Position numbers and translations under genes: made by a program | Part shown: piece after piece, positions 1 through 26,854 of the stretch | Layout of the letters: every line of letters starts with the position of its first letter | How positions within the stretch are numbered: position 1 is the stretch's first letter | Virus record (IMG/VR): IMGVR_UViG_2737471839_000017 | Coordinates: 1-26,854 of that record | Origin: a virus | Taxonomy: Duplodnaviria; Heunggongvirae; Uroviricota; Caudoviricetes | Length of the DNA: 26,854 nucleotides | Reading direction: 5' to 3' (one strand) | The notes under the pieces: model-generated | Database searches by the model: none | Told to the model about the DNA's origin: nothing | The model's input: only the letters and a program-made list of their open reading frames with translations

Positions 1-2403
1 ACCAGCAAATGCATCCTTCACCATGTCAGAAAACTCAAGGCGAAGATCAGTATCTTTAGGCATCGGAATACCTTTCGCATCATCAGTACCTTTACGAGCC
101 GCAGCGCCAGCAAGAATTGTCTGCGCAGCGGTTTCAGGTGACACGGAAACATCCGGATTAAACCAGTTTTTTTCTGCCAAAATACCACCAGGTTTATCCA
201 TCAGTATCCCGGCAACGGCAGCAGATGGAGCGTTGGCACTGATCTGCTGTAGTGCTGACATATACACCTGCCCACCACCAGTGCTTTGCCTGATGGTATC
301 GAGATATGCTGCCTGTTGGGAAACGGGCGCATCACGAAAGAAAACACCGATCTGATTGGCCTCGTCTTTGGAAAAGAACGTCAGTGGAGTGCCATATGAC
401 TTGGCAAGGTCACTGACCTGAGCGGCACGCAAGGCAACGCTCTGTCCAAAGTTATCCTTATTGCTCATGTCGATAGGCTTTGCCTGTCCGGCGGCAAGAG
501 AGAACTGCACAGGATCCGATTGCCGCTGCTTTATCACCTGATTTGCAGCCGAAACAACGTTGTCATAAAGAGCTGCGCGTGCCGCATACCCCTCCCCTGT
601 CTCACCAGTATCCGGGCGTAATTGCTCAACATATGCTGTAATGCTGCTTGTCGGCATGTTGCGGAAAGAGCCTATATACTGTCCGGCGATCTGCGTATTT
701 CTGAACTCGGTATATCGCAGGTTTCCTTCTCTGACGCCATAAGCTGCAATAAAATCAGCCTCACCAGGTGGATTAGGAAATTCAACGCCACGCATATACG
801 CAGCCGTCGCATCGCGAACCTGGCTGTCAATCATCGTTTTATATTCAGCCTGCTGCTGCCGACGCAGTTGATCCGCCTGTCGCATAAAACTTGCCTGCGC
901 CTCAGGAGAGGCCGCATCGAATGCTGCATTACCGGTATAGCGTTTGATGTTGGTTGGAATTGTTGATAAACCAAGTGCTGCACTGACACCAGCAGTTAAC
1001 TGCTGATCACTGTATGGCTGGCTACCGTTTTCATGATGGATAATGGCTGCACAAAGCGCCTTCAGGGTATCAGGATTTGATGCATCGAGAGGCTCATCAG
1101 CAGAAACGCCAAGTTGTTCGCACACTGCTTTGATATACGACATAGTGTCATTTTTATCAGTAGGCGGTGCCCAGCGATTAATTATCTCGCTGACTGTATC
1201 AATACCCTGCCGCTGATACGACATCAGGTTCCGCCCTAATGCACGAATCCCGTGTTCAGGTGTTTCGAATTTAGCAAATCGACCATCATCACCGGTCTGG
1301 CCTACCCACGGATTAGTTTTGCTGTATTCGAGATTTCCTGGGTTGTTATTACGGATACCGCGAGCACCACCTTTTACGTAATACTGATCCTGCTGTTCGT
1401 GAAGTTTCTCAGCATAGGCGGTCGCATCCTCAGGGTTATCGAATATTCCAAGGTGTTTTCCAGTTTTTTCATACAGAGCAATAGCTTCGTCATCGGAAAG
1501 CAATTTTCCATCATCACTGACGGTGGGAATGAGAACTTCTCCAGCTTCCGTGCCTATAGAAATTGTTCGAACGGTACTGATAGTCCCATCTTCATTTTTG
1601 ACAGATGGGCGGTTGAAGAGATTAATATTTCCTTGAACAACCATTCCCTTTGTGGACTTTGGCTCTCCACCATAAGGATTAACAATAGCCCGCTTTGATC
1701 CAGCAGCAGTATCGCTTAACTCGCCATTACTTTGGATAAATGAGATCGCATTGTTTGCCGACCACTGGGACAATGCTGCATCAGCAACCTTCTCTTTAAA
1801 CTCGATTTTCTTGGCCTGTATTTGCTCGTCGCTCCAGCCATGTGCAGCACCGTACTCCTCTATTTGCTGGAAAGTTTGCTTATTAGCCAATACGTATGCG
1901 GCATTGTCGCCATACAATGCTGCGGCATTTTTACCATTGTTCAGCAGCGTCGCCTGAAACTGACCTTCTTCGTAGGCATTAATTTGCCCTATCTCGTGCC
2001 GCCCGGCCTGCGTAGTGAACTGAATGCGCTGCTGCTGTGCCTGCTGCATGAAAGCATTACGAGCCTGTTCATCCGGCAGCGACATAGCCAATTGCTCGAC
2101 CTGGGCATCAAACTGCTGCGTATACTCCTGACCTTTTCCAATAGCATTTTTCCCTTTCAGGTTAAGCAAACCTGTTTCAGGGTTATTCAGCAGATCGCTG
2201 CTTATCTGGCTTAAGCTAAGAGAAGCATCCTGAGCCAGAGCGATATTGGTACGCTGTTTTGCCTGCCCCAAAACATCAATTGCCTCTGTCCCTGCCCGAA
2301 CAAAAGCATCACTAATACCTGGCTGAGAAAACGTCTGCAAGCCTGCTGACTGAACTCCACGACTCTCAACCTGACGTCCGGATACTGTTGGTACGACTGG
2401 CAT
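1..2403 (-). CDS. Large virion protein, internal/ejection protein candidate (T7 gp15/gp16-like position); N-terminus in window, C-terminus beyond position 1
   Basis: Minus frame open from ATG at 2403 to position 1 (no complete minus ORF listed there, consistent with an open-ended frame); RBS GGAGG upstream (revcomp of 2408-2413); start overlaps the upstream stop (TAATG). Own translation, unverified. Confidence 0.5.
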
Positions 2404-2948
2404 TATAATCCTCCGGGTAATCTGGTTCCTGCTGCTGCCCCGATTGGCGCAGGGGTGCTTTGAGTAAACGGACTCCACGTCCCACCAAACATCTGGTACG
2501 CACCGTATGCCTTCAGAGGCGCAGTGAGCAATGTTGTTGCTGCTCCCACATTCCCCTGTTTACGGGCTGAACTGGCTTCTGCTTTATAGTTGGCAGCCTG
2601 AACCTGATAACCGTAAGCCTCGCGTTGCGCGTTATTCGCCGTCGTCAGCGAATCAAGAGCGCCAAACTGGGCAGTGTCGCCAAATATATCCAGCGCGTTA
2701 CCGGTAGATAAATCGGCGCCGGTCGCCCCCATTGTCGCCGCCTGTGTACCAAGCCGCTGTCGGGTCTCTCTGCGCCGTTGCTCAGCTTCAGCGTTACCTC
2801 TGTTTATTGCATCATTTGCCTGAGATGTGGCTATATCTGCGTTCGCTTCTGCAACCTTCGATGCATACTTTCCCTGTTGGTACTGGGTGTATGCCTGAAT
2901 GCCACTCATGGCGAGCATTGCGCCACCAGCAATAACCGGATCGCACAT
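2403..2948 (-). CDS. Internal virion protein, T7 gp14-like candidate (181 aa)
   Basis: Starts MC..., Ala/Gly/Gln-rich, size and position after the tail tubular genes resemble T7 gp14 (recalled, not searched); stop-start coupled to neighbours. Confidence 0.45.
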
Positions 2949-3412
2949 TATTTTCTCTCCATGTGAAATCTGTGGAAATTAAGACCAAGAGCACCATAAG
3001 GCGCGGCTTCTTCAAGCCTGAATCCAAGCCAGTGCAGCCATGCTTTGGCAACATGGTTTCGCTCGTCGACGTAGTTTTCCAGGCGTGGATAAACTGCCAG
3101 CATCTGCTGCAATACAGGGCGGCAGTGGCGAAGAAATGTCTTCTGATATTTTTCAATACGGCTGGTTCCTACCAGCCAGGGCGTACCATTGCCACCGATC
3201 ATTGACGCCGGAGATACGCCAAACATGGTTACCAGTTCTCCGTTCGCAAATCCTGACCAGGCCATAGTCGCAGTACGCAGACCAACACGCAGCGCATCTT
3301 CGGTAGTCATCAGTGATACCGCATACAGTTCGTCAATATCAGCCTGACGAACATCCGGCAAAATCATCTGAAGATGCTCTTCGGTAGCGGGAATAATTCG
3401 AACATCGATCAT
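2948..3412 (-). CDS. Virion protein, gp13-like position (154 aa)
   Basis: ORF coupled by ATGA overlap to the 821-aa gene upstream; assignment is by position only. Confidence 0.35.
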   Translation of the reverse strand: MIDVRIIPATEEHLQMILPDVRQADIDELYAVSLMTTEDALRVGLRTATMAWSGFANGELVTMFGVSPASMIGGNGTPWLVGTSRIEKYQKTFLRHCRPVLQQMLAVYPRLENYVDERNHVAKAWLHWLGFRLEEAAPYGALGLNFHRFHMERK

Positions 3413-5877
3413 CAGAATCCCCCAACAGTAAGGCGAGGAATAACGGCAAGAACAGACAGCGGCAACGGGTCAAGCTGACGGATTTTTACACGTCCGTTTT
3501 TGCCCCAGTTACTGTCCAGTTTCACTTCTACTTTTCCGGTAGCGTCATCAACAGGATCATCGTAGAACTCGAATTCACGCTGTGGATATTCGTACCATTT
3601 ACCGCTGGGCGTAGTCGCCCAGATGCCGCGACTGGCATTCACAACCAGAGTAACGGACGGGATCACCTGTTTTTTGTCCAGCAGCGTTTCCTGTCCGTTA
3701 ATGTTGATATCCAGTGTTTCGAATTCGGCAGTTATTGGCAGGCCGATGTGCACTACAGCCCCCGGAGATTCCAGCGTGACGGCACCTCCGGAAACCACTT
3801 TCTGTGGTTCCACGTTCGCATCAGAGAGAATGTTTACGGTCTGGCCTTCAAGATGAGACAGGCCTCCAAATGTCCGGCGCGCCATCTGCCAGTTCGTGGT
3901 GGCCACATTCCTGAGGGATGGCGGGACGTTCCTGTTAGCACGAACCACTACAGCGGTATTGCTGGTTACAGAAATAATGTCGCAACGTAATTCTTTTGAC
4001 ACTTCATCGCCAGTATCAGTTCCGGTATAAGGGAACTGTAGTTGCGCGCCGACATCACTACTGGTGAAGTACGCACCACCAGAAACACTGATTGTATATT
4101 CCGCGCGGTAATCCCATTCGCCAGAACCACCAATGATTGTCATCGTTCTGTCAGACGTATTTCTTCCATCATAGCTAAGGCCAGAATCAACAAAGAAAGC
4201 GTCTTCATCGCTGGTAAATAAACGGCTGGACAGCCGCTCGATGTATCTCACTGTTTGCCCGTTAACGGTTCGGTTAACGACGAAATACACCGCATCTTCA
4301 TTGCCTTCGCTGATACTGCACGTGCTTTCATATTTTCCGGTACTGGACTGTGGTGCCCATGCAAAAACCTGTTGATCACGCAAATAGGTCATCACCAGTA
4401 ATTTACCGTCATCACGAATGCAGAAGGCGCTGGAGTAAGGGACAATCGAGAAGCACCAGTCAACAATGCTGTGCTTCTGAAAAAGATGATTGGCAAGGAT
4501 GGTCAGGTCGTTCCCCTGATAGCCGTCAACATCGAATGAGTAGGCCAGATCACGGACAACGCTGCCTTTCTCCTGGACGAACAAAGCAATATTCGCCACG
4601 GCAATTGGCGGGACGTTGCTTGAGCCATTTGATCCCTGAGAGCTGAATGCAAATGATGATGGGGTTAACACTTTGTTCTGGTCGCCGGTGATGACGTACT
4701 CACCTCCGGAAGTCAGCGCCACCAGAGAACCAACATCAATCAGGTGACGGATCTCATTAACCTGACGCCCGGCATAGGTGTAGATAATTCTGTCGTCATC
4801 CTGCGTAGGATTGCTTTTGCCAAAATCCTTATAATCCCCAGTACGGCTGGCCCAGATAGTCTGAGGGAACGCAGTCGATGCGGCGAAGTAAAGACGTTGT
4901 TGATAATAAACAACAGTGCCAGGATAACCATTAACACTGTTCCAGGCATATTTAGCCCATTTATAGCTGGCATTATCCTCGCCAACGACCTGCGAAGGGA
5001 TATAGGAAATCACCTCGGCAGTTGCAGTAGTTCCATTTGCAGCAGTGATACGGGCAATGCCAAAACCACTGTGCAGATATTCCCACTCAATGCCAGTATC
5101 ATCATCACCGGATCCGCCCCAGCCATCCCATGATGTGCCTTCTGTATGCGAAGGGCGCAAAGTACCTGTTTTGCCTGCTGTAACGGCGCGATAGTAGTTA
5201 CTGTCTGCACGGCGAATATCGCCAATCGACGTACTCTTACTGGTTTCCCATACCGGCACTGAATCCACTGCAGGCTGTTCCAGATAGAACAATTTTCCTA
5301 CCTGCTCCGCGCCAAAAATAGAGGCGCTTGCCGTTAACGTAATTGTCCCGGTGCTGGCGCTGGCATAAACCGTCACTGACTCGTCAATATTGATATCTTC
5401 AAATGGTCCGTTCTTCGTTACCACATCAACCAGTTGCCAGTTGTCATGCGCATAGCGACGCAACTCTTTCGGCGGGTATGCCGGATGAACAAGCGTAAGC
5501 ACGTCTGCGCTTTGCGTGAATTTAATTCGGAACAGATCGGCTTCAGTATATGGCGTGGCAATTTCATAAATAACATTGCTGCTGTTCAGCACCAACGCAC
5601 CATCTTTGATAACGCGCATGTACTGGTGTCCGAACTCCAGAGCATAAGTCTGAACCGTCGAGAACTGGAACGGTATCAGGCGGCATTTCCGATTTGGGTA
5701 TTTGGCGGCACCGACAAAACGCGTACCAGGTCGATTCTCAACGCCGCCATACTGCCGCACGATAAAGTTATCGCACTTGCGCAATGCCACCTGGTACTTC
5801 GCCATGTCGATACGACCGTACAACGACGGTCCAATCTCACCACCGGCAAAGCTGGGCTGGATCCAACTGATAGCCAT
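3412..5877 (-). CDS. Tail tubular protein B-like (821 aa)
   Basis: Size and position directly after a gp11-like gene; ATGA start/stop overlap with the upstream gene; beta-rich Ser/Thr/Gly composition typical of tail proteins. Confidence 0.5.
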   Translation of the reverse strand: MAISWIQPSFAGGEIGPSLYGRIDMAKYQVALRKCDNFIVRQYGGVENRPGTRFVGAAKYPNRKCRLIPFQFSTVQTYALEFGHQYMRVIKDGALVLNSSNVIYEIATPYTEADLFRIKFTQSADVLTLVHPAYPPKELRRYAHDNWQLVDVVTKNGPFEDINIDESVTVYASASTGTITLTASASIFGAEQVGKLFYLEQPAVDSVPVWETSKSTSIGDIRRADSNYYRAVTAGKTGTLRPSHTEGTSWDGWGGSGDDDTGIEWEYLHSGFGIARITAANGTTATAEVISYIPSQVVGEDNASYKWAKYAWNSVNGYPGTVVYYQQRLYFAASTAFPQTIWASRTGDYKDFGKSNPTQDDDRIIYTYAGRQVNEIRHLIDVGSLVALTSGGEYVITGDQNKVLTPSSFAFSSQGSNGSSNVPPIAVANIALFVQEKGSVVRDLAYSFDVDGYQGNDLTILANHLFQKHSIVDWCFSIVPYSSAFCIRDDGKLLVMTYLRDQQVFAWAPQSSTGKYESTCSISEGNEDAVYFVVNRTVNGQTVRYIERLSSRLFTSDEDAFFVDSGLSYDGRNTSDRTMTIIGGSGEWDYRAEYTISVSGGAYFTSSDVGAQLQFPYTGTDTGDEVSKELRCDIISVTSNTAVVVRANRNVPPSLRNVATTNWQMARRTFGGLSHLEGQTVNILSDANVEPQKVVSGGAVTLESPGAVVHIGLPITAEFETLDININGQETLLDKKQVIPSVTLVVNASRGIWATTPSGKWYEYPQREFEFYDDPVDDATGKVEVKLDSNWGKNGRVKIRQLDPLPLSVLAVIPRLTVGGF

Positions 5878-6482
5878 CAGGACAACCTCGCAATGGTAAA
5901 CTCGTCAACCGGTGGCTGTGGTTCCTGTGATTCATTCTGGCTATGCGAACCAGCACTAAGAATCACGCGATTGTACATATTGAGAGCAAATGTACCGAGA
6001 TCCGCATTCCCAGTCAGCGCCATGTTAATGGCTGCCGCAAGACGCCAGGCCAGCGCCTCCATAAAAATGGCATCAAACATGTTCACATCTGAAACGCGAG
6101 AGACATACTTGAGCCATGCCTGCGGCTGGTCTGTATAGATCAATTTTCCTGTTCCGTTGGTGTCTGCACCAACTTCGTACTGAACGCGCATTGCTGCTGT
6201 TGGATTGCGTACACCAGGAAGCATAATTTCAGTAATGCGCAGACAATCGGACGGGTACTGGTACGCATATTCCCAGTCAGGCGGTGGATTGTTCGTATCT
6301 GCAAGCGCCACGCGTTTGGTAGCAAAGTTCCAGTCAAAATCAGAAAGCACAGCATCACGGCAGGCCTCAAAGTGCAGCGAACATTCCCCCGCTTCCTTGC
6401 TGGCTTCCGTCAGGCTGTTAATGCTGCGGCTATTGCCAATATTGGACAGCGCACGATTGCAGATCTCTACTACAGAGGCCAT
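5877..6482 (-). CDS. Tail tubular protein A-like (201 aa)
   Basis: Length close to T7 gp11 (196 aa) and N-terminal 'CNRALSNIGNSRSINSLTE' resembles gp11 'DILASIGEPPVSTLE' from memory; not searched. Confidence 0.5.
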   Translation of the reverse strand: MASVVEICNRALSNIGNSRSINSLTEASKEAGECSLHFEACRDAVLSDFDWNFATKRVALADTNNPPPDWEYAYQYPSDCLRITEIMLPGVRNPTAAMRVQYEVGADTNGTGKLIYTDQPQAWLKYVSRVSDVNMFDAIFMEALAWRLAAAINMALTGNADLGTFALNMYNRVILSAGSHSQNESQEPQPPVDEFTIARLS

Positions 6483-6805
6483 TACTCACCCCCATTGCCG
6501 TACAGAGTTTCAGCCGCTGATTTTTCTACATCCCCGGAAACAGGAGCGATCGCCATATCAGTGATCTGCAGATCGGCGCTGCGATTAACACCATCGTCAG
6601 TTTCTCTGGCAGACAGGCCTCGAATAACAGCCTTTGCAGTTATCATCACTTCTGTTCCAACGCCCTGAGGTTGCGCCTTCAGCTTATTCAATGTGTCGTT
6701 ATTCAGCGTGATGCACAGCCCCCACGGGTATTCATCGCGAGTTCTGGTTTCTCCGCTCTCATCCTGGTAGCTGTCAGTGCCGGTTTTGAGGTTTACGAGT
6801 TCCAT
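6482..6805 (-). CDS. Hypothetical virion-module protein (~107 aa; likely start ATG at 6805 rather than GTG at 6811)
   Basis: ORF with RBS AGGAG 7 nt upstream of the ATG at 6805. Confidence 0.4.
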   Translation of the reverse strand: MELVNLKTGTDSYQDESGETRTRDEYPWGLCITLNNDTLNKLKAQPQGVGTEVMITAKAVIRGLSARETDDGVNRSADLQITDMAIAPVSGDVEKSAAETLYGNGGE

Positions 6806-6812
6806 ATACACT

Positions 6813-6840
6813 CCTGCAATAAAGGGGCCGAAGCCCCTTG
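6813..6840 (-). terminator. Intra-operon intrinsic terminator/attenuator candidate
   Basis: On the minus strand GGGGC-ttcg-GCCCC hairpin followed by TTTATT, between the 6856 and 6805 genes. Confidence 0.35.
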
Positions 6841-6855
6841 TCTGATCCGCGAGGC

Positions 6856-7191
6856 TTACACGCCCAGTTCTTTACGCTTATCTGCGATCTTCTCGCGGAG
6901 CGTTTCGGCTTTGGCGTTATGGTGTGGCTTCTCGTTAAAGAGCAATTCGTACTCTTCACGGAGCTTATCCAGTTCACCATCATCTGACACATCGTTGATG
7001 ATTTTGGTGCTGGTTGCTGCCATTGACACCTTTCCTGCAACTTTTGCTTTTTCCTGTCTGGCTGCATCGTTAACAGGTTCCAGTGCGCTACCAGGCTCAC
7101 CTTCGTATTCGATTTCTGCCCCCTCAGGCCACAGTGTGTTATGGATATGAGAGAGGCGCAGAACGCGGTATCTTGGTTTCTCACCTGACAT
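6856..7191 (-). CDS. Hypothetical virion-module protein (~111 aa; start ATG at 7191 preferred over GTG at 7200)
   Basis: ORF; RBS AAGGTGA 7 nt upstream of the ATG at 7191. Confidence 0.4.
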   Translation of the reverse strand: MSGEKPRYRVLRLSHIHNTLWPEGAEIEYEGEPGSALEPVNDAARQEKAKVAGKVSMAATSTKIINDVSDDGELDKLREEYELLFNEKPHHNAKAETLREKIADKRKELGV

Positions 7192-7201
7192 CGATATCAC
7201 C

Positions 7202-7639
7202 TTAACCAGTTACTTTTGAGCGGATCGGATACGGCGTATTGGCATCAACATCAAGACTGATACCAGCAGTGAATTCGCCAGCCGTTAGTGGGCCAGTTGC
7301 GACGGAGTAGTTAACACGCAGATATCGCTGAACACCGGCAGGCACCTTTGCAGAAACAACTCGTTTACCTGCTGTCAGGGCGGTCTTTGCCAGTGCGCCA
7401 CTATCATAAATAGTGGTCCATGAGCTGTTATTCTCACTCGTCTGCAACTGGATGTTTACAGTTGCATCACCGCTTGCCGCGGCGGCTGTGTTAACCAGCG
7501 CCCAAAACTCAAGCGGGTAACCCACGCCGATATCACGACGTTTTCCGTCAATTGGACCGAGATCGATTACGTCAGTAGAAGCCGCGGTATTCGTAACCGC
7601 CTGAGCTTCGGAGAACATCAACAGTTTGTCGGTGATCAT
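7202..7639 (-). CDS. Putative minor capsid/decoration protein (145 aa)
   Basis: Immediately downstream of the major capsid gene; RBS GGAGAAAG; Thr/Ala/Ser-rich beta-type composition. Confidence 0.4.
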   Translation of the reverse strand: MITDKLLMFSEAQAVTNTAASTDVIDLGPIDGKRRDIGVGYPLEFWALVNTAAAASGDATVNIQLQTSENNSSWTTIYDSGALAKTALTAGKRVVSAKVPAGVQRYLRVNYSVATGPLTAGEFTAGISLDVDANTPYPIRSKVTG

Positions 7640-7690
7640 CTTCTTTCTCCATTAGTGGGTCTGTTACGACCCACAGGTTAATAACAGGCG

Positions 7691-8683
7691 TTACACCACG
7701 CGGGCTTCTGTTTCCAGAAGCGCATCAGTTTCACGAATTGGTACACCACGGAATGAAGTCCACCACTCGCCTTCAGTCTCTTTTACGCTGATAGCCAGAG
7801 ATGTTTTCTCCAGAGACTGTAGATCAAGAGCCTGGCCTACAGTGCGGTTCATGTAGAACACCGGGCGGCCCATGCCACGGTTTGGAATGCGATGCAGTGC
7901 TTTAACCATCAACTTCGCAATATTTGCGGCAGAGGAAGGTTCTGAAAGATTGCTGACATCGATGTTTGCAATGCGAACAACATAACGCCAGTCACGCAGA
8001 GCAAGTCCGTTGTCCCATTTGTAATGGGTACGGTAGCCTTCGTACTTGCCGCCATTCGCATCTTCCAGTGTCACCTGGCCTTTATCTTCCATCTGGATGC
8101 CAGCCTTCTGCCCTTTCGGGAAGATGCCATGCACGGTGTTTTCGCCCCACACCACTAACCAGATTGAGGTGTTATCTGTACCCGTGCCACCAGCATCAAT
8201 GATGTTCTGAGCATTACCCGCAGACAGGCTGGAATAGCGGGAGGACAGTCCCATAAACTGCTGAGGGTTAACGCTGGAATCACCATAAAACAGCGTCTGC
8301 GCCATCTGCTGATTCATCGCTTCAATAAATGCGCGGTCTTCAGACAGGCGGAATTCGGCGGTATTGCCGTTCAGATCAGCCAGTGACTTATCGACTTCAG
8401 CATAGGTTTCCAGCATGCCAACGGAATCGGTTACCTGCACTGTGGTTGATTTGCTTGGCTGTACGCCATAGTTCAGCAAACGCCAGGTAGCTGAAGGTAA
8501 ACCAGAACGAATGGTGGTTCGGTGTCCGGTAGGAAGGTTCCCTTCGACAAAAGGCATATCCTGAAGGATCGGGTTAGTTTGACCGAGAAGCTCGATAATC
8601 TTATCGACTTTCCCGTTTGGATCGACGCGCTTACCCCAGTCAGCCAGCGTTAGCGCAGTTAAGCCTTTAACAGCCATTGTCAT
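7691..8683 (-). CDS. Major capsid protein (330 aa)
   Basis: Position after the scaffold gene, size, RBS GAGAGG; family not determined. Confidence 0.65.
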   Translation of the reverse strand: MTMAVKGLTALTLADWGKRVDPNGKVDKIIELLGQTNPILQDMPFVEGNLPTGHRTTIRSGLPSATWRLLNYGVQPSKSTTVQVTDSVGMLETYAEVDKSLADLNGNTAEFRLSEDRAFIEAMNQQMAQTLFYGDSSVNPQQFMGLSSRYSSLSAGNAQNIIDAGGTGTDNTSIWLVVWGENTVHGIFPKGQKAGIQMEDKGQVTLEDANGGKYEGYRTHYKWDNGLALRDWRYVVRIANIDVSNLSEPSSAANIAKLMVKALHRIPNRGMGRPVFYMNRTVGQALDLQSLEKTSLAISVKETEGEWWTSFRGVPIRETDALLETEARVV

Positions 8684-8691
8684 TTCCTCTC

Positions 8692-9387
8692 TTATTTGCC
8701 ATAGAGCACTTCGGCCGCACTACGCTGGCCTTCATTACCACCGGTGACCATGCCATCTTCAGACATCGCCTTTCCGATTTTCACGAACGTTTTGACCAGA
8801 TCAGGGTGATTACCCAGCCCGGTGGTGTTCAGATATTCTTTGAGTTCAGGTGTCCCGAACTGGTCAAGCGCACGCTGTGCGGCGCTAAGGTTAGAAATCA
8901 ACTTGTCGCCACCGATTTCTTTGTCAGCTTTTACATCAGCAGCCCACTGCTCGGTTGTTTTCTGCCAGGCTTCTGCCTGGCGCTGCTGCACACCTGCCAG
9001 AATCTTCGGATAAGCATCAACCAGCTTTTGCGCTTGCTCGTTGGTCAGGTTAAGTTCTCGCGCCACCGGCTCGAACTCCTTCAACGCTTCTGTATCCAGC
9101 TCTACGCCTTCGGCAGCCTGAAACTCGTACTTCTCAGGCGCACCCTGTGGTTTATCGCCGTCCTTTTTTTCATCCTGCTTATCGTTTTCAGGCTTTTTGT
9201 CATCAGCAGGTTTATCGCCATCAGCAACAGGTTGTGGCTTATCACCTTCCTGTTGTGATGGATCACCAACTGGAGCAGGGTTATCACCTGCAGGCGCTGA
9301 CGGTTCTGACGCAGCCGGAGCTGCTCCACCATCGACTGGTTGCTCATTGCAAAGACGGCGATACAGCAAACGCTCAAATAAATTCAT
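8692..9387 (-). CDS. Scaffolding protein (start ATG 9387; GTG 9393 alternative)
   Basis: Acidic low-complexity Pro/Asp/Lys-rich N-terminal half and helical C-terminal half, between portal and capsid genes; RBS AGGAG. Confidence 0.55.
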   Translation of the reverse strand: MNLFERLLYRRLCNEQPVDGGAAPAASEPSAPAGDNPAPVGDPSQQEGDKPQPVADGDKPADDKKPENDKQDEKKDGDKPQGAPEKYEFQAAEGVELDTEALKEFEPVARELNLTNEQAQKLVDAYPKILAGVQQRQAEAWQKTTEQWAADVKADKEIGGDKLISNLSAAQRALDQFGTPELKEYLNTTGLGNHPDLVKTFVKIGKAMSEDGMVTGGNEGQRSAAEVLYGK

Positions 9388-9389
9388 GA

Positions 9390-9686
9390 TCACTCCTGTT
9401 CACTGGCCTCTTTGGCCATCTTCAAATACTGTTCAGGGCAATGCGCCATAACGCGCTGAAACAGTTCCAGCGCCAGATTGCGTTGCCCCTCATTAAATGC
9501 CATTGCCATAGCGTCCATCGGTGAGATAGCGGAAAACACCCGGCCTTTCTCCAGCACAGACCAGACAACGCGACGCCCCTGTTCACTGCTCATGACAAAG
9601 CGAATGTCATCAATTTCACGCTGTGCCATGTCACGTTGCTTACGGGCGTTTTCTTCTTTCAGTTGATCATCTTCGTAATCTGTCAT
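9390..9686 (-). CDS. Hypothetical protein (98 aa) between portal and scaffold
   Basis: ATGA coupling to the portal stop; charged helical sequence. Confidence 0.45.
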   Translation of the reverse strand: MTDYEDDQLKEENARKQRDMAQREIDDIRFVMSSEQGRRVVWSVLEKGRVFSAISPMDAMAMAFNEGQRNLALELFQRVMAHCPEQYLKMAKEASEQE

Positions 9687-11362
9687 TGTGATTGCCCACC
9701 CTGACCACTAACTGCATTCGCCATAGCTGACAAAACACTCGGATCCGAAGTTTTAGCTTCGCTTAGCGTCTTGGCACCCTGTGCCGCCGCCATCCCCATC
9801 GCCATCATTTGTTGCTGCTGTTGTTGCTGTGCCCGTTGCTGGCGAGCCTGCTCAACCTGTTCCTGCGGAACAATGACGGTTGGAGACACTCCGGACATAT
9901 CAGCGAATGCATCGATCGCCTGATCAACGTTGAGTTTGTCGAGAGCTTCTGGTTTCGCTTGCGCAAGTTGACCAATGAAGTTAACCGTGGACGCCAGACT
10001 GGACAGGCCGATAGACTTCTGCGCCTGAGCCATGACAGAAATGTATTCGACCTTCAGGGGCATACCTTCCATCGCGTCAGGCGGTGGCGGCAGCATGTTT
10101 TTACGCACCATCATCGAGAAAGCGCGGTCAATGAGAGGATTAAGACATTCGTCGTTCAGACGCTCCAGAACCGGCCCCAACATCAGAAGTTTTTCTTCTT
10201 TCATTTCGATCACTGCTTCAACAGGCATCGAGCGGGTATTGATGTTCTGCAACATCATGAACAGATCGACAAAGTAGGCGCTGTTAATGATTTGGCGAGT
10301 GTCCTGAATGTCTGCTACCAGATCTGCTGTACTGGGGTTAACCAGATAAGCAGGCCTGAAACCATCCTGACCAGTAATCTGATCGATATACGTGATGTCG
10401 CCAGGAAGAAGGGATGCGCGCTGATTCTTGAGGGAAGTCGGAGCAACCATCGGCGGATTGGTGGCTTTATCAATCAACTGTGACTTACGCTTCTGGAGAA
10501 GCTGCAATGCCTTAACAGGTCCAAGCGCCAGCATACCCGGGCATGATGATCCATAAACATCTTCGCCGTTAACTTCCCAGCGCGGAGCCATAATTGGAAA
10601 CTCATCGAATCCGGACTCACGCAACAACTTGTCGTTATCGCCGCCAACCTCGTAATAAACCGATTTGAATGGCTTGTTCTTGCTATCCAACTTCGATGTA
10701 TCGCGGTCAATGTTCGGGTAAACCGAATGCATCACTTCAATCCACTTCTCGTAGGTGCCTCTTTCCCACATGCTTTTTACGGATTCGCTGACGTTATTTA
10801 GCCCGAACTCCTGAACAAGCTGACGAACAGTCATAGAGAACTTGCGAAAACAGGTGTCAACACTGCCACGAGGTGAGTTAGCCAGGTAGTAACTGCCTAT
10901 CGGGAATGGCATTGTGCGAATGATGTCCTCATCATCCTCTAGTACCGCCATTGCACCGGTGCTGTATGTGCCGAGGCTTCCGTATAACTGCGGCAGCGAC
11001 TGATAGAGATTCGACTTATTGAACATATCGTTCATGCGGTTCTGCACCGCCTCAAGCCACAACTTAACAGGGCCATAATCCATCATTTCAGGATCTGGCG
11101 TAGCCAGGCGAAACCACGGACGGGCGGGGCTTGTGATGCCAGACATCATGCCGCTGGCGAGAGTGCGCGCCGCCATAGTCCCGGTCGAATCAATAATGCG
11201 TGTATTGCGTCGATCGTTACGGTTGACCTCAGAAGTCAGAAAGCGGGAACCACGCGGGTTGATGTAATCACTCAACTCGCGCCAGTGCGGTTCGAACGAC
11301 TGACGCTCGCTTTCAAGTTGTGCGAACTGTTTGTTCAATCGCTCTTTAGTTGTTTCCGCCAT
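9683..11362 (-). CDS. Portal / head-to-tail connector protein (559 aa)
   Basis: Size; C-terminal Gln/Ala/Met-rich tail (QQQQQQQMMAMGMAAAQGA) resembling the T7 gp8 C-terminus from memory; RBS GGAG; sits between terminase and scaffold. Confidence 0.75.
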   Translation of the reverse strand: MAETTKERLNKQFAQLESERQSFEPHWRELSDYINPRGSRFLTSEVNRNDRRNTRIIDSTGTMAARTLASGMMSGITSPARPWFRLATPDPEMMDYGPVKLWLEAVQNRMNDMFNKSNLYQSLPQLYGSLGTYSTGAMAVLEDDEDIIRTMPFPIGSYYLANSPRGSVDTCFRKFSMTVRQLVQEFGLNNVSESVKSMWERGTYEKWIEVMHSVYPNIDRDTSKLDSKNKPFKSVYYEVGGDNDKLLRESGFDEFPIMAPRWEVNGEDVYGSSCPGMLALGPVKALQLLQKRKSQLIDKATNPPMVAPTSLKNQRASLLPGDITYIDQITGQDGFRPAYLVNPSTADLVADIQDTRQIINSAYFVDLFMMLQNINTRSMPVEAVIEMKEEKLLMLGPVLERLNDECLNPLIDRAFSMMVRKNMLPPPPDAMEGMPLKVEYISVMAQAQKSIGLSSLASTVNFIGQLAQAKPEALDKLNVDQAIDAFADMSGVSPTVIVPQEQVEQARQQRAQQQQQQQMMAMGMAAAQGAKTLSEAKTSDPSVLSAMANAVSGQGGQSQ

Positions 11363-11376
11363 TTCAATGACTCCGG

Positions 11377-11583
11377 TTACTGACCAAGCAGCGTTTTACC
11401 GCTGGTATTAGCGGTTGATGTGTCGCCCTGAGAACCGGTAAGCAGCGTAGAACTACGACCAGCAGCAGCGCGACGGCGACGTGTTTCTTCGTCGCGGGCA
11501 TCAACAACGGCGGCATCCTGCTCCTGTGGTGCTGCCTGAACTTCTGGTGTTGCAGGCACTGATGGTGAGCTACCCATGCACAT
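11377..11583 (-). CDS. Small acidic Ala-rich protein (68 aa), first gene of the head operon
   Basis: ORF with GGAG RBS; the overlapping 11364-11603 frame is judged less likely. Confidence 0.3.
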   Translation of the reverse strand: MCMGSSPSVPATPEVQAAPQEQDAAVVDARDEETRRRRAAAGRSSTLLTGSQGDTSTANTSGKTLLGQ

Positions 11584-11651
11584 ATCAATGACTCCGTACG
11601 CAATTAAATTATTACCAATTTAACCACATATGATTTATTTATCGTAGATAG

Positions 11652-11688
11652 TTGACATTTAACGCACGAATTATTACCTTTCAGGTAA
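11652..11688 (+). promoter_or_regulatory. Candidate promoter (TTGACA at 11652-11657) with overlapping operator palindrome TTACCTTTCAGGTAA (11674-11688)
   Basis: Perfect -35 hexamer; weak -10 (TACCTT); operator-family site lies over the -10/+1 region. Confidence 0.3.
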
Positions 11689-12010
11689 CTAAAGAGTTCA
11701 TTCCGGTTACTAACCTGACTGGCTTGTCGTTAAATTGAACAGGTGGAGTGAGCTTTTATTTTGAGCAGTACGGCGTATGGCACATGCGCCGATAGCGGTC
11801 TGGATACGTTTAAGGGGCACCCTCCCTTGCTCGGGCAAACGAACCAGGTAGCCGGAATGTGCAAGTCGAGCGGTTTTATTCCGCGCACGGGGATTCACCA
11901 TCCCGGCGATTCGGTGTGACGCCTCGGAAGAGACGAGGGTGCAACGATGAGAGCATTTATGGAGCCGCGACAAAGTGTGGCGCCTTAACAGGCTAAGTGC
12001 TCTCAGCGTT

Positions 12011-12087
12011 GTGGCATTAGCTCAGTTGGACAGAGCAACCGCCTTCTAAGCGGTTGGTCGCAGGTTCGAATCCTGCATGCCACGCCA
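12011..12087 (+). tRNA. tRNA-Arg (anticodon UCU), 77 nt including CCA
   Basis: Hand-folded cloverleaf: acceptor GTGGCAT/ATGCCAC, D stem GCTC/GAGC, anticodon stem ACCGC/GCGGT with loop CTTCTAA, T stem GCAGG/CCTGC with TTCGAAT loop, CCA end. Confidence 0.85.
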
Positions 12088-12130
12088 GAATCACGCCTAA
12101 GGACCGTGATGCCAGAAGTTCCAGGGGCTT

Positions 12131-12173
12131 GGCGGTGATGGTTTCCCTTGAAGGACTATCACCGCCCTTTTTA
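12131..12173 (+). terminator. Intrinsic terminator downstream of the tRNA
   Basis: 9-bp stem GGCGGTGAT / ATCACCGCC with an 18-nt loop, followed by CTTTTT. Confidence 0.55.
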
Positions 12174-12250
12174 CAGCAGGACGCCATTGCGATGGCTTCA
12201 TGCTGTAAACCAGTACAGCCACGGAAGGCATAACTCATTGCTTCCAGTTC

Positions 12251-12274
12251 GCCCGGTTCGCCGGGCATTTTTTT
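12251..12274 (+). terminator. Second intrinsic terminator/attenuator immediately upstream of the 12286 ORF
   Basis: GCCCGG-ttcg-CCGGGC hairpin followed by ATTTTTTT; the T-run abuts the RBS AAGGTGAG. Confidence 0.5.
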
Positions 12275-12285
12275 AAGGTGAGATT

Positions 12286-12657
12286 ATGAACGACAAGCAA
12301 ATCGAAAAAGAAATCGTTGAGAAAGGCAAAACGGCACCGCGCGTTACGCCAGACCATATCGAAGGCATTATTGCTCAGGAGGCATATTTCACAGCAGAAG
12401 ATGGTGCCTTTGGCAAAGCCATAAAAGCGAAACATACTGGCGGAGAGGTAAACTACCAGCCGCACGAATCACTTTCTCTGCTGACGTTCTGCGTCCTGGT
12501 GCTGCGCAACGGCTTCACCGTCACCGGAGAGAGCGCCTGTGCAAGCCCGGAAAACTTTGATGCAGAAATTGGTCGGAAGATTGCCCGGCAGAATGCTGTA
12601 AACAAAATCTGGATGCTCGAAGGTTACTTGCTGAAGCAGAAGCTAAGCGAGCAATAA
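12286..12657 (+). CDS. Hypothetical moron protein (123 aa)
   Basis: Strong RBS AAGGTGAG 4 nt before the ATG; followed by a terminator; opposite strand to the flanking late genes. Confidence 0.6.
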   Translation: MNDKQIEKEIVEKGKTAPRVTPDHIEGIIAQEAYFTAEDGAFGKAIKAKHTGGEVNYQPHESLSLLTFCVLVLRNGFTVTGESACASPENFDAEIGRKIARQNAVNKIWMLEGYLLKQKLSEQ

Positions 12658-12677
12658 CACCGTGACATGTCACAAAC

Positions 12678-12704
12678 AGCCAGCCGATGAGCTGGCTTTG
12701 TTTT
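12678..12704. terminator. Bidirectional intrinsic terminator between the moron ORF and the terminase large subunit
   Basis: 7-bp stem AGCCAGC / GCTGGCT flanked by AAACAAA on one side and TTTGTTTT on the other. Confidence 0.5.
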
Positions 12705-12747
12705 ATCCTCACCAGAGGATATCTCCGTCATTATCCCCGCTAACGGA

Positions 12748-14223
12748 TTAAGCATAGGGATCGTAATCTGTAATGGCCTTGCCTTGCTGGTTCTGCTGCC
12801 CAGGAATTCGCAGACGCTTCGACACAGGGAAAGCAAACGTCAGCAGTAGCGCATCGCCTTTACCCGGCGAACGCCCAAGACGCTCTTTGATATCTTCCTT
12901 CGGTTCGATAACGATTTTACCGTCCACACGAACTTTGTACTCTGCCGCCGACAGGTCGTCTGCAGTTTCCTGGTCATCCAGCATGCCGCCCAGCCTCAGC
13001 CATGTCTTACATGAGTTGAACATCTCCCCACGCTTGTTAAGCATCTGCGGGTCAGTGGACGCACCGCCGAACGGAACAAGTTGCCATGTACGTCCCCAGC
13101 CATCACCGATTGACTTCAGCCCGGTTCCGTAACCGAAGTCGATGAATACTGCGTCAGCCTGGTACTGGTCTTCAAAGTCAGCGATACGCTTCGCCATAAT
13201 CAGATCGTCGGTGGTCTTGTTACCAGTCCACAGCACCTTACTGTGCAGCCCCTGCCGCAGGTATATCACCGCGTCATCAACGCCTGAATATGCCGGGTCA
13301 ACACCGATTATCACCGGAGCATGCGCCACCTGCGCAGCGGTCACCACCCGTTTCATTGCCTCATCAGTAAGACCGGTAGGGATAAACTGCAATTCAGATG
13401 CATCAGGGAATATGCCGCGCACACGGATTTTAACGAAGTCGCTGTCTTCCCCGTAGTCATCAACCCATTTCTGCAACTGCTGTTTGTTAGTGCCTTCCAC
13501 CGTCCGGCTGTCAATCTGCGCAGTTTTCCAGCGGTGTTTATATTTGCGGAAACATTCGCGAAAACGCCCGGTGTTACGTGTAGGGTTTCCGAACGCCACC
13601 CAGATAATCTCAGTGTCTTCGTCCGTAAGCGCACCCTCAGCAACTTCCCACACCAGATCCGCAATGTTCGACGCTTCATCGAATACCACGATGATGCGTT
13701 TGCGCTCGTTGTGTAGTCCGGCGAATGCCTCAGTGTTGTGCTCAGACCAGGGTATTGCGTCAGCCCGCCACCGCTTGTCGTGCCCAGGGTCATTGCTGTA
13801 CATCGCGGTAGCGGTACAGGTAAACCAGTCTTTCGTGATAGCAAGGTTCGACCACTTGATAATTTCCGGCCAGGTCTTCGTTCGTAGCTGGTTGTCGGTG
13901 TTGGCGGTCACCACGACCTTACAATCCTCGCAAGTGGACATGCCCCAGTTGATCAGCATTGAGATGAATGCGGATTTACCAATACCGTGACCAGAAGCGC
14001 GTGCCAGCATAAGCGGCTGATAGCGCGTCTCTGGATTCTGCAGGTGATCACGTATCTCTCGGAACGCATCAGCCTGCCACTGACGTGGACCGGTGGCATG
14101 TGCCAGTTCAGTCCCCTCTTCCCCCCACGGGAACGCATAGAGGGCATAGCCAAGCGGATCGTGAGTGAACCCTGCAATATCCTCGATCAACTGCTCTTCA
14201 GGAGATAACGCTGTATCTGTCAC
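12748..14223 (-). CDS. Terminase large subunit (491 aa)
   Basis: Walker A-like ARASGHGIGKS; C-terminal nuclease-type acidic motifs (VIIGVDPAYSG, FIDFGYG); GTG start overlapping the small-subunit stop (GTGA). Confidence 0.85.
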   Translation of the reverse strand: MTDTALSPEEQLIEDIAGFTHDPLGYALYAFPWGEEGTELAHATGPRQWQADAFREIRDHLQNPETRYQPLMLARASGHGIGKSAFISMLINWGMSTCEDCKVVVTANTDNQLRTKTWPEIIKWSNLAITKDWFTCTATAMYSNDPGHDKRWRADAIPWSEHNTEAFAGLHNERKRIIVVFDEASNIADLVWEVAEGALTDEDTEIIWVAFGNPTRNTGRFRECFRKYKHRWKTAQIDSRTVEGTNKQQLQKWVDDYGEDSDFVKIRVRGIFPDASELQFIPTGLTDEAMKRVVTAAQVAHAPVIIGVDPAYSGVDDAVIYLRQGLHSKVLWTGNKTTDDLIMAKRIADFEDQYQADAVFIDFGYGTGLKSIGDGWGRTWQLVPFGGASTDPQMLNKRGEMFNSCKTWLRLGGMLDDQETADDLSAAEYKVRVDGKIVIEPKEDIKERLGRSPGKGDALLLTFAFPVSKRLRIPGQQNQQGKAITDYDPYA

Positions 14224-14816
14224 TGATTACCATCCTGACGTTCTTTGAGTCGCTTCCTGGCTGCTGCTATGCGATCAGCAATTGTCACATTCACATTAAC
14301 ATCCAGACGTTCTTTGAACGCGTTGACATCAACATGCTTACCAATCAGCTCAAGGTTCTTCACCTTGTCAGGCCATTTAATTTTTTTGAGGATTGTCTCT
14401 ATCGAATCCTCGTTCATGTTCATGATGGTCGACGACAGATCAAAGCCACTAAGCGTAGTGCGCCAGATTTTCGGCCACTCGCGGATTGGCTTAAGGCTCC
14501 CATCGTCGTTGAGGATATCAATCACGTCCATCTGGTCGATCTCCACCAGGCGCATGAGAACGTAATCAGCACTGACGCGCATTCGTTTGTTGCGCTCCTC
14601 CATCAACTCGGCAATCCGTTTTTGAATGCGTTCATCGCGCATCATGACACTGGCTTTAACTGCCGCTGTATTTGGGGAAAATCCTGCGTTAATCGCTGCC
14701 TGAGTCTGGTTTTCAGGCGTTTTGATGTATGACTGGCAATAAGCCTCCTGCATTGCTGTTAGTGGCTTAAATTGCGTTGATTTGCGTTTATAGGTTTTAG
14801 GTTCAGCAGGCATCAT
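14220..14816 (-). CDS. Terminase small subunit (start probably ATG 14816 or 14813; listed ORF extends to 14894 through a terminator hairpin)
   Basis: Immediately upstream of and coupled to the large subunit; N-terminal region 'AMQEAYCQSYIKTPENQTQAAINAGFSPNTAAVKASVMM' matches the small-terminase pattern from memory. Confidence 0.65.
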   Translation of the reverse strand: MMPAEPKTYKRKSTQFKPLTAMQEAYCQSYIKTPENQTQAAINAGFSPNTAAVKASVMMRDERIQKRIAELMEERNKRMRVSADYVLMRLVEIDQMDVIDILNDDGSLKPIREWPKIWRTTLSGFDLSSTIMNMNEDSIETILKKIKWPDKVKNLELIGKHVDVNAFKERLDVNVNVTIADRIAAARKRLKERQDGNQ

Positions 14817-14856
14817 AACCACCGTGGTAATAGTTACCGTTGTGGTAATAGTACCA

Positions 14857-14885
14857 TGCAAAATAAAGCCGCCATAGTTGGCGGC
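14857..14885 (-). terminator. Intrinsic terminator upstream of the terminase genes (tR'-like candidate)
   Basis: On the minus strand GCCGCC-aactat-GGCGGC followed by TTTATTTTG. Confidence 0.5.
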
Positions 14886-14934
14886 AGTATTCAAAACCCA
14901 TCAAATTCATCATGCATAATCTACTCGTGACATG

Positions 14935-15273
14935 TCACACTATTAATTTCGTTTCATGCCAGCCTTTAGTCACCCAGCATTGCGAGTCACCATTACACGG
15001 GCATGAATTAACTGGAACTCTCTCGCCGCACTTACCGCAACGTTTTCCACTGATCGATTTTATACGCCCGTGCACGCGTGCATCATCCTGGCGGATCAGT
15101 AACGCAATATACTCACCAAATTCGTAAGGCGCACGCCCTGGGCGACGCGTGGCACAGTTACGCTCCAGCATTTCAATTTCCTGAGCATCAAGCACAATCT
15201 CCAGCTTACGCACACCAGATGCAGCTTGTCTGGCTCTCTGAGCGGCTTTGCGTTCTGCTGCGGATTTAGCCAT
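14935..15273 (-). CDS. Cys-rich small protein, late-gene regulator (Q-like antiterminator) candidate; start ATG 15273 with RBS GGAGAGAAGG (alternative 15288)
   Basis: C-terminal CGKCG...CPC cluster suggests a zinc-binding domain; last gene before a terminator and the terminase genes. Function is inferred from position. Confidence 0.4.
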   Translation of the reverse strand: MAKSAAERKAAQRARQAASGVRKLEIVLDAQEIEMLERNCATRRPGRAPYEFGEYIALLIRQDDARVHGRIKSISGKRCGKCGERVPVNSCPCNGDSQCWVTKGWHETKLIV

Positions 15274-15503
15274 CAACCTTCTCTCCATGCCTGGTTTCTG
15301 GTTTTAAGTCCATTGCGCTTGGCATTTCTCTGAATCCGTTTCAGTTCTTCCCTGGACTGCTCTGGAGTTATTTCTCCTCTCATAACTCGTTCAACAAGAC
15401 TCCTTCTAACTTCCATACTGTCAGCGATAAGACCTTGTTCTTCTAGCTTCTCGATATTCACGCGCTTATCAAGGCGAGCATCCCAACTTGAGCGTCTCAT
15501 CAT
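15273..15503 (-). CDS. Hypothetical small basic protein (76 aa)
   Basis: Strong RBS AGGAGG 5-6 nt upstream; ATGA coupling downstream. Confidence 0.5.
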   Translation of the reverse strand: MMRRSSWDARLDKRVNIEKLEEQGLIADSMEVRRSLVERVMRGEITPEQSREELKRIQRNAKRNGLKTRNQAWREG

Positions 15504-16059
15504 TCATCCTCCTGCTGTAATGCTGCAACCATGGCTTTGGTTTCAGCGATTAGATTTCGTGGTAACTGGCTACCCGCTTTTAGCATGCCTATCCCAAACA
15601 CCAGCCAGCGCTGCAGCATGTCCGCATAGCCATCCGGAGTTACCGGAGAGTTGCCGGGTTCTTTATGTGCAAGCGAGGCTCACCATCTTTTGGCTCAGGC
15701 CACTGGCGCTCCATGTTGATCTTCAATTTATCTTCCATAGCAACGGTAATTTCAGCATCGCTGATGCCAGCACGGCGCTGTGCATCCCACAACAGGAACT
15801 GCATATCAGCCCACTCGCTAAGATCGTCTGGTTCGGCTGCGGCTTCCAGAGCCTCTTTTGAGAGGTGTTTCAGTGGACCAATGGGGCCAACGCAGCCAAA
15901 TGTGGAGTCAGACCATTTGGCATGCTCGTGGCGAATCTGTTCGCGTTCCAGTAATGCCAGTGCAATTCGTGCCAGTTCCATTTGTTCGCCACGAGTAAGC
16001 CCGTTATCAAGCGGATTTTTAATGAATAATTCGATACGTTCTTTGGTTATAGTGCTCAT
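15500..16059 (-). pseudogene. DUF550-like gene apparently split by a +1 frameshift: frame A 15640-16059 (139 aa) continues in another frame 15500-15679 (59 codons)
   Basis: Second frame is open from 15679 to a TGA that overlaps the next gene's ATG; RBS AAGGAG before the ATG at 16059; the shift must lie within 15640-15679. DUF550 identity is recalled, not searched. Confidence 0.4.
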
Positions 16060-16060
16060 A

Positions 16061-16696
16061 TCACTCTCCTTTGATGCGAATGCCAGCGTCAGACATCATA
16101 TGCAGATACTCAACTGCATCCTGAACCCATTGACCGCCAATCCCGTAATAGCGATGCGTAATGATGTCGATAGTTACTAACGGGTCTTGTTCGATTAACT
16201 TCCGCAGAAACTCTTCCAGGTCACCAGTGCAGTGCTTGATGACAGGAGTTTTCCCGGGATGGCGAACAACAAGAAACTGATTTCCGACTTCACGGACTTC
16301 GTTGCTTTCCAGTTCTGCAATGCGCTTCTCTGCGGCTTCCAGCTCAACACGCAGCTTCCCTACCGTTAACGCAATATCCTCGTTCTCCTGGTCGCGGGAT
16401 TTGATGTATTGCTGGTTCCTTTCCAGCTCATCCAGCAGCGCCAAGACGGTAGCCGGATTGGCTGCGGCGATGAATTCAGCATTGGCCTGCTGTTCCATTT
16501 GGAAATCTTCATAGAAACCGCTTTCAGGATGCGCTCCTTCAATTCTGCAAATGGGAAGATATCCAACAACTTCACGATGAATTAGCGCATCACCAGCATC
16601 AAATCTCTCCTCTCCATATTCGAGCGTCCACACGCCACACGTTGCTTTTTCTGCTTTTTCACGCAGTGCCTGATAGTCAATTGTCATTCTCGCCAT
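16061..16696 (-). CDS. Ead/Ea22-like family protein candidate (start 16696 or 16687)
   Basis: N-terminal 'TIDYQALREKAEKATCGVWT' and central coiled-coil region resemble Ea22-like prophage proteins from memory. Confidence 0.5.
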   Translation of the reverse strand: MARMTIDYQALREKAEKATCGVWTLEYGEERFDAGDALIHREVVGYLPICRIEGAHPESGFYEDFQMEQQANAEFIAAANPATVLALLDELERNQQYIKSRDQENEDIALTVGKLRVELEAAEKRIAELESNEVREVGNQFLVVRHPGKTPVIKHCTGDLEEFLRKLIEQDPLVTIDIITHRYYGIGGQWVQDAVEYLHMMSDAGIRIKGE

Positions 16697-17328
16697 CCTT
16701 CACAGTTGTAATCACTACAGCCTTTAAAATCATATGGGTTGTACTGCCAGGTGATTTTTCCGCAATGCGGACAATTCCAACGCACCTTCCCGCTTCGCGA
16801 CTTCTTTCTTCTGTTCTGCTCTTTCAACCAGTCAGGCATGACCAAACCTGCGCCCTGAACCATTGTTCTGCGGTTAAAGTTATTGATATTGAACGTCCGG
16901 CGCTTTGCTGAATCAGCAATGGAAAATGGCAACCAAACTATTCCTGGTTCGTTTTTGTTGGCGACGCTAAAGATGGTCGCTTTACTGAAGTCATCTGTTG
17001 GCAATCCACCGTGTTGAAGCCAGTAAACATCGTTGCCGTTCCAGCTACCTTTTTTGTAGGCCACATACGCAGTGCAATCTGGCTCAATCAGGTTTTCTGT
17101 AGGGATGTACTGGCAATCAACGTGCCACACTGCCATTGCATCCACGCTATCAGCGCAAACAGGCTGATCGATATCTCGCCCACAATTCCAGGCTTTTTGG
17201 GCTTCTTCCAGCGTGTAAACATGAGCGCGATCGATATCAGAACTGTAACCATTGCCGTTATGGCAATGGAATGAAGCGTTATTGCCCACAGTTTCACGCG
17301 AGCACATCATGTAAAAACGGTTAGTCAC
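16684..17328 (-). CDS. Cys-rich hypothetical protein with C-terminal zinc-ribbon-like motif (214 aa; GTG start with RBS AGGAGG)
   Basis: C-terminal 'WNCPHCGKITWQYNPYDFKGCSDYNCEGW'; no recognised family. Confidence 0.5.
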   Translation of the reverse strand: MTNRFYMMCSRETVGNNASFHCHNGNGYSSDIDRAHVYTLEEAQKAWNCGRDIDQPVCADSVDAMAVWHVDCQYIPTENLIEPDCTAYVAYKKGSWNGNDVYWLQHGGLPTDDFSKATIFSVANKNEPGIVWLPFSIADSAKRRTFNINNFNRRTMVQGAGLVMPDWLKEQNRRKKSRSGKVRWNCPHCGKITWQYNPYDFKGCSDYNCEGWRE

Positions 17329-17951
17329 TGGTTGCCTCCTTTTCGAAGCTGGGCGGCGATACCTTCGAGAACGCCATCAGAGAATGAGCGGTCAAAATCG
17401 CCTTCCGGCGCATTAGCCATAAACTCAGTAGAGGTAAGAATCATCCGGGCAATATCCGCGGCGTTCTTCGCAGTATCATCAATAAAACCAGCTTCCCAGG
17501 CAGCCAGCATTCTGTTCGCCACAAAATAAGCTCCTTCCTTGCGTGCTTTAGTCCTCACTTCAGCCAGAAAAGCATCGGTTGCTGGCGTTTCGCTGTGGTG
17601 TAGGGCATCGTTGATAATCATTGCAGCAACTCCGGCCTGCCCTGCATCCGTGACCGACACATGCTCAAGAGTTACAGCCATTGCGTGTTTCAGCCCAGCA
17701 TTCTCCGCAGCCAGCGCCGAAAACTTCTCGTGTGCCAACTTAACAGCCGAATCAGCCTGTTTAATTGACTCAATGGCTCTCTGGTGGTCTTCGGCCAGCG
17801 CATTAGCACGCACCAGTTGCACTTCCAGTTGCGTTGCCAAATCGCTGATCAGCTTTGCCACACTGCGCATATCAACGGCACCACATTCTGCTTTCAGTTC
17901 CGAAGCCATCTCATGCCCGGCGGAAACTAACCCTTTGATATTACTTTCCAT
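17325..17951 (-). CDS. Coiled-coil accessory protein, Ea22-like candidate (208 aa)
   Basis: RBS GAGGG 7 nt upstream; Ala-rich helical N-terminal half. Confidence 0.5.
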   Translation of the reverse strand: MESNIKGLVSAGHEMASELKAECGAVDMRSVAKLISDLATQLEVQLVRANALAEDHQRAIESIKQADSAVKLAHEKFSALAAENAGLKHAMAVTLEHVSVTDAGQAGVAAMIINDALHHSETPATDAFLAEVRTKARKEGAYFVANRMLAAWEAGFIDDTAKNAADIARMILTSTEFMANAPEGDFDRSFSDGVLEGIAAQLRKGGNQ

Positions 17952-18012
17952 CTTTACCCTCGCTTATCCACATAACTTATTGATTACATTGATAACTAAA
18001 AAGATCGTCGAT

Positions 18013-18357
18013 TCAGAACTCTTCGATGTTCCAGCCACCACCTGCTTTCTTTGGTTTAACCGTTACCCCGATGATTCGGAACGGATACTGATCTGCGGCG
18101 ACTTTGGTTTTCACCCTGGCGTCGTCGGTCCAGAAACCTTTCACTTCGTGCAGTTCCATCTCTCCGGTGGCGAGCATCACAGCGAAATCTGGCGTATAGA
18201 ACGTGTTGTCAGCTAACCGCAGCTTGATACCCTCGAATCGATACCAGGCGATTTCCCCTGCACGTTTACGCAGCTCAAGGTGCTGGCAATACGCAGATTC
18301 TGTTTTGTTCATCTGGCCTGTTTTGAGTCGACCAAGAGCCTGTATCTGTTTTCTCAT
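18013..18357 (-). CDS. DUF1064-like phage protein (114 aa)
   Basis: First gene after a promoter/operator region; family recalled, not searched. Confidence 0.5.
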   Translation of the reverse strand: MRKQIQALGRLKTGQMNKTESAYCQHLELRKRAGEIAWYRFEGIKLRLADNTFYTPDFAVMLATGEMELHEVKGFWTDDARVKTKVAADQYPFRIIGVTVKPKKAGGGWNIEEF

Positions 18358-18374
18358 GATTTACCCTTGAGGTA

Positions 18375-18403
18375 ATTAAAAACCACATAAGACACGAAAT
18401 CAA
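18375..18403 (-). promoter_or_regulatory. Sigma70-like promoter for the accessory operon (-35 TTGATT, 17-nt spacer, -10 TTTAAT on the minus strand), with operator sites at 18361-18375 and 18424-18438
   Basis: Hexamers read on the minus strand; the perfect palindrome TTACCCTTGAGGTAA overlaps the predicted start site and contains the RBS. Confidence 0.45.
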
Positions 18404-18474
18404 TAGAGTTTAGAATGTTTTGTTACCCAACAGGTAACTATCGAGGCGTAAAAAAATGCGCTATCGCGCTGGTA

Positions 18475-19275
18475 TTACTTGATAAATCCTGCCGCCTTTC
18501 CTCGCCTGTATTCCTCCATCAGCCACTGCGCCGGTGTTATTCCCCCAAGGGTGGCGGCGTTAGGCATGCACCCGAAACTTCGCCCTGGTGGATGGTAAAC
18601 GTCTCTCCCTGTGTCCGGAGGTGTACTCATGGGTTCTGGCTTTGCCTGTATGCTGATCACCGGATCGGGTATCTGCTGCCCGGAATCCACCTTTTTCGCC
18701 CAATCATCGAGCAGCCTGCGTGCGTGTTTCTCAACCTCAATCTCGCTAAGCTGGCGCTGATACATTGCACGGCGGGTATCACATACGACCCAGTACATAA
18801 CCGGATGTCGCCACGGGAATCTTTCGGGACCACCAGGATATAAACTTTTTTCCTTGCTGTACCGGTGAAACTCCGCCATCACATCGTCAATGGTGACGCC
18901 AAGAACCATCTTGCTGTCTTTGCACCACTTGATAAATTGCCCTGGAGACGGCCAGAACGGAGATTCACTGGCGCGGGCGTGGCGCATACCAGCAGAAACC
19001 TGTTCACGGGTTCGGATCCCCCCTTCGGCAAACGCAGCAATCCACTGCTGTTTTGCAGCAACTTCCTGCTCTGGCGTCTTCAGGTTGGTTACCACTGCCG
19101 CCGGAAACAGTTGTTTCAGCTGTTTAAAAAGGGCATCAACAAGCCTCTCTGCTGACATGTTCACCACATTGTCATTGTTGACGTACTGATGCTCATAACC
19201 TGACATGCGAGAAAGGGCTTCTCCGTCACGGTTTTGTATCGCGGTAAAAACGTTGTTCACAAGAAATCCTCCCAT
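18475..19275 (-). CDS. Replication protein P-like (helicase loader), 266 aa
   Basis: Segment '...FPAAVVTNLKTPEQEVAAKQQWIAAFAEGGIRTREQVSAGMRHARASESPFWPSPGQFIKWC' parallels lambda P '...FPASLANRDQNEVNEIRRQWVLAFRENGITTMEQVNAGMRVARRQNRPFLPSPGQFVAWC' from memory. Confidence 0.75.
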   Translation of the reverse strand: MGGFLVNNVFTAIQNRDGEALSRMSGYEHQYVNNDNVVNMSAERLVDALFKQLKQLFPAAVVTNLKTPEQEVAAKQQWIAAFAEGGIRTREQVSAGMRHARASESPFWPSPGQFIKWCKDSKMVLGVTIDDVMAEFHRYSKEKSLYPGGPERFPWRHPVMYWVVCDTRRAMYQRQLSEIEVEKHARRLLDDWAKKVDSGQQIPDPVISIQAKPEPMSTPPDTGRDVYHPPGRSFGCMPNAATLGGITPAQWLMEEYRRGKAAGFIK

Positions 19276-20156
19276 GCTTCAGGGCTGTTCCAGTGCGGAA
19301 CGTTGTTATCAGGTAATGTTGATTGCTTCTGTCTGCTAATCTGCAGCCGCCTTGCCAGCTTCTGCTCCCACTGTGCCTGATGGTATGCCTTACCCTCAGC
19401 CATCCAGTAAATTCTGAACTCTGCAAGTTCCTGTGCCGTTGGCAGACTGTCCAGGTAGATCCCCTGCAATGAGCTTTTCCGAAGAAAGTCATCTGATGGC
19501 TGCCATTGTTCATGCATGACAAATTTGCCTAATTGCCCTGGCCCACCTGGAGGAACAAAGTTATTCATCACGGCGTTGTTTGCGCCGGGGTCATGGGGCA
19601 CGGAATCCCCGATTTTTGTCCTGCTCTCCCTCTCTTGGTTAAATGACTGGTTATATGACTGGTTCTGGATCCCGTTTTTGGGATCATTCAACATCCCGTT
19701 TTTGGGATCATTCAATATCCCGTTTTTGGGATCATTCAATATCCCGTTTTTGGGATCATTCAATATCCCGTTTTTGGGTATATTCCCGTTTTCGGGAACA
19801 TTACCGTTTTCGGGAACATTACCGTTTTCGGGTTCATTACCGTTTTCGGGTTCATTACCCCCTTCCCGTTTGCCTTTAATGTTCCCTTTTTTGGTTATAT
19901 TAAGAGAGAAAACCCGTACTCTTTTCGTCGCCCCCTTTCTCTCTCCGGTATCTGAAATAAGCCCCATTTTCATGAGCGATATAAGCCCGGCCTGCACGGT
20001 TTTTTTATTCAGGCAAGTGTCTTTAACGAGGCGTTCTATGCTGGGGTAGCAGAGGTTATATTCATCGGCTCTGTCAGCCATCGAGAGCAGTATGAGCTTT
20101 AATGATGAGCTACCTGGATCTGTCTCCCAGGCCCAATCTGTTGCATGTCTGCTCAT
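19257..20156 (-). CDS. Replication initiator O-like protein (299 aa) carrying the iteron-encoded peptide repeats
   Basis: Directly upstream of and overlapping the P-like gene; internal DNA iterons; RBS GGAG 9 nt upstream. Confidence 0.7.
   Translation of the reverse strand: MSRHATDWAWETDPGSSSLKLILLSMADRADEYNLCYPSIERLVKDTCLNKKTVQAGLISLMKMGLISDTGERKGATKRVRVFSLNITKKGNIKGKREGGNEPENGNEPENGNVPENGNVPENGNIPKNGILNDPKNGILNDPKNGILNDPKNGMLNDPKNGIQNQSYNQSFNQERESRTKIGDSVPHDPGANNAVMNNFVPPGGPGQLGKFVMHEQWQPSDDFLRKSSLQGIYLDSLPTAQELAEFRIYWMAEGKAYHQAQWEQKLARRLQISRQKQSTLPDNNVPHWNSPEAWEDFL
19670..19910. repeat. Origin of replication candidate: about 4.5 copies of a 24-bp iteron (ATCCCGTTTTTGGGATCATTCAAY), 4 copies of an 18-bp iteron (CCGTTTTCGGGWWCATTA), then an AT-rich stretch
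   Basis: Tandem direct repeats read in sequence; each unit contains a short inverted repeat (ATCCC/GGGAT or CCCG/CGGG); located inside the O-like gene as in lambda ori. Confidence 0.65.
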
Positions 20157-20171
20157 GATTAATCTCCGCTA

Positions 20172-20372
20172 TCAGCTTGAGTGTTGTGGGGAGGAATTAA
20201 TCATGATCTGCTTAATCTCTGCCCTGATGCGACGGTTTGATTCCATGGTGCACTCAACACAGTGTCCGTTGTAAACCCAGCGTTCACTGTCATGTCCGTG
20301 CTTACATGGTTTTCCGGTGTAGTAGCGTTTAAGTCCGCGCTTTGCGGCATCAATACGTGTAATGATTTCCAT
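20172..20372 (-). CDS. Small Cys/His-rich protein (about 66 aa; start at 20372, listed ORF extends to 20435)
   Basis: Motif CKHGH...CVEC; sits between the cro-side terminator and the O-like gene. Confidence 0.4.
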   Translation of the reverse strand: MEIITRIDAAKRGLKRYYTGKPCKHGHDSERWVYNGHCVECTMESNRRIRAEIKQIMINSSPQHSS

Positions 20373-20470
20373 GGTAAGCCCTGTTATTGGTATTGGGATT
20401 ACGGTTATTTTGTGCTGACACAAAAAAAAGATCAACCATATTTGGTTTTTTATTACCTTTGAGGTACGAA

Positions 20471-20501
20471 TAGATATGAAAAGACCGCCGGATGGCGGTC
20501 T
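20471..20501 (-). terminator. tR1-like terminator candidate downstream of the cro-like gene
   Basis: 8-bp stem AGACCGCC / GGCGGTCT with a 4-nt loop; moderately T-rich tail on the minus strand. Confidence 0.35.
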
Positions 20502-20522
20502 ACAGAGGGTTGTGGCTGGATA

Positions 20523-20753
20523 TCATGAGTAGAAGAAGTATGCCAGTTCTGCTTTTGAGCGCAGCCATTGTCTTGTTTTACAGGCTTTAAAAAGCCCATC
20601 CATCAATACCTTACCTGGCATTTTGCGCTTACCTGTTAAGTGAGTCTGGATATAGTGACTCGTCGTTCCGGCTTCCTGTGCGAAGGCTTCACGCTCATCC
20701 GGAGTAAGTGCAAGCCAGTGCTTTTTGAAATCGAAATGTCCGTTATCGCTCAT
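20523..20753 (-). CDS. Cro/CII-like small HTH regulator (76 aa)
   Basis: Divergent from the repressor candidate across an operator-rich intergenic region; HTH-like segment 'FAQEAGTTSHYIQTHLTGKR'. Confidence 0.5.
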   Translation of the reverse strand: MSDNGHFDFKKHWLALTPDEREAFAQEAGTTSHYIQTHLTGKRKMPGKVLMDGLFKACKTRQWLRSKAELAYFFYS

Positions 20754-20784
20754 AGCTATTGCCTGATATTTATTTCAGATAATA

Positions 20785-20891
20785 AATATTCACCTATAAG
20801 GTAACAAAAATCAAGGATAGTTACCCATGAGGTGCATTTACCTGTTGGGTAATATTGCTTTAAATTGAATCATCTTCTGATTCAGATATGA
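20785..20891. promoter_or_regulatory. Divergent promoter/operator region (OR-like): minus-strand promoter -35 TTGATT / -10 GAATAT (20785-20813), plus-strand -10 candidates TAATAT (20849-20854) or TATGAG (20886-20891), operator sites at 20820-20834 (imperfect) and 20837-20851 (perfect)
   Basis: Hexamers and palindromes read in sequence; also a GGTAAC...GTTACC inverted pair at 20799-20824. Confidence 0.45.
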
Positions 20892-20907
20892 GGCGATTTT
20901 CCAGAAA

Positions 20908-21492
20908 ATGAAAAGTATCCAGGACGTCCGCAGGCAAAATCTCAACGACTTGATCGACCGTGAATTCAATGGTGTTCAGACGCGGATGGCAGAAAAACTT
21001 GGAACTCAGGCAAATCTGGTAAACCGCTGGGCTCTTGGCAAGAAGGTTATCGGCGACCAGGTTGCGCGAAAAATTGAAGCTGTCGCCAATAAACCACGTA
21101 ACTGGCTTGATATCGATCGCTCGCTTTCTCAGGAGGGTTTTCAGCCTGTCGGACCAAGCGACATTGGTCAGCTGGCGGCTCACAACCTGGAACGCTGGAT
21201 GAGCGAAAGCCGCGACCTTTCAACACAGGGAAAACTTCACCGCGCATCCGGCGTCGCCCAGGTGACAATCAGCCGCCTGTTAAACAATGAGGTCAGCGTT
21301 TCCATTTCCACCCTGGAGAATGTTGCATCTGCATTCGGGCGTCACGGATATGAACTACTGATTCACCCGCACGACCCTGCAACTATCAACTATGACCGCT
21401 CGCGCTACGCATTGTTACCTGAAACCGAGAAAGCAAAGATCGAAAGTTACATTGAATTTGTCATCAACCAGAACGAAAAAAACAAACAATAA
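20908..21492 (+). CDS. Tandem-HTH (XRE-type) DNA-binding protein, maintenance-repressor candidate (194 aa)
   Basis: Two HTH-like segments ('QTRMAEKLGTQANLVNRW' and 'LHRASGVAQVTISRLLN'); no Shine-Dalgarno before the ATG; followed by a terminator; cI-equivalent position. Confidence 0.55.
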   Translation: MKSIQDVRRQNLNDLIDREFNGVQTRMAEKLGTQANLVNRWALGKKVIGDQVARKIEAVANKPRNWLDIDRSLSQEGFQPVGPSDIGQLAAHNLERWMSESRDLSTQGKLHRASGVAQVTISRLLNNEVSVSISTLENVASAFGRHGYELLIHPHDPATINYDRSRYALLPETEKAKIESYIEFVINQNEKNKQ

Positions 21493-21514
21493 AATCATAC
21501 TTTTCAGTAAGTAA

Positions 21515-21538
21515 GCCGCCTTCTGGCGGCTTTTTTAT
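21515..21538 (+). terminator. Intrinsic terminator after the repressor candidate
   Basis: GCCGCC-ttct-GGCGGC hairpin followed by TTTTTTATT. Confidence 0.6.
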
Positions 21539-21549
21539 TGCCTATACTA

Positions 21550-21626
21550 TTACCTAATGGGTAATTTTTTTAACTCATATCTATTGACATCAAACCAAAT
21601 ACGCATAATTATTACCTAAACGGTAA
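21550..21626 (+). promoter_or_regulatory. PL-like early-left promoter (-35 TTGACA 21584-21589, -10 TAATTA/AATTAT near 21606-21612) flanked by operator sites at 21550-21564 and 21612-21626
   Basis: Consensus -35, 16-17 nt spacer, AT-rich -10; two perfect TTACC-N5-GGTAA palindromes. Confidence 0.5.
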
Positions 21627-21645
21627 CAGACCGAGGTAACAAGTT

Positions 21646-21798
21646 ATGCAGTGGAAAATCATCAACGGTTGGTACTGCGTTACTGCATGCGGATTCATGA
21701 GCTGGAAGTTCCGCACCTTACAGGAAGGCATTAAGTGGGCTTTCGTCAGCAAAGAAGCTCGCGATGTAGCCAACGATAACGAGATATGGGAGGGCTGA
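21646..21798 (+). CDS. Small ORF (50 aa), first gene of the early-left operon
   Basis: RBS GAGGT 9 nt upstream; not in the ORF track because it is shorter than 60 aa; own translation. Confidence 0.35.
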   Translation: MQWKIINGWYCVTACGFMSWKFRTLQEGIKWAFVSKEARDVANDNEIWEG

Positions 21799-21800
21799 TA

Positions 21801-22100
21801 ATGAACGTTAATCAGCAGAAAAATCTTCAAAAAATCATGCTGGCATTCGACAAGGACTACCGCCTGTCAGAACAGCTATATGACCGACAAGTTGAACTGA
21901 TTGAGAGCATCCGACTTCATCAACTGTCTTCAACTTTCGACGTTGTAACAGGCAAAGGCGTTCGTCAGGAAGTACTGGAGGCTGCTAAAGACAGCCCTGA
22001 GTTCGAAGAACTGATGGATGCCTACCGTCGCGAGGCAATGGCAATTATCGCCCGCTGGGATCTGGCTGATCAGCTTGATGGGCAGAGGGACGCAGCATGA
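21801..22100 (+). CDS. Hypothetical early protein (about 100 aa; ATG at 21801)
   Basis: RBS GGAGGG upstream; coupled to the next gene. Confidence 0.5.
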   Translation: MNVNQQKNLQKIMLAFDKDYRLSEQLYDRQVELIESIRLHQLSSTFDVVTGKGVRQEVLEAAKDSPEFEELMDAYRREAMAIIARWDLADQLDGQRDAA

Positions 22101-22303
22101 AACCAACACTCCTCTCATTGCTGCGAGGTGGAAAACACAGCATCCGAGATATGGCAAAGATTCTTGGTATCTCAAGATCGAAGGTTTCTTGGTTCATCGC
22201 TGAGCTTGAACGTCGCAAATGGGTAGAGGTAACCAGGAGCGCAATATATTTCCACGATGGAACCCGTTCCAACAAGCAGAACGAATACAAGGTTAAGTTA
22301 TGA
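22097..22303 (+). CDS. Small putative HTH DNA-binding protein (68 aa)
   Basis: RBS AGAGGGA; segment 'IRDMAKILGISRSKVSWFIAELE'. Confidence 0.5.
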   Translation: MKPTLLSLLRGGKHSIRDMAKILGISRSKVSWFIAELERRKWVEVTRSAIYFHDGTRSNKQNEYKVKL

Positions 22304-23121
22304 ATACTGGCATCTATTTCGACATCAGCAATGAGGACTACCACGCCGGTGACGGCGTGAGTAAGTCGCAGCTAGATATGGTGGCTAAGAACCCTGCCCT
22401 TCTGAAATGGGTGAAGGCTGCTCCGGAAGACGAAGAGAAAAAGTCTGCACTGGATATGGGAACCGCATTGCACTGTCTGCTTCTGGAGCCTGGAGAGTTC
22501 GACAAACGCTTCATTGTTTCACCGAAATTCGATCGTCGGACGAAACAAGGTAAAGCTGACGAAGAGGCATTTCTTCGTGATGTGACGGATATGGGGATTA
22601 CGGTACTTGATGCCGAGCAGTGGCGGAAACTGGAGCTGATGCGTGATAGCGCAATGGCTCACCCGGCGGCACGCTGGATGCTGGAAGCACCTGGTTACTG
22701 CGAAGCATCAATGTACTGGAACGATGAAGATACTGGTGAGTTGTGCCGCATTCGTCCAGACAAATGGCTGAACGAGCACAACGTGATCGTCGACGTGAAA
22801 AAGGTTGCAGATATGGACCGTTTTGCACGCCACATCGAGGAATTCCGCTACCACGTGCAGGACGCAATGTACCGCGAAGGCGCAATGAGGGTTACTGGTC
22901 AGCCGCATGGTTTTTTCTTTCTTGCCGTGAGCGAAAGCATTGATTGTGGTCGGTATCCGGTACGCGTGTTCGAGCTGGATGCGCAGGATGTCGATGCCGG
23001 GCACGCTCTGTTCCGCCGGGATCTGAATACCTATCACGAATGCCGCATCAATGATGAATGGGGCGGTGTGGAAATCATTAAACGCCCTGAGTGGGCACGC
23101 AAACAGGATATGTACATATGA
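22300..23121 (+). CDS. RecE-like exonuclease (PD-(D/E)XK nuclease domain), 273 aa
   Basis: N-terminal 'YFDISNEDYHAGDGVSKSQLD' resembles the RecE C-terminal nuclease domain from memory; immediately upstream of and coupled to the annealing-protein gene. Confidence 0.6.
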   Translation: MNTGIYFDISNEDYHAGDGVSKSQLDMVAKNPALLKWVKAAPEDEEKKSALDMGTALHCLLLEPGEFDKRFIVSPKFDRRTKQGKADEEAFLRDVTDMGITVLDAEQWRKLELMRDSAMAHPAARWMLEAPGYCEASMYWNDEDTGELCRIRPDKWLNEHNVIVDVKKVADMDRFARHIEEFRYHVQDAMYREGAMRVTGQPHGFFFLAVSESIDCGRYPVRVFELDAQDVDAGHALFRRDLNTYHECRINDEWGGVEIIKRPEWARKQDMYI

Positions 23122-24059
23122 GCAACGACATCGCAAACATCAACGCACCAGTAGACACAGCAATCGCTGGAACTGCTGCAACTATTTTCAGCCCAGACGG
23201 CTTGAACCAACTGATGAAATTCGCCGAGGTAATGGCGCAAAGCCGCGTAACGGTACCGGCGCACCTCGCCGGGAAACCAGCTGATTGCATGGCCGTGGCA
23301 ATGCAGGCTGCGCAGTGGGGAATGAACCCGTTTGCCGTGGCTCAGAAAACCCATGTTGTGAACGGCACGCTAGGTTATGAAGCCCAATTAGTAAACGCAG
23401 TTATCTCAACGATGTCGCCAACAAAAGATCGCATCAACTACGAGTGGTTCGGGCCGTGGGAACGCGTGATCGGTAAGTTTGTTGAGAAAACATCCAAAAA
23501 CGGCAATCCATATATCGCACCAGGCTGGACTCTAAAAGACGAAGAAGGCTGCGGTGTTCGCGTATGGGCAACCATGAAGGGCGAGGATCAACCTCGAGTG
23601 CTTGAGTTAATGCTATCTCAAGCACAGGTAAGAAACTCCACACTTTGGGCCAGTGATCCGAAACAACAACTCGCATACCTTGCGACAAAACGCTGGTCTC
23701 GCTTGCACTGTCCTGACGTAATCATGGGCGTCTACACACCAGACGAATTACAGGAAACGGCACCGCGCGTTGAGCGAGACATTACTCCGCAAACGACCAC
23801 TGCTGCGGGAATGAACAGTCTGATCAACGCTAAACCAGCGAAAAAGCCTGATGAGCAAACGCGTAAAGCGGATAGCCGTGATCCAGAAGAAATGCTGATG
23901 GCCTTTACCAGCGCAGCGATGAATTACAGCTCTGTCTCCGAACTGGATAAGGCTTACAAATACATTGCACAAAAACTTTCAGATGATGACGAACTGCTGG
24001 CAAAAGCCACCGACGTTTACAGCGTTCGTCGGGAAGAATTAAACGAAACATCTATGTAA
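23118..24059 (+). CDS. RecT/Red-beta family single-strand annealing protein (start ATG 23118; GTG 23091 alternative)
   Basis: Shares an 'ERDITP' motif and neighbouring similarity with lambda Bet as recalled; ATGA coupling to the exonuclease. Confidence 0.65.
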   Translation: MSNDIANINAPVDTAIAGTAATIFSPDGLNQLMKFAEVMAQSRVTVPAHLAGKPADCMAVAMQAAQWGMNPFAVAQKTHVVNGTLGYEAQLVNAVISTMSPTKDRINYEWFGPWERVIGKFVEKTSKNGNPYIAPGWTLKDEEGCGVRVWATMKGEDQPRVLELMLSQAQVRNSTLWASDPKQQLAYLATKRWSRLHCPDVIMGVYTPDELQETAPRVERDITPQTTTAAGMNSLINAKPAKKPDEQTRKADSRDPEEMLMAFTSAAMNYSSVSELDKAYKYIAQKLSDDDELLAKATDVYSVRREELNETSM

Positions 24060-24108
24060 CCACCACTGCGGCGCCACGCGCGCCGCACTGCAACCAAGAG
24101 AGGTATTT

Positions 24109-24357
24109 ATGAAAGGTGCATTAGGTAAGAAGGAACTCCTAGCGGTGGTGCCATTGTCATGGAGCACTATCGACCGTATGGAGCGCGCAGGGGAATTTCC
24201 TAAACGCTGGTATATCACCGATAAACGCTGCGCATGGAACCGTGATGAAGTTGAGCGTTGGCTTGATGAACGTCAGGCAGCAAGCCCGGCAGAGTTCCAG
24301 GGTAAAAAACCTCCTGTTCAGCAACGTGTATATCGTCCTGTGAGCAACGCTGCATGA
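24109..24357 (+). CDS. alpA: AlpA-family phage regulatory protein (82 aa)
   Basis: Characteristic 'LSWSTIDRMERAGEFPKR' segment of AlpA-type HTH proteins (recalled). Confidence 0.7.
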   Translation: MKGALGKKELLAVVPLSWSTIDRMERAGEFPKRWYITDKRCAWNRDEVERWLDERQAASPAEFQGKKPPVQQRVYRPVSNAA

Positions 24358-24470
24358 GTGCGCTGCTATGGCACTGGAGCAAATGGTCAGGATGGTACTT
24401 ATTCCTGGCCTCTGTTTCAGCATGGCTTTATCTGCTGGCATTAATTTTCAGAGAGGGTTGGATTAAGTGA
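24354..24470 (+). CDS. Small hydrophobic Trp-rich peptide (38 aa, MSALLWHWSKWSGWYLFLASVSAWLYLLALIFREGWIK), putative single-pass membrane peptide
   Basis: ATG overlaps the alpA stop (ATGA); its stop overlaps the GTG start of the next gene (GTGA); own translation, below the ORF-track size cut-off. Confidence 0.3.
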   Translation: MSALLWHWSKWSGWYLFLASVSAWLYLLALIFREGWIK

Positions 24471-24766
24471 GAAAGTTAAGCCGACTTGAAAAATATCACA
24501 TGAACAAGGTTTCAATGCGCAGCCATTCAAAGGTTGTTGCCGTTACTCCTGCGGCGATAGAGATCGAAAAACGCGCGATTGAAAGAGAGAAAAAAGGGCA
24601 GTTCCGCATTGCCGCCCACCTTTGGCTTCAGTGTATGGATGTTGCTTCTGGTGATATTGAGCGTGCAAGGATCGCGGTTCGCAGGGACCAATGTATCACA
24701 AAAGGTAACGGCCTTCGCCGTGGCGACTATAGCGGTATAGGATGTTGCGGGGTGGTTTATGACTAA
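24467..24766 (+). CDS. PerC-like transcriptional activator candidate (99 aa, GTG start)
   Basis: Segment 'AIEREKKGQFRIAAHLWLQCMD...RARIAVRRDQCI' matches the PerC/Pch pattern from memory; RBS GAGAGGG. Confidence 0.5.
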   Translation: MRKLSRLEKYHMNKVSMRSHSKVVAVTPAAIEIEKRAIEREKKGQFRIAAHLWLQCMDVASGDIERARIAVRRDQCITKGNGLRRGDYSGIGCCGVVYD

Positions 24767-25409
24767 GAAATACACACTAATCTATGCAGATCCACCCTGG
24801 GTATACCGGGACAAAGCCGCAGATGGTAATCGCGGTGCCGGTTTTAAATATCCGGTTATGAGTGTGCTGGATATCTGCCGCCTTCCTGTGTGGGATTTGA
24901 CCGCTGAAAACTGTCTGTTGGCCATGTGGTGGGTGCCAACACAACCACTCGAAGCGCTAAAAGTTGTTGAAGCCTGGGGATTCCGTCTGATGACCATGAA
25001 GGGCTTCACGTGGATAAAATGTGGTAGTCGACAACCAGATAAACTGGTTATGGGTATGGGGCACATGACTCGCGCCAATAGTGAAGATTGCCTGTTTGCG
25101 GTAAAGGGAAAACTACCTACACGCATTAATGCAGGGATCGTTCAGTCATTTACCGCACCGCGGCTTGAACACTCAAGAAAACCAGATGTCGTTCGTGAAA
25201 AACTTGTGCAATTGTTAGGCGATGTTTCTCGCATTGAACTGTTCGCCCGCCAGTCGTCTCATGGCTTCGATGTTTGGGGTAATCAGTGCGAAGACCCGGC
25301 AGTGCAACTACACCCTGGATACGCGTTGGATATTGCCAGATTAACAAATGCATTCAGCAATGCTCCGCTGTCACCAACAGACAACCAGGGGCGGGAGCGT
25401 GCAGCATGA
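24759..25409 (+). CDS. MT-A70-family DNA N6-adenine methyltransferase (216 aa)
   Basis: Catalytic DPPW motif near the N-terminus ('LIYADPPWVY'). Confidence 0.8.
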   Translation: MTKKYTLIYADPPWVYRDKAADGNRGAGFKYPVMSVLDICRLPVWDLTAENCLLAMWWVPTQPLEALKVVEAWGFRLMTMKGFTWIKCGSRQPDKLVMGMGHMTRANSEDCLFAVKGKLPTRINAGIVQSFTAPRLEHSRKPDVVREKLVQLLGDVSRIELFARQSSHGFDVWGNQCEDPAVQLHPGYALDIARLTNAFSNAPLSPTDNQGRERAA

Positions 25410-25600
25410 ACAGGGCATCACCAGCAGATTTAAGGAAATGCCTTGAAACTGCAAACATGCTTGCACACAGCGGGATCAGGTTTGTTCCAGTTCCCGCTGT
25501 CACTGATGCTGAATTTGCAACGCTGTCAGCAATATTCGCAGACAAAATTGAATCACTGGCAGCAGAAGCCGAGATGGAAGAAAATCAGCAGAACTATTAA
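25406..25600 (+). CDS. Hypothetical small protein (65 aa)
   Basis: ATG overlaps the methyltransferase stop (ATGA); ends 3 nt from the convergent integrase stop. Confidence 0.45.
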   Translation: MNRASPADLRKCLETANMLAHSGIRFVPVPAVTDAEFATLSAIFADKIESLAAEAEMEENQQNY

Positions 25601-25603
25601 ACG

Positions 25604-26854
25604 TTATTCCCCCGCCATCCACTTCTCAAACTTCGACGGGGAGAACGGAATCAGATCCGTATGCTCCCCGTTAATCCAGGAATCAATCATATCGGCCCAC
25701 TGCTGCAACATGTAGGCGCGCTGTCTGGCGTATTCCGCTTTGTTATATACGGCGCGCACACCTTTCTGCTCATGTGACAGAGCCTTTTCAATCCAGTCTG
25801 AAGGATAACCAGCCTCATGCAACAACGTACTGGCTGTACGGCGCATATCGTGTACGGTGAAGCCCTGAATATGCTCACCATCTTCATTTATTATTTTCAC
25901 CGTTCTGTCGATCAGAGAGTTCAGCGCGGCATTAGATAATGGCTTCCGGAAATTGTAACGACCAGGAACCAGATATTCACTTCCACCAGCGCACATCTGC
26001 AACCCAACCAATATATCCTGTGCCTGTTTAGGCAGGTAAATAACGTGCGCCCGGCTTCCCTTCATGCGGTCTGAAGGAATTGTCCATGTCCATTTTTTAA
26101 AATCTATTTCATCCCACGTTGCATTGGTGAATTCGCCTTTACGAACCATAGTGATAAGCACCAGCTTTAAAGCCATTTTCATAGTGCCCATAGCACCAAT
26201 GGCATCCAGCGTGCGGAAGAACAGGCCAATTTCTTCTGGTGTCAGTGTTCGCTCTCGTGGTTTAAATATGGCGATAGACGAAGGTTTAATGTCAGCCGCA
26301 GGATTAAACAAACCATGACCACGGTCATTGGCGTGACGGTATACGCTGCTGATGATCTCCCTGGCCTGCACTGCTGTTGCCCGGCCACCGCGTTCGACAA
26401 TCCGGTCACACAAATCACGAACCATCGATGTGGTAATTTCAGCCATCATTTTATTGCCAAGAACCGGAAGTATGTCACGGTCGATCACCGCCTGTTTCAT
26501 TGCGCGGGTACTGTCAGCCAGGATGACGTGTTTCATATAACTGTCGGTATGTACCGCAAACGTCTCGGCACCACGAATCTTTTTGATACCGTCACGTTTA
26601 GCCGCAGCCGGTGACTGGCCTGCTTTAAGCAGCTTCTTTGCAGCAATCAGTTCTTCCCGCGCTTCTGCCAGGCTGATACCGTCACGCCCATACTGCCCGA
26701 TTACCAGTGTTTCGCGGCGACCGTTGATACGGTAGTCATAGCGAAACGAGACCGTACCTGACGTAAGCACAGCTACATACAGCCCGTCACGATCGGAGAC
26801 TTTGTATAGTTTGTCCTGCGGCTTGAGGTTTTTTAATTTTGTATCGGTAAGCAC
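25604..26854 (-). CDS. int: Tyrosine integrase, P4-like (416 aa; apparent GTG start at the last window bases, so the N-terminus may be slightly truncated)
   Basis: N-terminal 'LTDTKLKNLKPQDKLYKVSDRDGLYVAVLTSG' matches the P4-type integrase arm domain; C-terminal catalytic region contains 'HDMRRT' and 'LSHEQKGVRAVYNKAEY'. Confidence 0.85.
   Translation of the reverse strand: MLTDTKLKNLKPQDKLYKVSDRDGLYVAVLTSGTVSFRYDYRINGRRETLVIGQYGRDGISLAEAREELIAAKKLLKAGQSPAAAKRDGIKKIRGAETFAVHTDSYMKHVILADSTRAMKQAVIDRDILPVLGNKMMAEITTSMVRDLCDRIVERGGRATAVQAREIISSVYRHANDRGHGLFNPAADIKPSSIAIFKPRERTLTPEEIGLFFRTLDAIGAMGTMKMALKLVLITMVRKGEFTNATWDEIDFKKWTWTIPSDRMKGSRAHVIYLPKQAQDILVGLQMCAGGSEYLVPGRYNFRKPLSNAALNSLIDRTVKIINEDGEHIQGFTVHDMRRTASTLLHEAGYPSDWIEKALSHEQKGVRAVYNKAEYARQRAYMLQQWADMIDSWINGEHTDLIPFSPSKFEKWMAGE

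Follow-up and report, generated by a model that had tools for sequence, protein, structure and literature searches.

Epsilon15, a Salmonella phage with cryo-EM structures available (3J40 and others), is the type member of a group whose E. coli relatives include phiV10, O157 typing phages 9 and 10, PAS61, ZX5, phiv142-3 and TL-2011b. ZX5 is a short-tailed temperate phage with its integration site at guaA (PMC9782041). The closest solved portal, capsid, nozzle and adaptor are those of Carin-1, a phage of Cobetia marina (8CJZ/8CK0/8CK1), and of the Legionella phage LME-1 (9EFK); in both phages portal, adaptor and nozzle have a T7-like structure without sequence similarity (PMC12407071). Here we compare these systems with a stretch of viral DNA of 26,854 nt (the window), for which a preliminary description had proposed a modular hybrid of a T7-supergroup virion module and a lambdoid early region and had suggested a comparison with epsilon15-like phages.

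Relation to the phiV10/epsilon15 group

Positions 1-15000 matched phiV10, O157 typing phages 9 and 10, PAS61 and ZX5 in megablast with 97.5% identity at 97-98% coverage (for 1-14934 against phiV10, 97.5% at 97% coverage), and the early region is 96-98% identical to that of phiV10, TL-2011b and ZX5, one cassette excepted. With phiv142-3 included, these E. coli relatives show 97-98% nucleotide identity throughout the virion module and in the greater part of the early region. A segment map of the whole window against the phiV10 genome revealed a shared gene order (int, early genes, terminase, ejection proteins) with integrase, repressor, P and RecT in common, except for a replaced accessory cassette of 2.5 kb (Table 1). 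The window further differs from phiV10 by about 294 additional nucleotides in the large ejection-protein gene (the segment 1368-1698, absent from phiV10, is present in PAS61 and SPN1S), by a different small HTH gene at 22097-22303, and by two separate genes for the RecE-like protein and RecT, annotated as one fusion in phiV10 because of a single A in a homopolymer run. In the curated RefSeq entries for phiV10, epsilon15 and Tyrion the genes are annotated in the order of the window. The plan of the epsilon15 genome agrees gene by gene, and its operator motifs are similarly distributed, although nucleotide identity is only about 75-80% and patchy, no lambda P homologue is annotated in epsilon15 and its accessory genes are others.

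These and the following comparisons show directly what the element is, in which order its genes lie and to which family or fold each protein belongs. The window almost certainly represents the head and tail genes and the early region of a temperate E. coli podophage of the phiV10/epsilon15 group, genus Uetakevirus. The short tails of the closest relatives phiV10, ZX5 and epsilon15 (PMC9782041) bear out the proposed podovirus-type module. A lambdoid early layout is indeed joined to it, but this architecture is the standard plan of a described genus and no new hybrid: the earlier finding was correct and ordinary, and the element belongs to an already described kind. Coverage multiplied by identity against phiV10 amounts to roughly 87% over the window, compared with a species limit of 95%. 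No database record matched the window in full, the best match among complete E. coli genomes reaching 91% coverage at 97.4% identity, and the element is therefore a distinct mosaic variant. At least 80% of the window is present in 70 of 5426 complete E. coli genomes, and similar fragments are scattered over 2863 of them.

The window covers about two thirds of the phage genome; tailspike, lysis and O-antigen modification genes, attP and the element ends are not seen in it. This agrees with the preliminary description for tail fibre and lysis genes, as phiV10 carries its tailspike and lysis genes between the virion genes and int, beyond the left end. The sequence may derive from a prophage or from a phage record that is circularly permuted.

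Table 1. Features of the window
Feature	Position	Strand	Evidence or remark
Large internal virion/ejection protein, first 800 aa	1-2403	-	phrog_992 E 3e-280; gene exits left end of window
181-aa internal virion protein, T7 gp14 family	2948-2403	-	PF24072 T7_gp14; phrog_418
154-aa internal virion protein, epsilon15 gp13 homologue	2948-3412	-	phrog_308 'internal virion protein' E 2e-62
821-aa tail nozzle, remote homologue of T7 gp12 (tail tubular protein B)	5877-3412	-	
201-aa tail adaptor, fold of T7 gp11 (tail tubular protein A)	6482-5877	-	
Capsid decoration/staple protein, epsilon15 gp10-like	6482-6811	-	PF21628 Gp10-like E 1.2e-51
111-aa protein, phiV10 gp12/epsilon15 gp9 homologue	6856-7191	-	phrog_590 E 1e-60
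Bbp16-like capsid cement protein	7202-7639	-	PF21190 Bbp16 E 4.7e-47
Major capsid protein, epsilon15 gp7/BPP-1 type	7691-8683	-	PF20911 GP7 E 2e-149
233-aa putative prohead protease/scaffold	8692-9393	-	phrog_458 'protease' E 2.6e-111
98-aa Bbp19-like protein	9390-9686	-	PF25181 E 2.8e-17
Portal, T7 gp8 family	11362-9683	-	PF12236 E 7e-188
68-aa protein, epsilon15 gp3 homologue	11377-11583	-	phrog_831 E 2.4e-36
Operator-like inverted repeat TTACC-N5-GGTAA	11674-11688		upstream of 68-aa and portal genes
tRNA-Arg (anticodon TCT)	12011-12087	+	ARAGORN; Rfam RF00005, 73.3 bits
123-aa protein, N4 gp49/Sf6 gene 66 family	12286-12657	+	PF13876 E 8.9e-35
Palindrome, copy 2	12662-12673		downstream of terL
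Terminase large subunit, terL	14223-12748	-	phrog_2 E 1e-52; phrog_5902
Operator-like inverted repeat TTACC-N5-GGTAA	14834-14848		just upstream of terS
GC-rich hairpin followed by T-run, terminator-like	14868-14885	-	terS leader
Terminase small subunit, terS (longest ORF)	14894-14220	-	PF03592 E 1.4e-29
Palindrome, copy 1	14927-14938		overlaps regulator stop codon and a -35-like hexamer
Putative transcriptional regulator, phiV10 gp55/epsilon15 gp49/N15 gp46 family	14935-15288	-	phrog_536 E 4e-54
Accessory ('nin-like') cassette	15277-17793	-	mostly non-homologous to phiV10
Helicase loader, lambda P family	18475-19275	-	PF06992 E 2.2e-56; phrog_109
Replication initiator, N-terminal HTH_36 and C-terminal DnaT domain	19257-20156	-	PF13730, PF17948
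Immunity region	20523-21492		divergent genes around operator 20838-20852; phrog_35, PF01381, phrog_8
cro-like gene	20753-20523	-	immunity region
Two-HTH repressor	20908-21492	+	immunity region
RecE-like PD-(D/E)XK exonuclease	22300-23121	+	PF12684; pair with RecT: phrog_412, phrog_561
RecT	23118 (probable ATG)-24059	+	PF03837
P4-type tyrosine integrase	25604-26854	-	PF13356, PF22022, PF00589

The virion module and its kinship with T7

The late module is contiguous (1-14894), and every virion gene is encoded on the minus strand. In transcriptional order a regulator is followed by terS, terL, portal, protease, capsid, decoration, adaptor, nozzle and ejection proteins, so that the terminase genes precede the portal as had been described. 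Translation and leader sequence suggest that terS most likely starts at ATG 14816 (198 aa) rather than at TTG 14894; terS of epsilon15 has 597 nt and 198 aa. TerL had no match in Pfam and is not of the T7 type, T7 gp19 being assigned to other families; for its epsilon15 homologue the record annotates an HHpred match to Sf6 gp2. An island on the opposite strand, consisting of the tRNA-Arg and the PF13876 gene with a terminator 3' of the latter (12678-12697), separates terL from the 68-aa gene, which opens a second late block.

T7 gp8 matches the family of the portal (PF12236), whose closest PDB entry is the Carin-1 portal (8ck0_A, E 7e-179). The Gln/Ala/Met-rich C-terminal tail noticed previously is real: these residues make up 53% of the last 60 positions and 17% of the remainder. 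The 233-aa protein found no match in Pfam or NCBIfam, and its counterparts in phiV10, epsilon15 and Tyrion are annotated as protease. The capsid protein matches BPP-1 (3j4u, E 9.5e-129) more closely than Carin-1 (8cjz, E 1.2e-87) or epsilon15 gp7 (3j40, E 2e-85). The 111-aa gene is syntenic with phiV10p12; an ORF of 136 aa (6774-7184) was rejected as a wrong-frame artefact of this gene.

The adaptor matches the Carin-1 connector (8ck1_E, E 2.9e-26), and its AF2 model (pLDDT 85.9) was assigned by Foldseek to Carin-1 (E 2e-16), LME-1 (4.6e-9), KP32 TTPA (2.9e-5) and T7 gp11 (7BOX, E 6.9e-6, TM 0.59); hhalign related it to the gp11 family with 52.8% and E 1.4e-4, and the epsilon15 record describes its gp11 as T7 tail tubular A-like. 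The nozzle shares about 50% identity with the Carin-1 'Tail Nozzle' (8ck1_A, E 2.5e-219) from end to end and also matches the LME-1 nozzle (9efk_M, E 1.5e-15). Its family profile aligned with that of T7 gp12 over 502 columns (hhalign 98.3%, E 1.5e-14); the AlphaFold model has a pLDDT of 39.9, and the fold is supported by sequence and profile only. Neither protein matched the T7-type Pfam families PF17212 and PF25675. These data support that the pair, compared with T7 tail tubular proteins A and B because of its sizes, consists of true remote homologues of gp11 and gp12.

The 154-aa gene occupies the position of T7 gene 13, and its product had no match in Pfam or NCBIfam and no significant one to gp13. 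The 181-aa protein, likened to gp14, passes the PF24072 threshold (30.6 bits, cutoff 27; E 4e-7; model positions 1-172 of 187); T7 gp14 itself matches this family and likewise begins with 'MC'. The reading frame is open throughout 1-2403 and thus coding, and encodes a homologue of phiV10 gp18 and epsilon15 gp15, for which the epsilon15 record cites an HHpred match to a lytic transglycosylase. A peptidoglycan-hydrolase-like domain (aa 347-480, nt about 964-1365) is accompanied by matches to endolysin/transglycosylase PHROGs and to the PDB entries 9vvp_L (Gp29, E 5e-38) and 7q47 (endolysin, E 4e-17).

T7 genes 8-16 follow the order of the window: portal, scaffold/protease, capsid, adaptor, nozzle, small internal and large ejection proteins, the latter with a wall-hydrolase domain in both. 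Portal and gp14 belong to common Pfam families, the adaptor fold is shared and the nozzle is homologous at the profile level, yet pairwise comparison with the T7 virion proteins gave no significant similarity for any protein of the window. Capsid, protease/scaffold, gp13, terS and terL belong to different families, and T7 has its terminase genes last instead of first. The T7-supergroup assignment hence holds for portal, tail and ejection proteins, to which the kinship is limited, but not for capsid, protease and terminase. In contrast to T7, the window combines integrase and repressor genes of a temperate phage with the lack of an RNA polymerase gene stated previously, for which no room is left because assigned features take up 93% of the window and all unassigned ORFs have at most about 330 aa.

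Early region and alternative readings

As in lambda, repressor and cro-like genes diverge, a rightward operon carries initiator, P-family loader, a variable 'nin-like' cassette, the regulator and late genes, and the recombination genes lie in a leftward operon. Of the lambda-like O, P and RecT/Red-beta genes named before, P and RecT were recovered. The initiator (phrog_1032, E 3.5e-114) only weakly matches 'O-like' PHROGs in its N-terminal part and scores below the cutoff for DnaT (NF002770); it has an O-like role outside the lambda O family. The recombination pair consists of a RecE-like exonuclease and RecT instead of lambda Exo and Bet; a junction alignment with phiV10 showed a normal coupled pair whose genes overlap by ATGA. 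Two HTH domains in the repressor, a P4-type integrase in opposite orientation and operator-like sites also ahead of the late genes are further differences to lambda. N and Q antiterminator families were not detected in the window. The accessory cassette (PF04447, PF13935) includes genes for a dATP/dGTP pyrophosphohydrolase and an Ead/Ea22-like protein beside unassigned ones, with patches common to Stx phages, SJ46/P1 and IME10, and the early half also contains a methylase gene. The integrase corresponds in length and position to phiV10p31.

A recent graft of an Autographiviridae virion module onto a lambdoid temperate backbone would account for the T7 Pfam families of portal and gp14, for the T7-like order from portal to ejection proteins and for lambda P and RecT in the early region. 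We consider it highly improbable, since capsid, protease/scaffold and terminase families are unlike those of T7 and the arrangement occurs, gene for gene, in phages described from 2003-2009 onward and in many genomes. Any link to T7 is therefore of ancient date and not peculiar to this element; 'recent' and 'new' were both rejected, also for want of pairwise similarity. Hardly any credence is due to a P22-like podophage (Lederbergvirus). Such phages are likewise temperate with terminase first and a lambdoid early region, and the layout terS, terL, portal, scaffold/protease, coat, the Sf6 gp2 match recorded for epsilon15 terL and accessory genes such as Ead/Ea22 and the Sf6 gene 66-like protein would fit; family assignments reject this reading, as the portal belongs to PF12236 and not to the P22 family, the tail has a gp11/gp12-type adaptor and nozzle, the capsid is PF20911 GP7, nucleotide matches lead to Uetakevirus, and P22-type tail hub or needle proteins were not found in Pfam or PHROGs searches.

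A siphovirus or myovirus module, equally negligible, could appeal to a single PHROG, 'tape measure' phrog_2276 (E 2.5e-33), matched by the 800-aa protein, but this match is confined to the hydrolase-containing segment common to many virion-associated lysins. Tail tube, sheath, terminator and baseplate families were absent from the window, all structural matches fall on podophage tails and the relatives are short-tailed (PMC9782041). A decayed, non-inducible prophage remnant is unlikely. The element is visible only in part, the window stopping exactly at the integrase start codon without the attP core, and similar fragments are scattered over E. coli genomes as given above; nevertheless all genes of the window are intact and 96-98% identical, gene for gene, to those of viable phages, RecE and RecT form a normal pair and attP is expected, judging by phiV10, just beyond the window.

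Proposed assembly and control of late genes

For a Uetakevirus podophage, virion steps can be proposed by analogy to the solved homologues of Carin-1, LME-1, epsilon15, BPP-1 and T7, from which the oligomeric states and the ejection mechanism are taken over. Carin-1 and LME-1 offer a direct structural template (dodecameric portal and adaptor, hexameric nozzle), although they differ in host and genome and allow no comparison here for tail fibres or spikes and ejection proteins. The minus-strand late genes would build the virion in the usual manner. The non-T7-type small and large terminase presumably package DNA through a dodecameric portal of the T7 gp8 family into a head of epsilon15/BPP-1-type capsid protein, which the protease would mature and gp10-like and Bbp16-like decoration would strengthen. 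The adaptor ring would sit on the portal and bear a nozzle hexamer. The 154-aa, 181-aa and very large downstream proteins may be kept in the head and, upon ejection, form a channel across the envelope, one of them contributing a cell-wall hydrolase domain. The early half, lambdoid in layout, comprises divergent repressor/cro, initiator and P-type loader, a swappable cassette, RecE-like/RecT, methylase and P4-type integrase.

Exact TTACC-N5-GGTAA sites occur seven times (0.01 expected), all intergenic, in a distribution resembling the annotated repressor sites of epsilon15. The site ahead of terS matches the epsilon15 protein_bind feature 'repressor' at 12-27, and the site syntenic to that ahead of the second late block is likewise annotated there as repressor binding. 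Since such sites directly precede both late blocks, the prophage repressor probably silences late genes directly, as far as motif positions and an unreferenced feature annotation of epsilon15 suggest. The hairpin in the terS leader is kept in Salmonella phage PAT1, with changes confined to loop and tail.

The regulator, the final gene ahead of the late operon, probably has 112 aa from 15273 (ORF of 117 aa). No relatives were found in Pfam, NCBIfam or the PDB, while its family is present in 146 phage records. A 12-nt palindrome, GTGACATGTCAC, accompanies the regulator gene in unrelated phages. Epsilon15 carries it at the same three positions as the window, and copy 2 has conserved syntenic counterparts in phiV10, epsilon15 and Tyrion.

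The virion genes and their relationship to T7

In the six-frame ORF list, minus-strand genes run unbroken from about position 15288 to the left end of the window, and their families were assigned by Pfam, PHROGs and PDB sequence searches. The preliminary description had placed a podovirus-type virion module in positions 1-14894; this module was confirmed, except that all of it lies on the minus strand and that positions 1-2403 are coding as well. A 136-aa ORF at 6774-7184 was discarded as a wrong-frame artefact because of its composition and the absence of matches; the real gene at this place is that of the 111-aa protein. Neither Pfam nor NCBIfam gave a match for terL, the protease, the tail adaptor (201 aa), the tail nozzle (821 aa), the 154-aa and 800-aa proteins or the small regulator (117-aa ORF, protein probably 112 aa), and searches of PDB sequences returned nothing for terL, the 181-aa protein and the regulator. 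The cell-wall hydrolase-like domain of the 800-residue part of the ejection protein matches PDB 9vvp_L (E 5e-38) and 7q47 (E 4e-17) and is the sole lytic activity predicted in the window.

Features of the window, virion genes in order of transcription, and palindrome positions in other phages (L numbers are our labels for the compared phage records)
Feature	Position	Strand	Family or remark
Regulator	15288-14935	minus	phrog_536
terS		minus	PF03592
terL		minus	phrog_2
Opposite-strand island	11584-12747	opposite to late genes	about 1.1 kb
tRNA-Arg(TCT)	12011-12087	opposite to late genes	in island
N4 gp49/Sf6 gene 66 family gene		opposite to late genes	PF13876; in island
68-aa protein		minus	between island and portal
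Portal		minus	PF12236, E 7e-188, full-length
Bbp19-like protein		minus	after portal
233-aa protease-like protein		minus	phrog_458
Major capsid protein	7691-8683	minus	PF20911 GP7
Bbp16-like cement protein		minus	after capsid gene
111-aa protein	6856-7191	minus	after Bbp16-like gene
gp10-like decoration protein		minus	PF21628
201-aa tail adaptor	5877-6482	minus	
821-aa tail nozzle	3412-5877	minus	
154-aa internal virion protein		minus	
181-aa protein	2403-2948	minus	T7 gp14 family
Large ejection protein, first 800 residues	2403 leftwards, off window	minus	hydrolase-like domain
P4-type integrase		opposite to leftward operon	after leftward operon
TTACC-N5-GGTAA sites (15 nt each)	11674, 14834, 18361, 18423, 20838, 21550, 21612		
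Difference 1 from phiV10	1368-1698		about 294 extra nt (about 100 codons) in large ejection-protein gene, just before hydrolase domain
Difference 2 from phiV10	15277-17793		replaced accessory cassette
Difference 3 from phiV10	about 22105-22299		small gene
Palindrome, window	14927-14938		overlaps regulator stop codon
Palindrome, window	12662-12673		after terL
Palindrome, epsilon15 (L008)	39612, 2142, 19517		
Palindrome, Tyrion (L009)	2702, 20377		
Palindrome, ZF40 (L018)	1461		
Palindrome, Chlobot (L019)	1546		
Palindrome, N15 (L021)	39269, 28550, 33237		
Palindrome, L025	667		

Pairwise comparison by phmmer and BLASTP of all 15 virion proteins of the window with 14 of T7 (gp7-gp19) gave no significant match, so that any relationship to T7 must be remote and calls for profiles and folds. 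At this level a T7-supergroup virion, as had been proposed, stands by curated family for the portal and gp14-like protein and by fold or profile for the adaptor and nozzle, and falls for the capsid, protease, terS and terL, which belong to other families. The portal is of the T7 gp8 type, since both proteins are members of PF12236 (T7 gp8 E 3e-113), and its C-terminal tail is indeed rich in Gln, Ala and Met, which make up 53% of the last 60 residues versus 17% elsewhere. The 181-aa protein, likened to gp14, passes the threshold of PF24072 (30.6 bits versus a cutoff of 27, E 4e-7, near full-length), as does T7 gp14 itself.

The 201-aa and 821-aa proteins had been paired with T7 tail tubular proteins A and B on account of their sizes. 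The former matches the 'connector' of Carin-1 (8ck1_E, E 3e-26) and the LME-1 adaptor in PDB sequence searches. Its AlphaFold2 model (pLDDT 85.9) retrieves with Foldseek Carin-1 (E 2e-16, TM 0.83), T7 gp11 (7BOX; E 6.9e-6, TM 0.59), KP32 tail tubular protein A (TTPA, 2.9e-5), LME-1 and cyanophage P-SCSP1u. By sequence there is no match to Pfam PF17212 (T7 gp11), and hhalign of the 201-aa family found nothing against the single T7 gp11 and was weakly positive, profile to profile, against nine Autographiviridae gp11 sequences (52.8%, E 1.4e-4). On its predicted structure the adaptor is a gp11 homologue at fold level, outside the curated sequence family. The 821-aa protein aligns from end to end with the Carin-1 'Tail Nozzle' (8ck1_A, E 2.5e-219) at an identity of about 50%, the assignment of 8CK1 to Carin-1 following the Foldseek description and citing papers. 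It has no match to Pfam PF25675 (T7 gp12). A diverse profile, taken from a family that comprises 18,318 clusters at 50% identity, reached 25% (E 7.7e-4) against the single T7 gp12 and 98.3% probability (E 1.5e-14, 502 columns from residue 1) against a hand-built profile of nine Autographiviridae gp12 sequences. An AlphaFold2 model of this protein, based on a shallow alignment of sequences with identities of 82% or more, reached a pLDDT of 39.9 and was not used for fold search. As judged from the profiles, the nozzle is homologous to T7 gp12, again without belonging to the curated family. A structural resemblance to T7 in the absence of sequence similarity has been stated for the portal, adaptor and nozzle of LME-1 and Carin-1 (PMC12407071), and the RefSeq record of epsilon15 already notes an HHpred match of its gp11 to T7 tail tubular protein A. 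The Foldseek match, the gp12 profile match and the literature together indicate a genuine, if remote, homology of the pair to T7 gp11 and gp12.

From the portal to the ejection proteins, the genes follow one another as T7 genes 8-16 do. In contrast, none of the window proteins matched the families of the T7 capsid (PF21703), scaffold (PF05396), gp13 (PF11090), terS (PF11123) or terL (PF22530); the protease and terL of the element fall in non-T7 families, as do its terS and its capsid protein, the latter with BPP-1 and epsilon15 as nearest structures. A single-subunit RNA polymerase, whose absence had been noted, is found neither among the Pfam matches of the scanned proteins nor in the annotations of the complete phiV10 and epsilon15 genomes; with 93% of the window assigned and no unassigned ORF near 800 aa there is also no room for such a gene. 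The element can be likened to a T7-type tail joined to a head of the epsilon15/BPP-1 kind, with another sort of packaging enzyme, and it does not belong to the T7 family of phages. In epsilon15-type phages the adaptor, nozzle, portal and gp14-like protein are ancient relatives of those of T7, whereas the capsid, maturation and packaging genes are not, and this combination illustrates evolution of podophages at the level of modules.

By analogy with the solved homologues, the terminase would pack DNA through a dodecameric portal into a capsid whose maturation presumably depends on the protease and to which the gp10-like and Bbp16-like proteins would lend stability. The short tail would consist of a dodecameric adaptor and a hexameric nozzle, and the gp14-family protein would be ejected together with the large proteins to bridge the envelope.

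Although the genome as such is epsilon15-like, the major capsid protein matches that of Bordetella phage BPP-1 (3J4U, E 9.5e-129) far more closely than it does epsilon15 gp7 (3J40, E 2e-85). The nozzle family is very large (the 18,318 clusters counted at E ≤ 1e-3, 9,167 at E ≤ 1e-30), many of its members have N-terminal regions that are 100-300 residues longer, and no Pfam or NCBIfam model detects the nozzle of the window.

Relatives within Uetakevirus

The comparison with epsilon15-like phages that had been suggested identified the phiV10/epsilon15 group as the closest kin. By megablast, positions 1-15000 are 97-98% identical over 95-98% of their length to Escherichia phages phiV10, O157 typing phages 9 and 10, PAS61, ZX5 and phiv142-3, with lower-identity matches to Enterobacter phage Tyrion and Salmonella epsilon15-like phages. 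For phiV10 the identity amounts to 97.5% over 97% of positions 1-14934 and to 96-98% in 17794-26854, and about 89% of the window aligns in all. For the genus Uetakevirus the ICTV asks that most of the genome share more than about 70% nucleotide identity with recognised members, a value that the window, taken alone, exceeds; species are delimited by at least 95% identity across the full genome length. With respect to the species Uetakevirus phiV10, the aligned share of about 89% and its identity of about 97.3% multiply to about 87%; this figure would place the element outside the species, but it is one for the window part alone, with a third of the genome unseen. Comparison gene by gene with phiV10, epsilon15 and Tyrion as annotated in RefSeq, where the records assign these phages to Uetakevirus, recovered the gene order of the genus (regulator, terS, terL, gp3, portal, protease, MCP, decoration proteins, adaptor, nozzle, internal virion proteins) as well as its early-region set of repressor, initiator, RecE/RecT, methylase and int. 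The element is therefore of a known phage type, of which the genus is described and relatives have been sequenced, imaged and partly solved structurally. A close relative, ZX5, is a short-tailed temperate phage that integrates at guaA (PMC9782041). What is chiefly confirmed is that the architecture of the phage could be recognised in the preliminary description from the raw sequence.

A segment map against the whole phiV10 genome showed an identical order throughout and three local differences. The segment in the ejection-protein gene, in which no Pfam domain was found, is shared with PAS61 (99% identical) and SPN1S-type Salmonella phages (79% identical), and by this distribution phiV10 appears to carry a deletion at this place. 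Besides two unknowns, the accessory cassette has an Ead/Ea22-like gene and one for a dATP/dGTP pyrophosphohydrolase (PF04447); it is unrelated to that of phiV10 and consists of patches that are 94-97% identical to Stx-converting phages, P1-like SJ46, IME10 and others, a patchwork typical of mosaic exchange. Among 5426 complete E. coli genomes, 70 contain at least 80% of the window and none an exact copy; the best genome has 91% of the window at 97.4%, and the element is thus a mosaic variant of a known phage type.

Tail fibre and lysis genes are, as had been stated, absent from the window: in phiV10 the stretch from the last virion genes (gp21) to int encodes the tailspike, O-acetyltransferase, holin, endolysin and spanins, which places their counterparts beyond the left end of the window. 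phiV10 also has attP beside int (guaA integration), and the attP core ATTGAGTGGGAATGATT reported for phiV10 and ZX5 (PMC9782041) is not in the window. The right end of the window, 26854, is the first base of the integrase start codon.

Early region and control of the late genes

The layout of the early region is lambdoid. A cro-like gene and a two-HTH repressor diverge around an operator; the rightward operon comprises the initiator, a helicase loader of the lambda P family, DUF1064, the variable cassette (Ead/Ea22, dATP/dGTP pyrophosphohydrolase) and the small regulator, and the leftward operon a PD-(D/E)XK RecE-like exonuclease, RecT, AlpA-like and PerC-like genes and an MT-A70 methylase. 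Of the lambda-like O, P and RecT/Red-beta proteins that had been named, P (PF06992, E 2.2e-56) and RecT (PF03837, E 2e-44) hold. The 'O' protein has HTH_36 and DnaT domains only (phrog_1032, 3.5e-114) and matches PHROG 'O-like' families weakly in its N-terminal part (E 1e-17 or weaker); by these matches it is placed outside the lambda O family. The recombination pair has the RecET form, with an exonuclease of PF12684 PDDEXK (phrog_412, 'exonuclease VIII'), unlike the Exo family of lambda. No family of the N and Q antiterminators occurs among the Pfam, PHROG and NCBIfam matches of any early ORF; the gene that precedes the late operon encodes the uncharacterised phrog_536 regulator.

Exact TTACC-N5-GGTAA inverted repeats occur seven times in the window (0.01 expected), all of them intergenic. 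One precedes terS and another the 68-aa and portal genes, so that each of the two late gene blocks has a site immediately ahead of it; two follow P, and the remaining three belong to the immunity region. The epsilon15 record has matching sites in syntenic places, namely ahead of terS, ahead of gp3, behind the initiator gene and three times in the immunity region, and labels them as repressor-binding. These positions and the epsilon15 annotation suggest that the prophage repressor probably silences the late genes directly, which would be a difference from lambda. Phages of the phiV10 type serve as reporter phages for O157:H7 (PMC11854483), and the manner in which their late genes are switched on may thus be of applied interest.

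Within the terS leader (14934-14816), ATGATG is preceded by a -35-like hexamer, a GC hairpin that has a T-run (14885-14868) and an operator-like site. The longest terS ORF starts at TTG 14894, which is also the start in the phiV10 record, and reads through the hairpin and the operator-like site, whereas ATG 14816 yields a terS of 198 aa, the length found in epsilon15 and Tyrion. The phiV10 annotation of terS is therefore probably 26 codons too long. This start, a RecE-RecT 'fusion' in phiV10 and a conserved palindrome without annotation are minor annotation problems of the reference records.

As to the fusion, the RecE-like and RecT genes are separate in the window with an ATGA overlap (about 23095-23121; RecT ATG at 23118), an arrangement that Tyrion and epsilon15 also show. 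In phiV10 an A-run is longer by one A (about 18660) and a single RecE-RecT fusion (gp37) is annotated; this could be a sequencing error of the reference or a true frameshift variant. An island that is transcribed against the late genes and has two terminator-like hairpins separates terL from the 68-aa gene/portal block. A minus-strand ORF at 12017-12268 (phrog_4647, phiV10p04) overlaps its tRNA-Arg in antisense, so that possibly only one of them is genuine.

A palindrome at the regulator gene

The perfect 12-nt palindrome GTGACATGTCAC, of the form GTGAC-NN-GTCAC, is present twice in the window, where exact copies are expected at 0.002 per 40 kb. phiV10, epsilon15 and Tyrion have three sites each: where the regulator gene ends, shortly before terS; behind terL; and past the last structural gene beside a terminator; the copy before terS is split by the record ends in phiV10 and presumably in Tyrion. 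The further copies in complete Uetakevirus genomes, after terL and past the last structural gene, adjoin terminators. The palindrome lies at the regulator stop codon in every Uetakevirus examined and also in unrelated phages with a regulator homologue, with GTGACTGGTCAC as the N15-like form. The same sequence or a variant differing in 1-2 bases is found at the 3' end of the regulator gene in PAT1, EC.W1-9, BUCT554, a Klebsiella phage and Citrobacter Omnitron, and likewise in the unrelated phages ZF40, Chlobot, N15 and 48ST307. In Vibrio K254 the palindrome or a variant is located 226 nt downstream of the gene, and one Yersinia and one Aeromonas homologue have no palindrome within 400 nt. The regulator family (phiV10 gp55, epsilon15 gp49, N15 gp46) was found in 146 phage records and has no relative in Pfam, NCBIfam or PDB; the palindrome carries no annotation, and no mention of it was found in the papers that were searched.

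Several other roles were considered for the palindrome. Its spacing is wrong for a CRP site, a pac or cos site is at odds with three copies and with the location of the N15 cos elsewhere, and an RNA hairpin would require an impossible loop of 2 nt. The ends of the phiV10 record (14934/14935) were rejected as physical genome ends, because they coincide with the stop codon and probably reflect an arbitrary linearisation. As a candidate binding site, the palindrome probably belongs to the regulator, and the two have the look of a regulator-plus-site cassette. The regulator and its palindrome are the only lead with some novelty in this element. It is conceivable, although on balance we consider it rather unlikely, that both form a mobile cassette of a regulator plus its cognate site, which in Uetakevirus would mark where the late operon starts as well as two operon ends flanked by terminators and would constitute an undescribed switch of late transcription, by activation or anti-termination, that would act beside direct repression by the prophage repressor and replace the Q system of lambda.

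Note that in BUCT554 (L005) and Klebsiella phi3.2 (L006), in the region 640-1050 of both, a UmuD-like gene is inserted between the regulator with its palindrome and terS, with a LexA-box-like CTGT-N8-ACAG ahead of it. Chlobot and N15 have UmuD-like genes, too.

Follow-up and report, generated by a model that had tools for sequence, protein, structure and literature searches.

Temperate phages, Stx phages among them, are known to carry tRNA genes in morons; argU-like genes are an example. They also encode regulatory RNAs that are processed by RNase P, such as C4 of P1 and P7 and CI of P4, and the 3' end of MALAT1 arises when RNase P cuts at the tRNA-like mascRNA. Other phage RNAs act on transcription itself: putL and putR of HK022, together with the putL-like element of HK639, are cis-acting processive antiterminators that bind the zinc-binding domain of the RNA polymerase beta' subunit. 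A put RNA consists of two stem-loops and is about 70 nt long (PMC9378689). For LLS, a relative of 2H10 that lacks N, Casjens and co-workers have suggested a mechanism like that of put, with no RNA indicated (PMC12315714).

We analysed a 26,854-nt stretch of phage DNA (the window) that belongs to a Uetakevirus of the phiV10/epsilon15 type and is 97% identical to phiV10. What matters at this locus is not the tRNA and ORF between its terminase and portal genes but the leader RNA in front of them, a widespread RNA without an Rfam family or RefSeq annotation.

A plus-strand transcription unit between terminase and portal

The region between terminase and portal appears, from its sequence, as one plus-strand transcription unit inserted in the row of packaging and head genes (Table 1). 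The unit is ordered as promoter with operator, leader hairpin, core RNA, helix P5, tRNA-Arg(UCU), terminators T1 and T2, gp49/66 ORF and terminator T3. An earlier note had described it as an opposite-strand moron, and all of the features it listed are present, some displaced by a few bases. GenBank annotation of phiV10 relatives already shows a tRNA-Arg and a small ORF between terminase and portal, and these two alone are nothing unusual. The note also had late transcription crossing the insert antisense, which is plausible since the late strand carries no strong terminator.

Table 1. Features of the terminase–portal region, with positions in the window.
Feature	Position	Strand	Details
Portal	9683-11362	-	PF12236 match
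Small gp3-like ORF	11377-11583	-	ORF list
Repeated motif AATTATTACC, first copy	11607-11616	+	Highly conserved divergent control region
Predicted sigma-70-type promoter	11652-11688	+	TTGACA 11652-11657, 17-nt spacer, TACCTT 11675-11680
Candidate operator, inverted repeat TTACCTTTCAGGTAA	11674-11688	+	Overlaps promoter -10
Leader hairpin module with conserved GTCGTTAAAT	11692-11757	+	-22.9 kcal/mol, z = -2.9
Core of conserved structured RNA	11769-11942	+	Four helices and pseudoknot; covariation
Core helix P1	11771-11779 with 11783-11791	+	
Core helix P2	11800-11803 with 11844-11847	+	Apical part variable
Core invariant segment GGTAGCCGGAATGTGCAAG	11847-11865	+	
Core helix P3	11865-11868 with 11904-11907	+	
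Core helix P3b	11891-11893 with 11901-11903	+	
Core pseudoknot	CACC 11896-11899 with GGTG 11913-11916	+	
Core helix P4	11922-11926 with 11934-11938	+	Loop GAAGAGA
Helix P5 (CAACGATGAGAGCA ... TGCTCTCAGCGTTG) with variable insert	11942-12010	+	Insert here two small hairpins; -37.5 kcal/mol, z = -4.5
tRNA-Arg(UCU), CCA encoded, cargo slot	12011-12087	+	ARAGORN; Rfam tRNA
Small hairpin ATCACG-CCTAAGGAC-CGTGAT after cargo	12090-12110	+	Conserved in Uetakevirus relatives, any cargo
Terminator T1, 14-bp stem then CUUUUUAC	12131-12173 (stem 12131-12166)	+	-22.8 kcal/mol, z = -5.8
Inter-terminator segment, two hairpins	12174-12250	+	Conserved in all Uetakevirus relatives including epsilon15
Terminator T2, GCCCGG-UUCG-CCGGGC and 7 U	12251-12274 (stem 12251-12266)	+	-12.7 kcal/mol, z = -3.5
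RBS AAGGTGA and 123-aa ORF (12286-12657)	12275-12657	+	PF13876 Phage_gp49_66
Terminator T3, between convergent ORF and TerL	12678-12704 (stem 12678-12697)	.	-13.0 kcal/mol, z = -3.8
Large terminase (TerL)	12748-14223	-	ORF list

The unit was present in every Uetakevirus examined, which included phages of E. coli, Salmonella, Klebsiella and Enterobacter as well as prophages of other enterobacterial genera. Its contents are swapped among these relatives and the unit itself is kept; in epsilon15, the core, the cargo and half of T1 have been lost and the promoter, T2 and the ORF retained. Comparison with more distant phages, as the note had proposed, gave outgroups without an opposite-strand unit. 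In Pseudomonas phages (terminase 50–53% identical) the distance from TerL to the gp3-like gene and portal is 2–11 nt, and in a Vibrio phage (terminase 41% identical) TerL and portal are separated by two small ORFs on the same strand. Because all genus members examined carry the unit and the outgroups do not, it is an old, genus-wide insertion, ancestral to Uetakevirus.

The unit does resemble a moron in having its own promoter and terminator between genes that are adjacent in relatives. The earlier note went further and suggested a recent lysogenic-conversion unit, expressed in the lysogen, with a tRNA for AGA/AGG-rich late genes and T2 as an attenuator. Its opposite orientation, its own promoter and terminators, its absence from outgroup phages and the position of T2 against the RBS all agree with that picture. 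However, a recent acquisition is at odds with a unit that all members of the genus examined possess and in which only the contents have been exchanged, and both the operator and the codon usage of the late genes, described below, also argue against it. We consider this explanation very unlikely.

The promoter overlaps a putative repressor site

The candidate promoter and operator named in the note were confirmed by reading the sequence directly; a stricter consensus promoter scan did not return the promoter (11652–11680), which is conserved in all relatives compared. The operator motif, TTACC-N5-GGTAA, occurs at 10 sites in the window against 0.33 expected, a number reached by none of 100 shuffles, and these sites include the cI-like/cro-like intergenic region. 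A second repeated motif, AATTATTACC, has exact copies at 11607, 11669 (11669–11678) and 21607. The block at 11604–11640 is nearly invariant among Uetakevirus relatives, and the depositors of the epsilon15 record annotate repressor and IHF sites in this control region. From the positions of the sites and the epsilon15 annotation, we infer that TTACC-N5-GGTAA is the prophage repressor site. The presence of its operator at the cI/cro region as well makes it probable that the unit is off in lysogens and switched on early after induction, which would set it apart from a classic lysogenic-conversion moron.

The leader hairpin module that follows is found in most Uetakevirus relatives and is missing in SPN9TCW. 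Other prophages have a similar module on the 3' side of the core (loci L015 and L067).

The leader contains a conserved pseudoknotted RNA

The earlier note had recorded a non-coding stretch of about 300 nt ahead of the tRNA. Non-coding it is, but these 320 bases are not spacer; they hold a conserved structured RNA, which the note had missed. In our alignment of 41 distinct representatives (A3), 95.4% of the core's cells were paired, compared to 27–48% in slid controls. Both sides had changed in 12 of the 29 pairs, and not one of 500 shuffles was equally good. The U-G pairs in this alignment place the RNA on the plus strand, and the fold of that strand (z = −3.3) also favors a real plus-strand RNA. 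The core is a conserved, strongly covarying pseudoknotted RNA. Its covariance model scores 141 bits at 11769–11942 and detects no second copy in the window, for example behind other early promoters.

This RNA is new to Rfam and to RefSeq annotation. A search against Rfam 15 at E up to 1 returned only tRNA for 11300–13000 of the window and for the lambdoid and Salmonella loci L003–L006, apart from C4/isrK matches elsewhere in the lambdoid loci. The core RNA is not listed in RefSeq/NCBI genome annotation, and a full-text literature search with the invariant 19-mer, written in DNA or RNA letters or reverse-complemented, yielded only chance matches in C. elegans papers.

Several records annotate spurious ORFs across the core region, which raises the question of whether the stretch is protein-coding on the minus strand, as annotated for PhiV10p04 (83 aa), mEp460 gp37 and BUCT554 QQM14145. 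Minus-strand ORFs do exist at 12017–12268 and 11710–11973, and the first matches phrog_4647, which collects these same annotated ORFs. However, this first ORF lies antisense to the tRNA and T1, indels of one base and compensatory changes at paired positions occur throughout the region, and there is no Pfam match. Coding potential on the minus strand was rejected on the alignment and profile searches, and we regard it as extremely unlikely.

The core recurs in lambdoid phages, P1-like plasmids and prophages

Among 5426 complete E. coli genomes, 1840 contain the core, or about a third, and it also occurs in P1-like plasmids and many enterobacterial prophages. The segment running from the core through P5 and cargo to T1 forms a cassette common to this phage and lambdoid phages without an annotated N gene; for mEp460, 2H10 and Stx2a_WGPS2 no N gene annotation exists. 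In the lambdoid copies, the cassette is the first thing transcribed from an oL/pL-type early-left promoter. The core RNA of mEp460 lies 3' of two TTGC-N7-GCAA operators, of a type also present between cI and cro, and in an Stx2c phage the promoter preceding it (TTGACA-16-CATAAT) bears a perfect palindrome. In both phage groups, two strong terminators stand between the RNA and the first ORF and leave no space for a promoter (−21 kcal/mol for T1 and −46 for T2 at locus L005). The N-less lambdoid carriers have their excision and recombination genes behind these two terminators, and in 2H10 xis lies downstream of the RNA.

P1-like plasmids carry the core alone, inside the C1-controlled ban operon, which has a C1 operator pair at its head. 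In these and in some prophage copies (L094), P5 and cargo are missing and the core leads straight into a gene, which is ban in the P1-like plasmids. Some prophage copies stand alone between convergent genes, directly before the terminator of the convergent gene, a position that speaks against antitermination. A shared protein partner was considered and rejected, as the first ORFs downstream fall in many unrelated clusters.

Helix P5 is followed by exchangeable tRNA-like cargo

Of about 108 unique cores, 85 have P5 and a cargo behind them. When folded singly, ten distinct P5 sequences taken from other loci each gave a helix of 16–18 bp. RNAalifold gave no consensus on gap-free mini-P5 constructs because bulges shift the register. 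In our phage the 3' strand of P5 runs up to the tRNA's first base, and the small hairpin after the cargo (12090–12110) has, on its own, an energy no better than shuffles.

The cargo is exchanged among at least five types and the platform remains constant. The same tRNA-Arg stands behind 19 of the roughly 108 cores, and the others carry various tRNA-like RNAs closed by GUGG...CCAC. In each cargo type, GUGG and CCAC form an acceptor-like stem and a T-arm-like hairpin lies on the 3' side, the features that RNase P recognises; the acceptor stem of tRNA-Arg likewise starts with GUGG. A hammerhead-like CUGAUG...GAAA string in cargo type B proved to be merely a covarying hairpin loop, with no match in Rfam.

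The tRNA-Arg(UCU) of the earlier note was upheld: it is the sole tRNA that ARAGORN finds in the window, and it scores 73.3 bits with Rfam RF00005 (gathering score 29). The identity elements for arginyl-tRNA synthetase are A20 and C35. Both are present here, C35 in the anticodon (tct) and A20 after GG in the D-loop, AGUUGGACA, and charging with arginine is predicted. The window contains 7.0 AGA per 1000 codons overall, compared to about 2 per 1000 in E. coli. The note had anticipated AGA/AGG enrichment in late genes, but the capsid, portal and terminase genes have 0–1 AGA each. Enrichment is instead seen in early/middle genes, at 15273–15503 (AGR in 8 of 77 codons), 14935–15288 and 19257–20156.

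These findings could be explained if the core and P5 were an expression and processing platform, aiding the folding, RNase P processing or stability of a functional cargo that supplies rare-codon tRNA or that, where host anticodon nucleases attack tRNAs, serves as a decoy or a replacement for them. The constant platform behind which at least five cargo types are exchanged, the acceptor stem of tRNA-Arg that looks fitted to the slot, its normal tRNA score with UCU anticodon and A20, and the AGA-rich early genes are all in line with such a role. However, E. coli tRNAs are not known to need such a leader, and a 170-nt pseudoknotted domain with invariant loops far exceeds what a processing aid would require. 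Furthermore, the core is the most conserved part and stands without cargo in P1-like plasmids and other prophages. A platform role for core and P5 is, in our view, unlikely.

Terminators and the gp49/66 ORF

The stems and energies of the two intrinsic terminators bore out the earlier assignment, and T1, T2 and T3 each have a G+C-rich hairpin with a U-tract on the plus strand. T1 belongs to the mobile cassette; the lambdoid copies have a homologous terminator behind their cargo, it occurs in 68 of 85 unique elements, and its stems vary among relatives while staying complementary. T2 is a conserved, covarying hairpin adjoining the RBS, with a compensatory variant, GCCCAC/GTGGGC, in epsilon15 and PAT1; the folds computed here showed no evident competing pairing by which it could serve as an attenuator. 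The segment between the two (12174–12250) has a fold z of −1.7, which is not significant. T3 is an annotated rho-independent terminator in phiV10. Its proposed bidirectionality holds well for the plus strand, with a good U-tract, and poorly for the minus strand, where there is only UGUUUGUG, which is weak.

The predicted 123-aa ORF with a strong RBS was also found, its AAGGTGA lying directly 3' of the T2 U-tract. The ORF matches PF13876 along the entire profile (1–82 of 82; E = 9e-35; 119.5 bits, gathering 27) and belongs to the N4 Gp49/Sf6 gene 66 family (phrog_322). Its counterparts are PhiV10p03 and epsilon15 gp50, and unrelated ORFs take its place in SPN9TCW, a Klebsiella phage and Tyrion.

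A possible cis-acting antiterminator

Our best guess, which we hold tentatively, is that the core is a put-like, cis-acting antiterminator. The unit would be repressed in lysogens and fire early after induction or infection. RNase P would cut at 12010/12011, freeing a chargeable argU-like tRNA that would help to decode the AGA-rich early/middle genes. The core would fold on the nascent transcript and act in cis on RNA polymerase, like HK022 put, and a share of transcripts would read through both terminators into the ORF, the RBS of which adjoins T2. In lambdoid phages, the same readthrough would extend to the early-left genes up to xis. Taken as a whole, this account of a repressed early unit, a tRNA released by RNase P and a core that antiterminates in cis seems to us a real possibility, if somewhat short of probable.

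Readthrough of T2 cannot strictly need the core, because epsilon15, which is without it, keeps promoter, T2 and ORF. Beyond the 123-aa ORF, the plus strand holds only antisense of the terminase genes, and therefore processive antitermination would have little to serve here. The inheritance of T1 with the cassette, in turn, suits a self-contained RNA gene better than antitermination. The core–P5 RNA could then itself be the product, an abundant and stable early RNA acting in trans on a host or phage target, its 3' end generated by RNase P before the cargo and protected in P5, with T1 ending the primary transcript. The exact end of the P5 3' strand at tRNA position 1 and the RNase P-type features of every cargo fit this proposal, and the about 19 invariant unpaired bases of GGTAGCCGGAATGTGCAAG resemble a binding surface. 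It also accommodates the complete difference of downstream genes between contexts, the copies alone between convergent genes and the growth of epsilon15 without the core, which fits an accessory function. However, we identified no antisense target, and the P1-like and L094 copies, which run without P5 and cargo into a gene, make the core a 5' UTR there and not a released RNA. A trans-acting RNA would also leave unexplained the two terminators before essential early-left genes in N-less lambdoid phages, and we consider it rather unlikely.

Discussion

For the antitermination model, the lambdoid copies are of particular interest. The core occupies exactly the position of lambda nutL and HK022 putL, in N-less carriers whose excision and recombination genes lie behind terminators, and this makes the question of early antitermination testable with a defined RNA. 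More broadly, the core might represent a second, larger class of RNA polymerase-binding antiterminator, related to put or convergent with it via the first hairpin. It would then be the missing early device of N-less lambdoid phages (mEp460, 2H10 and Stx2c/Stx2a_WGPS2 types), co-opted by P1 (ban) and by Uetakeviruses and traveling with exchangeable cargo processed by RNase P. This broader proposal is somewhat doubtful. The exchangeable tRNA-like cargo could bear on tRNA-targeting defence and counter-defence, and thousands of genomes would gain cleaner annotation from a covariance model of the core.

Like known tRNA morons, the unit is a self-contained promoter–gene–terminator module in a late operon with an AGA-decoding tRNA. 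It differs in that its operator is common with the immunity region, so that it is probably not expressed in the lysogen, and in that it is ancestral to its genus, its tRNA being one of several exchangeable cargos behind a conserved RNA. As in C4/CI and MALAT1–mascRNA, the cargo is a tRNA-like element in a longer transcript and would set RNA ends via RNase P; unlike C4, the core is not matched by the Rfam C4/isrK models, which hit elsewhere in the same lambdoid loci.

The core also shares with lambda nut/N its place, where the early-left operon begins. Its P4 loop, GAAGAGA, is similar to nutL boxB, and the 3' strand of P5 reads UGCUCUUU, like boxA of the nut sites and the rrn antitermination leader. 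We rejected a boxA/nut site, since the boxA-like string is base-paired in a covarying helix and changes to GCGCUC or ACUCUC together with compensating partners; the carriers also have no annotated N gene.

There is also a likeness to put. Helix P1 shares the basal helix and flanks ACGGCG...CAUGCGUCG with HK022 put stem I, including the G-U at the third pair. This pattern has 86 matches in the 3.07 Mb examined, 84 of them within the core family; the remaining two are HK022 putL and the HK639 putL-like element. Homology was nonetheless rejected: whether run with default filters or unfiltered, the core covariance model has no significant match to put of HK022 or HK639, the architecture is different, and what the RNAs have in common is limited to the first hairpin's basal helix. 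A regex search for more put-like features in HK022 and HK639 gave noise. The setting is similar, with lambdoid copies lying just 3' of a repressor-controlled early promoter in N-less phages, ahead of terminators and early-left genes, and with the operator-bearing promoter here followed by T1 and T2 before the ORF. In contrast to put, the core spans about 170 nt, with four helices and a pseudoknot. Behind it come P5, then a tRNA or tRNA-like cargo, then a terminator belonging to the element, and it also occurs in the head-gene gap of a podovirus and in phage P1.

Organization of the unit between the terminase and portal genes

The window derives from a Uetakevirus, with positions 11300-13000 being 97% identical to phiV10 and to O157 typing phages 9 and 10. 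As first described, the plus-strand unit in the gap between the large terminase (TerL) and portal genes is real but ordinary, and the earlier note's interpretation of it holds only in part. The promoter and operator, tRNA, terminators and open reading frame (ORF) listed in the earlier note are all present by sequence, ARAGORN, Rfam, folding and PF13876, and the identity of the tRNA, the only one in the window, was confirmed by both ARAGORN and the Rfam tRNA model. The fold energies of the terminators T1, T2 and T3 each beat 200 of 200 shuffles. The "bidirectional" terminator at 12678-12704 holds as a plus-strand hairpin, but its minus-strand tail is only UGUUUGUG.

Features of the unit, its flanking genes and related operator-like sites
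Feature	Position	Strand	Evidence
Portal	9683-11362	-	PF12236
gp3-like gene, 68 aa (flanking)	11377-11583	-	
Promoter, TTGACA, 17-nt spacer, TACCTT	11652, 11675	+	read from sequence
Inverted repeat TTACCTTTCAGGTAA	11674-11688		overlaps promoter 11652; read from sequence
Core RNA	11769-11942	+	covariance model, 141 bits
P5 helix	11942-12010	+	directly after core
tRNA-Arg(tct)	12011-12087	+	ARAGORN; Rfam tRNA model, 73.3 bits
T1 hairpin, terminator-like	12131-12166	+	-22.8 kcal/mol
T2 hairpin, terminator-like	12251-12266	+	-12.7 kcal/mol
Phage_gp49_66 protein ORF	12286-12657	+	PF13876, E = 9e-35
T3 hairpin, terminator-like	12678-12697	+	-13.0 kcal/mol
Large terminase (flanking)	12748-14223	-	
Nine further TTACC-N5-GGTAA copies	14816-14848, 18361-18437, 20453-20467, 20790-20852, 21550-21626		mostly paired

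The segment between T1 and T2 (12174-12250) is kept in all Uetakevirus relatives, epsilon15 included. Its fold energy alone is not significant; joined to T2, the segment might give a small hairpin-plus-U-tail RNA. In the RefSeq record of phiV10, the hypothetical protein PhiV10p04 (phrog_4647; window 12017-12268, minus strand; L001:3218-3469, minus strand) lies antisense to both tRNA and T1, while the tRNA is left unannotated. Spurious ORFs likewise cover the RNA in mEp460 (gp37) and BUCT554.

The leader is a conserved pseudoknotted RNA

The leader, passed over at first as about 300 nt of non-coding sequence, is a conserved structured RNA. In a sensitive BLAST of 11584-12010, lambdoid phages (cdtI, mEp460, 2H10, Ayreon and Stx2c phages) showed a segment with about 83% identity to 11770-12010. 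Complete E. coli genomes match it too, 1840 out of 5426, with 554 of the matching places on plasmids, and RefSeq has no annotation at these E. coli matches. Pattern scans of species-representative genomes yielded 24 stretches, all but two from Enterobacteriaceae; one of the two is a chance match, and the other, a short "Bacillota" contig, truly contains the core. Viral contigs supplied at least 120 further loci, and all sources pooled gave roughly 108 unique cores.

Alignment of 41 distinct representatives supports four helices (P1-P4) and a pseudoknot. Paired cells make up 95.4% of the total, and 12 of 29 pairs are changed on both sides (89 cells); none of 500 shuffles did as well and slid controls were 27-48% paired. 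A pseudoknot C-G pair is switched to A-U in five representatives; among the switches are two sequences that are almost the same elsewhere but differ at each position of the pair. U-G pairs in P1, seen in 40 and 20 of the 41 sequences, would turn into A-C mismatches if the opposite strand were read, and therefore the RNA is read from the plus strand.

The covariance model located no second core copy within the window, Rfam 15 had no match to the core here or at the lambdoid and Salmonella loci scanned, and a full-text literature search with its invariant 19-mer returned nothing relevant. We could find no record of this widespread RNA family in Rfam 15, RefSeq annotation or the searchable literature. 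The anatomy, conservation and RNA structure of the unit are well established, while the function of the RNA is something we infer.

An exchangeable cargo follows the core

The 3' strand of P5 terminates at tRNA base 1, and helices of 16-18 bp form in 10 of 10 different P5 sequences. In other copies the place of the tRNA is taken by tRNA-like RNAs, which fall into at least four further recurrent types; those that were folded measure 72-133 nt. GUGG...CCAC closes each of them, and each has a T-arm-like hairpin at its 3' side. Genuine tRNA-Arg(UCU) lies behind 19 unique cores whose P5 inserts differ, and of 85 unique elements, 68 have a T1-homologous terminator behind the cargo. Given this shared T1 and the swapped cargos, core, P5, cargo and T1 behave as a cassette with exchangeable cargo. 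The core and P5 might be a platform for cargo processing, which we consider improbable.

Some cargos (loci L122, L110 and L135) resemble real tRNAs with extras; that of L122 (523-645 of the oriented element) has a canonical D-arm, a GGGUUCGAAUCCC T-arm and about 50 extra variable-region bases. One locus (L016) gave a tRNA-Ile(aat)-like call. Two tandem P5-plus-cargo units stand behind a single core in some elements (prophage and phage copies L025, L037, L009 and L041), and several loci hold a further module, GGTGATCC...GTTGGTGAA...CCAACCAC...ACACAAC, at times upstream of the core (L029).

The insertion is as old as the genus

An opposite-strand unit of mosaic content occupies the TerL-portal gap in every relative examined: phiV10, typing phages 9 and 10, ZX5, SPN9TCW/SPN1S, epsilon15, PAT1, Klebsiella ST512-KPC3phi13.3, and Enterobacter Tyrion and BUCT554. 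In epsilon15 (L004 2499-2995), a deletion from mid-P2 to mid-T1 takes out the core, P5, cargo and half of T1. Both epsilon15 and PAT1 have about 130 nt of additional sequence behind the operator, SPN9TCW lacks the leader hairpin, and several relatives have unrelated ORFs instead of the unit's own. Pseudomonas phages (terminase 50-53% identical) have the same gene order, with the small gene and portal 2-11 nt after TerL, and a Vibrio phage (terminase 41% identical) has two small same-strand ORFs there; the opposite-strand unit was found in neither. The unit was therefore inserted, as the earlier note proposed, but no later than at the root of the genus and not recently.

In Salmonella phages PAT1 and 65FD, the TerL gene extends over about 2.45 kb, and the 491-aa query aligns to it as two separate pieces (L009 4102-5477 and beyond; MT580116 16744-19170), a sequence pattern that suggests an intein or other insertion.

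Operator-like sites, probable early expression and codon usage

The operator-like motif TTACC-N5-GGTAA occurs 10 times in the window versus 0.33 expected. Paired sites at 20790/20838 and 21550/21612 flank the cI-like repressor gene (20908-21492, plus strand), which adjoins a cro-like gene (20523-20753, minus strand), and the depositors of epsilon15 annotate the homologous site in the TerL-portal gap as a repressor site. From these shared sites, we infer that the prophage repressor controls the promoter at 11652 and that this promoter is an early one, which speaks against the unit being a classic moron expressed in the lysogen. One pair of the motif falls inside the small terminase gene, in its 5' part and directly downstream of a phrog_536 regulator gene.

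Across 33 ORFs, the window uses AGA and AGG at 7.0 and 4.0 per 1000 codons; E. coli uses about 2 and 1. The late genes expected to need the tRNA are not rich in these codons, with 0-1 AGA in each capsid-region, portal and terminase gene. The AGA-rich genes are instead an O-like replication gene (19257-20156), a regulator gene (14935-15288, minus strand; 5 AGR in 118 codons) and the gene at 15273-15503 (minus strand; 8 AGR in 77 codons). For an early-expressed tRNA these genes are a better match than the late genes named in the earlier note. The last two of them, small genes located upstream of the terminase genes, are by codon content the likely main clients of the tRNA.

The core in other phages and its resemblance to put RNAs

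In mEp460 the RNA is preceded by two operators, TTGC-N7-GCAA, of a type that also occurs between cI and cro, and in an Stx2c phage by TTGACA-16-CATAAT with a perfect palindrome. Upstream of the core, most other prophage contexts have a promoter-like site at a distance of 30-160 nt; several of these sites come just past a terminator and have palindromes that belong to other sequence types. In about one third, no promoter is recognisable. Lambdoid copies continue with T1 (-21 kcal/mol), a 90-nt hairpin terminator T2 (-46 kcal/mol) and, at most 35 nt beyond, the first early-left gene; the 2H10 operon extends to excisionase. The annotations of mEp460, 2H10 and Stx2a_WGPS2 include no N gene. In P1-like plasmids the core occurs by itself, with tRNA-Ile on one side and ban on the other, and the operon begins with the C1 operator pair. 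Downstream protein genes are otherwise unrelated from context to context.

In one prophage type (L114:3085-3365), the core has a small, divergent zinc-ribbon-like gene on one side and, on the other, the terminator that belongs to a convergent gene for a 152-aa membrane protein; this copy has neither P5 nor cargo, and no promoter was recognised upstream. The lambdoid carriers also have Rfam C4 antisense RNA and isrK (L005:706-894 and L006:776-964, both minus strand) adjoining a regulator gene of the Rha type, which the depositors of mEp460 compare to an antirepressor; C4/isrK is a second RNA-based control module in these N-less phages.

Placement behind early promoters, with two terminators before needed genes in two unrelated phage groups and no annotated N gene in the lambdoid carriers, is consistent with a put-like RNA acting in cis, a reading we tentatively prefer. 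However, T2 and the ORF persist in epsilon15, which has lost the core, T1 is passed on as part of the cassette, the window phage has a single downstream ORF before an antisense run into the terminase genes, and a convergent terminator immediately follows some copies. A stable RNA acting in trans, its 3' end made by RNase P, is rather doubtful.

The put-like reading also draws on a shared hairpin motif. The annotated putL-like RNA of HK639 and HK022 putL both start ACGGCG...CAUGCGUCG; this basal helix equals P1 of the core, including G-U at the third pair, and putR retains that helix type. ACGGCG-N3-20-CATGCG[TC]CG occurs 86 times in 3.07 Mb of phage and prophage sequence, 84 times in the core family and otherwise in HK022 putL and the HK639 putL-like RNA, a lead rather than proof since the motif was chosen post hoc and the sequence set is enriched for the core family. 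The put RNA of known structure has two stems that form a V, in 70 nt (PMC9378689). Because of this different architecture, and because the covariance model detected no significant similarity between core and put, the core falls outside the put family as defined. It may still work like a put RNA, and the overlooked leader has a testable link to early antitermination.

What the first reader, a model, noticed from the sequence alone, without database searches (positions are those of the whole stretch)
11674..21626. A 15-bp palindrome, TTACC-N5-GGTAA, recurs at six perfect and two imperfect intergenic sites
Perfect copies lie at 11674-11688, 18361-18375, 18424-18438, 20837-20851, 21550-21564 and 21612-21626; imperfect copies at 20453-20467 (GGTAC) and 20820-20834 (GGTGC). 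All are intergenic and overlap predicted -10/+1 regions. A random 27-kb sequence would be expected to contain about 0.03 such sites. Besides the OR-like and OL-like positions, sites sit in front of the accessory (nin-like) operon, the replication genes and the tRNA moron. That suggests a single repressor controlling at least five transcription units, which is broader than the lambda OL/OR paradigm.
Basis: seen in the sequence. Interest (0 to 1): 0.7.

Follow-up and report, generated by a model that had tools for sequence, protein, structure and literature searches.

The report
Repressor operators of an ε15-like prophage
The repeated 15-bp palindrome is real and is almost certainly the binding site of the prophage's master repressor, placed in front of nearly every operon, but the same sites are already annotated in the related Salmonella phage ε15, so this is a rediscovery, not a new system.

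Summary
TTACC-N5-GGTAA occurs 7 times perfectly (about 0.01-0.03 expected) and at least 4 times imperfectly. All 11 sites lie in the 7.8% of the window that is non-coding.

The window is an ε15/φV10-type (Uetakevirus) E. coli prophage. ORF 20908-21492 is a full-length homologue of the Salmonella phage SPC32H repressor Rep (PDB 5D50), a tetramer that an antirepressor inactivates. The GenBank record of phage ε15 already labels seven copies of this motif as repressor-binding sites, including sites ahead of late genes.

I found the motif at the same syntenic positions in ten other genomes from Escherichia, Salmonella, Enterobacter, Serratia, Dickeya and Yersinia. Flanking DNA diverges and Rep identity falls to 41%, yet the presumed DNA-reading residues of Rep never change.

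So the one-repressor, many-operon reading is supported, but it is already known. No binding was tested here. Three things may be less explored:
- operator specificity is unchanged across the whole family;
- operator pairs are spaced exactly 62 bp apart in the seven named phage genomes;
- the equally conserved Cro-like protein could bind the same sites.

The parts
20908..21492 (+). rep: master repressor (194 aa) with an N-terminal HTH DNA-binding domain, a middle HTH-like dimerisation domain and a C-terminal tetramerisation/Ant-binding domain
   Evidence: Full-length match to SPC32H Rep, PDB 5D50 (E 1.4e-41), and 5D4Z. Pfam HTH_3 at residues 106-147 and no Peptidase_S24 hit. Domain roles are taken from PMC9986798. 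N36, R40 and W41 are invariant in 26 homologues.
20523..20753 (-). cro-like gene (76 aa), divergent from rep; a possible second binder of the same operators
   Evidence: phrog_35 'transcriptional repressor', E 5.6e-13. Homologue of ε15 gp39; 54-83% identical across 7 genomes.
21612..21626 (.). PL-proximal operator (perfect), starting at the last base of the -10 hexamer and covering the likely +1
   Evidence: Invariant in 7 genomes. Equivalent to the ε15 annotated repressor site 32554-32570.
21550..21564 (.). PL-distal operator (perfect), 62 bp centre-to-centre from the proximal one and followed by an invariant T-run
   Evidence: The 62-bp spacing is identical in the 7 named phage genomes.
21584..21612 (+). 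PL-like early promoter, TTGACA-17-AATTAT, driving 21646 onward (gp37-like, RecE/RecT, AlpA, PerC, MT-A70)
   Evidence: Best sigma-70 match in the region, 10 of 12. The -35 block CTATTGAC is invariant. Downstream gene families.
20838..20852 (.). O1 of the rep/cro divergent region (perfect), nearest rep
20821..20835 (.). O2 (2 mismatches, TTACC..GGTGC), 17 bp from O1; a perfect site at this position in ε15 and SPC32H
20790..20804 (.). O3 (1 mismatch, TCACC), lying in the spacer and -10 of the cro-ward promoter
20786..20814 (-). PR-like promoter, TTGATT-17-GAATAT, towards the cro-like gene
   Evidence: Read from the sequence. TTGATTTTT is invariant in 7 genomes. The tool's alternative is TTGTTA-17-TATTAT.
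20453..20467 (.). Degenerate operator (GGTAC) just after the cro terminator and upstream of a conserved TTGATC-17-CAAAAT candidate promoter for gp40 and the replication genes
   Evidence: The same 1-mismatch form is kept in φV10, ZX5 and Tyrion, while ε15 and SPC32H are more degenerate here.
18361..18375 (.). Pnin-proximal operator (perfect). It abuts the -10 TTTAAT, and its GGG/AAGG half doubles as the Shine-Dalgarno sequence for the ATG at 18357.
   Evidence: It corresponds to the ε15 perfect site at 35969.
18423..18437 (.). Pnin-distal operator (perfect), 62 bp from the proximal one, just after the terminator of the replication operon
   Evidence: It corresponds to the ε15 annotated repressor site 35906-35922.
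18375..18403 (-). Promoter of the accessory (nin-like) operon, TTGATT-17-TTTAAT
   Evidence: TATTGA and T.TGG.TTT.AAT are invariant in 7 genomes.
   Evidence: Equivalent to the ε15 annotated repressor site 12-27.
14816..14830 (.). terS-proximal operator (1 mismatch), 18 bp from the distal one, containing the GGTGG Shine-Dalgarno sequence of the small-terminase gene (ATG at 14813)
11674..11688 (.). Single operator between the gp3/portal late operon (- strand, ATG at 11583) and the tRNA-Arg/gp49_66 unit (+ strand). An invariant TTGACA lies at 11652-11657 on the + strand, 17 bp from the half-site TACCTT.
   Evidence: Equivalent to the ε15 annotated repressor site 2931-2947.

Best explanation
The palindrome RTTACC-N5-GGTAAY is the operator of the prophage's master repressor Rep (20908-21492).

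Shown here:
- The window is an ε15/φV10-type prophage.
- Rep is a full-length homologue of SPC32H Rep.
- The motif marks the same nine or so promoter regions in every family member examined.

Inferred mechanism:
- Two N-terminal HTH domains read the two 5-bp half-sites. Their centres are 10 bp apart, one helical turn.
- A Rep tetramer carries two such DNA-binding pairs. It can therefore hold two operators at once. These are either adjacent (17-18 bp apart: O1/O2 and the terS pair) or in phase at 62 bp (PL and Pnin).
- Proximal operators abut or overlap the -10/+1, and at Pnin and terS also the ribosome-binding site, so bound Rep blocks RNA polymerase.
- One protein thus directly silences the early-left, early-right (cro), replication, accessory and late (terS, gp3/portal) units. 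In complete relatives it also covers the ant/tailspike, lysis and int units. There is no need for a regulatory cascade.
- Induction does not go through RecA-stimulated self-cleavage, because Rep has no S24 peptidase domain. It goes through a small LexA-controlled antirepressor, Ant, which breaks up the tetramer.
- Ant is encoded outside this window. It is present, with a perfect SOS box, in the 97%-identical phage ZX5.
- The Cro-like protein probably competes at the rep/cro operators during lytic growth.
For: Statistics: 7 perfect sites against 0.01 expected. The motif is the top dyad of all possible ones. All 11 sites lie in the 7.8% non-coding DNA.

Identity of the element: 97% identical to φV10, ZX5, TL-2011b and phiv142-3.

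Identity of the protein: PDB 5D50 Rep over residues 1-190, E 1.4e-41.

Prior annotation: ε15 record AY150271.2 carries seven 'protein_bind, repressor, lysogeny' features. Each coincides with a TTACC-N5-GGTAA site, and they lie ahead of terS, gp3, the tailspike, PL (three sites) and the nin-like operon.

Phylogenetic footprints: the half-sites and the -35/-10 blocks are invariant, while the 5-bp spacers and the flanks vary.

Breadth: the same motif sits at syntenic positions in Salmonella, Enterobacter, Serratia, Dickeya and Yersinia relatives. Each genome has 9-18 hits at up to 1 mismatch, against 0.2-0.7 expected.

Protein constraint: the DNA-binding domain is the best conserved Rep domain (53% against 33-34% for the middle domain in ε15/SPC32H). 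N36, R40 and W41 are invariant.

Literature:
- SPC32H Rep binds palindromic DNA as a tetramer, and Ant breaks tetramer formation (PMC9638917).
- Rep has a DBD-MDD-tetramerisation architecture (PMC9986798).
- Overexpressing the ZX5 repressor abolishes free phage and cuts holin and endolysin transcripts by 99.97-99.99% (PMC9782041).

Ant and SOS box: the ZX5 Ant homologue matches PDB 5D50 chain E at E 4e-47, and the SOS box CTGTATATTTATACAG lies 22 bp upstream of its start.
Against: - No binding experiment was done or could be read here. The three primary papers (Kropinski 2007; Kim & Ryu 2013; Kim et al. 2016) are not in the library. Which operators were footprinted is therefore not verified.
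- The Cro-like protein is even more conserved than Rep, so conservation does not single out Rep.
- The motif never varies across the family, so no protein/operator covariation test was possible.
- The late-gene sites lack a recognisable -35, and their promoter status is inferred.
- The distal operators and 20453 do not overlap core promoter elements.
- The drop in late transcripts in ZX5 could be indirect.
- The ant gene and its SOS box are not in the window.
Confidence: 0.85

Rival explanations
1. The palindrome is mainly the target of the 76-aa Cro-like protein (20523-20753), acting as a lytic-phase regulator of all these promoters. Rep would recognise something else, or only the rep/cro subset.
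For: The Cro-like protein has an HTH-like segment (AGTTSHYIQTH) and hits phrog_35 'transcriptional repressor'. It is 76-83% identical between the window and ε15, SPC32H, Tyrion and BUCT554. That is more conserved than Rep and matches the invariance of the motif.
Against: ε15's depositors assign the sites to the repressor. Rep's DNA-binding domain also keeps invariant residues. Sites in front of late, lysis and int genes make sense for prophage silencing but little sense for a Cro. Overexpressing the repressor alone shuts down the late transcripts. By analogy with lambda, shared binding at the rep/cro operators is expected and does not contradict the main explanation.
Confidence: 0.07
2. The motif is a positive promoter element: the binding site of a phage activator, or part of a special -10/discriminator recognised during lytic growth. 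On this reading it is not a repressor operator.
For: Many copies directly abut a -10-like hexamer (AATTAT|TACC, TACTAT|TACC, TTTAAT|TACC). The late-gene copies lack a good -35, as activator-dependent promoters do. The window encodes candidate regulators: a PerC-like protein at 24467-24766 and a phrog_536 'transcriptional regulator' at 14935-15288.
Against: The same element occurs at strong sigma-70 early promoters with a consensus TTGACA. It also occurs inside the PR spacer and at distal positions 62 bp upstream. One activator serving both immediate-early and late promoters is implausible. A dyad overlapping +1 and the ribosome-binding site is the classic repressor position. ε15's annotation and the SPC32H work point to a repressor.
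Confidence: 0.04
3. The motif serves a non-transcriptional or host-factor role, such as a host DNA-binding protein site, a recombination or packaging signal, or a methylation target.
For: The phage encodes an MT-A70 methyltransferase. ε15's record annotates IHF sites next to some copies.
Against: The motif travels with the phage family through six host genera. It is confined to promoter regions. Its 10-bp half-site spacing fits an HTH dimer. It is too long and too rare to be a methylation target, and too frequent to be a pac site.
Confidence: 0.02

Closest known systems
Salmonella phage ε15 gp38 repressor and its annotated 17-bp operators (GenBank AY150271.2; Kropinski et al. 2007, Virology 369:234. 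The paper was not readable here, so only the GenBank annotation was used.)
   Same: The motif is identical (ATTACC-N5-GGTAAT) and the syntenic positions are the same: terS, gp3, PL and the nin-like operon. The repressor is homologous.
   Different: Rep is only 41-42% identical. ε15 has a third PL operator, which this window lacks. The ε15 record does not annotate the rep/cro trio, the proximal nin site or the lysis-gene site, although perfect copies are there.
Salmonella phage SPC32H Rep-Ant switch (PDB 5D50/5D4Z; Kim & Ryu 2013, J Virol; Kim et al. 2016, PNAS. These are cited through PMC9638917 and PMC9986798.)
   Same: Rep is a full-length homologue. The operator motif and layout are the same in the SPC32H genome. 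An Ant homologue and an SOS box are present in the near-identical phage ZX5.
   Different: The ant gene and its SOS box lie outside this window. Tetramer formation and Ant sensitivity of this particular protein are inferred, not tested.
Lambda CI with tripartite OL/OR operators
   Same: rep and cro are divergent with three operators between them. There is a second operator cluster at the leftward early promoter. Operators overlap core promoter elements. Cooperative multi-site binding is likely.
   Different: There is no S24 self-cleavage domain, and induction goes through an antirepressor. Operators also sit at replication, accessory, late, lysis and int promoters, so silencing is direct and does not rely on a missing N/Q cascade.
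Mycobacteriophage L5 gp71 'stoperators' (Brown et al. 1997, EMBO J; from my own knowledge)
   Same: One repressor has many (about 30) sites spread through the genome, so repression is genome-wide.
   Different: L5 sites are asymmetric 13-mers. They lie within transcription units in one orientation and stop elongation. Here the sites are symmetric dyads placed at promoters.
Bacillus plasmid pLS20 Rco (TetDloop tetramer that loops DNA between two operators 75 bp apart; PMC9986798)
   Same: Rco has an N-terminal HTH and a p53-like tetramerisation domain, which is structurally similar to the one in SPC32H Rep. Its paired operator regions are separated by tens of bp.
   Different: Rco recognises direct repeats on a conjugative plasmid and regulates one promoter pair. 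Looping by the ε15-type Rep has not been shown.

Membership tests
ε15/SPC32H-type (Uetakevirus) Rep-operator regulon | Repressor homologous over its full length to SPC32H Rep / ε15 gp38 (N-terminal DBD, middle dimerisation domain, C-terminal tetramerisation/Ant-binding domain) | tested here: met
   PDB 5D50_A matches residues 1-190, E 1.4e-41. It aligns end to end with ε15, SPC32H, Tyrion and BUCT554.
ε15/SPC32H-type (Uetakevirus) Rep-operator regulon | Operators of the form ATTACC-N5-GGTAAT at the positions annotated as repressor sites in ε15 | tested here: met
   All seven annotated ε15 sites are this motif. The window has the syntenic copies at terS, gp3, PL and Pnin.
ε15/SPC32H-type (Uetakevirus) Rep-operator regulon | ε15-like genome backbone (terS-terL-gp3-portal...; rep/cro; DnaT/P-like replication genes; RecE/RecT; P4-type integrase) | tested here: met
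   97% nucleotide identity to φV10, ZX5 and TL-2011b over most of the window. Gene families.
ε15/SPC32H-type (Uetakevirus) Rep-operator regulon | Small LexA-controlled antirepressor Ant next to the tailspike gene | tested here: inconclusive
   That part of the prophage lies outside the window, which starts inside the gp15 homologue. In ZX5 the Ant homologue (E 4e-47 to 5D50_E) and a perfect SOS box are present.
ε15/SPC32H-type (Uetakevirus) Rep-operator regulon | Rep physically binds the palindrome as a tetramer | not testable with these tools
   Known only second-hand for SPC32H (PMC9638917).
Lambda CI / LexA-like self-cleaving repressors | C-terminal S24 peptidase domain with a RecA-stimulated cleavage site | tested here: not met
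   Pfam finds only HTH families and no Peptidase_S24. The C-terminus aligns to the SPC32H middle and tetramerisation domains.
Lambda CI / LexA-like self-cleaving repressors | Operators confined to two clusters (OL, OR) flanking the immunity region | tested here: not met
   There are additional sites at 11674, 14816/14834, 18361/18423 and 20453.
L5-type stoperator system | Asymmetric sites inside transcription units, oriented with transcription | tested here: not met
   The sites are perfect dyads. All are intergenic and lie at or near promoter elements.

The most novel reading that the evidence does not exclude
Because the operator is copied about 10-18 times around the genome, its specificity may be locked. 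Rep proteins have diverged to 41% identity in six genera of Enterobacterales, yet all keep the same TTACC-N5-GGTAA operator and the same N..RW reading residues. ε15-like phages may therefore form one very large homoimmune group, unlike the lambdoid phages with their many immunity types. Diversification would then be shifted to the Rep-Ant interface.

In addition, operator pairs are spaced exactly 62 bp apart in the seven named phage genomes and are flanked by conserved A/T-runs. This would mean that one Rep tetramer clamps both operators and encloses the promoter in a very small loop.
Probability: 0.3. Interest if true: 0.45.

Novelty: already known. Interest (0 to 1): 0.2.

Why it matters
The result gives a concrete regulatory map for a common E. 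coli prophage type. The 90%-identity cluster of this repressor alone holds 618 sequences. One repressor appears to silence early, replication, accessory and late operons directly, with induction through an SOS-controlled antirepressor.

That is useful for annotating φV10-type prophages, whose records lack these sites. It is also useful for engineering φV10-based reporter phages and for predicting cross-immunity among ε15-like phages. As a discovery it adds little, because ε15's record already marks the motif as the repressor site and SPC32H Rep has been studied structurally.

Tried and rejected
1. Primary papers. I tried to read Kropinski 2007 (PMC2698709), Kim & Ryu 2013 (PMC3807360) and Kim 2016 (PMC4983836). 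None is held. A full-text search for the 17-mer consensus I remembered found nothing. I used the GenBank annotation and secondary citations instead.

2. Covariation test. I looked for Rep homologues with a different recognition helix and a correspondingly different palindrome. Two database searches reached 41-50% identity in Serratia, Dickeya, Yersinia, Cronobacter and Raoultella. The helix residues are invariant in all of them. The motif is unchanged in the Serratia, Dickeya and Yersinia relatives whose DNA I fetched. The test is therefore uninformative, although it is evidence of strong constraint.

3. Ant candidate in the window. I asked whether ORF 12286-12657, which lies on the opposite strand near the 11674 site, is the antirepressor. 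It is not. It is a Phage_gp49_66 protein with a weak match to anti-CBASS Acb4. The real Ant homologue lies outside the window.

4. Two DNA-reading domains in one chain. I considered that the two HTH-like domains of Rep might each read one half-site. I rejected this because the second one is the dimerisation domain in the SPC32H structure.

5. Promoter towards the tRNA. A sigma-70 promoter TTGACA-N11-AATTAT on the + strand at 11652 has too short a spacer. The only workable reading is TTGACA-17-TACCTT, which has a weak -10.

6. Rfam. The scan of the window found only the tRNA.

7. SOS boxes in the window. Two CTGT-N8-ACAG matches occur, which is at chance level.
Full report
**1. Observation**

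An exact search finds TTACC-N5-GGTAA seven times in the window: 11674, 14834, 18361, 18423, 20838, 21550 and 21612. Dinucleotide-preserving shuffles give a mean of 0.01.

Allowing mismatches adds four sites:
- 20453 (1 mismatch), as reported;
- 20821 (2 mismatches), reported one base off;
- 14816 and 20790 (1 mismatch each), both unreported.

I counted every possible 5-mer/gap/reverse-complement dyad in the window. This one ranks first, with 7 copies against 0.025 expected. All 11 sites lie in the 2,095 bases (7.8%) that are not coding.

**2. What the window is**

The region is 97% identical to Escherichia phages φV10, ZX5, TL-2011b and phiv142-3, which belong to genus Uetakevirus, the ε15-like podoviruses.

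The window runs from inside the gp15-homologue tail gene to the start codon of the integrase. On the minus strand it holds the head, portal and terminase genes, the accessory ('nin-like') genes and the DnaT/P-like replication genes. The divergent cro-like/rep pair sits at 20523-21492. The early-left operon (RecE/RecT, AlpA, PerC, MT-A70) is on the plus strand. The tailspike, ant, lysis and att regions of the prophage lie outside the window.

**3. The binder**

ORF 20908-21492 matches the repressor Rep of Salmonella phage SPC32H over its whole length (PDB 5D50, E 1.4e-41). It has no S24 peptidase domain.

Papers that cite the SPC32H work give the following picture:
- Rep has an N-terminal DNA-binding domain, a middle dimerisation domain (the second HTH-like fold) and a C-terminal p53-like tetramerisation domain that also binds the antirepressor (PMC9986798).
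- Rep binds palindromic DNA as a tetramer. Each DNA-binding pair is formed across dimers.
- A tetrameric antirepressor, Ant, breaks tetramer formation (PMC9638917).
- From my own memory, not verified here: ant is LexA-controlled (Kim & Ryu 2013).

ZX5 is 97% identical to the window. It encodes an Ant homologue (E 4e-47 to 5D50 chain E) with a perfect SOS box, CTGTATATTTATACAG, 22 bp upstream of its start. In ZX5, overexpressing the repressor abolished free phage and cut holin and endolysin transcripts by 99.97-99.99% (PMC9782041).

**4. The motif is already annotated**

The GenBank record of ε15 (AY150271.2) carries seven 'protein_bind / repressor / lysogeny' features. Every one coincides with a TTACC-N5-GGTAA site. 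They lie ahead of terS, ahead of gp3/portal, in the ant/tailspike gap, three at the PL-equivalent and one ahead of the nin-like operon.

ε15 has 11 perfect copies in all. The unannotated ones include two in the rep/cro gap, one ahead of the lysis genes and the proximal nin site. These seem to have been missed because the depositors probably searched the stricter 17-mer ATTACC-N5-GGTAAT.

So both the observation and the reading 'one repressor, many operons, including late ones' were made for the type phage.

**5. Comparative evidence gathered here**

I located the motif in ε15, SPC32H, Tyrion, BUCT554, φV10 and ZX5. I also located it in prophages that carry more distant Rep homologues, from Serratia, an E. 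coli metagenome contig, Dickeya dianthicola and Yersinia massiliensis.

Each genome has 9-18 hits at up to 1 mismatch, against 0.2-0.7 expected. The perfect copies fall at the same places:
- a pair before terS (18-20 bp apart);
- one before gp3;
- one or more in the ant/tailspike gap;
- one before the lysis genes;
- a conserved 1-mismatch site about 45 bp before int, which in this prophage would lie just past the window end;
- two or three at PL;
- three between rep and cro;
- two before the accessory operon.

Alignments of these intergenic regions show the half-sites and the -35/-10 blocks as invariant islands. The 5-bp spacers and the flanks vary.

Rep itself falls to 41% identity. Its DNA-binding domain is the best conserved part, and N36, R40 and W41 are invariant in all 26 homologues aligned.

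**6. Anatomy and likely mechanism (inferred)**

The half-site centres are 10 bp apart, as expected for an HTH dimer. The individual regions read as follows.

- *PL.* TTGACA-17-AATTAT lies at 21584-21612, and the proximal operator starts at the last base of the -10. A second operator lies exactly 62 bp upstream and is followed by an invariant T-run.
- *Accessory promoter.* The design is the same on the other strand: TTGATT-17-TTTAAT, then a proximal operator that also supplies the Shine-Dalgarno sequence for the ATG at 18357. The distal operator is again 62 bp away.
- *terS.* An invariant extended -10 (TGnTAnTAT) abuts the distal operator. The proximal, degenerate operator contains the GGTGG Shine-Dalgarno sequence.
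- *rep/cro gap.* O3 lies in the spacer of TTGATT-17-GAATAT, which points to cro. O1 and O2 (17 bp apart) lie toward rep.
- *20453.* This site follows the cro terminator and lies upstream of a conserved TTGATC-17-CAAAAT.
- *11674.* This site lies between the gp3/portal operon and the oppositely oriented tRNA-Arg/gp49_66 unit. An invariant TTGACA on the tRNA side stands 17 bp from the half-site TACCTT. It may therefore control either direction or both.

The 62-bp spacing at both PL and Pnin is identical in the seven named phage genomes. More distant relatives use 18, 61, 62 or 74-75 bp. A tetramer with two DNA-binding pairs could hold two operators at once. This is my inference and has not been shown.

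**7. Rivals**

The 76-aa Cro-like protein is 76-83% identical between the window and ε15, SPC32H, Tyrion and BUCT554 (54% to the Serratia homologue). It is more conserved than Rep, so conservation cannot exclude it as a binder. As in lambda, it probably shares the rep/cro operators.

An activator-site reading and a host-factor reading fit the positions poorly. The relevant positions are inside a promoter spacer, over +1 and the ribosome-binding site, and at both strong early and weak late promoters.

**8. Verdict**

However, it re-describes the annotated operator set of the ε15/SPC32H repressor in a φV10-type E. coli prophage. Novelty: already known. Interest is low.

Some less-trodden points remain. 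The operator and reading residues are unchanged across six genera despite deep Rep divergence. That suggests a locked immunity specificity and possible family-wide homoimmunity. The fixed pair geometry is the other open point. Both need experiments.

Noticed in passing
window 12662-12673 and 14927-14938; also L002 2142, 19517, 39612; L005 2145, 19634, 38629; L010 2726, 16073; L011 5909: A second conserved perfect palindrome, GTGACATGTCAC, occurs twice in the window against 0.03 expected at up to 1 mismatch. In 9 of the 11 fetched loci it sits at the 3' ends of operons. It overlaps or follows a stop codon, lies at convergent gene junctions and, in the window and ε15, sits just before rho-independent terminators. 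Examples are after the phrog_536 regulator gene upstream of terS, after terL/gp49_66 and after the tail operon. Its function is unknown. It may be a protein site linked to termination or antitermination.
   Followed up: partly
window 19679-19770: Four tandem 24-bp repeats (TGGGATCATTCAAyATCCCGTTTTT) lie inside the DnaT/HTH_36 replication-initiator gene 19257-20156 (-). They look like origin iterons embedded in the initiator gene, as in lambda O.
   Followed up: no
window 12286-12657 (+), with tRNA-Arg(UCU) at 12011-12087 (+): A Phage_gp49_66 family gene (Pfam E 9e-35) with a weak match to the anti-CBASS protein Acb4 (PDB 9e4w, E 0.006) lies with a tRNA-Arg on the strand opposite the structural genes. 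The 322-nt stretch between the 11674 operator and the tRNA folds unusually well as RNA (z = -3.3).
   Followed up: partly
window 12203-12218: A CTGT-N8-ACAG match (CTGTAAACCAGTACAG) lies between the tRNA terminator and the gp49_66 gene and is conserved in ZX5 (22226-22241). The count is at chance level for the window, so SOS control of this gene is only a possibility.
   Followed up: no
window about 11597-11620 (- strand leader of gp3): The block TGGTTAAATTGGTAATAATTTAAT is invariant in all 7 genomes aligned. It contains a lone GGTAAT half-site flanked by the inverted repeat TTAAATT/AATTTAA. It could be a half-operator, another protein's site or an mRNA element.
   Followed up: no
just beyond window end (>26854); L003 8026-8040, L002 26882-26896, L010 17376-17390: A conserved 1-mismatch copy of the operator (TTACCyTAAAGGTAT or ATACCTTTCGGGTAA) lies about 45 bp upstream of the integrase start in every complete relative. 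The repressor may therefore also control int. In this prophage the site would fall just outside the window.
   Followed up: partly
φV10 record NC_007804.2 41-715; window ORF 14220-14894: The small-terminase gene is annotated in φV10 (and listed here) with a long TTG start that swallows both terS operators. Alignment and the conserved GGTGG-ATG suggest that the ATG at window 14813 is the real start.
   Followed up: partly
L004 34059-34271 (Tyrion gp39): An annotated + strand ORF in Tyrion lies across the PL operator pair and promoter and is probably spurious.
   Followed up: no

Follow-up and report, generated by a model that had tools for sequence, protein, structure and literature searches.

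The put sites of phage HK022 are structured RNAs of about 70 nt, folded as two stem-loops, which act in cis on RNA polymerase (its beta' zinc-binding domain) without protein factors. There are leftward and rightward copies, putL and putR; the RNA lies just past the early leftward promoter of a lambdoid phage that lacks N, ahead of terminators, and conserved unpaired nucleotides suggest that it docks on a host machine. The nut sites of lambda, which are also close to their promoter, combine boxA (CGCUCUUA / UGCUCUUUAACA), a boxB hairpin and the cognate N protein. Spacer-derived RNAs of tRNA and rRNA precursors include 3'ETS-leuZ of E. coli, a base-pairing sponge, and the stable RNAs 'species 1 and 2' of T4, which lie in the tRNA cluster. 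RNase III processing stems are known from rRNA operons and from the early mRNAs of T7. Finally, C4 (P1/P7) and CI (P4), represented in Rfam by C4 (RF01695), are antisense RNAs of about 77-80 nt with known target sites, matured by RNase P from a longer early or immunity transcript.

Here we describe an RNA domain, module A, found in the leader of a prophage tRNA unit. It is about 150-180 nt long and contains seven covarying helices, including a pseudoknot. We class it as a new RNA family, of the structured phage leader or stable RNA kind. Phage P1, the Stx-converting phages and the O157 typing phages have been much studied, yet module A carries no annotation in them and matches no Rfam family.

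The prophage and its leader

The window, by which we mean the whole stretch of 26,854 nt that was analysed, is a phiV10/epsilon15-like prophage, i.e. that of a temperate podophage; it has 98-99% identity (BLAST) to Escherichia phage phiV10 and is near-identical also to TL-2011b and to the O157 typing phages 9 and 10 (98-99%). The leader sits in a 700-nt intergenic island on the + strand, and both neighbouring genes are transcribed in the opposite direction. The features of the island and its flanks are as follows.

9683-11362, opposite to the island: portal gene, with a 68-aa ORF on the same flank
11652-57 and 11675-80, +: sigma-70-type promoter by sequence reading, -35 TTGACA, 17-nt spacer, -10 TACCTT
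11673-11689, no strand assigned: operator palindrome ATTACCTTTCAGGTAAC, overlapping the -10 hexamer, recognized by its recurrence in the window and by the epsilon15 annotation
about 11690-12010, +: untranslated leader of the tRNA-Arg(UCU) transcription unit
11692-11756, +: upstream long hairpin B0, with a conserved internal GUCGUUAAAU motif, a predicted RNase III-type stem (fold energy)
11769-11941, +: module A, a conserved pseudoknotted RNA domain and the core of the element (covariance model R1; covariation)
11942-12011, +: module B, a long hairpin with basal stem CAAC-GAU-GAGAGCA / UGCUCUC-AGC-GUUG (fold energy, covariation)
between 12010 and 12011, +: predicted RNase P site
12011-12087, +: tRNA-Arg(UCU), CCA encoded (ARAGORN; Rfam tRNA model, 73.3 bits)
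12131-12174, +: intrinsic terminator T1, 14-bp stem and CUUUUU (terminator scan)
12251-12274, +: intrinsic terminator T2, GC-rich stem and U7 (terminator scan)
12286-12657, +: ORF of the Phage_gp49_66 family (Pfam PF13876, E = 9e-35)
12678-12697: terminator T3, after the gp49-like ORF (terminator scan)
12748-14223, opposite to the island: large terminase gene, on the other flank

From the promoter hexamers, transcription would start near 11687-11689. The palindrome ATTACCTTTCAGGTAAC occurs six times in the window where 0.03 occurrences are expected; four of the copies (20452, 20837, 21549 and 21611) flank an HTH repressor-like gene at 20908-21492, and the homologous operator site in the GenBank record of epsilon15 is annotated as a repressor binding site. 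It is presumably the binding site of the prophage repressor. T1 is kept in most leader arrays, and the motif UUCCCUUG in its loop resembles the P3 loop of module A. T2 directly precedes the ribosome-binding site of the gp49-like ORF, which is the sole protein gene of the unit.

From 11769, where module A starts, to the tRNA, the terminator scan found no terminator-like site; upstream of the tRNA it returned only a weak hairpin at 11703-11722, inside B0. In the window, the leader thus has a promoter on one side and a same-strand tRNA on the other, and no terminator separates the two, which is the arrangement of a tRNA-precursor leader. Module A fits that definition by its position, and in this window; co-transcription and cleavage are predicted from the order of the signals. 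A first-pass annotation had marked 11740-12000 as hairpin-dense non-coding sequence ahead of the tRNA and had suggested a structured leader, an sRNA or a processing substrate. The region is real, but its limits have to be redrawn, the leader being wider (about 11690-12010) and the conserved core running from 11769 to 11941. The suggestion holds in so far as there is a structured + strand RNA between promoter and tRNA, with a hairpin ending at tRNA position 1; it needs qualification in that one of the four pairings proposed is wrong and that the element is independent of the tRNA, most copies having none adjacent.

The association with early promoters is not confined to the window. The same TTGACA-17-TACCTT promoter is found 13-115 nt upstream of module A in many epsilon15-like loci, and of 123 unique contexts, 80 have a promoter-like site in the 150 nt that precede module A, compared with 22 of 100 control windows; some of these sites are merely 7-14 nt from helix P1 of module A. 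In lambdoid phages, module A comes immediately after the CI gene, on the same strand, past operator-like and promoter-like sequences (the pL leader); of eight diverse upstream ORFs, all eight are CI-type repressors, of at least six sequence types. In phage P1, it lies within the C1-controlled ban operon. We infer that in every lineage the module A RNA would be part of a repressor-controlled immediate-early transcript.

The fold of module A

The helices of module A are listed in the numbering of the window; pairs with short numbers refer to alignment columns.

11771-11791, +: hairpin P1 (11771-79 / 11783-91, loop GCA), whose lower stem covaries
11796-99 / 11851-54, +: P2a, invariant, U.G in 63/63
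11800-03 / 11844-47, +: P2b; at pair 33-91, 43 sequences have CG and 20 have UA
11807-11 / 11837-41, +: P3; pair 40-85 is GC in 32 and AU in 19
11847-11865, +: near-invariant 19-mer GGUAGCCGGAAUGUGCAAG, comprising the 3' strand of P2, junction J2/5 and the beginning of P5
11865-68 / 11904-07, +: P5, enclosing P5a and P6
11870-86, +: P5a, a variable hairpin within P5
11891-93 / 11901-03, +: P6, with a 7-nt loop UUCACCA at 11894-11900 (covariation)
11896-11916, +: pseudoknot between CACC of the P6 loop (11896-99) and GGUG (11913-16) (covariation)
11922-11938, +: hairpin P7, CCUCG-GAAGAGA-CGAGG (11922-26 / 11934-38), the 3' boundary of module A

The single-sequence fold is only modestly better than that of shuffled sequences (z = -2.35 for the + strand, -2.64 for the - strand), so that hairpin density alone is weak evidence; the strong support for the fold is comparative. 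It comes from an alignment (A1) of 63 non-redundant copies of module A, made with MAFFT and not fitted to any structure, in which 95.0% of the cells pair, as against 87.3% in shuffles and 29-42% in controls with slid partners. Two-sided changes affect thirteen pairs (148 cells), and the covariation score, 0.03-0.06 in the slid controls, reaches 0.237. An unbiased scan of mutual information (MI/APC) ranks the pairs of the model at the top, including a pair of the pseudoknot. Covariation in relatives had been put forward in the first-pass annotation as a way of checking its proposal, and it was found. The covariance model of the element, R1, gave 141 bits (E = 3e-44) for the window and 122-165 bits for every other lineage. 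G.U pairs are frequent, with U.G in 63/63 sequences at one pair and in 60/63 at another; since these would be A.C on the other strand, the RNA is read from the + strand.

The support is spread over the helices. In the P6 region, pair 139-151 is CG in 51 sequences and GC in 10, and pair 141-149 is AU in 39, UG in 13 and CG in 10, with every cell paired in both cases. Pair 144-164 of the pseudoknot is C-G in 48 sequences and A-U in nine, with zero mismatches. Four of the five pairs of P7 have changes on both sides, and in other phages foreign inserts and opposite-strand genes begin just past this hairpin. P3, which encloses a lineage-specific insert (11812-11836), is supported by a separate covariation analysis. 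At pair 7-19 of the P1 hairpin, 34 sequences have GC and 27 have AU; no variation occurs in the upper part, UAUGGCACAUG. RNAalifold offers an alternative here, in which the invariant GCACAU at 11780-85 pairs with the invariant AUGUGC at 11857-62 and replaces the top of the hairpin. Because it is only the lower P1 stem that covaries, this pairing may form as well, possibly as a second pseudoknot or a conformational switch. Kissing pairs of the P3 loop with J2/5 (wrong strand order, no covariation) and with the P7 loop (no covariation) were considered and set aside.

The inverted repeats singled out before any comparison are all located where they had been placed (TTGC/GCAA at 11827-30/11835-38, GGGGAT..ATCCC at 11889-11904, CCTCG-gaagaga-CGAGG at 11922-11938), and GCACCCTC at 11817-24 does face GAGGGTGC at 11935-42. 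As structures, they fare differently. GGGGAT/ATCCC and CCTCG/CGAGG correspond to the covarying helices P6 and P7; TTGC/GCAA is ambiguous, as it competes with the better supported P3/P3a. The long-range pairing of GCACCCTC with GAGGGTGC is not borne out: it pairs in 53.6% of cells, no better than shuffles or slid controls, it does not covary, and its 5' segment, which falls in the lineage-specific insert, is absent from 47-60 of the 63 sequences.

Distribution and mobility

In BLAST searches, 11770-12017 of the window, a match that stops at the start of the tRNA, has 82-84% identity to a segment of the lambdoid phages mEp460, cdtI, 2H10, Ayreon, the Stx2c phages and Stx2a_WGPS2. About 160 nt match P1, P7, D6, SJ46 and RCS47 at 77-81%, and a core of ~100 nt matches Enterobacter phage Tyrion, Klebsiella phage SopranoGao, mEp390 and "Stenotrophomonas" phage BUCT708. 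Module A is present in 1840 of 5426 complete E. coli genomes, about a third, and in 591 plasmid records, mostly P1-like.

The exact 19-mer GGTAGCCGGAATGTGCAAG was found at more than 120 IMG/VR loci and in 24 species-representative genomes; all but two of the genomes are Enterobacterales (nearly all Enterobacteriaceae), and both exceptions are metagenome bins. Its invariance is no artefact of recovery, because it persists in loci found instead through the P1-hairpin motif, where merely five deviate from it, by one base each; three of these five changes turn a U.G pair into U-A.

There are three settings, with module A always on the transcribed strand: the pL leader past CI in lambdoid phages lacking N; P1 and P7, where it follows tRNA-Ile and precedes ban; and the epsilon15-like phages. 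It stands directly past the CI gene in at least six heteroimmune lambdoid types, and it occurs also in SopranoGao. In P1-like elements, tRNA-Ile(CAU) ends 14 nt upstream of it. Overall, an adjacent same-strand tRNA (tRNA-Arg downstream or tRNA-Ile(CAU) upstream) accompanies 43 of 128 module A loci, and 85 of the 128 have none. Module A is a discrete mobile module with sharp edges that is independent of the tRNA. The only extra copy in a phage (locus L024) is degenerate and lies past a moron.

Coding potential and known families

The first-pass annotation saw no plausible ORF in the region, and the comparison agrees. The only long ORF over it is 11710-11973 on the minus strand; the lengths of the 63 homologues fall into all three classes modulo 3 (26/20/17), and variability by codon position (0.20/0.24/0.22) is without 3-base periodicity in either ORF frame. 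A small protein, from this minus ORF or from the plus strand, or a site acting at the DNA level (a recombination linker or a protein-binding site) is accordingly very improbable. Hypothetical CDSs are annotated over module A in some GenBank records (mEp460_037, mEp390_036 and Tyrion gp54), many homologues have stop-free frames across the module, and mosaic junctions and insertion points of morons fall at the edges of modules A and B. However, the homology starts and stops inside the annotated ORFs of mEp460, mEp390 and Tyrion, extending past neither end; PGAP annotates nothing at module A in E. coli genomes; and the compensatory changes, together with G.U pairs that are specific to one strand, argue for selection on an RNA fold. 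These "hypothetical protein" annotations over the region are probably spurious.

A scan with Rfam, the other check that had been proposed, identified no family at 11740-12000. With Rfam 15 at the gathering threshold, the sole match is the tRNA (12011-12084); with E values up to 10 over 11500-12350, nothing credible falls inside 11740-12000; and seventeen homologous leader arrays gave no match over modules A or B. The C4 model does not match module A or any part of the window. Searches of PMC (7.7 million papers) and bioRxiv by sequence string and topic found no description of module A, with the limit that subscription papers, and motifs that appear in catalogues only, could be missed. The motif may be among the roughly 10,000 candidate RNAs of viruses catalogued in PMC10690425, where it is not discussed, and the Pas sRNAs (bioRxiv 2026.05.13.724894) belong to the late region and are unrelated to module A. 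Several resemblances were also dropped, namely a CsrA sponge (the count of GGA motifs, by eye, is about that expected by chance), UCCUU loops resembling an anti-Shine-Dalgarno sequence, and short, unconvincing likenesses to SRP RNA, 5S rRNA, RNase P RNA and tmRNA.

Flanking hairpins and phages without module A

B0 has a fold energy of -22.9 kcal/mol (z = -2.39), and its homologue in epsilon15 is annotated 'RNaseIII, mRNA processing'; other leader arrays contain related hairpins as well. Module B is the more stable (-33.9 kcal/mol, z = -6.2). Its basal stem covaries, being CAAC-GAU-GAGAGCA/UGCUCUC-AGC-GUUG in some leaders and CAAC-AGGU-AAGAGCA/UGCUCUU-UCC-GUUG or ..AGAGCGCA/UGCGCUC.. in others, and its apical inserts range from 30 to about 280 nt; even a gene on the opposite strand can be among their contents. 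Module B and the tRNA share one nucleotide, the final G of the hairpin being position 1 of the tRNA. As the base of the hairpin abuts this G, the RNA upstream of an RNase P cut would have its 3' end at the base of a stable hairpin. The slot of the tRNA is occupied in other phages by tRNA-like elements; that of locus L095 scores 43.9 bits with the Rfam tRNA model, its acceptor, D and T arms being intact and its anticodon arm replaced by an insert of 64 nt. In phage P1, there is no obvious 3' processing signal after module A. Module A lacks its own terminator and in all cases forms part of a longer leader upstream of same-strand genes, a position that is equally expected of a cis-acting element.

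Two phages are instructive. The leader array of phage LLS consists of a B-type hairpin, a tRNA-like element, T1 and another B-type hairpin, without module A, and LLS grows normally in the laboratory. Epsilon15 has lost most of module A and has kept T2 and the ORF; the deletion looks like the product of recombination between the similar loop sequences of P3 and T1. Since both phages are viable, module A is dispensable, which fits accessory cargo rather than core regulatory machinery. Its absence from these phages, its single copy, its context in phage P1 the lack of homology to put and the general absence of boxA are the reasons for which we read module A as optional cargo of a conserved processing-type leader, interchangeable in position with tRNAs and tRNA-like chimeras.

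Possible functions

The reading that we favour, though tentatively and at less than even odds, is that module A is an accessory stable RNA, which RNase III and RNase P would cut from an immediate-early precursor and whose target, reached in trans, would be a conserved host factor. The repressor-controlled early promoter would give a precursor containing B0, module A, hairpin B, tRNA-Arg(UCU), the terminators and the gp49-like ORF. Host RNase P would cut it at 12010/12011, and RNase III-type cleavage would fall in the long stems of B0 and B. Within the opening minutes of lytic growth, module A would thereby become a separate, stable RNA, and would act through a conserved enterobacterial factor, in host takeover or in counter-defence, and not by base-pairing to an mRNA. 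Near-invariant junction strands are typical of RNAs that dock on a conserved macromolecule, and the almost frozen junction nucleotides of module A point to a conserved host partner. The analysis yielded no candidate for this partner.

The main rival, which we consider unlikely, is that module A is a cis-acting antitermination element, a functional analogue of put or nutL, whereby the RNA, while still being made, would modify the polymerase that transcribes it, with or without Nus factors, and lead to read-through of T1 and T2. Module A occupies the place of nutL or putL, at 7-120 nt from a promoter-like site and, in lambdoid phages, directly past CI-like repressor genes in 8/8 diverse cases. 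These phages have no N gene; Pfam and PHROGs searches with four candidate ORFs near module A revealed no N-like protein, and the first ORFs downstream at seven further lambdoid loci are not N-like by reading (an eighth locus has no ORF of >=60 aa). For an N-less relative, phage LLS, a put-like mechanism has been suggested independently by Casjens, Smith and colleagues (PMC12315714), and the mEp phage collection was isolated as Nus-dependent (PMC11893012). Strong intrinsic terminators stand before the first ORF (12131-74 and 12251-74), and the P7 loop, GAAGAGA, is boxB-like. Against this, LLS manages with a terminator-containing leader that lacks module A, and epsilon15 retains T2 and the ORF after the loss of most of it. 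Each phage has a single copy and none in the rightward operon, no second, putR-like copy being found in 100 loci, and in phage P1 the copy lies in the middle of an operon and is not followed by a terminator. R1 has no match in HK022, a canonical boxA follows module A in 2/115 contexts and boxA-like words are not enriched. Terminators lie downstream in 87/115 same-strand and 67/115 opposite-strand contexts, which is a weak test of enrichment.

More improbable is a role in cis as an aid to stability, folding or processing, where module A would be a compact 5' structure that shields the early transcript or downstream mRNA from RNase E or assists the maturation of the tRNA or tRNA-like element. 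In several phages, helix P1 lies within about 10 nt of the inferred transcription start, in phage P1 the 3' processing of the tRNA would leave a monophosphate 5' end just upstream, and a tRNA or tRNA-like element adjoins module A in many loci. But a simple 5' hairpin would suffice for protection, and a pseudoknotted fold of 160 nt with a near-invariant 19-mer represents an excess of constraint; moreover, 85 copies of 128 lack an adjacent tRNA, and tRNAs in related leaders mature without module A. In a bolder reading, which we regard as doubtful, module A would be a new class of host-takeover RNA, compact and pseudoknotted, that P1-like, lambdoid and epsilon15-like phages make in the first minutes of the lytic cycle; it would bind a core enterobacterial machine or a defence protein and reprogramme or inhibit it, with no phage protein involved. 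The target might be RNA polymerase or Nus factors, one of the nucleases RNase E and RNase P, or a defence nuclease directed at tRNAs. The source of the RNA would be a natural scaffold for processing by the tRNA/RNase III route, on which tRNAs and tRNA-like chimeras also travel as exchangeable cargo. That module A is a new type of RNA-only device at all, be it for host takeover or for antitermination, seems to us doubtful to about the same degree.

The covariation support of module A is stronger than that of many Rfam families, and in several temperate phage lineages that are unrelated to one another the module stands where immediate-early transcription would begin. If it were an antiterminator, it would explain how the leftward operon is expressed in lambdoid phages without N, a point raised in 2025 for LLS; if it were a trans-acting decoy, an RNA-only strategy would be added to those of phage takeover or counter-defence. 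The leader as a whole looks like a natural processing scaffold, with RNase III stems, tRNA-like ends and exchangeable cargo, and this may be of interest for RNA expression technology.

Comparison with known systems

Module A falls outside put, nut, C4 and every Rfam family. The likeness to put of HK022 is in place (just past the early leftward promoter of N-less lambdoid phages and before terminators) and in the conserved unpaired nucleotides. The differences are that module A has about 160 nt and a pseudoknot; that there is one copy per locus, in the leftward position in lambdoid phages; and that it is dispensable, as LLS and epsilon15 indicate, and occurs also outside the pL context, in P1 and the podophages. 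Homology was considered and rejected, as R1 gives no match at E <= 10 in the two HK022 loci (L128 and L129) and putL and putR are not similar by eye.

With lambda nut, module A shares the promoter-proximal place, and the purine-rich GAAGAGA loop of P7 recalls boxB; the 3' strand of module B, UGCUCUY, resembles the boxA of nut and rrn. However, the phages with module A have no N protein and, unlike those of nut, the boxA-like words of module B are base-paired, covary and are not enriched. A nut-like boxA downstream of module A was also considered; striking in L086 and L043, it is confined to those 2/115 contexts, with no enrichment over controls.

The resemblance to RNase III processing stems of rRNA operons and T7 concerns the flanking hairpins and not module A: B0 and B are stems of 17-20 bp with internal loops, conserved bases and hypervariable apical inserts, in which cleavage is predicted. 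C4 and CI are similar in being small phage RNAs released by RNase P from an early transcript, as proposed here; module A differs in that no target pairing is evident beyond its internal 6-nt complement. Phage P1 carries both C4 and module A, and in mEp460 the C4 match (83.6 bits) lies elsewhere. For the origin that we propose for module A, the parallel is with 3'ETS-leuZ and the T4 stable RNAs, as non-tRNA RNAs co-transcribed with a tRNA and freed by the tRNA-processing machinery. There is no sequence relation to either, and module A is far more conserved, more widely spread and mostly not adjacent to a tRNA; compared with the 3'ETS-leuZ sponge, it looks like a compact tertiary fold.

Recombination at the edges of the module

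Morons, opposite-strand genes with their own terminators, have been inserted into several of the phage leaders compared. They lie either directly after helix P7 of module A (the conserved pseudoknotted RNA domain, window 11769-11941, +) or in the apical part of hairpin B (the long hairpin at window 11942-12011 that ends at nucleotide 1 of tRNA-Arg):

L024 3997-4154 and 4260-4790 (-): stretches with the moron insert and the extra copy of module A; morons also in L086, L119, L043 and L030

Past the moron insert, L024 retains module A once more, in degenerate form. The module edges behave as joints of mosaic recombination.

Loss of the module is seen in epsilon15 (L003 2530-2600), where, compared with L041 and L105, module A is missing from the loop of helix P3 through the loop of terminator T1. 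Because the identical sequence GUUCCCUUGAUGCU occupies both loops in close relatives, the deletion looks like the product of recombination between these repeats. A motif UYCCUUG is repeated in the P3 and T1 loops across many lineages. The leader of the N-less phage LLS (630 nt, 31730-32359, -) has B-type hairpins, a tRNA-like element and T1 as in other lambdoid leaders, and at the position of module A carries instead a strong terminator-like hairpin, CUGGCUG...CAGCCAG, followed by U5.

Hairpins and tRNA-like elements

Short hairpins of the type UGAC-N-CCGG-GAAAGA-CCGG, related to P7 and with loops that are boxB-like or contain GGA, are repeated on both sides of module A and in some cases form near-tandem arrays; they could serve to bind proteins. 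Two further conserved hairpins are common to the window, epsilon15 and many other leaders, and tRNA-like elements fill the slot that in the window holds a genuine tRNA-Arg:

BUCT708 (L005) 2226-2440 and 2800-2910; L006 2783-2803; also L094 and L074: UGAC-N-CCGG-GAAAGA-CCGG-type hairpins
Window 12176-12250: hairpins ACAGCAGGACGCC..GCUGU and GGAAGGCAUAACUCAUUGCUUCC, between T1 and terminator T2
L095 1077-1203 (-); mEp460 (L001) 4240-4375; also L004, L007, L013 and L082: tRNA-like elements

In the tRNA-like elements the acceptor, D and T arms are intact, the anticodon arm is replaced by an insert of 60-110 nt, and a CCA-like tail often follows; the elements have the look of ‘tRNA scaffold’ chimeras of natural origin.

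Hosts, operators and other genes

Module A is also carried by Stenotrophomonas phage vB_SmeS_BUCT708 (OM816834), the leader of which is nearly identical to those of IMG/VR contigs L094, L096, L117, L039 and L053. Since among species-representative genomes the module is otherwise confined to Enterobacterales, the stated host is worth checking.

By motif count, the palindrome ATTACCTnnnAGGTAAT occurs six times in the window, against 0.03 expected:

Window 11673, 18360, 20452, 20837, 21549 and 21611: copies of ATTACCTnnnAGGTAAT

Four of these lie around the HTH gene at 20908-21492 and a cro-like ORF that diverges from it (20523-20753, -), and they mark out the immunity region with its operators; the copy at 18360 lies between divergent ORFs 18013-18357 (-) and 18415-18843 (+). 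In the DnaT/HTH_36 replication protein (window 19257-20156, -), a peptide of the form (N)GNxPENG / PKNGILND is repeated in tandem about ten times. In mEp460, 1706-1894 (-) matches the Rfam families C4 antisense RNA (83.6 bits) and isrK (67 bits) within a CDS annotated as ‘regulatory protein Rha’, which suggests an immI (c4-icd-ant) module of the P1 type together with a mis-annotated or fused ORF.

Follow-up and report, generated by a model that had tools for sequence, protein, structure and literature searches.

Why does the same palindromic 14-mer stand on both sides of a terminase gene pair? The window (the whole 26,854-nt stretch of viral DNA that was analysed) is a phiV10/epsilon15-like (Uetakevirus) prophage, and phages of this type are common prophages of E. 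coli, Salmonella and Klebsiella; the block considered here is carried by 431 of 5,426 complete E. coli genomes. We know of no account of late-gene control in epsilon15/phiV10-like phages. The literature searched on Uetakevirus transcription and epsilon15 genome features yielded nothing relevant, and neither the sequence tools used nor that literature gave a Q-like or Ogr-like late regulator for this group. An earlier note had read the two copies as a regulator-binding site (a late promoter or an antitermination site) or as a module-exchange boundary, organised in either case around the terminase genes. The features concerned are as follows.

9623–9634, + strand: degenerate copy GTGCCATGTCAC inside a Bbp19-like coding gene, with one mismatch that breaks the palindrome
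12286–12657, + strand: convergent accessory ('moron') gene, Pfam Phage_gp49_66, the 3′ end of which abuts site B
12662–12673, no strand: dyad B, GTGACATGTCAC, between the Phage_gp49_66 gene and the terminator downstream of terL
12678–12705, + strand: terminator between the Phage_gp49_66 gene and terL, consisting of an A-run, the stem AGCCAGC/GCTGGCT and a T-run
12748–14223, − strand: terL, bracketed by the copies and outside the element itself
14220–14813, − strand: terS, Pfam Terminase_2, likewise bracketed and outside the element itself
14860–14885, − strand: intrinsic terminator between the p55 gene and terS, GCCGCCAACTATGGCGGC then TTTATTTT
14891–14917, − strand: mini-ORF MHDEFDGF*, the deletion scar of a 70-aa ORF
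14927–14938, no strand: dyad A, GTGACATGTCAC, overlapping the TGA stop codon (14935–14937, − strand) of the p55 gene
14935–15273, − strand: p55 gene, encoding a 112-aa protein (phrog_536, 'transcriptional regulator')

A repeated dyad at gene ends

Exact copies of the 14-mer CGTGACATGTCACA lie at 12661–12674 and 14926–14939. Both read on the + strand and enclose the perfect 12-bp palindrome GTGACATGTCAC. The coordinates and orientation given in the earlier note were reproduced, terS and terL do lie between the copies, and the terminators that it had placed next to them were found as hairpins beside both. On the − strand, a terminator-like stem at 14885–14868 is followed by TTTATTTT; on the + strand, a stem at 12678–12697 is followed by TTGTTTTA, and this second terminator is predicted to be bidirectional. 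Dyad B is separated by 4 nt from each of its neighbours, the stop codon of the Phage_gp49_66 gene on one side and the bidirectional terminator on the other.

We agree with the earlier note that a single generic 14-mer repeat is close to chance level in 27 kb, but a count specific to palindromes goes beyond this. The window contains six perfect 12-bp palindromes, of which GTGACATGTCAC is the only one repeated, and by our own arithmetic the probability of such a repeat is C(6,2)/4^6, or about 0.004. Dyads with exact GTGAC-N2-GTCAC arms number two in the window, versus a mean of 0.02 in 200 shuffles. Relatives do not keep the outer C and A of the 14-mer at site B, which makes the 12-mer the unit; judged by conservation, the functional core is the 12-bp dyad, of the general form GTGAC-N2-GTCAC. 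The 12-mer was not found in the literature searched. The degenerate copy at 9623–9634 is probably non-functional, because phiV10 shares it but no copy at two or fewer mismatches was found in gp5, the homologous gene of epsilon15. The ATTACC-N4-GGTAAT 'repressor' motif of epsilon15 was not found in that form in the window.

Searching relatives for the motif, as the earlier note had suggested, recovered an identical 12-mer from epsilon15, Tyrion and BUCT711, in matching positions and between diverged flanks. Epsilon15 and Tyrion have an exact dyad A at the corresponding position, and BUCT711 has an exact dyad at its p55 stop codon; phiV10 has one mismatch at site A and identical sites B and C. 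Dyad B is kept in phiV10, epsilon15 and Tyrion despite diverged flanks. Among 80 close relatives, dyad A is exact in 75 and dyad B in 54. A third conserved copy, site C, lies outside the window, at a distance of about 17 kb where the structural operon ends; in Uetakeviruses it stands 1–2 nt before the terminator of this operon. The phiV10 record begins inside the palindrome, and we rejected a cos site or genome end as the explanation, the cut merely following the stop codon of the last gene.

Linkage of the dyad to the p55 gene

Homologues of p55 outside this phage group carry the same kind of dyad at or near the same place. In the myovirus ZF40 (65% identity), TGTGACATGTCACA lies 2 nt beyond the homologue's stop codon and there are two further copies; in a Yersinia P2-like phage (40%) and in phiKO2 (37%), TTGTGACGCGTCACAA and CGTGACTGGTCACG, respectively, lie on the stop codon; and in Vibrio phage K233 (31%), two copies of GTGACACGTCAC are found near the gene. 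Across 47 prophage loci with a homologue, from different bacterial species, an exact-arm dyad falls within −15 to +40 of the homologue's stop codon in 29, against a background of 0.003 per equal-sized window, and it is absent from that position at the other 18. The TGA lies inside GTGAC in 22 of these 29 stop-codon dyads. The same loci contain 19 more dyads elsewhere, versus about 0.35 expected. In Klebsiella-type Uetakeviruses, the dyad ends 63 of 71 p55 genes.

Natural rearrangements separate the dyad from its neighbours. In three prophages (L277, L289 and L317), p55 lies 2.3 kb from terS and the dyad is still at the p55 stop codon; in L277, the terminator has remained with terS and the dyad with p55. 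Because the dyad keeps to the p55 stop codon at this distance, site A belongs to p55. Consistent with this, dyad A is absent from two natural p55 deletions. Against p55 as the binder stand the 18 homologue loci that lack a dyad at the stop codon and one prophage with a natural p55 deletion (L287) that retains site B. Among the IMG/VR matches listed with a perfect 14-mer, 88 of 120 stretches likewise show no p55 within the part covered, although many of these would be expected by chance or are truncated. The p55 gene and its stop-codon dyad form a 352-bp mosaic cassette that occurs in podovirus-, myovirus- and siphovirus-type temperate phages; its limits show as breaks in homology, at the p55 start codon in 78 of 80 relatives and 2–13 nt after dyad A in 27. 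The dyad is co-inherited with p55, as would be expected of a regulator's operator. Since the dyad sits on the p55 stop codon across unrelated phages, it is most likely the site of p55 and not a terminase-specific signal. The terminase pair loses the organising role assigned to it in the earlier note: site A tracks p55, site B goes with the accessory gene, marking its 3′ end and terminator as Tyrion and BUCT711 show, and a third copy lies about 17 kb away. By contrast, the protein that the note had named as candidate binder, that encoded at 14935–15273, gains from the comparison, as its gene travels with the dyad across unrelated phages.

The dyads themselves share a common pattern. Among those from several genera, the arms are invariant and the central 2 bp vary (AT, GC, GT/AC, CT/AG or TG), the AG/CT and GT/AC centres being found in either orientation among close relatives; such symmetry, with conserved arms and a tolerated centre, is that of a dyad operator. 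Stop codons account for 46 of 66 dyads, compared with 7% of random positions, whereas 12 of the 66 lie inside ORFs, and 30 of 62 are within 60 nt of a terminator-like hairpin, compared with 11%. The extra copies in each genome are scattered and mostly at gene 3′ ends, the Uetakevirus set being sites A, B and C; BUCT711 and ZF40-type phages also have intragenic ones. The location differs from that of a promoter-adjacent operator, in that no conserved promoter was found downstream of the dyads examined, which are mostly at gene 3′ ends or intragenic, and the sole promoter-like match is weak and unconserved.

p55 as candidate binder and the competing explanations

In the explanation that we favour, p55 (phrog_536 family) binds double-stranded DNA as a symmetric dimer and has GTGACATGTCAC, or more generally GTGAC-N2-GTCAC, as its cognate site; on present sequence evidence, we consider this probable. 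The protein has a basic N-terminus (AAERKAAQRARQ, with invariant arginines), a predicted strand-helix-helix region and a C-terminal Cys4 cluster, and R8, R13, C79, C82 and C99 are invariant or nearly so in the family alignment. Pfam has no family for the p55 protein of the window. The 65 family members gave five sub-threshold matches in all to three ribbon-helix-helix-type Pfam families, RHH_5, RepB-RCR_reg and RHH_1 (E 0.013–0.07), and NCBIfam YbfE scored E = 0.05. PADLOC returned no match. The AlphaFold2 monomer model has a mean pLDDT of 65; a Foldseek search of the PDB with it gave no match with E < 1, and two profile searches of PDB sequences found nothing credible.

A p55 dimer would bind the dyad as a DNA operator. 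Because the sites lie within or at the ends of transcription units and not at conserved promoters, we infer that p55 would act on elongating RNA polymerase. It could strengthen unit ends as a roadblock or insulator, or else adjust locally how much transcription passes the neighbouring terminators. By analogy with LacI (below), p55 on its own stop codon may truncate its own mRNA and so regulate itself. These downstream steps are speculative, because gene-end sites are unusual for a transcription factor. Nor is p55 a general late-gene switch, because ZF40 and P2-like phages already carry Q or Ogr. More broadly, and as a tentative idea that we hold to be possible but doubtful, the p55 family may be a kind of phage factor not recognised before, with the role of marking where transcription units end: a zinc-containing dimer on stop-codon and terminator dyads would gate RNA polymerase between modules (from early to late and from late to the accessory gene) as a roadblock or antiterminator, regulate itself at its own stop codon through truncated, non-stop mRNA, and in ZF40-type phages clamp both early operons that flank the immunity region.

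The same sites could instead act as RNA, with a 3′ untranslated hairpin, GUGA-CNNG-UCAC, bound by the arginine-rich N-terminus of p55 and altering termination downstream, as lambda N or HK022 Nun does on boxB. The invariant arginines would suit such a role, as would the position of sites B (read on the + strand) and C 1–4 nt upstream of terminator hairpins, the presence in ZF40-type phages of one copy per early operon around the immunity region, roughly like nutL and nutR, and the fact that a palindrome yields identical RNA in both directions of transcription. However, the hairpin is weak, at only −2.7 kcal/mol, and within the sequence around site B it is not predicted to fold on its own. Its stem never covaries, and the 'loop' centre varies freely and flips orientation, a pattern that departs from that of nut/boxB-type RNA sites. 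A stem lengthened by flanking bases was rejected, the flanks being unconstrained for pairing; an untargeted look at the flanks examined noted no boxA-like partner; and in the late direction site B comes after the terminator, not before it. We therefore regard an RNA-level element as unlikely.

Homology between this phage and its relatives breaks close to the dyads, which raises the question of whether they are recombination or module-exchange junctions (cassette-swap linkers) with no regulatory role. In 80 close relatives, breakpoints cluster 0–13 nt past each copy: 27 of the 80 break 2–13 nt after dyad A (late-orientation 11930/11941; dyad A ends at 11928), and 20 break 0–10 nt after dyad B (late-orientation 14193–14203; dyad B ends at 14193). 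In 27 of the 80, the 70-aa ORF of which the mini-ORF is the scar lies between dyad A and the terminator. Immediately after dyad B, different gene alleles or a clean deletion begin, the Phage_gp49_66 gene being swapped or deleted in relatives with its breakpoint at the dyad. Breakpoints thus coincide with the sequence, as at a mosaic boundary, and the p55 ORF with its dyad is a discrete 352-bp unit that resembles an integron cassette with its attC. Ordinary gene boundaries also break, however, among them the terL stop codon and the p55 start codon (in 78 of the 80), and no recombinase is associated with the sites. Junctions would leave unexplained both the placement on p55 stop codons in unrelated genomes and the intragenic copies in ZF40-type phages and BUCT711, and a conserved functional island alone would attract homologous exchange. 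The boundary noticed earlier is real in that breakpoints cluster just past both copies, but it probably arises secondarily from a conserved island at the ends of genes, with the terminase not being the module; that junctions are the primary function seems to us quite improbable.

A terminase signal (pac site) or a late promoter with GTGACA as its −35 element would suit the position of one copy, some 110 nt upstream of terS, and Vibrio phage K233 has a dyad 30 nt upstream of its terS. Yet the dyad follows p55 and not terS once the two are separated, ZF40, the Yersinia phage and phiKO2 have their sites well away from the terminase genes, and there are at least three copies per genome, whereas a pac site travels with the terminase and occupies one locus. 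For a promoter, the − strand offers a sigma-70-like GTGACA, 18 nt, CATGAT, but the region has four promoter-like matches versus 4.4 expected, and the putative −10 element lies in the deletion scar, which 27 of 80 relatives and epsilon15 lack; sites B and C, read by eye, have no −10 element on either strand. We rejected the late promoter as this single weak match, at chance level and in an unconserved scar, and find the terminase-signal and promoter explanations very improbable. What stands of the earlier note's regulator-binding site is a selected cis-element that, as far as comparison of sequences goes, is most likely bound by a regulator. A host-factor site, such as a CRP-like site or a LacI-family operator, or a chance repeat is scarcely credible: the arms TGTGA/TCACA do look like CRP half-sites and the symmetric lac operator TGTGAGCGCTCACA, but their spacing is N4 in every copy whereas CRP needs N6 (TGTGA-N6-TCACA), in hosts as different as Vibrio and Escherichia the site keeps to a phage gene, and conservation and shuffles exclude chance.

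The analysis gives a specific candidate pair of a 112-aa protein and a 12-bp site with three predicted places of occupancy, and the same pair recurs in ZF40-, P2- and N15-like phages. If true, having an operator on the regulator's own stop codon and on gene 3′ ends, instead of at promoters, would be unusual as a regulatory arrangement. In phage engineering, for example of phiV10-based reporter phages, the dyad can also serve in practice to mark module junctions.

Comparison with known systems

In gene order the locus resembles lambda Q, which acts at PR′ and then tR′: p55 is the last early gene, its site is immediately downstream, and a terminator and the late genes (terS) follow. However, p55 has no similarity to Q families in Pfam, its site has no conserved promoter or pause element, and the extra sites are not at promoters; the only promoter match is at chance level and in the deletion scar. 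The terminator near site A in the window parts from the site in relatives, in which the 70-aa ORF or a 2.3-kb insert can intervene, and ZF40 has a separate Q-like gene besides its p55 homologue. Lambda N and HK022 Nun are, like p55, proteins of about 110 aa with an arginine-rich N-terminus, and boxB, like the dyad, is a short hairpin-capable site in early operons (here those of ZF40-type phages) and before terminators. The p55 system differs in its weak hairpin, lack of covariation and variable loop, in that an untargeted look noted no boxA-like partner, and in that p55 is encoded late in the early operon.

The 'boundary' or linker sequences of lambdoid mosaics and integron attC sites are, like the dyad, short conserved sequences at gene ends where homology starts or stops, and attC and its ORF, like the p55 cassette, act as a unit with a 3′ palindrome. 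Unlike them, the dyad has no linked integrase-type recombinase and is tied to one gene family across phage types. Like ribbon-helix-helix (RHH) repressors such as Arc, Mnt, CopG and omega, p55 is small and has a basic arm at its N-terminus and a predicted strand-helix-helix segment, and its proposed operator is a short dyad; p55 differs in its sub-threshold Pfam matches, its extra C-terminal Cys4 domain and the position of its sites outside promoters.

LacI is an unrelated protein, p55 having 112 aa, a Cys4 cluster and no LacI fold, and the p55 system has no evident promoter-proximal main operator. Its operator O3 at the 3′ end of lacI nevertheless offers a parallel: as Abo and colleagues are said to have described in 2000, LacI bound there acts as a roadblock that gives rise to non-stop mRNA and SsrA tagging. 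In both systems, a palindromic operator overlaps the 3′ end of the regulator's own coding sequence, and the arms TGTGA/TCACA are shared with the 14-bp form of the dyad. By this analogy, p55 on dyad A would halt RNA polymerase short of the stop codon, which would then be left out of the transcript.

The palindrome and its setting in the late region

Positions 11300–15600 of the window are 97–98% identical to E. coli prophages, phiV10 and the O157 typing phages 9 and 10, and on sequence the phage is assigned to the genus Uetakevirus, the epsilon15-like podoviruses. Its late genes lie on the minus strand, and the order runs from p55 (a 112-aa protein) through terS, terL, an opposite-strand accessory block, a small gene and the portal gene to the structural genes; late transcription must cross the accessory block in antisense.

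Features of the region
14935–15273, minus strand: p55, the last early gene
14926–14939: site A, on the p55 stop codon
14891–14917, minus strand: mini-ORF MHDEFDGF-stop, scar of a 70-aa ORF
14220–14813, minus strand: terS
12748–14223, minus strand: terL
12661–12674: site B, 4 nt beyond the stop of the convergent accessory gene and abutting the terminator after terL
12286–12657, plus strand: Phage_gp49_66 gene, accessory block
12131–12166 and 12251–12266, plus strand: two more terminator-like hairpins, accessory block
12011–12087, plus strand: tRNA-Arg(TCT), accessory block
11377–11583: small gene
9683–11362: portal gene
9623–9634: one-mismatch copy, inside a gene
Outside the window: site C, 0–7 nt past the last structural gene, 1–2 nt ahead of its terminator

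As the earlier note described, the 14-mer is exact at sites A and B, each copy holds a perfect 12-bp palindrome and terminator-like hairpins adjoin both. The note put a single exact 14-mer repeat in 27 kb at roughly chance level; the palindrome is real and more interesting than that figure suggests. Among six 12-bp palindromes in the window, only the GTGAC-N2-GTCAC dyad recurs, and the window has 2 exact-arm dyads where shuffled sequence gives 0.02. These figures, together with the conservation in relatives, reject a chance origin. The copy at 9623–9634 has no match in the homologous epsilon15 gene at ≤2 mismatches.

The proposed search of related phages found the dyad at the homologous positions. 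Salmonella phage epsilon15 carries perfect copies at 2142, 19517 and 39612 although its DNA is much more diverged, and sites A, B and C all recur in Enterobacter phage Tyrion. In phiV10 the palindrome follows terL (2262) and the last structural gene (19493), and site A, with one mismatch, spans the record ends; that record starts inside site A only through its authors' choice to cut it beyond the final stop codon, so a cos end there is rejected. Klebsiella phage BUCT711 has copies at the p55 stop and at the operon end, plus two within genes; after terL both the palindrome and the gp49_66 gene are missing. The lysis cassette of epsilon15 ends with the Rz spanin gene, and a two-mismatch copy (GTGACATGGCAT, 26618–26629) overlapping that gene's stop codon may represent a fourth unit-end site that has decayed.

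Association of the dyad with p55

The p55 gene carries the dyad on its own stop codon. The protein belongs to phrog_536 ('transcriptional regulator'), has no Pfam family, and by tblastn has homologues in 154 records from phages of clearly different types.

Homologues of p55, identity to p55 and dyad at the stop codon
ZF40 (myovirus) gp22, 65%: TGTGACATGTCACA, 2 nt past the stop; two more perfect 14-mers
Yersinia vB_YenM_56.17 (P2-like), 40%: TTGTGACGCGTCACAA across the stop
phiKO2 gp45 (N15-like), 37%: CGTGACTGGTCACG, spanning the stop
Aeromonas phage 85AhydR10PP, 32%: weak match only; repeated variant GTGACCGGACAC
Vibrio phage K233, 31%: no dyad at the stop; GTGACACGTCAC twice nearby, one copy 30 nt upstream of terS

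Across 47 loci with a p55 homologue (one genome per species), an exact-arm dyad lies within −15 to +40 of the homologue's stop in 29, with the TGA inside GTGAC in 22 of these, against a rate of 0.003 for windows of equal size in the rest of these loci. Background dyads are themselves in roughly 50-fold excess (19 in 370 kb; 0.35 expected by chance). Among 80 Klebsiella-type Uetakevirus loci the dyad ends 63 of 71 p55 genes; in five others it lies about 205 nt downstream, in L292 beyond an inserted small ORF. Natural deletions in L306 (5063–5362) and at the homologous place in L287 join the first ~20 p55 codons to a UmuD-like gene and take out both dyad A and the terminator before terS; dyad B is absent from L306 and kept in L287.

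These data are best explained by the dyad being the putative operator of p55, an uncharacterised, widely distributed phage regulator, which favours the regulator-binding site suggested earlier. The terminase pair is not the organising module: where p55 lies 2.3 kb upstream of terS (L277, L289 and L317), the dyad stays at the p55 stop, and in L277 the terminator remains in front of terS without it. The two genes are bracketed only by circumstance: the early genes happen to end with p55, and the accessory-gene terminator happens to come after terL. The same three loci reject a pac site, and a CRP site was also rejected.

Mosaic junctions at the palindromes

The note's other suggestion, a module-exchange boundary, holds in part: the palindromes are real mosaic junctions. 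Breakpoints against the window cluster 2–13 nt past site A in 27 relatives and 0–10 nt past site B in 20, and also fall at the terL stop region in 15. Homology stops exactly at the p55 start codon (15273–15276) in 78 of 80 near-identical relatives; all that lies upstream (15273–16700, encoding a 76-aa protein, a dATP/dGTP pyrophosphohydrolase and an Ead/Ea22-like protein) belongs to another mosaic segment; in 25 of the 80, the p55 ORF and dyad form a free-standing 352-bp block. The same site B palindrome precedes the 3′ ends of no fewer than five distinct genes, or a clean deletion leaving an 8-codon mini-ORF. On the simplest account, the gene end holds a functional island under conservation, and this is the only shared sequence where exchange can occur. 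Tiny ORFs similar to MHDEFDGF-stop (MKYEFDAF-stop, MKDEFDRF-stop) abut dyad B in epsilon15 and in relatives that have lost the gp49_66 gene.

Proposed recognition and action of the site

The arms of the dyad never change and its central two bases vary; close relatives carry non-palindromic centres (AG or CT, GT or AC) in both orientations within an unchanged gene context, so the site works in either. An N/Nun-like protein–RNA interaction is possible, because the p55 N-terminus is arginine-rich with invariant arginines, but at −2.7 kcal/mol the hairpin in RNA would be marginal, it is not predicted separately at site B, the flanking bases show no pairing constraint and the site functions in either orientation. 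Fixed arms, a free centre and a weak hairpin are what a symmetric dimer on duplex DNA would be predicted to leave. In the small p55 family (193 representatives at 50% identity), the N-terminus is basic and is followed by a strand-like hydrophobic segment, a pair of helices (consensus ...EYIxLLIRxD) and a Cys4 cluster. AlphaFold2 (mean pLDDT 65) models three long helices, two very short, low-confidence C-terminal helices and an unstructured Cys region; Foldseek and PDB profile searches gave no significant match. Five sub-threshold matches among 65 members to three RHH-type Pfam families, and NCBIfam YbfE at E = 0.05, make an RHH fold a lead rather than a result.

In a diverse set, 46 of 66 dyads lie at a stop codon (7% of random positions) and 12 inside ORFs; a terminator-like hairpin lies within 60 nt of 30 of 62 (11% of random positions). 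In three lambdoid contigs, two perfect 14-mers 2.1–2.5 kb apart flank the immunity (repressor/cro) region (ZF40, 5124 and 7621; L183, 2531 and 4754; L185, 1190 and 3379). Both copies are intragenic in ZF40 and L183, the two mapped, one in a leftward early gene and the other in the 3′ end of the gene at the cII/YdaT position. Sites A and B of the window are a similar distance apart (2.27 kb), which may be coincidence.

The stretch separating the terminator from the start codon of terS holds two direct copies of GTGGTAATAGT (14824–14834 and 14842–14852; minus-strand sequence of the region, ACTATTACCACAACGGTAACTATTACCAC). The epsilon15 record labels the homologous spot (12–27, TTACCAAAACGGTAAT) a 'repressor' site, and similar sites precede its gp3 and gp20 and adjoin its repressor gene; each late unit may thus have this operator at its start and the dyad GTGACATGTCAC at its end. 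ATTACC-N4-GGTAAT, the form that epsilon15 carries, has no match in the window at ≤2 mismatches.

A late promoter is rejected. None of the sites examined is followed by a conserved promoter. The sequence past site A varies: a terminator here and in epsilon15, and elsewhere the 70-aa ORF (ending ...FYDEFDGL-stop; 27 of 80 relatives have it directly after the dyad), a umuD-like gene behind a LexA-box promoter, ninB, or a different gene at a distance of 20 nt. Relatives of the Klebsiella and Citrobacter types have a TTGACT −35 element and a LexA box (TACTGT-N8-ACAGTA) 6 nt past the p55 dyad (L277, 3100–3160; L292, 4950–5020; L304, 5010–5070; also L104, L115 and L120), and in the Klebsiella type this promoter drives the umuD-like gene; the accessory gene between p55 and terS or ninB is accordingly predicted to be SOS-controlled. 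From where the sites lie, with no conserved promoter downstream, we infer that the site acts on elongating polymerase or DNA architecture rather than initiation; the dyads would serve as a roadblock or insulator, or in local antitermination. By analogy only, the dyad on the 3′ end of p55 resembles LacI-O3, where the operator lies at the 3′ end of the repressor gene itself and leads to a truncated mRNA.

Follow-up and report, generated by a model that had tools for sequence, protein, structure and literature searches.

A probable second early operon behind predicted repressor operators in a Uetakevirus prophage of Escherichia coli

The stretch of DNA analysed here (26,854 nt; 'the window') is a Uetakevirus prophage of E. 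coli, of the epsilon15/phiV10-like type, and the region from 16061 to 18438 probably makes up the first half of the second rightward early operon in such a prophage (Table 1). The genes of this locus, and the promoter and operator sequences in front of them, are real, and the locus is of a kind already known. An earlier note, made from the sequence alone, had read the region as a repressor-gated cluster of four genes where anti-defence or host-takeover functions might be carried. All four open reading frames were confirmed, on the minus strand and across this span. The regulatory sequences, the assignment of two of the encoded proteins and the layout of related phages together point to a standard set of early genes with an exchangeable middle.

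Layout of the locus in epsilon15/phiV10-type phages

The cluster had been thought to comprise four genes, whereas in fact the block runs on, tightly packed, into a gene encoding a DUF550 pyrophosphohydrolase-domain protein and two more. Start and stop codons overlap or abut from the Eae-like gene through the DUF550 gene, and the latter is placed in the same transcription unit because its start lies 1 nt after the stop codon of the Ea22 gene. Judging from this arrangement, the transcription unit probably continues past the four genes through all three of the others, as far as the terminator before terS.

The same layout is found in the gp43-gp49 operon of epsilon15, which encodes a RuvC-type resolvase, an Eae-like protein and an Ead/Ea22-like protein and ends with gp49, as well as in phiV10, SPC32H and Tyrion. 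In common with the epsilon15 operon, the locus in the window lies after the replication genes, is preceded by the same module of terminator, operator, promoter and operator with a 62-bp spacing, begins with a resolvase-type gene, has genes of the Eae and Ea22 types in its middle part and closes with the same regulator before terS; this regulator is the last operon gene in epsilon15, phiV10, TL-2011b and Tyrion alike. Among its differences from epsilon15 are the middle genes, which form another mosaic, composed of a gene like hkaG of HK620 and an Ea22 gene with the lambda-type C-terminal domain. None of 50,697 phage records and 5,426 E. coli genomes covers at least 80% of the 3.1 kb of this locus, and pieces of it are found at 94-98% identity. 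The sequence comparisons thus suggest that the genes between the nuclease and the last regulator are a mosaic, exchangeable accessory set. A scan of the window against Rfam detected one tRNA and nothing else, and NCBIfam and PADLOC searches with the cluster returned nothing except a chance-level coiled-coil match to PbeC.

Table 1. Features of the locus and of the repressor region, in window coordinates and ordered in the direction of transcription of the cluster; dashes within motifs separate arms, spacers and loops.
Feature	Position	Strand	Remarks
PL-like promoter	21550..21626	+	TTGACA-17-AATTAT (21584-21612) between operators 21550-21564 and 21612-21626; listed by promoter scan
Repressor gene, Rep/gp38 type	20908..21492	+	two HTH domains; presumed to bind the TTACC-N5-GGTAA sites
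OR-like operators	20790-20804 and 20838-20852		between repressor gene and cro-like gene
Terminator-like hairpin, weak	18450..18469	-	GCGC-GATA-GCGC, then A and T7; directly after P stop codon
Operator A (predicted)	18422..18438		GTTACC-CAACA-GGTAAC
Sigma-70-like promoter	18375..18403	-	TTGATT (18403..18398), 17-nt spacer, TTTAAT (18380..18375)
Operator B (predicted)	18360..18376		ATTACC-TCAAG-GGTAAA on minus strand, imperfect copy
DUF1064 protein, 114 aa	18013..18357	-	Pfam PF06356, E 3.7e-7
Eae-like protein, 208 aa	17325..17951	-	helical, probably coiled-coil
HkaG-like Cys-rich protein, 214 aa	16684..17328	-	GTG start overlaps Eae-like stop codon; 10 Cys
Ea22 homologue, 211 aa	16061..16696	-	PF13935 (Ead_Ea22), E 1.8e-31; 110 bits against a cut-off of 27
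DUF550 dATP/dGTP pyrophosphohydrolase-domain protein, 139 aa	15640..16059	-	PF04447, E 3.5e-42
76-aa protein	15273..15503	-	phrog_38343; same operon
117-aa regulator	14935..15288	-	epsilon15 gp49 / phiV10 p55 type; phrog_536 'transcriptional regulator'
Intrinsic terminator	14868..14885	-	probable operon end; then two operators (14834-14848, 14816-14830) abutting terS start

Promoter, operators and the prophage repressor

The 117 bp separating the replication gene P from the DUF1064 gene contain, in order, a weak terminator, an operator, a -35 hexamer, 17 nt, a -10 hexamer, a second operator and the ATG. The terminator-like hairpin has an RNA folding energy of -8.4 kcal/mol (z -1.5), and its 4-bp stem falls under the five-pair rule of the terminator scan; it is kept in eight phages, and the phiV10 record calls it a putative rho-independent terminator. 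With so short a stem, most of the expression of the cluster could come from transcripts that start at the upstream promoter and read through.

The promoter had been described as good and as overlapped by a perfect operator palindrome. The first description is overstated, as only nine of twelve hexamer positions match and the -10 lacks the A at position 2, which is why the consensus promoter scan did not list it; both hexamers and the 17-nt spacing are nevertheless kept across eight related phages, including where the spacer sequence has otherwise diverged. The 6-bp arms of the palindrome, here operator A, are indeed perfect, but it is upstream of the -35, at a distance of 19 bp, and does not overlap the promoter. 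It is operator B that covers the last base of the -10, along with the likely start site and the Shine-Dalgarno sequence of the DUF1064 gene. The centres of the two operators are 62 bp apart, and this full module was present, always with the same distance, in all eight genomes examined, from Uetakeviruses of E. coli, Salmonella, Enterobacter and Klebsiella, although the repressors of these relatives share only 41-45% identity with that of the window. Furthermore, the region aligns without gaps to the PL-like region, with the operators, the CTATTGA block containing the -35 and the -10 all in register; hence the internal promoter appears to be a paralogue of the PL-like promoter, with the same geometry.

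It is on these grounds that we infer promoter activity. That there is no working internal promoter, the cluster being expressed by read-through from the cro side only whilst the paired sites act as repressor roadblocks or as looping anchors to OR and OL, seems unlikely. This would account for the weak -10 and the silence of the scan, for the weakness of the terminator after P and for the operators directly before terS, which have no obvious promoter between them, and Rep binds DNA as a tetramer according to PMC9638917. It would not, however, be expected to preserve the hexamers and their spacing amid diverged sequence, or to reproduce exactly the geometry of a promoter which the scan did call, and the conserved T-tract hairpin suggests that the preceding unit is intended to stop at this hairpin.

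Sequences matching TTACC-N5-GGTAA with at most one mismatch occur at ten sites in the window, against 0.33 expected, and none of 100 shuffled sequences reached ten. These well-matched sites (zero or one mismatch) fall in intergenic control regions: the OR-like and OL-like regions hold some of them, and others follow the cro terminator or precede the DUF1064 gene and terS, with one at 11674. The possibility that the palindrome before the DUF1064 gene had arisen as a hairpin by chance, or simply belonged to the terminator, was rejected, since the motif recurs ten times and is conserved. Four of the sites lie around the repressor gene, two on each side (at 20790 and 20838, and at 21550 and 21612). 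The product of this gene is homologous to the crystallised Rep of SPC32H (PDB 5D50; E 1.4e-41), and is 99.5% identical to the phiV10 repressor and 41.8% identical to that of epsilon15. In epsilon15, the motif likewise flanks the repressor gene and the sites are annotated as repressor sites; the RefSeq record (NC_004775) has a protein_bind feature, 'repressor', at 35906-35922, syntenic to operator A. The second epsilon15 operator, over the -10 and Shine-Dalgarno sequence, is absent from that annotation and was detected in the present analysis. No operator sequence is given in the ZX5 paper, and the assignment is based on the RefSeq annotation together with our own sequence analysis, by which the TTACC-N5-GGTAA sites are the predicted operators of the prophage repressor.

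The gating by a repressor that the earlier note proposed is consequently supported at the level of sequence, by the motif shared with the repressor-flanking sites, the SPC32H Rep homologue and the annotated epsilon15 site. It is not special to this cluster, as the same operators precede several other transcription units of the phage. A different protein, such as a Cro-like protein or the 117-aa regulator, might bind the sites, which would then serve temporal regulation rather than repressor gating; we regard this as quite improbable. Occupancy by the repressor is itself deduced from sequence, some of the sites lie ahead of late genes (before terS, and at 11674) and might there serve a late regulator, and Cro-type proteins as a rule bind the operators that the repressor binds. 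Yet the sites cluster either side of the repressor gene, in the manner of classical OR and OL, the curators of the epsilon15 record label them repressor sites, and the motif is co-conserved with the Rep family, which is found in only 36 phage records, all of epsilon15/phiV10-type phages.

Proteins encoded by the cluster

None of the four proteins had been considered assignable, but two of them can be placed. The DUF1064 protein matches phrog_190, 'Holliday junction resolvase', with an E value of 7e-43. Alignment by hhalign to T7 endonuclease I (gene 3; PDB 1M0D, 1FZR) gave a probability of 94.4% (E 9e-8) across residues 18-98 and placed the four catalytic residues of the T7 enzyme (E20, D55, E65 and K67) in register with E20, D57, E71 and K73 of the DUF1064 family, which are invariant or nearly so in 47 sequences. 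The likeness is visible at profile level only, and the T7 protein is the longer, at 149 aa against 114 aa; direct and profile searches of PDB sequences were marginal (E 0.22 and 0.05), with T7 endonuclease I as the top match. At the same position, epsilon15 and Tyrion have a RuvC-type resolvase, whilst phiV10 and SPC32H have DUF1064, as does the window. DUF1064 was earlier predicted to be a PD-(D/E)XK nuclease (PMC1189080). The case made here is built on the hhalign result and on synteny, from which we infer that DUF1064 is probably a T7-endonuclease-I-like nuclease of this superfamily, acting as a resolvase of Holliday junctions or branched DNA. Among the four genes, this is the one for which profile searches, the check on its own reading that the earlier note had named, returned a housekeeping role.

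The second assignable protein is that of 211 aa, a homologue of lambda Ea22. It is composed of an Ead/Ea22 N-terminal domain, a coiled coil and a lambda-type C-terminal domain; residues 131-211 share about 95% identity with PDB 8DSX, 'Protein ea22', and the identity to lambda Ea22 is 70% over 177 aa. Lambda Ea22, encoded in the exo-xis region, is a tetrameric coiled coil with a C-terminal domain solved by NMR (8DSX), and both parts are common to the two proteins; the window protein differs in its N-terminal 50 or so residues and has a coiled-coil stretch 18 residues shorter. The position of the gene also differs, being in a rightward operon behind the replication genes in the window and in the PL operon, between exo and xis, in lambda. 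A pro-lysogenic phenotype has been published for lambda Ea22, measured in lambda and in an Stx phage, where the gene is in the PL operon (PMC7093339, PMC10834534).

The description of two proteins as Ea22-like was half right, in that the 211-aa protein is a true homologue whilst the 208-aa protein is Eae-like, with shuffled modules in common with Ea22-type PHROGs. The latter had no Pfam match, PF13935 included, and its PHROG matches (phrog_14548, 614 and 368) are all without a functional label. A few homologues at 80-84% identity do carry PF13935; in the source records the homologues are labelled 'Eae-like', and a few 'ead/Ea22-like'. On this sequence evidence the protein is best called Eae-like, rather than a member of the Ead/Ea22 family. 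Identical copies (100%) are present in E. coli. The AF2 model is all-helical and of low confidence (pLDDT 62.7, pTM 0.33), and the family alignment has a hypervariable middle cassette between conserved ends, with a near-invariant C-terminal domain. Searches of the literature for Eae, Ead and hkaG retrieved unrelated matches only.

The statement that the 214-aa Cys-rich protein matches nothing held good in Pfam, NCBIfam and PADLOC, and its only match was to phrog_2457, the HK620 hkaG-like family. The model is confident (pLDDT 92.8), yet a fold search of the PDB found no match and one of BFVD only partial, uncharacterised ones; the protein is therefore predicted from the model to be an orphan fold, unlike any solved structure. 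It consists of an alpha/beta body of around 160 residues, a basic helix and a zinc-ribbon-like C-terminal motif, CxxC...C-x4-C, in which C186, C189 (CPxCG) and C204 are invariant, and C209 nearly so, in the HkaG-like alignment; the model has two short strands here, at 182-185 and 192-195, and Pfam zinc-ribbon models gave sub-threshold matches only. The family is widespread in Enterobacterales temperate phages and phage-plasmids, and has further members in Acinetobacter and Methyloprofundus. The HkaG-like and Ea22-like genes are found as a pair in the P1-like phage SJ46, at 95.7% identity. In Yersinia, Acinetobacter and Methyloprofundus prophages, the neighbours of the HkaG-like gene share no homologue with its neighbours in the window.

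It is doubtful that the locus is an anti-defence or host-takeover island, in which the Eae-like or HkaG-like protein, or both, or else Ea22, would counter host immunity or divert the machinery of the cell soon after derepression. In favour of this view, the genes in mid-operon are highly mosaic, the hypervariable Eae-like cassette might be the mark of an arms race, the HkaG-like protein has a basic helix and a zinc-ribbon-like end besides its predicted orphan fold, the gene pair recurs in SJ46, and expression would be early. But a mosaic structure is usual for any non-essential early genes of phages, other assignments exist for two of the four, none has homology to a characterised anti-defence protein, with Pfam, NCBIfam, PADLOC, PDB and BFVD all uninformative in this respect, and the distant HkaG-like loci have neither a conserved partner gene nor a defence-system neighbourhood. 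Similarly, there is a small chance, as far as the models indicate, that the HkaG-like family comprises structurally new early phage effectors whose target may be a defence system, or nucleic acid of the host or of a competitor, with the Eae-like protein and its cassette as a possible specificity-switching partner or parallel effector.

Proposed regulation and relation to other phages

In the favoured reading of a second early operon, transcription from the cro-side promoter would cross the replication genes and meet the weak terminator after P, and the internal sigma-70 promoter (18403..18375) would drive the DUF1064, Eae-like, HkaG-like, Ea22 and DUF550 genes, the 76-aa open reading frame and the 117-aa regulator, the unit stopping at the terminator (14885..14868) before terS. 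In a lysogen, the repressor would sit on the two operators bracketing the promoter, as at the PL-like promoter; as both would be occupied, the operon would be silent until the repressor was inactivated. The nuclease encoded by the first gene would then resolve branched replication and recombination intermediates, a housekeeping job, and the last gene would supply the conserved regulator. Between these would be expressed an accessory set including the lambda-type Ea22, which in lambda biases the decision towards lysogeny.

The nin region of lambda and the 'ea' genes of P22 and HK620 (eae, ead and hkaG) are likewise a non-essential mosaic of small early genes. These blocks occupy the same place, between replication and late functions, and include a junction resolvase, which in the lambda nin region is Rap/RusA; hkaG, Eae and Ead are of the same protein families as those in the window. 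They differ in their control, as the block in the window has its own predicted repressor-controlled promoter whereas the nin region depends on N antitermination from PR, and in orientation, since the 'ea'-type genes of the window are in a rightward operon and those of lambda, as the analysis showed, in a leftward one, as are those of P22 and HK620.

Hence the locus does not deserve to be marked out as an unusual island, as it is the second early operon that epsilon15/phiV10-type prophages normally carry, and such prophages are common in E. coli. The main value of the analysis is this correction, and the remaining points are modest. The exchange of DUF1064 and RuvC-type genes at one fixed position provides a clean comparative argument, at the level of sequence, that the widespread DUF1064 family may be junction or branch resolvases. 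The HkaG-like protein, belonging to a widespread family and having a confidently predicted orphan fold, is a candidate for experiments. Finally, there appears to be a genus-wide, decentralised repressor regulon, in which one type of operator pair would gate several transcription units; this differs from the antitermination cascade of lambda, and is easy to test.

The putative promoter and operators ahead of the DUF1064 gene

All four open reading frames described in the earlier note were found, behind a 117-bp gap that separates the first, encoding a DUF1064 protein, from the lambda P-like replication gene. The promoter proposed in this gap, TTGATT-17-TTTAAT, matches the consensus at nine of 12 positions and was missing from the scan output because its -10 hexamer lacks an A at position 2. 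The palindrome said to overlap this promoter, GTTACC-N5-GGTAAC, is indeed perfect but lies clear of it, 19 bp upstream of the -35 hexamer. It is a predicted operator: a search of the window for TTACC-N5-GGTAA, permitting at most one mismatch, identified 10 sites against 0.33 expected, a number reached in no shuffle. The second site in the gap covers the last base of the -10 hexamer, along with the Shine-Dalgarno sequence and the position where transcription is expected to start.

Two further operator sites flank a scan-called promoter, TTGACA-17-AATTAT, in a PL-like cassette. This region and the internal one align with zero gaps, sharing the order operator, 19 nt, -35, 17 nt, -10 and a second operator beginning at the last -10 base; both -35 hexamers lie within a common CTATTGA block, and the operators are 62 bp apart, centre to centre, in each. 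The putative internal promoter is hence paralogous to the PL-like cassette of promoter and operators. The hairpin following the P gene (four GC pairs, -8.4 kcal/mol, z -1.5) is weak, and therefore some read-through from upstream is likely.

Features of the window, in order from the PL-like cassette towards the head genes
Feature	Position	Strand	Location
PL-like promoter	21584-21612		between its two operators
Operators	21550, 21612 (21550-21626)		just downstream of repressor gene
Repressor gene	20908-21492
Operators	20790, 20838 (20790-20852)		between repressor and cro-like genes
cro-like gene	20753..20523	-	first in order
Terminator	20501..20482	-	right behind cro-like gene
Operator	20453 (20453-20467)		3' of cro terminator
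87-aa ORF		-	between cro terminator and initiator gene
DnaT/O-like initiator	20156..19257	-
24-bp tandem units	19640-19880		within initiator gene
Lambda P-like helicase loader	19275..18475	-	followed by the four genes
Perfect palindrome	18422-18438		P-DUF1064 gap
Operators	18423, 18361		P-DUF1064 gap
Putative internal promoter	18403..18375	-	P-DUF1064 gap
Four-gene cluster	16061-18438	-
DUF550 dATP/dGTP pyrophosphohydrolase	16059..15640	-	after the four genes
76-aa ORF		-	between DUF550 and regulator genes
117-aa regulator	15288..14935	-
Palindrome GTGACATGTCAC with promoter-like site	14909-14945	-	immediately 3' of regulator stop codon
Terminator	14885..14868	-	between regulator and terS, terL
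Operators	14816, 14834 (14816-14848)		adjoin terS start
tRNA-Arg (anticodon TCT)	12011-12087	+	between terL and head genes
Operator	11674 (11674-11688)

Conservation of the module and a possible wider regulon

[quoted passage not shown] Its repressor shares 99.5% identity with the phiV10 one and has clear homology to SPC32H Rep (PDB 5D50, E 1.4e-41), which a later paper describes as a tetrameric binder of palindromic DNA (PMC9638917). The 3.1 kb around the cluster exhibits piecewise identity of 94-98% to phiV10, phiv142-3, ZX5, TL-2011b and many E. coli chromosomes, with none of 50,697 phage records and 5,426 E. coli genomes reaching 80% coverage of it.

The module is present in eight phages, including phiV10, phiv142-3, TL-2011b, epsilon15, SPC32H, Enterobacter phage Tyrion and Klebsiella phage BUCT711, always ahead of the gene next after the replication genes. 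In each it comprises a GCGC-N4-GCGC hairpin with a T7 tract, an operator, a -35 hexamer, a 17-nt spacer, a -10 hexamer, another operator and an ATG; all eight have their operators 62 bp apart, despite repressors only 41-45% identical to that of the window. In the RefSeq record of epsilon15, the syntenic position (35906-35922) already carries a 'repressor' protein-binding annotation, as do further sites ahead of terS, gp3 and the tail-fibre gene. The terminator is annotated in the phiV10 record. The cluster would form the front part of a repressor-controlled early operon, the predicted ends of which are fixed, with a resolvase gene first and the regulator gene last, and the middle of which would be an exchangeable accessory set.

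The operator motif also occurs in at least five other control regions of the window, including directly before terS and in the structural-gene region, and epsilon15 has a like pattern (15 sites against 0.61 expected). This distribution suggests that the repressor regulon is decentralised and unlike the antitermination cascade of lambda. A strong terminator lies between the cro-like and replication genes, and an N-like antiterminator was not identified.

This intrinsic terminator has an 8-bp stem with six GC pairs, and a one-mismatch operator lies next to it. Within the O-like initiator gene, the 24-bp tandem units translate into peptide repeats of the NGILNDPK type, which follow NGNxPE repeats, and are probably origin iterons; four of them (19679, 19703, 19727 and 19751) were listed by the scan as hairpin-plus-T sites. 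Behind the regulator gene, the perfect 12-bp palindrome overlaps a promoter-like site, GTGACA-18-CATGAT, with a strong terminator, two operators and then terS downstream. This promoter-then-terminator order resembles lambda PR'-tR', and the site may be where the 117-aa regulator acts. The tRNA-Arg gene, detected with Rfam at 73 bits and with ARAGORN as well, has a counterpart, tRNA-Arg(tct), at the equivalent position in phiv142-3.

Predicted functions of the encoded proteins

The first and fourth proteins match Pfam DUF1064 (E 3.7e-7) and Ead_Ea22 (E 1.8e-31) respectively; neither the second nor the third has a Pfam match. PDB sequence and profile searches with DUF1064 placed T7 endonuclease I on top, albeit at marginal E values of 0.22 and 0.05. 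A search of 1.8 billion representatives supplied 47 diverse homologues, and the profile built from them aligned with T7 endonuclease I at a probability of 94.4% (hhalign, E 9e-8), pairing the catalytic E20, D55, E65 and K67 with the invariant or near-invariant E20, D57, E71 and K73. The family is labelled 'Holliday junction resolvase' in PHROG 190, and DUF1064 has been predicted to be a PD-(D/E)XK nuclease (Feder and Bujnicki, 2005; PMC1189080). The strongest argument for a putative resolvase is non-orthologous displacement: the gene behind the module encodes a RuvC-type Holliday-junction resolvase in epsilon15 and Tyrion, and DUF1064 in the other six phages.

Across 177 residues, the fourth protein (211 aa) shares 70% identity with lambda Ea22, and its residues 131-211 share approximately 95% with the C-terminal domain of known structure (PDB 8DSX, E 3.5e-48). 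Lambda Ea22, a coiled-coil tetramer, favours lysogeny (PMC7093339, PMC10834534). Hence the earlier view that none of the four has an assignable function is wrong for DUF1064 and Ea22. The DUF550 domain, a stand-alone 139-aa gene in the window, is noted in phiV10 (L001, 2058-2756) on a protein annotated as 'ead/Ea22-like family', which suggests fusion of Ead/Ea22 N-terminal modules with varied C-terminal domains.

The 208-aa Eae-like protein has 100% identical counterparts in E. coli but no match in Pfam, NCBIfam or PDB, and matches only PHROGs of unknown function. These profiles reveal modules shuffled between it and its Ea22-type neighbour, phrog_250 joining an Eae N-terminus to an Ea22 body and phrog_368 an Ea22 N-terminus to an Eae C-terminus. 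The family alignment contains three alternative N-termini. A conserved coiled coil and a nearly invariant domain, made up of the last 85 residues, flank a hypervariable central cassette (approximately residues 90-121), for which variants differ completely in both sequence and length. AlphaFold gives an all-helical model of low confidence (pLDDT 62.7).

The Cys-rich HkaG-like protein (214 aa) has a sole family match, phrog_2457 (E 2e-118), and the matching gene in the IME10 record is labelled 'hkaG: unknown'. None of its 152 homologues (48-97% identity), from Enterobacterales, Yersinia, Acinetobacter and one Methyloprofundus genome, carries an annotation; the distant ones lie in early operons of unrelated prophages, with no conserved neighbour. 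Only C186, C189 and C204 of the ten cysteines are invariant, C9 and C209 being near-invariant, and Pfam zinc-ribbon matches to residues 181-209 are sub-threshold. A 1.4-kb block of HkaG-like and Ea22-like sequence (15939-17339) shares 95.7% DNA identity with the P1-like phage-plasmid SJ46 (L016, 3001-4455) and has matches at 460 places on plasmids in E. coli genomes, which implies recent exchange between podophage prophages and phage-plasmids.

An anti-defence role for the Eae-like and HkaG-like genes is possible, with no result of this analysis in its support; the HkaG-like family, with its predicted orphan fold, is the one item meriting experimental follow-up. The locus is already known in kind, whilst its gene mosaic is new. 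On the sequence evidence, the proposed repressor gating seems real; it is nothing peculiar to this cluster, as the genus appears to control several transcription units in this way.

Follow-up and report, generated by a model that had tools for sequence, protein, structure and literature searches.

The stretch of DNA analysed here, a window of 26,854 nucleotides, carries the immunity switch of an E. coli prophage of the phiV10/epsilon15 type, built around a repressor, Rep, that lacks a self-cleavage module. It is very likely that the switch of phiV10-type Uetakevirus prophages works like the Rep/Ant switch of the Salmonella phage SPC32H, and we infer the same mechanism in this prophage. The immunity region is 98% identical in DNA sequence to that of phiV10 (Uetakevirus), whose record labels gp40 a 'putative transcriptional repressor, two helix-turn-helix motifs'. 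Rep shares 99.5% identity with phiV10 gp40 and with ORF21 of phage ZX5 (193 of 194 residues alike), with V59 here in place of the alanine of gp40 as the sole substitution (A59V). The paper on vB_EcoP_ZX5 states that the sequence of ORF21 is the same as that of phiV10 ORF40 and reports that ORF21 overexpression left no free phage and lowered holin and endolysin mRNA by 99.97-99.99% (PMC9782041). That work used a GST fusion, and the antirepressor assayed in it was a Bro-N protein, other than the small Ant (PMC9782041).

Rep is also homologous to SPC32H Rep over its full length. In a phmmer search, residues 1-190 aligned with residues 2-197 of PDB 5D50 chain A (E = 1.4e-41), and 5D4Z was matched as well; these two entries are crystal structures of SPC32H Rep, alone and with the antirepressor Ant. 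By blastp the two proteins are 41% identical over 196 columns, with 53% identity in the DBD, 32% in the MDD and 49% in the CAD. The low overall identity to the characterised protein, and that of the middle domain above all, counts against a shared mechanism. Because Rep is nearly identical to phiV10 gp40 and ZX5 ORF21 and is homologous to SPC32H Rep from end to end, its sequence identifies it as the maintenance repressor. The preliminary description had left room for an antirepressor instead, and both the ZX5 overexpression result and the SPC32H homology argue for the repressor. The ATG and N-terminus (MKSI.D.RR.N) of the protein are kept in six related phages.

Profile searches and structure prediction agree on the architecture of Rep. 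In Pfam, HTH_3 matched two stretches (E = 1.7e-9, the best at 106-147), and the N-terminus gave a further HTH-type match, YdaS_toxin, at 21-60. The AlphaFold model has helices at 4-59, a disordered stretch at 73-83, helices at 83-151 and then 157-193, with low model confidence for the C-terminal module in the monomer. Its top Foldseek matches were 5D50 and 5D4Z ('Rep-Ant complex from Salmonella-temperate phage'). These data suggest an HTH DNA-binding domain at about 1-60, a flexible linker at about 60-83, the MDD at about 84-152 and the CAD at about 154-193. In both full-length homology and three-part architecture, Rep belongs with the SPC32H-type Rep family. The account of SPC32H Rep in PMC9986798 assigns dimerisation to the second HTH-like domain (MDD), followed by a C-terminal module for tetramerisation and Ant binding, and describes this module as p53-like and as the part that makes tetramers. 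The term 'tandem-HTH' therefore fits the folds of Rep, and the role that this account gives the second HTH is dimerisation. A recent tandem duplication was rejected, as BLASTP finds no similarity between the two HTH halves. NLVNRW, the recognition helix of the N-terminal domain, does not vary within the genus, and neither does R123 in the 'recognition' helix of the second domain.

Rep does not qualify as a LexA/cI-type repressor, the class marked by S24, a Ser-Lys dyad and an Ala-Gly or Cys-Gly site. Peptidase_S24 was absent from the Pfam results for Rep even at E <= 1, NCBIfam returned weak HTH families alone and no S24, and the sequence has no G[DE]SM motif, Ala-Gly site or Cys-Gly site. All 85 of 85 Rep homologue clusters encode proteins of about 194 aa whose Pfam domains are all HTH, with S24 in none. 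Pfam, NCBIfam and the homologues likewise show no S24 or other C-terminal sensor domain. From the letters alone, the preliminary description had proposed two HTH-like segments, no LexA/S24-type Ser-Lys peptidase, and induction by an antirepressor or another route rather than by RecA-stimulated self-cleavage. The searches and the structure prediction proposed there bear out the first two points, and the third coincides with the published SPC32H mechanism as given in passages of PMC7380047 and PMC9638917.

Table 1. Features of the immunity region and dispersed operator-like sites (window positions).
Feature	Position	Strand	Basis or remark
rep, predicted maintenance repressor, 194 aa	20908..21492	+	homology, domain content
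Cro-like HTH gene, 76 aa (phiV10 gp41 / epsilon15 gp39)	20523..20753	-	first gene of divergent early operon leading to replication genes
Putative operator O1, TCACCTATAAGGTAA	20790..20804		overlaps core of leftward promoter into Cro-like gene
Putative operator O2, TTACCCATGAGGTGC	20821..20835		right half-site degenerate; centre 31 bp from O1
Putative operator O3, TTACCTGTTGGGTAA	20838..20852		centre 17 bp from O2; overlaps -35 of candidate rep promoter
PR-like promoter candidate of Cro-like operon, TTGTTA-17-TATTAT	20779..20807	-	consensus scan
Weak PRM-like promoter candidate for rep, TTTACC-18-TAAATT	20837..20866	+	8/12 matches, conserved columns
Intrinsic terminator after Cro-like gene	20482..20501	-	terminator scan; phiV10 annotation
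Intrinsic terminator after rep	21513..21532	+	terminator scan; annotated in phiV10
Putative distal operator of PL-like promoter, TTACCTAATGGGTAA	21550..21564		equivalent epsilon15 sites annotated as repressor-binding
PL-like promoter, TTGACA-17-AATTAT	21584..21612	+	consensus scan, 10/12 matches
Putative proximal PL operator, TTACCTAAACGGTAA	21612..21626		covers -10 end and predicted start site; centre 62 bp from distal operator
Single operator-like site, TTACCTTTGAGGTAC, 1 mismatch	20453..20467		between terminator of Cro-like gene and gp42/replication genes
Putative operator pair, 18361-18375 and 18423-18437	18361..18437		centres 62 bp apart
Two adjacent operator-like sites	14816..14848		directly upstream of probable terS start (ATG 14813, - strand)
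Operator-like site, TTACCTTTCAGGTAA	11674..11688		intergenic, upstream of head-gene block

The exact palindrome TTACC-N5-GGTAA occurs seven times in the window, against 0.025 expected and a maximum of two in 2000 shuffles (Table 1). Three operator-like elements lie in the 154-bp region between rep and the divergent gene, and their positions are kept in Tyrion, BUCT554, a Klebsiella phage, epsilon15 and SPC32H; O2 is perfect in the last three. Outside the rep/cro region the motif is found at five further places in the window, the pattern annotated for epsilon15. Every copy sits in an intergenic or promoter position conserved across six phages, and the half-sites TTACC/GGTAA are invariant across the genus. 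The site ahead of gp42 is also found in phiV10, Tyrion and the Klebsiella phage. The pair at 18361..18437 brackets a predicted promoter for a DUF1064 gene (18013-18357, - strand) and recurs in phiV10 and SPC32H, with a repressor site marked at the corresponding place in the epsilon15 record. That record annotates TTACC-N5-GGTAA as repressor-binding at PL, before terS (12-27, with terS at 47) and before gp3 (2931-2947). It also marks repressor sites beside the ant homologue gp19 and ahead of a RuvC-like gene, so that the sites are dispersed there as in the window. In the interval from the repressor gene to gp39, the record marks none of the three sites, though the epsilon15 sequence has them. 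The TTGACA of the PL-like promoter is invariant in six phages, and this candidate would drive gp39, gp38 and the RecE/RecT-like genes, onward to int.

The divergent 76-aa protein matches PHROG 35, 'transcriptional repressor' (E = 5.6e-13), and, in a profile comparison, the DNA-binding domain of Rco (8bny; E = 0.01); a Pfam search reached no family for it. It is modelled by AlphaFold as a five-helix bundle (pLDDT 86), and Cro/C1-type HTH domains make up almost all of its best PDB matches, at TM scores of about 0.55-0.62 and weak E-values of at least 1. Fold and position fit a Cro-type regulator, and the gene may act as Cro; the divergent arrangement seen in the preliminary description, a Cro-like gene facing rep across three operator-like elements, holds. 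A genus-conserved TTGATT (20814-20809) lies near the PR-like candidate. The nin-like region beside the locus (15277-17793 of the window) is not common to phiV10, and tRNA was the only match in an Rfam scan of the window.

The predicted start of the rep transcript differs from the one expected. As had been described, rep has no usable Shine-Dalgarno sequence: its one GAGG stops 13 nt short of the ATG, and no SD-like element is conserved among the relatives. A promoter just upstream of the gene and a leaderless or near-leaderless mRNA had also been proposed, and these two claims find no support. The consensus scan finds no promoter on the + strand upstream of rep, and the sole positionally conserved candidate there is the weak PRM-like one, whose -10 element (TAAATT, 20861-20866) ends 41 nt before the ATG. 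This candidate may be the promoter that makes rep mRNA; transcription from it would start near 20873 and give a leader some 35 nt long without a Shine-Dalgarno sequence. A leaderless message appears unlikely, as the window has no suitably placed -10 element and the conserved promoter elements give it no support.

No match to ant was found in the window by tblastn with SPC32H Ant, phiV10 p24 or p23. The relatives in which we located ant (phiV10, ZX5 and the E. coli genome that comes closest) carry it as a small gene of 85-86 aa beside the tail-fibre gene, and phiV10 p24 is 88% identical to SPC32H Ant. In phiV10 (TACTGTGTATTTATACAGT), in ZX5, in SPC32H and in the nearest E. coli genome (TACTGTATAAATATACAGT), ant is immediately preceded by a near-consensus LexA box, CTGT-N8-ACAG. 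Every family member, ZX5 included, has the small ant together with its LexA box, and among phage records Ant is found in 35 and Rep in 36. Since ant lies outside the window, we assume from these relatives that this prophage has both the gene and the box. Within the window, exact matches to the LexA box motif occur at 7661 and 12203; the tally with one mismatch allowed, 11 where 9.6 are expected, shows no enrichment, and none of the matches lies in the immunity region.

Work on related phages connects Ant to DNA damage. Kim and Ryu are said to have found in 2013 that SPC32H Rep stayed intact on a western blot after mitomycin C treatment of a recA+ lysogen, and that SPC32H-type Ant forms a structural class of its own. 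A DNA-damaging microcin induced Uetakevirus prophages of the phiV10 species 21- to 47-fold. In the summary that PMC7380047 gives of Kim & Ryu 2013, LexA self-cleavage allows Ant to be made, and Ant then inhibits the repressor through protein-protein contact. A passage of PMC9638917 adds that the SPC32H Rep tetramer binds DNA and that an Ant tetramer breaks it.

By analogy, the switch may operate as follows. Rep would bind the 15-bp palindromes TTACC-N5-GGTAA through its N-terminal HTH, with the second HTH-like domain forming dimers and the C-terminal module assembling these into tetramers. In the lysogen, Rep would occupy O1-O3 in the rep/cro interval, both operators at the PL-like promoter, and the operators ahead of terS, the head genes, the DUF1064 operon and the gp42/replication genes. 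This occupancy would keep the lytic units off while rep is still expressed. After DNA damage, Rep would not be cleaved, because it has no S24 peptidase domain; RecA* would instead stimulate LexA self-cleavage and so derepress ant. An Ant tetramer would then bind the C-terminal module of Rep and split the tetramer, and Rep would leave the DNA.

Two other routes to induction have to be weighed. Rep could be self-cleaved as in lambda, on RecA* stimulation, through a cryptic or divergent C-terminal autoproteolytic module; the position and orientation of rep match those of lambda cI, and phiV10-type prophages do respond to DNA damage. We consider this scarcely credible, given the lack of S24 in Rep at E <= 1 and among the homologue clusters, the lack of a Ser-Lys-type motif or Ala-Gly site, and a C-terminal half that is all-helical and HTH-like with a short tetramerisation module and matches 5D4Z. 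The relevant passage of PMC7380047 also groups SPC32H with phages induced by a LexA-controlled antirepressor. A less remote idea, still unlikely, is that the effective antirepressor of phiV10-type phages is the larger Bro-N protein (ZX5 ORF4, phiV10 p23) and not the small Ant. With ZX5 ORF4 overexpressed, lysogens fell about 1000-fold and repressor mRNA dropped by 75% (PMC9782041), and the phiV10 annotation lists p23 as a putative anti-immunity protein. However, ORF4 ends in 74 residues with 42% identity to the small Ant (E = 8e-16); it is therefore a fusion of Bro-N to an Ant domain and probably makes the same contact. In addition, the whole family has the small ant and the LexA box ahead of it, whereas SPC32H has no Bro gene at all, and p23 has no detectable Ant-like domain, the phiV10 record having one Ant-like place. 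The Bro-N and small-Ant readings are compatible and not mutually exclusive.

How Rep meets its operators can be read in other ways as well. If Rep were a true tandem-HTH binder, each HTH of one chain would read one half-site and the monomer would act as a pseudo-dimer. The second domain does outscore the first as HTH_3, and the invariance of R123 points the same way, yet the operators are symmetric palindromes while the two halves of Rep lack detectable similarity. NLVNRW and the half-sites are invariant, whereas the second domain is conserved at just 32%, and the passages on the homologue in PMC9638917 and PMC9986798 have the middle domain dimerise and the N-terminal domains bind DNA in pairs. 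This mode of binding thus appears very improbable. Nor is there any real likelihood that the palindromes are chance repeats or bind another factor, such as the Cro-like protein only: their excess over expectation, their conserved intergenic and promoter positions and their annotation as repressor-binding in the epsilon15 GenBank record all speak for repressor operators. Cro-type proteins normally share the operators of the repressor, and Cro binding would therefore be additional, not alternative.

Returning to the Rep/Ant reading, one of the closest known systems is that of SPC32H itself, with the same DBD-MDD-CAD layout, no S24 and the same gene order: a Cro-like gene, three operators, rep, a terminator, then operators and PL. 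The half-sites are the same, but the central 5 bp are A/T-rich there and mixed here, and SPC32H and epsilon15 have three operators at PL where this prophage has two. The epsilon15 repressor, gp38, is a 42% identical homologue of Rep. The Gifsy/Fels-2 prophages and coliphage 186 (Tum) follow the same logic of an uncleavable repressor and a LexA-repressed antirepressor, as outlined in PMC7380047, but their repressor and antirepressor proteins are unrelated to Rep and Ant. Lambda cI, P22 c2 and LexA offer a likeness in genome position, the divergent Cro-like gene, the three OR operators and the PL operators, and share the N-terminal Cro/C1-type HTH with Rep. Unlike in lambda-type phages, the operators of Rep spread over late-gene promoters too. 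The lambda-type proteins tetramerise through S24, whereas Rep, without S24, would use the p53-like C-terminal module described in PMC9986798. The same source proposes for SPC32H Rep the combination found in Rco (pLS20) and the p53-type TetDloop regulators, an N-terminal HTH with a C-terminal beta-strand/helix tetramerisation module, but those regulators lack the extra middle dimerisation domain of Rep.

Across the E. coli, Salmonella, Enterobacter and Klebsiella phages of the genus, the recognition helix and half-sites are fixed and Ant is 60-88% identical, while Rep falls to 41% identity. One speculative reading of these sequence comparisons, which we think doubtful, is that the prophages are mutually immune and mutually inducible. 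In lambdoid phages, the repressor-operator pair sets the immunity type. If the speculation were true, with the central 5 bp carrying no specificity, immunity type here would not be set by that pair, and each promoter, late ones too, would be shut off directly by a single tetramer that spans the conserved 62-bp operator pairs.

A two-HTH repressor, a near-identical protein tested in ZX5 and a cleavage-independent Rep/Ant mechanism, worked out structurally for a homologue, are all already known; the locus has little weight as a discovery, and its practical use is in annotation. Spotting the Rep and Ant pair would mark prophages as SOS-inducible through LexA and Ant despite an uncleavable repressor. 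The rep region is present in 539 of 5426 complete E. coli genomes, about one in ten, and the ant region in 531. In those genomes, RefSeq names Rep a 'helix-turn-helix domain-containing protein' and Ant a 'hypothetical protein'.

The immunity region of Escherichia phage phiV10, an epsilon15-like podovirus (genus Uetakevirus), and about 16 further E. coli phage records share 98% identity with positions 20400-21700 of the window. Collinearity with phiV10 extends over the whole window, taking in structural genes, terS, replication genes, immunity region and integrase in that order, with a replaced block at 15277-17793 as the sole break. The counterpart of the 194-aa repressor, Rep, is phiV10 gp40, which is annotated as 'putative transcriptional repressor; two helix-turn-helix motifs' and differs from it at a single residue (V59 in the window, A in gp40). 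gp41 is the counterpart of the divergent 76-aa ORF, and the phiV10 record marks terminators after both genes.

Rep has two HTH-like segments and no S24 signature, as the preliminary description had claimed. A Pfam scan matched HTH_3 over two stretches (E = 1.7e-9, best 106-147) and gave an N-terminal HTH-type match at 21-60, and Peptidase_S24 was absent even at E ≤ 1. NCBIfam returned weak HTH-type matches and nothing else, PHROGs assigned Rep to 'transcriptional regulator/repressor' families, and the sequence contains no G[DE]SM motif, Ala-Gly bond or Cys-Gly bond. Searching 5.8 billion proteins yielded 85 clusters of homologues, none with a non-HTH Pfam domain; full-length members are 190-235 aa (mostly ~194 aa), and the named members are all from Enterobacterales. 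In the AlphaFold model (mean pLDDT 78), a disordered linker (73-83) separates two helical domains, the N-terminal one at 4-59 and the second at 83-151, and a C-terminal segment spans 157-193. No similarity was found between the two halves of Rep. On comparative grounds the Rep start codon is well supported, because the N-terminus (MKSI.D.RR.N) and the surrounding DNA do not vary among six phages, with protein identity as low as 42%.

Rep aligns along its entire length with the 199-aa 'Repressor' of PDB 5D50 (chain A; E = 1.4e-41), and also with 5D4Z (E = 4e-20), which comprises residues 92-198 of that repressor. The best structural matches of the Rep model were 'Crystal structure of Rep-Ant complex from Salmonella-temperate phage' and 'Repressor from Salmonella-temperate phage'. 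Both entries derive from SPC32H, also a Uetakevirus, whose rep is 41% identical to that of the window. PMC9986798 divides SPC32H Rep into three parts: a DNA-binding domain at the N-terminus, a middle domain for dimerisation, and a C-terminal p53-like 'TetDloop' through which Rep forms tetramers and is bound by the antirepressor Ant. According to PMC9638917, Rep on DNA is a tetramer with paired DNA-binding domains from different dimers, and tetrameric Ant contacts two Rep dimers and splits the Rep tetramer. Identity between SPC32H and window Rep is 53%, 32% and 49% for the three parts, respectively. The earlier term 'tandem-HTH' thus fits the HTH-like folds, but the second domain is a dimerisation domain in the literature on this homologue.

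These data confirm the earlier observation on the immunity switch and support its central inference, that induction is independent of RecA-stimulated self-cleavage and driven by an antirepressor, since Rep lacks S24 and is homologous to a repressor with an Ant partner. Such induction is already known for exactly this protein family. PMC7380047, with Kim & Ryu 2013 among its cases, describes LexA self-cleavage leading to production of an antirepressor, which inhibits the repressor by protein-protein contact. In phage vB_EcoP_ZX5 (ZX5), overexpression of ORF21, stated to have the phiV10 ORF40 sequence, gave no free phage and lowered holin and endolysin transcripts by >99.9% (PMC9782041). Prophages of the phiV10 species were induced 21- to 47-fold by a DNA-damaging microcin (2026 preprint).

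SPC32H ant (86 aa) adjoins the tailspike gene, and its product shares 88% identity with phiV10 p24, which carries a hypothetical annotation. Directly 5' of ant is a near-consensus LexA box (TACTGTGTATTTATACAGT in phiV10, TACTGTATGTTTATACAGT in SPC32H), with a Rep-type operator ~50 bp further upstream. The window extends only to phiV10 coordinate 14651 and ant lies beyond; by tblastn the window holds no Ant-like or Bro-like gene. The E. coli genome with the closest immunity region (99.5% identity) has an 85-aa ant beside a tail-fibre gene, with TACTGTATAAATATACAGT 5' of it. Rep occurs in 36 phage records and Ant in 35; of the 5426 complete E. coli genomes searched, 539 have the rep region and 531 the ant region. 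The ZX5 paper names a Bro-N protein, ORF4 (3074-3769), as antirepressor (PMC9782041). The C-terminal 74 residues of ORF4 are 42% identical to small Ant (E = 8e-16), making it a Bro-N::Ant fusion, and just upstream of it ZX5 has a small ant (2501-2758, annotated as hypothetical) with a LexA box. Therefore, the two antirepressor accounts are compatible.

In that closest genome (NZ_AP042480.1), the prophage further contains genes for an Arc-family protein and an AntA-type antirepressor, which form a P22 immI-like module, together with a frameshifted BRO gene (local coordinates 6065-7795). These genes, which are not seen in the window, would provide an additional and independent system of anti-immunity. 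At 12203-12218 of the window, 68 bp upstream of ORF 12286-12657 (phiV10 p03 homologue), lies CTGTAAACCAGTACAG, an exact CTGT-N8-ACAG that is present in phiV10 and has no SPC32H counterpart; the match may be due to chance, as its flanks and centre suit LexA poorly.

The three operator-like elements described earlier between the Cro-like gene and rep, O1-O3, are borne out as predicted sites. Their centres are 31 bp (O1-O2) and 17 bp (O2-O3) apart, and the aligned columns are kept in Tyrion, BUCT554, Klebsiella phage BUCT711, epsilon15 and SPC32H with spacings of 30-31 and 17 bp. At the PL-like promoter, the proximal operator overlaps the -10 end and predicted start. Relatives keep the spacing of this pair (62 bp) and the TTGACA, and the epsilon15 GenBank record labels precisely these palindromes as 'repressor' binding sites. 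The exact operator motif occurs seven times in the window against 0.025 expected, and 2000 shuffles gave a maximum of 2.

Operator-like sites and associated elements in the window
Feature	Position	Sequence	Context
O1	20790-20804	TCACCTATAAGGTAA	divergent region
O2	20821-20835	TTACCCATGAGGTGC	divergent region
O3	20838-20852	TTACCTGTTGGGTAA	divergent region
Terminator	21513-21532		after rep
PL-like promoter element	21584-21612	TTGACA-17-AATTAT	strong
Distal / proximal PL operators	21550-21564 / 21612-21626		both perfect; flank PL-like promoter, downstream of rep terminator
Second 62-bp operator-like pair	18361/18423		before DUF1064 gene
Operator-like pair	14816/14834		immediately before probable terS start
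Single operator-like site	11674		before head-gene block
Single operator-like site	20453		past terminator of Cro-like gene

These dispersed sites are shared by phiV10 and SPC32H, and several are annotated in the epsilon15 record; they are already visible in public annotation and are not new. With such copies at promoter-like places in the window, phiV10 and SPC32H, Rep appears to shut off most transcription units directly. The DUF1064-gene promoter (TTGATT-17-TTTAAT, minus strand, 18355-18440) is laid out like the PL-like promoter, with one operator against the -10 and another 62 bp upstream. The ATG of this gene (18357) is 3 nt past the proximal operator, so its mRNA leader would be very short and lack a Shine-Dalgarno sequence (SD). 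In the phiV10 annotation, terS is called from TTG 14894 (minus strand), which places two Rep-type operators (14816-14848) and a hairpin resembling a terminator inside the ORF. ATG 14813 lies directly past these operators, and epsilon15 and SPC32H likewise have an operator before terS. The true start of phiV10-type terS probably lies ~80 nt downstream of the annotated one.

In agreement with the preliminary description, rep has no usable SD: the sole GAGG ends 13 nt short of the ATG, and no purine-rich element upstream of it is kept among relatives. The suggestion of a leaderless mRNA from a promoter just upstream was not supported. A consensus scan found no plus-strand promoter before rep, and a relaxed scan of six aligned sequences gave one positionally kept candidate, TTTACC (within O3)-18 nt-TAAATT (20861-20866). 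The candidate -10 is TAAATT in four of the six and TTAATT in Tyrion and BUCT554, and 41 nt separate its end from the ATG. The resulting promoter would be weak and PRM-like, with its -35 under O3 and O2 just upstream, and would produce a ~35-nt leader without SD rather than a leaderless mRNA.

The gene reported to diverge from rep as Cro/CII-like fits a Cro-like gene in predicted fold and in position. For its 76-aa product, PHROGs gave PHROG 35 'transcriptional repressor' (E = 5.6e-13) and Pfam gave no family; a profile from 29 homologues had a weak hit to the HTH domain of Rco, the repressor of pLS20 (E = 0.01). The AlphaFold model (pLDDT 86) folds five helices into a bundle, and almost all of its best PDB matches are HTH domains of the Cro/C1 type (TM ~0.55-0.62, but E-values of at least 1), including the YdaS N-terminal domain, the heads of the 434 and P22 c2 repressors and controller proteins of R-M systems. 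'Cro-like' is a fair label, with function inferred from gene position only. The first gene past the operator at 20453 encodes a 67-aa gp42 homologue (20172-20375, minus strand; PHROG 1081), whose Cys/His-rich motif CKHGH...HCVEC suggests a small zinc-binding protein. A DnaT-like primosomal ORF (19257-20156, minus strand) contains tandem peptide repeats (PENGN x4, DPKNGILN x4-5), and by blastn this block differs in length from that of phiV10.

Across phages of E. coli, Enterobacter, Klebsiella and Salmonella, Rep identity falls to 41% and Ant identity is 60-88%, and neither the Rep recognition helix NLVNRW nor the operator half-sites TTACC/GGTAA vary. At the operator centre, the Salmonella phages have A/T-rich sequence and the phiV10 type has a mixed one. 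Half-sites, recognition helix and Ant common to the genus bear on cross-immunity and cross-induction among Uetakevirus phages, both of which are possible. The other modest point concerns the conserved 62-bp operator pairs, which one Rep tetramer may use. Elsewhere in the window, ARAGORN called a tRNA-Arg gene (anticodon UCU; 12011-12087, plus strand; Rfam 73 bits), a stretch covered in the phiV10 record by a hypothetical CDS, p04; SPC32H annotates tRNA-Arg at the equivalent place.
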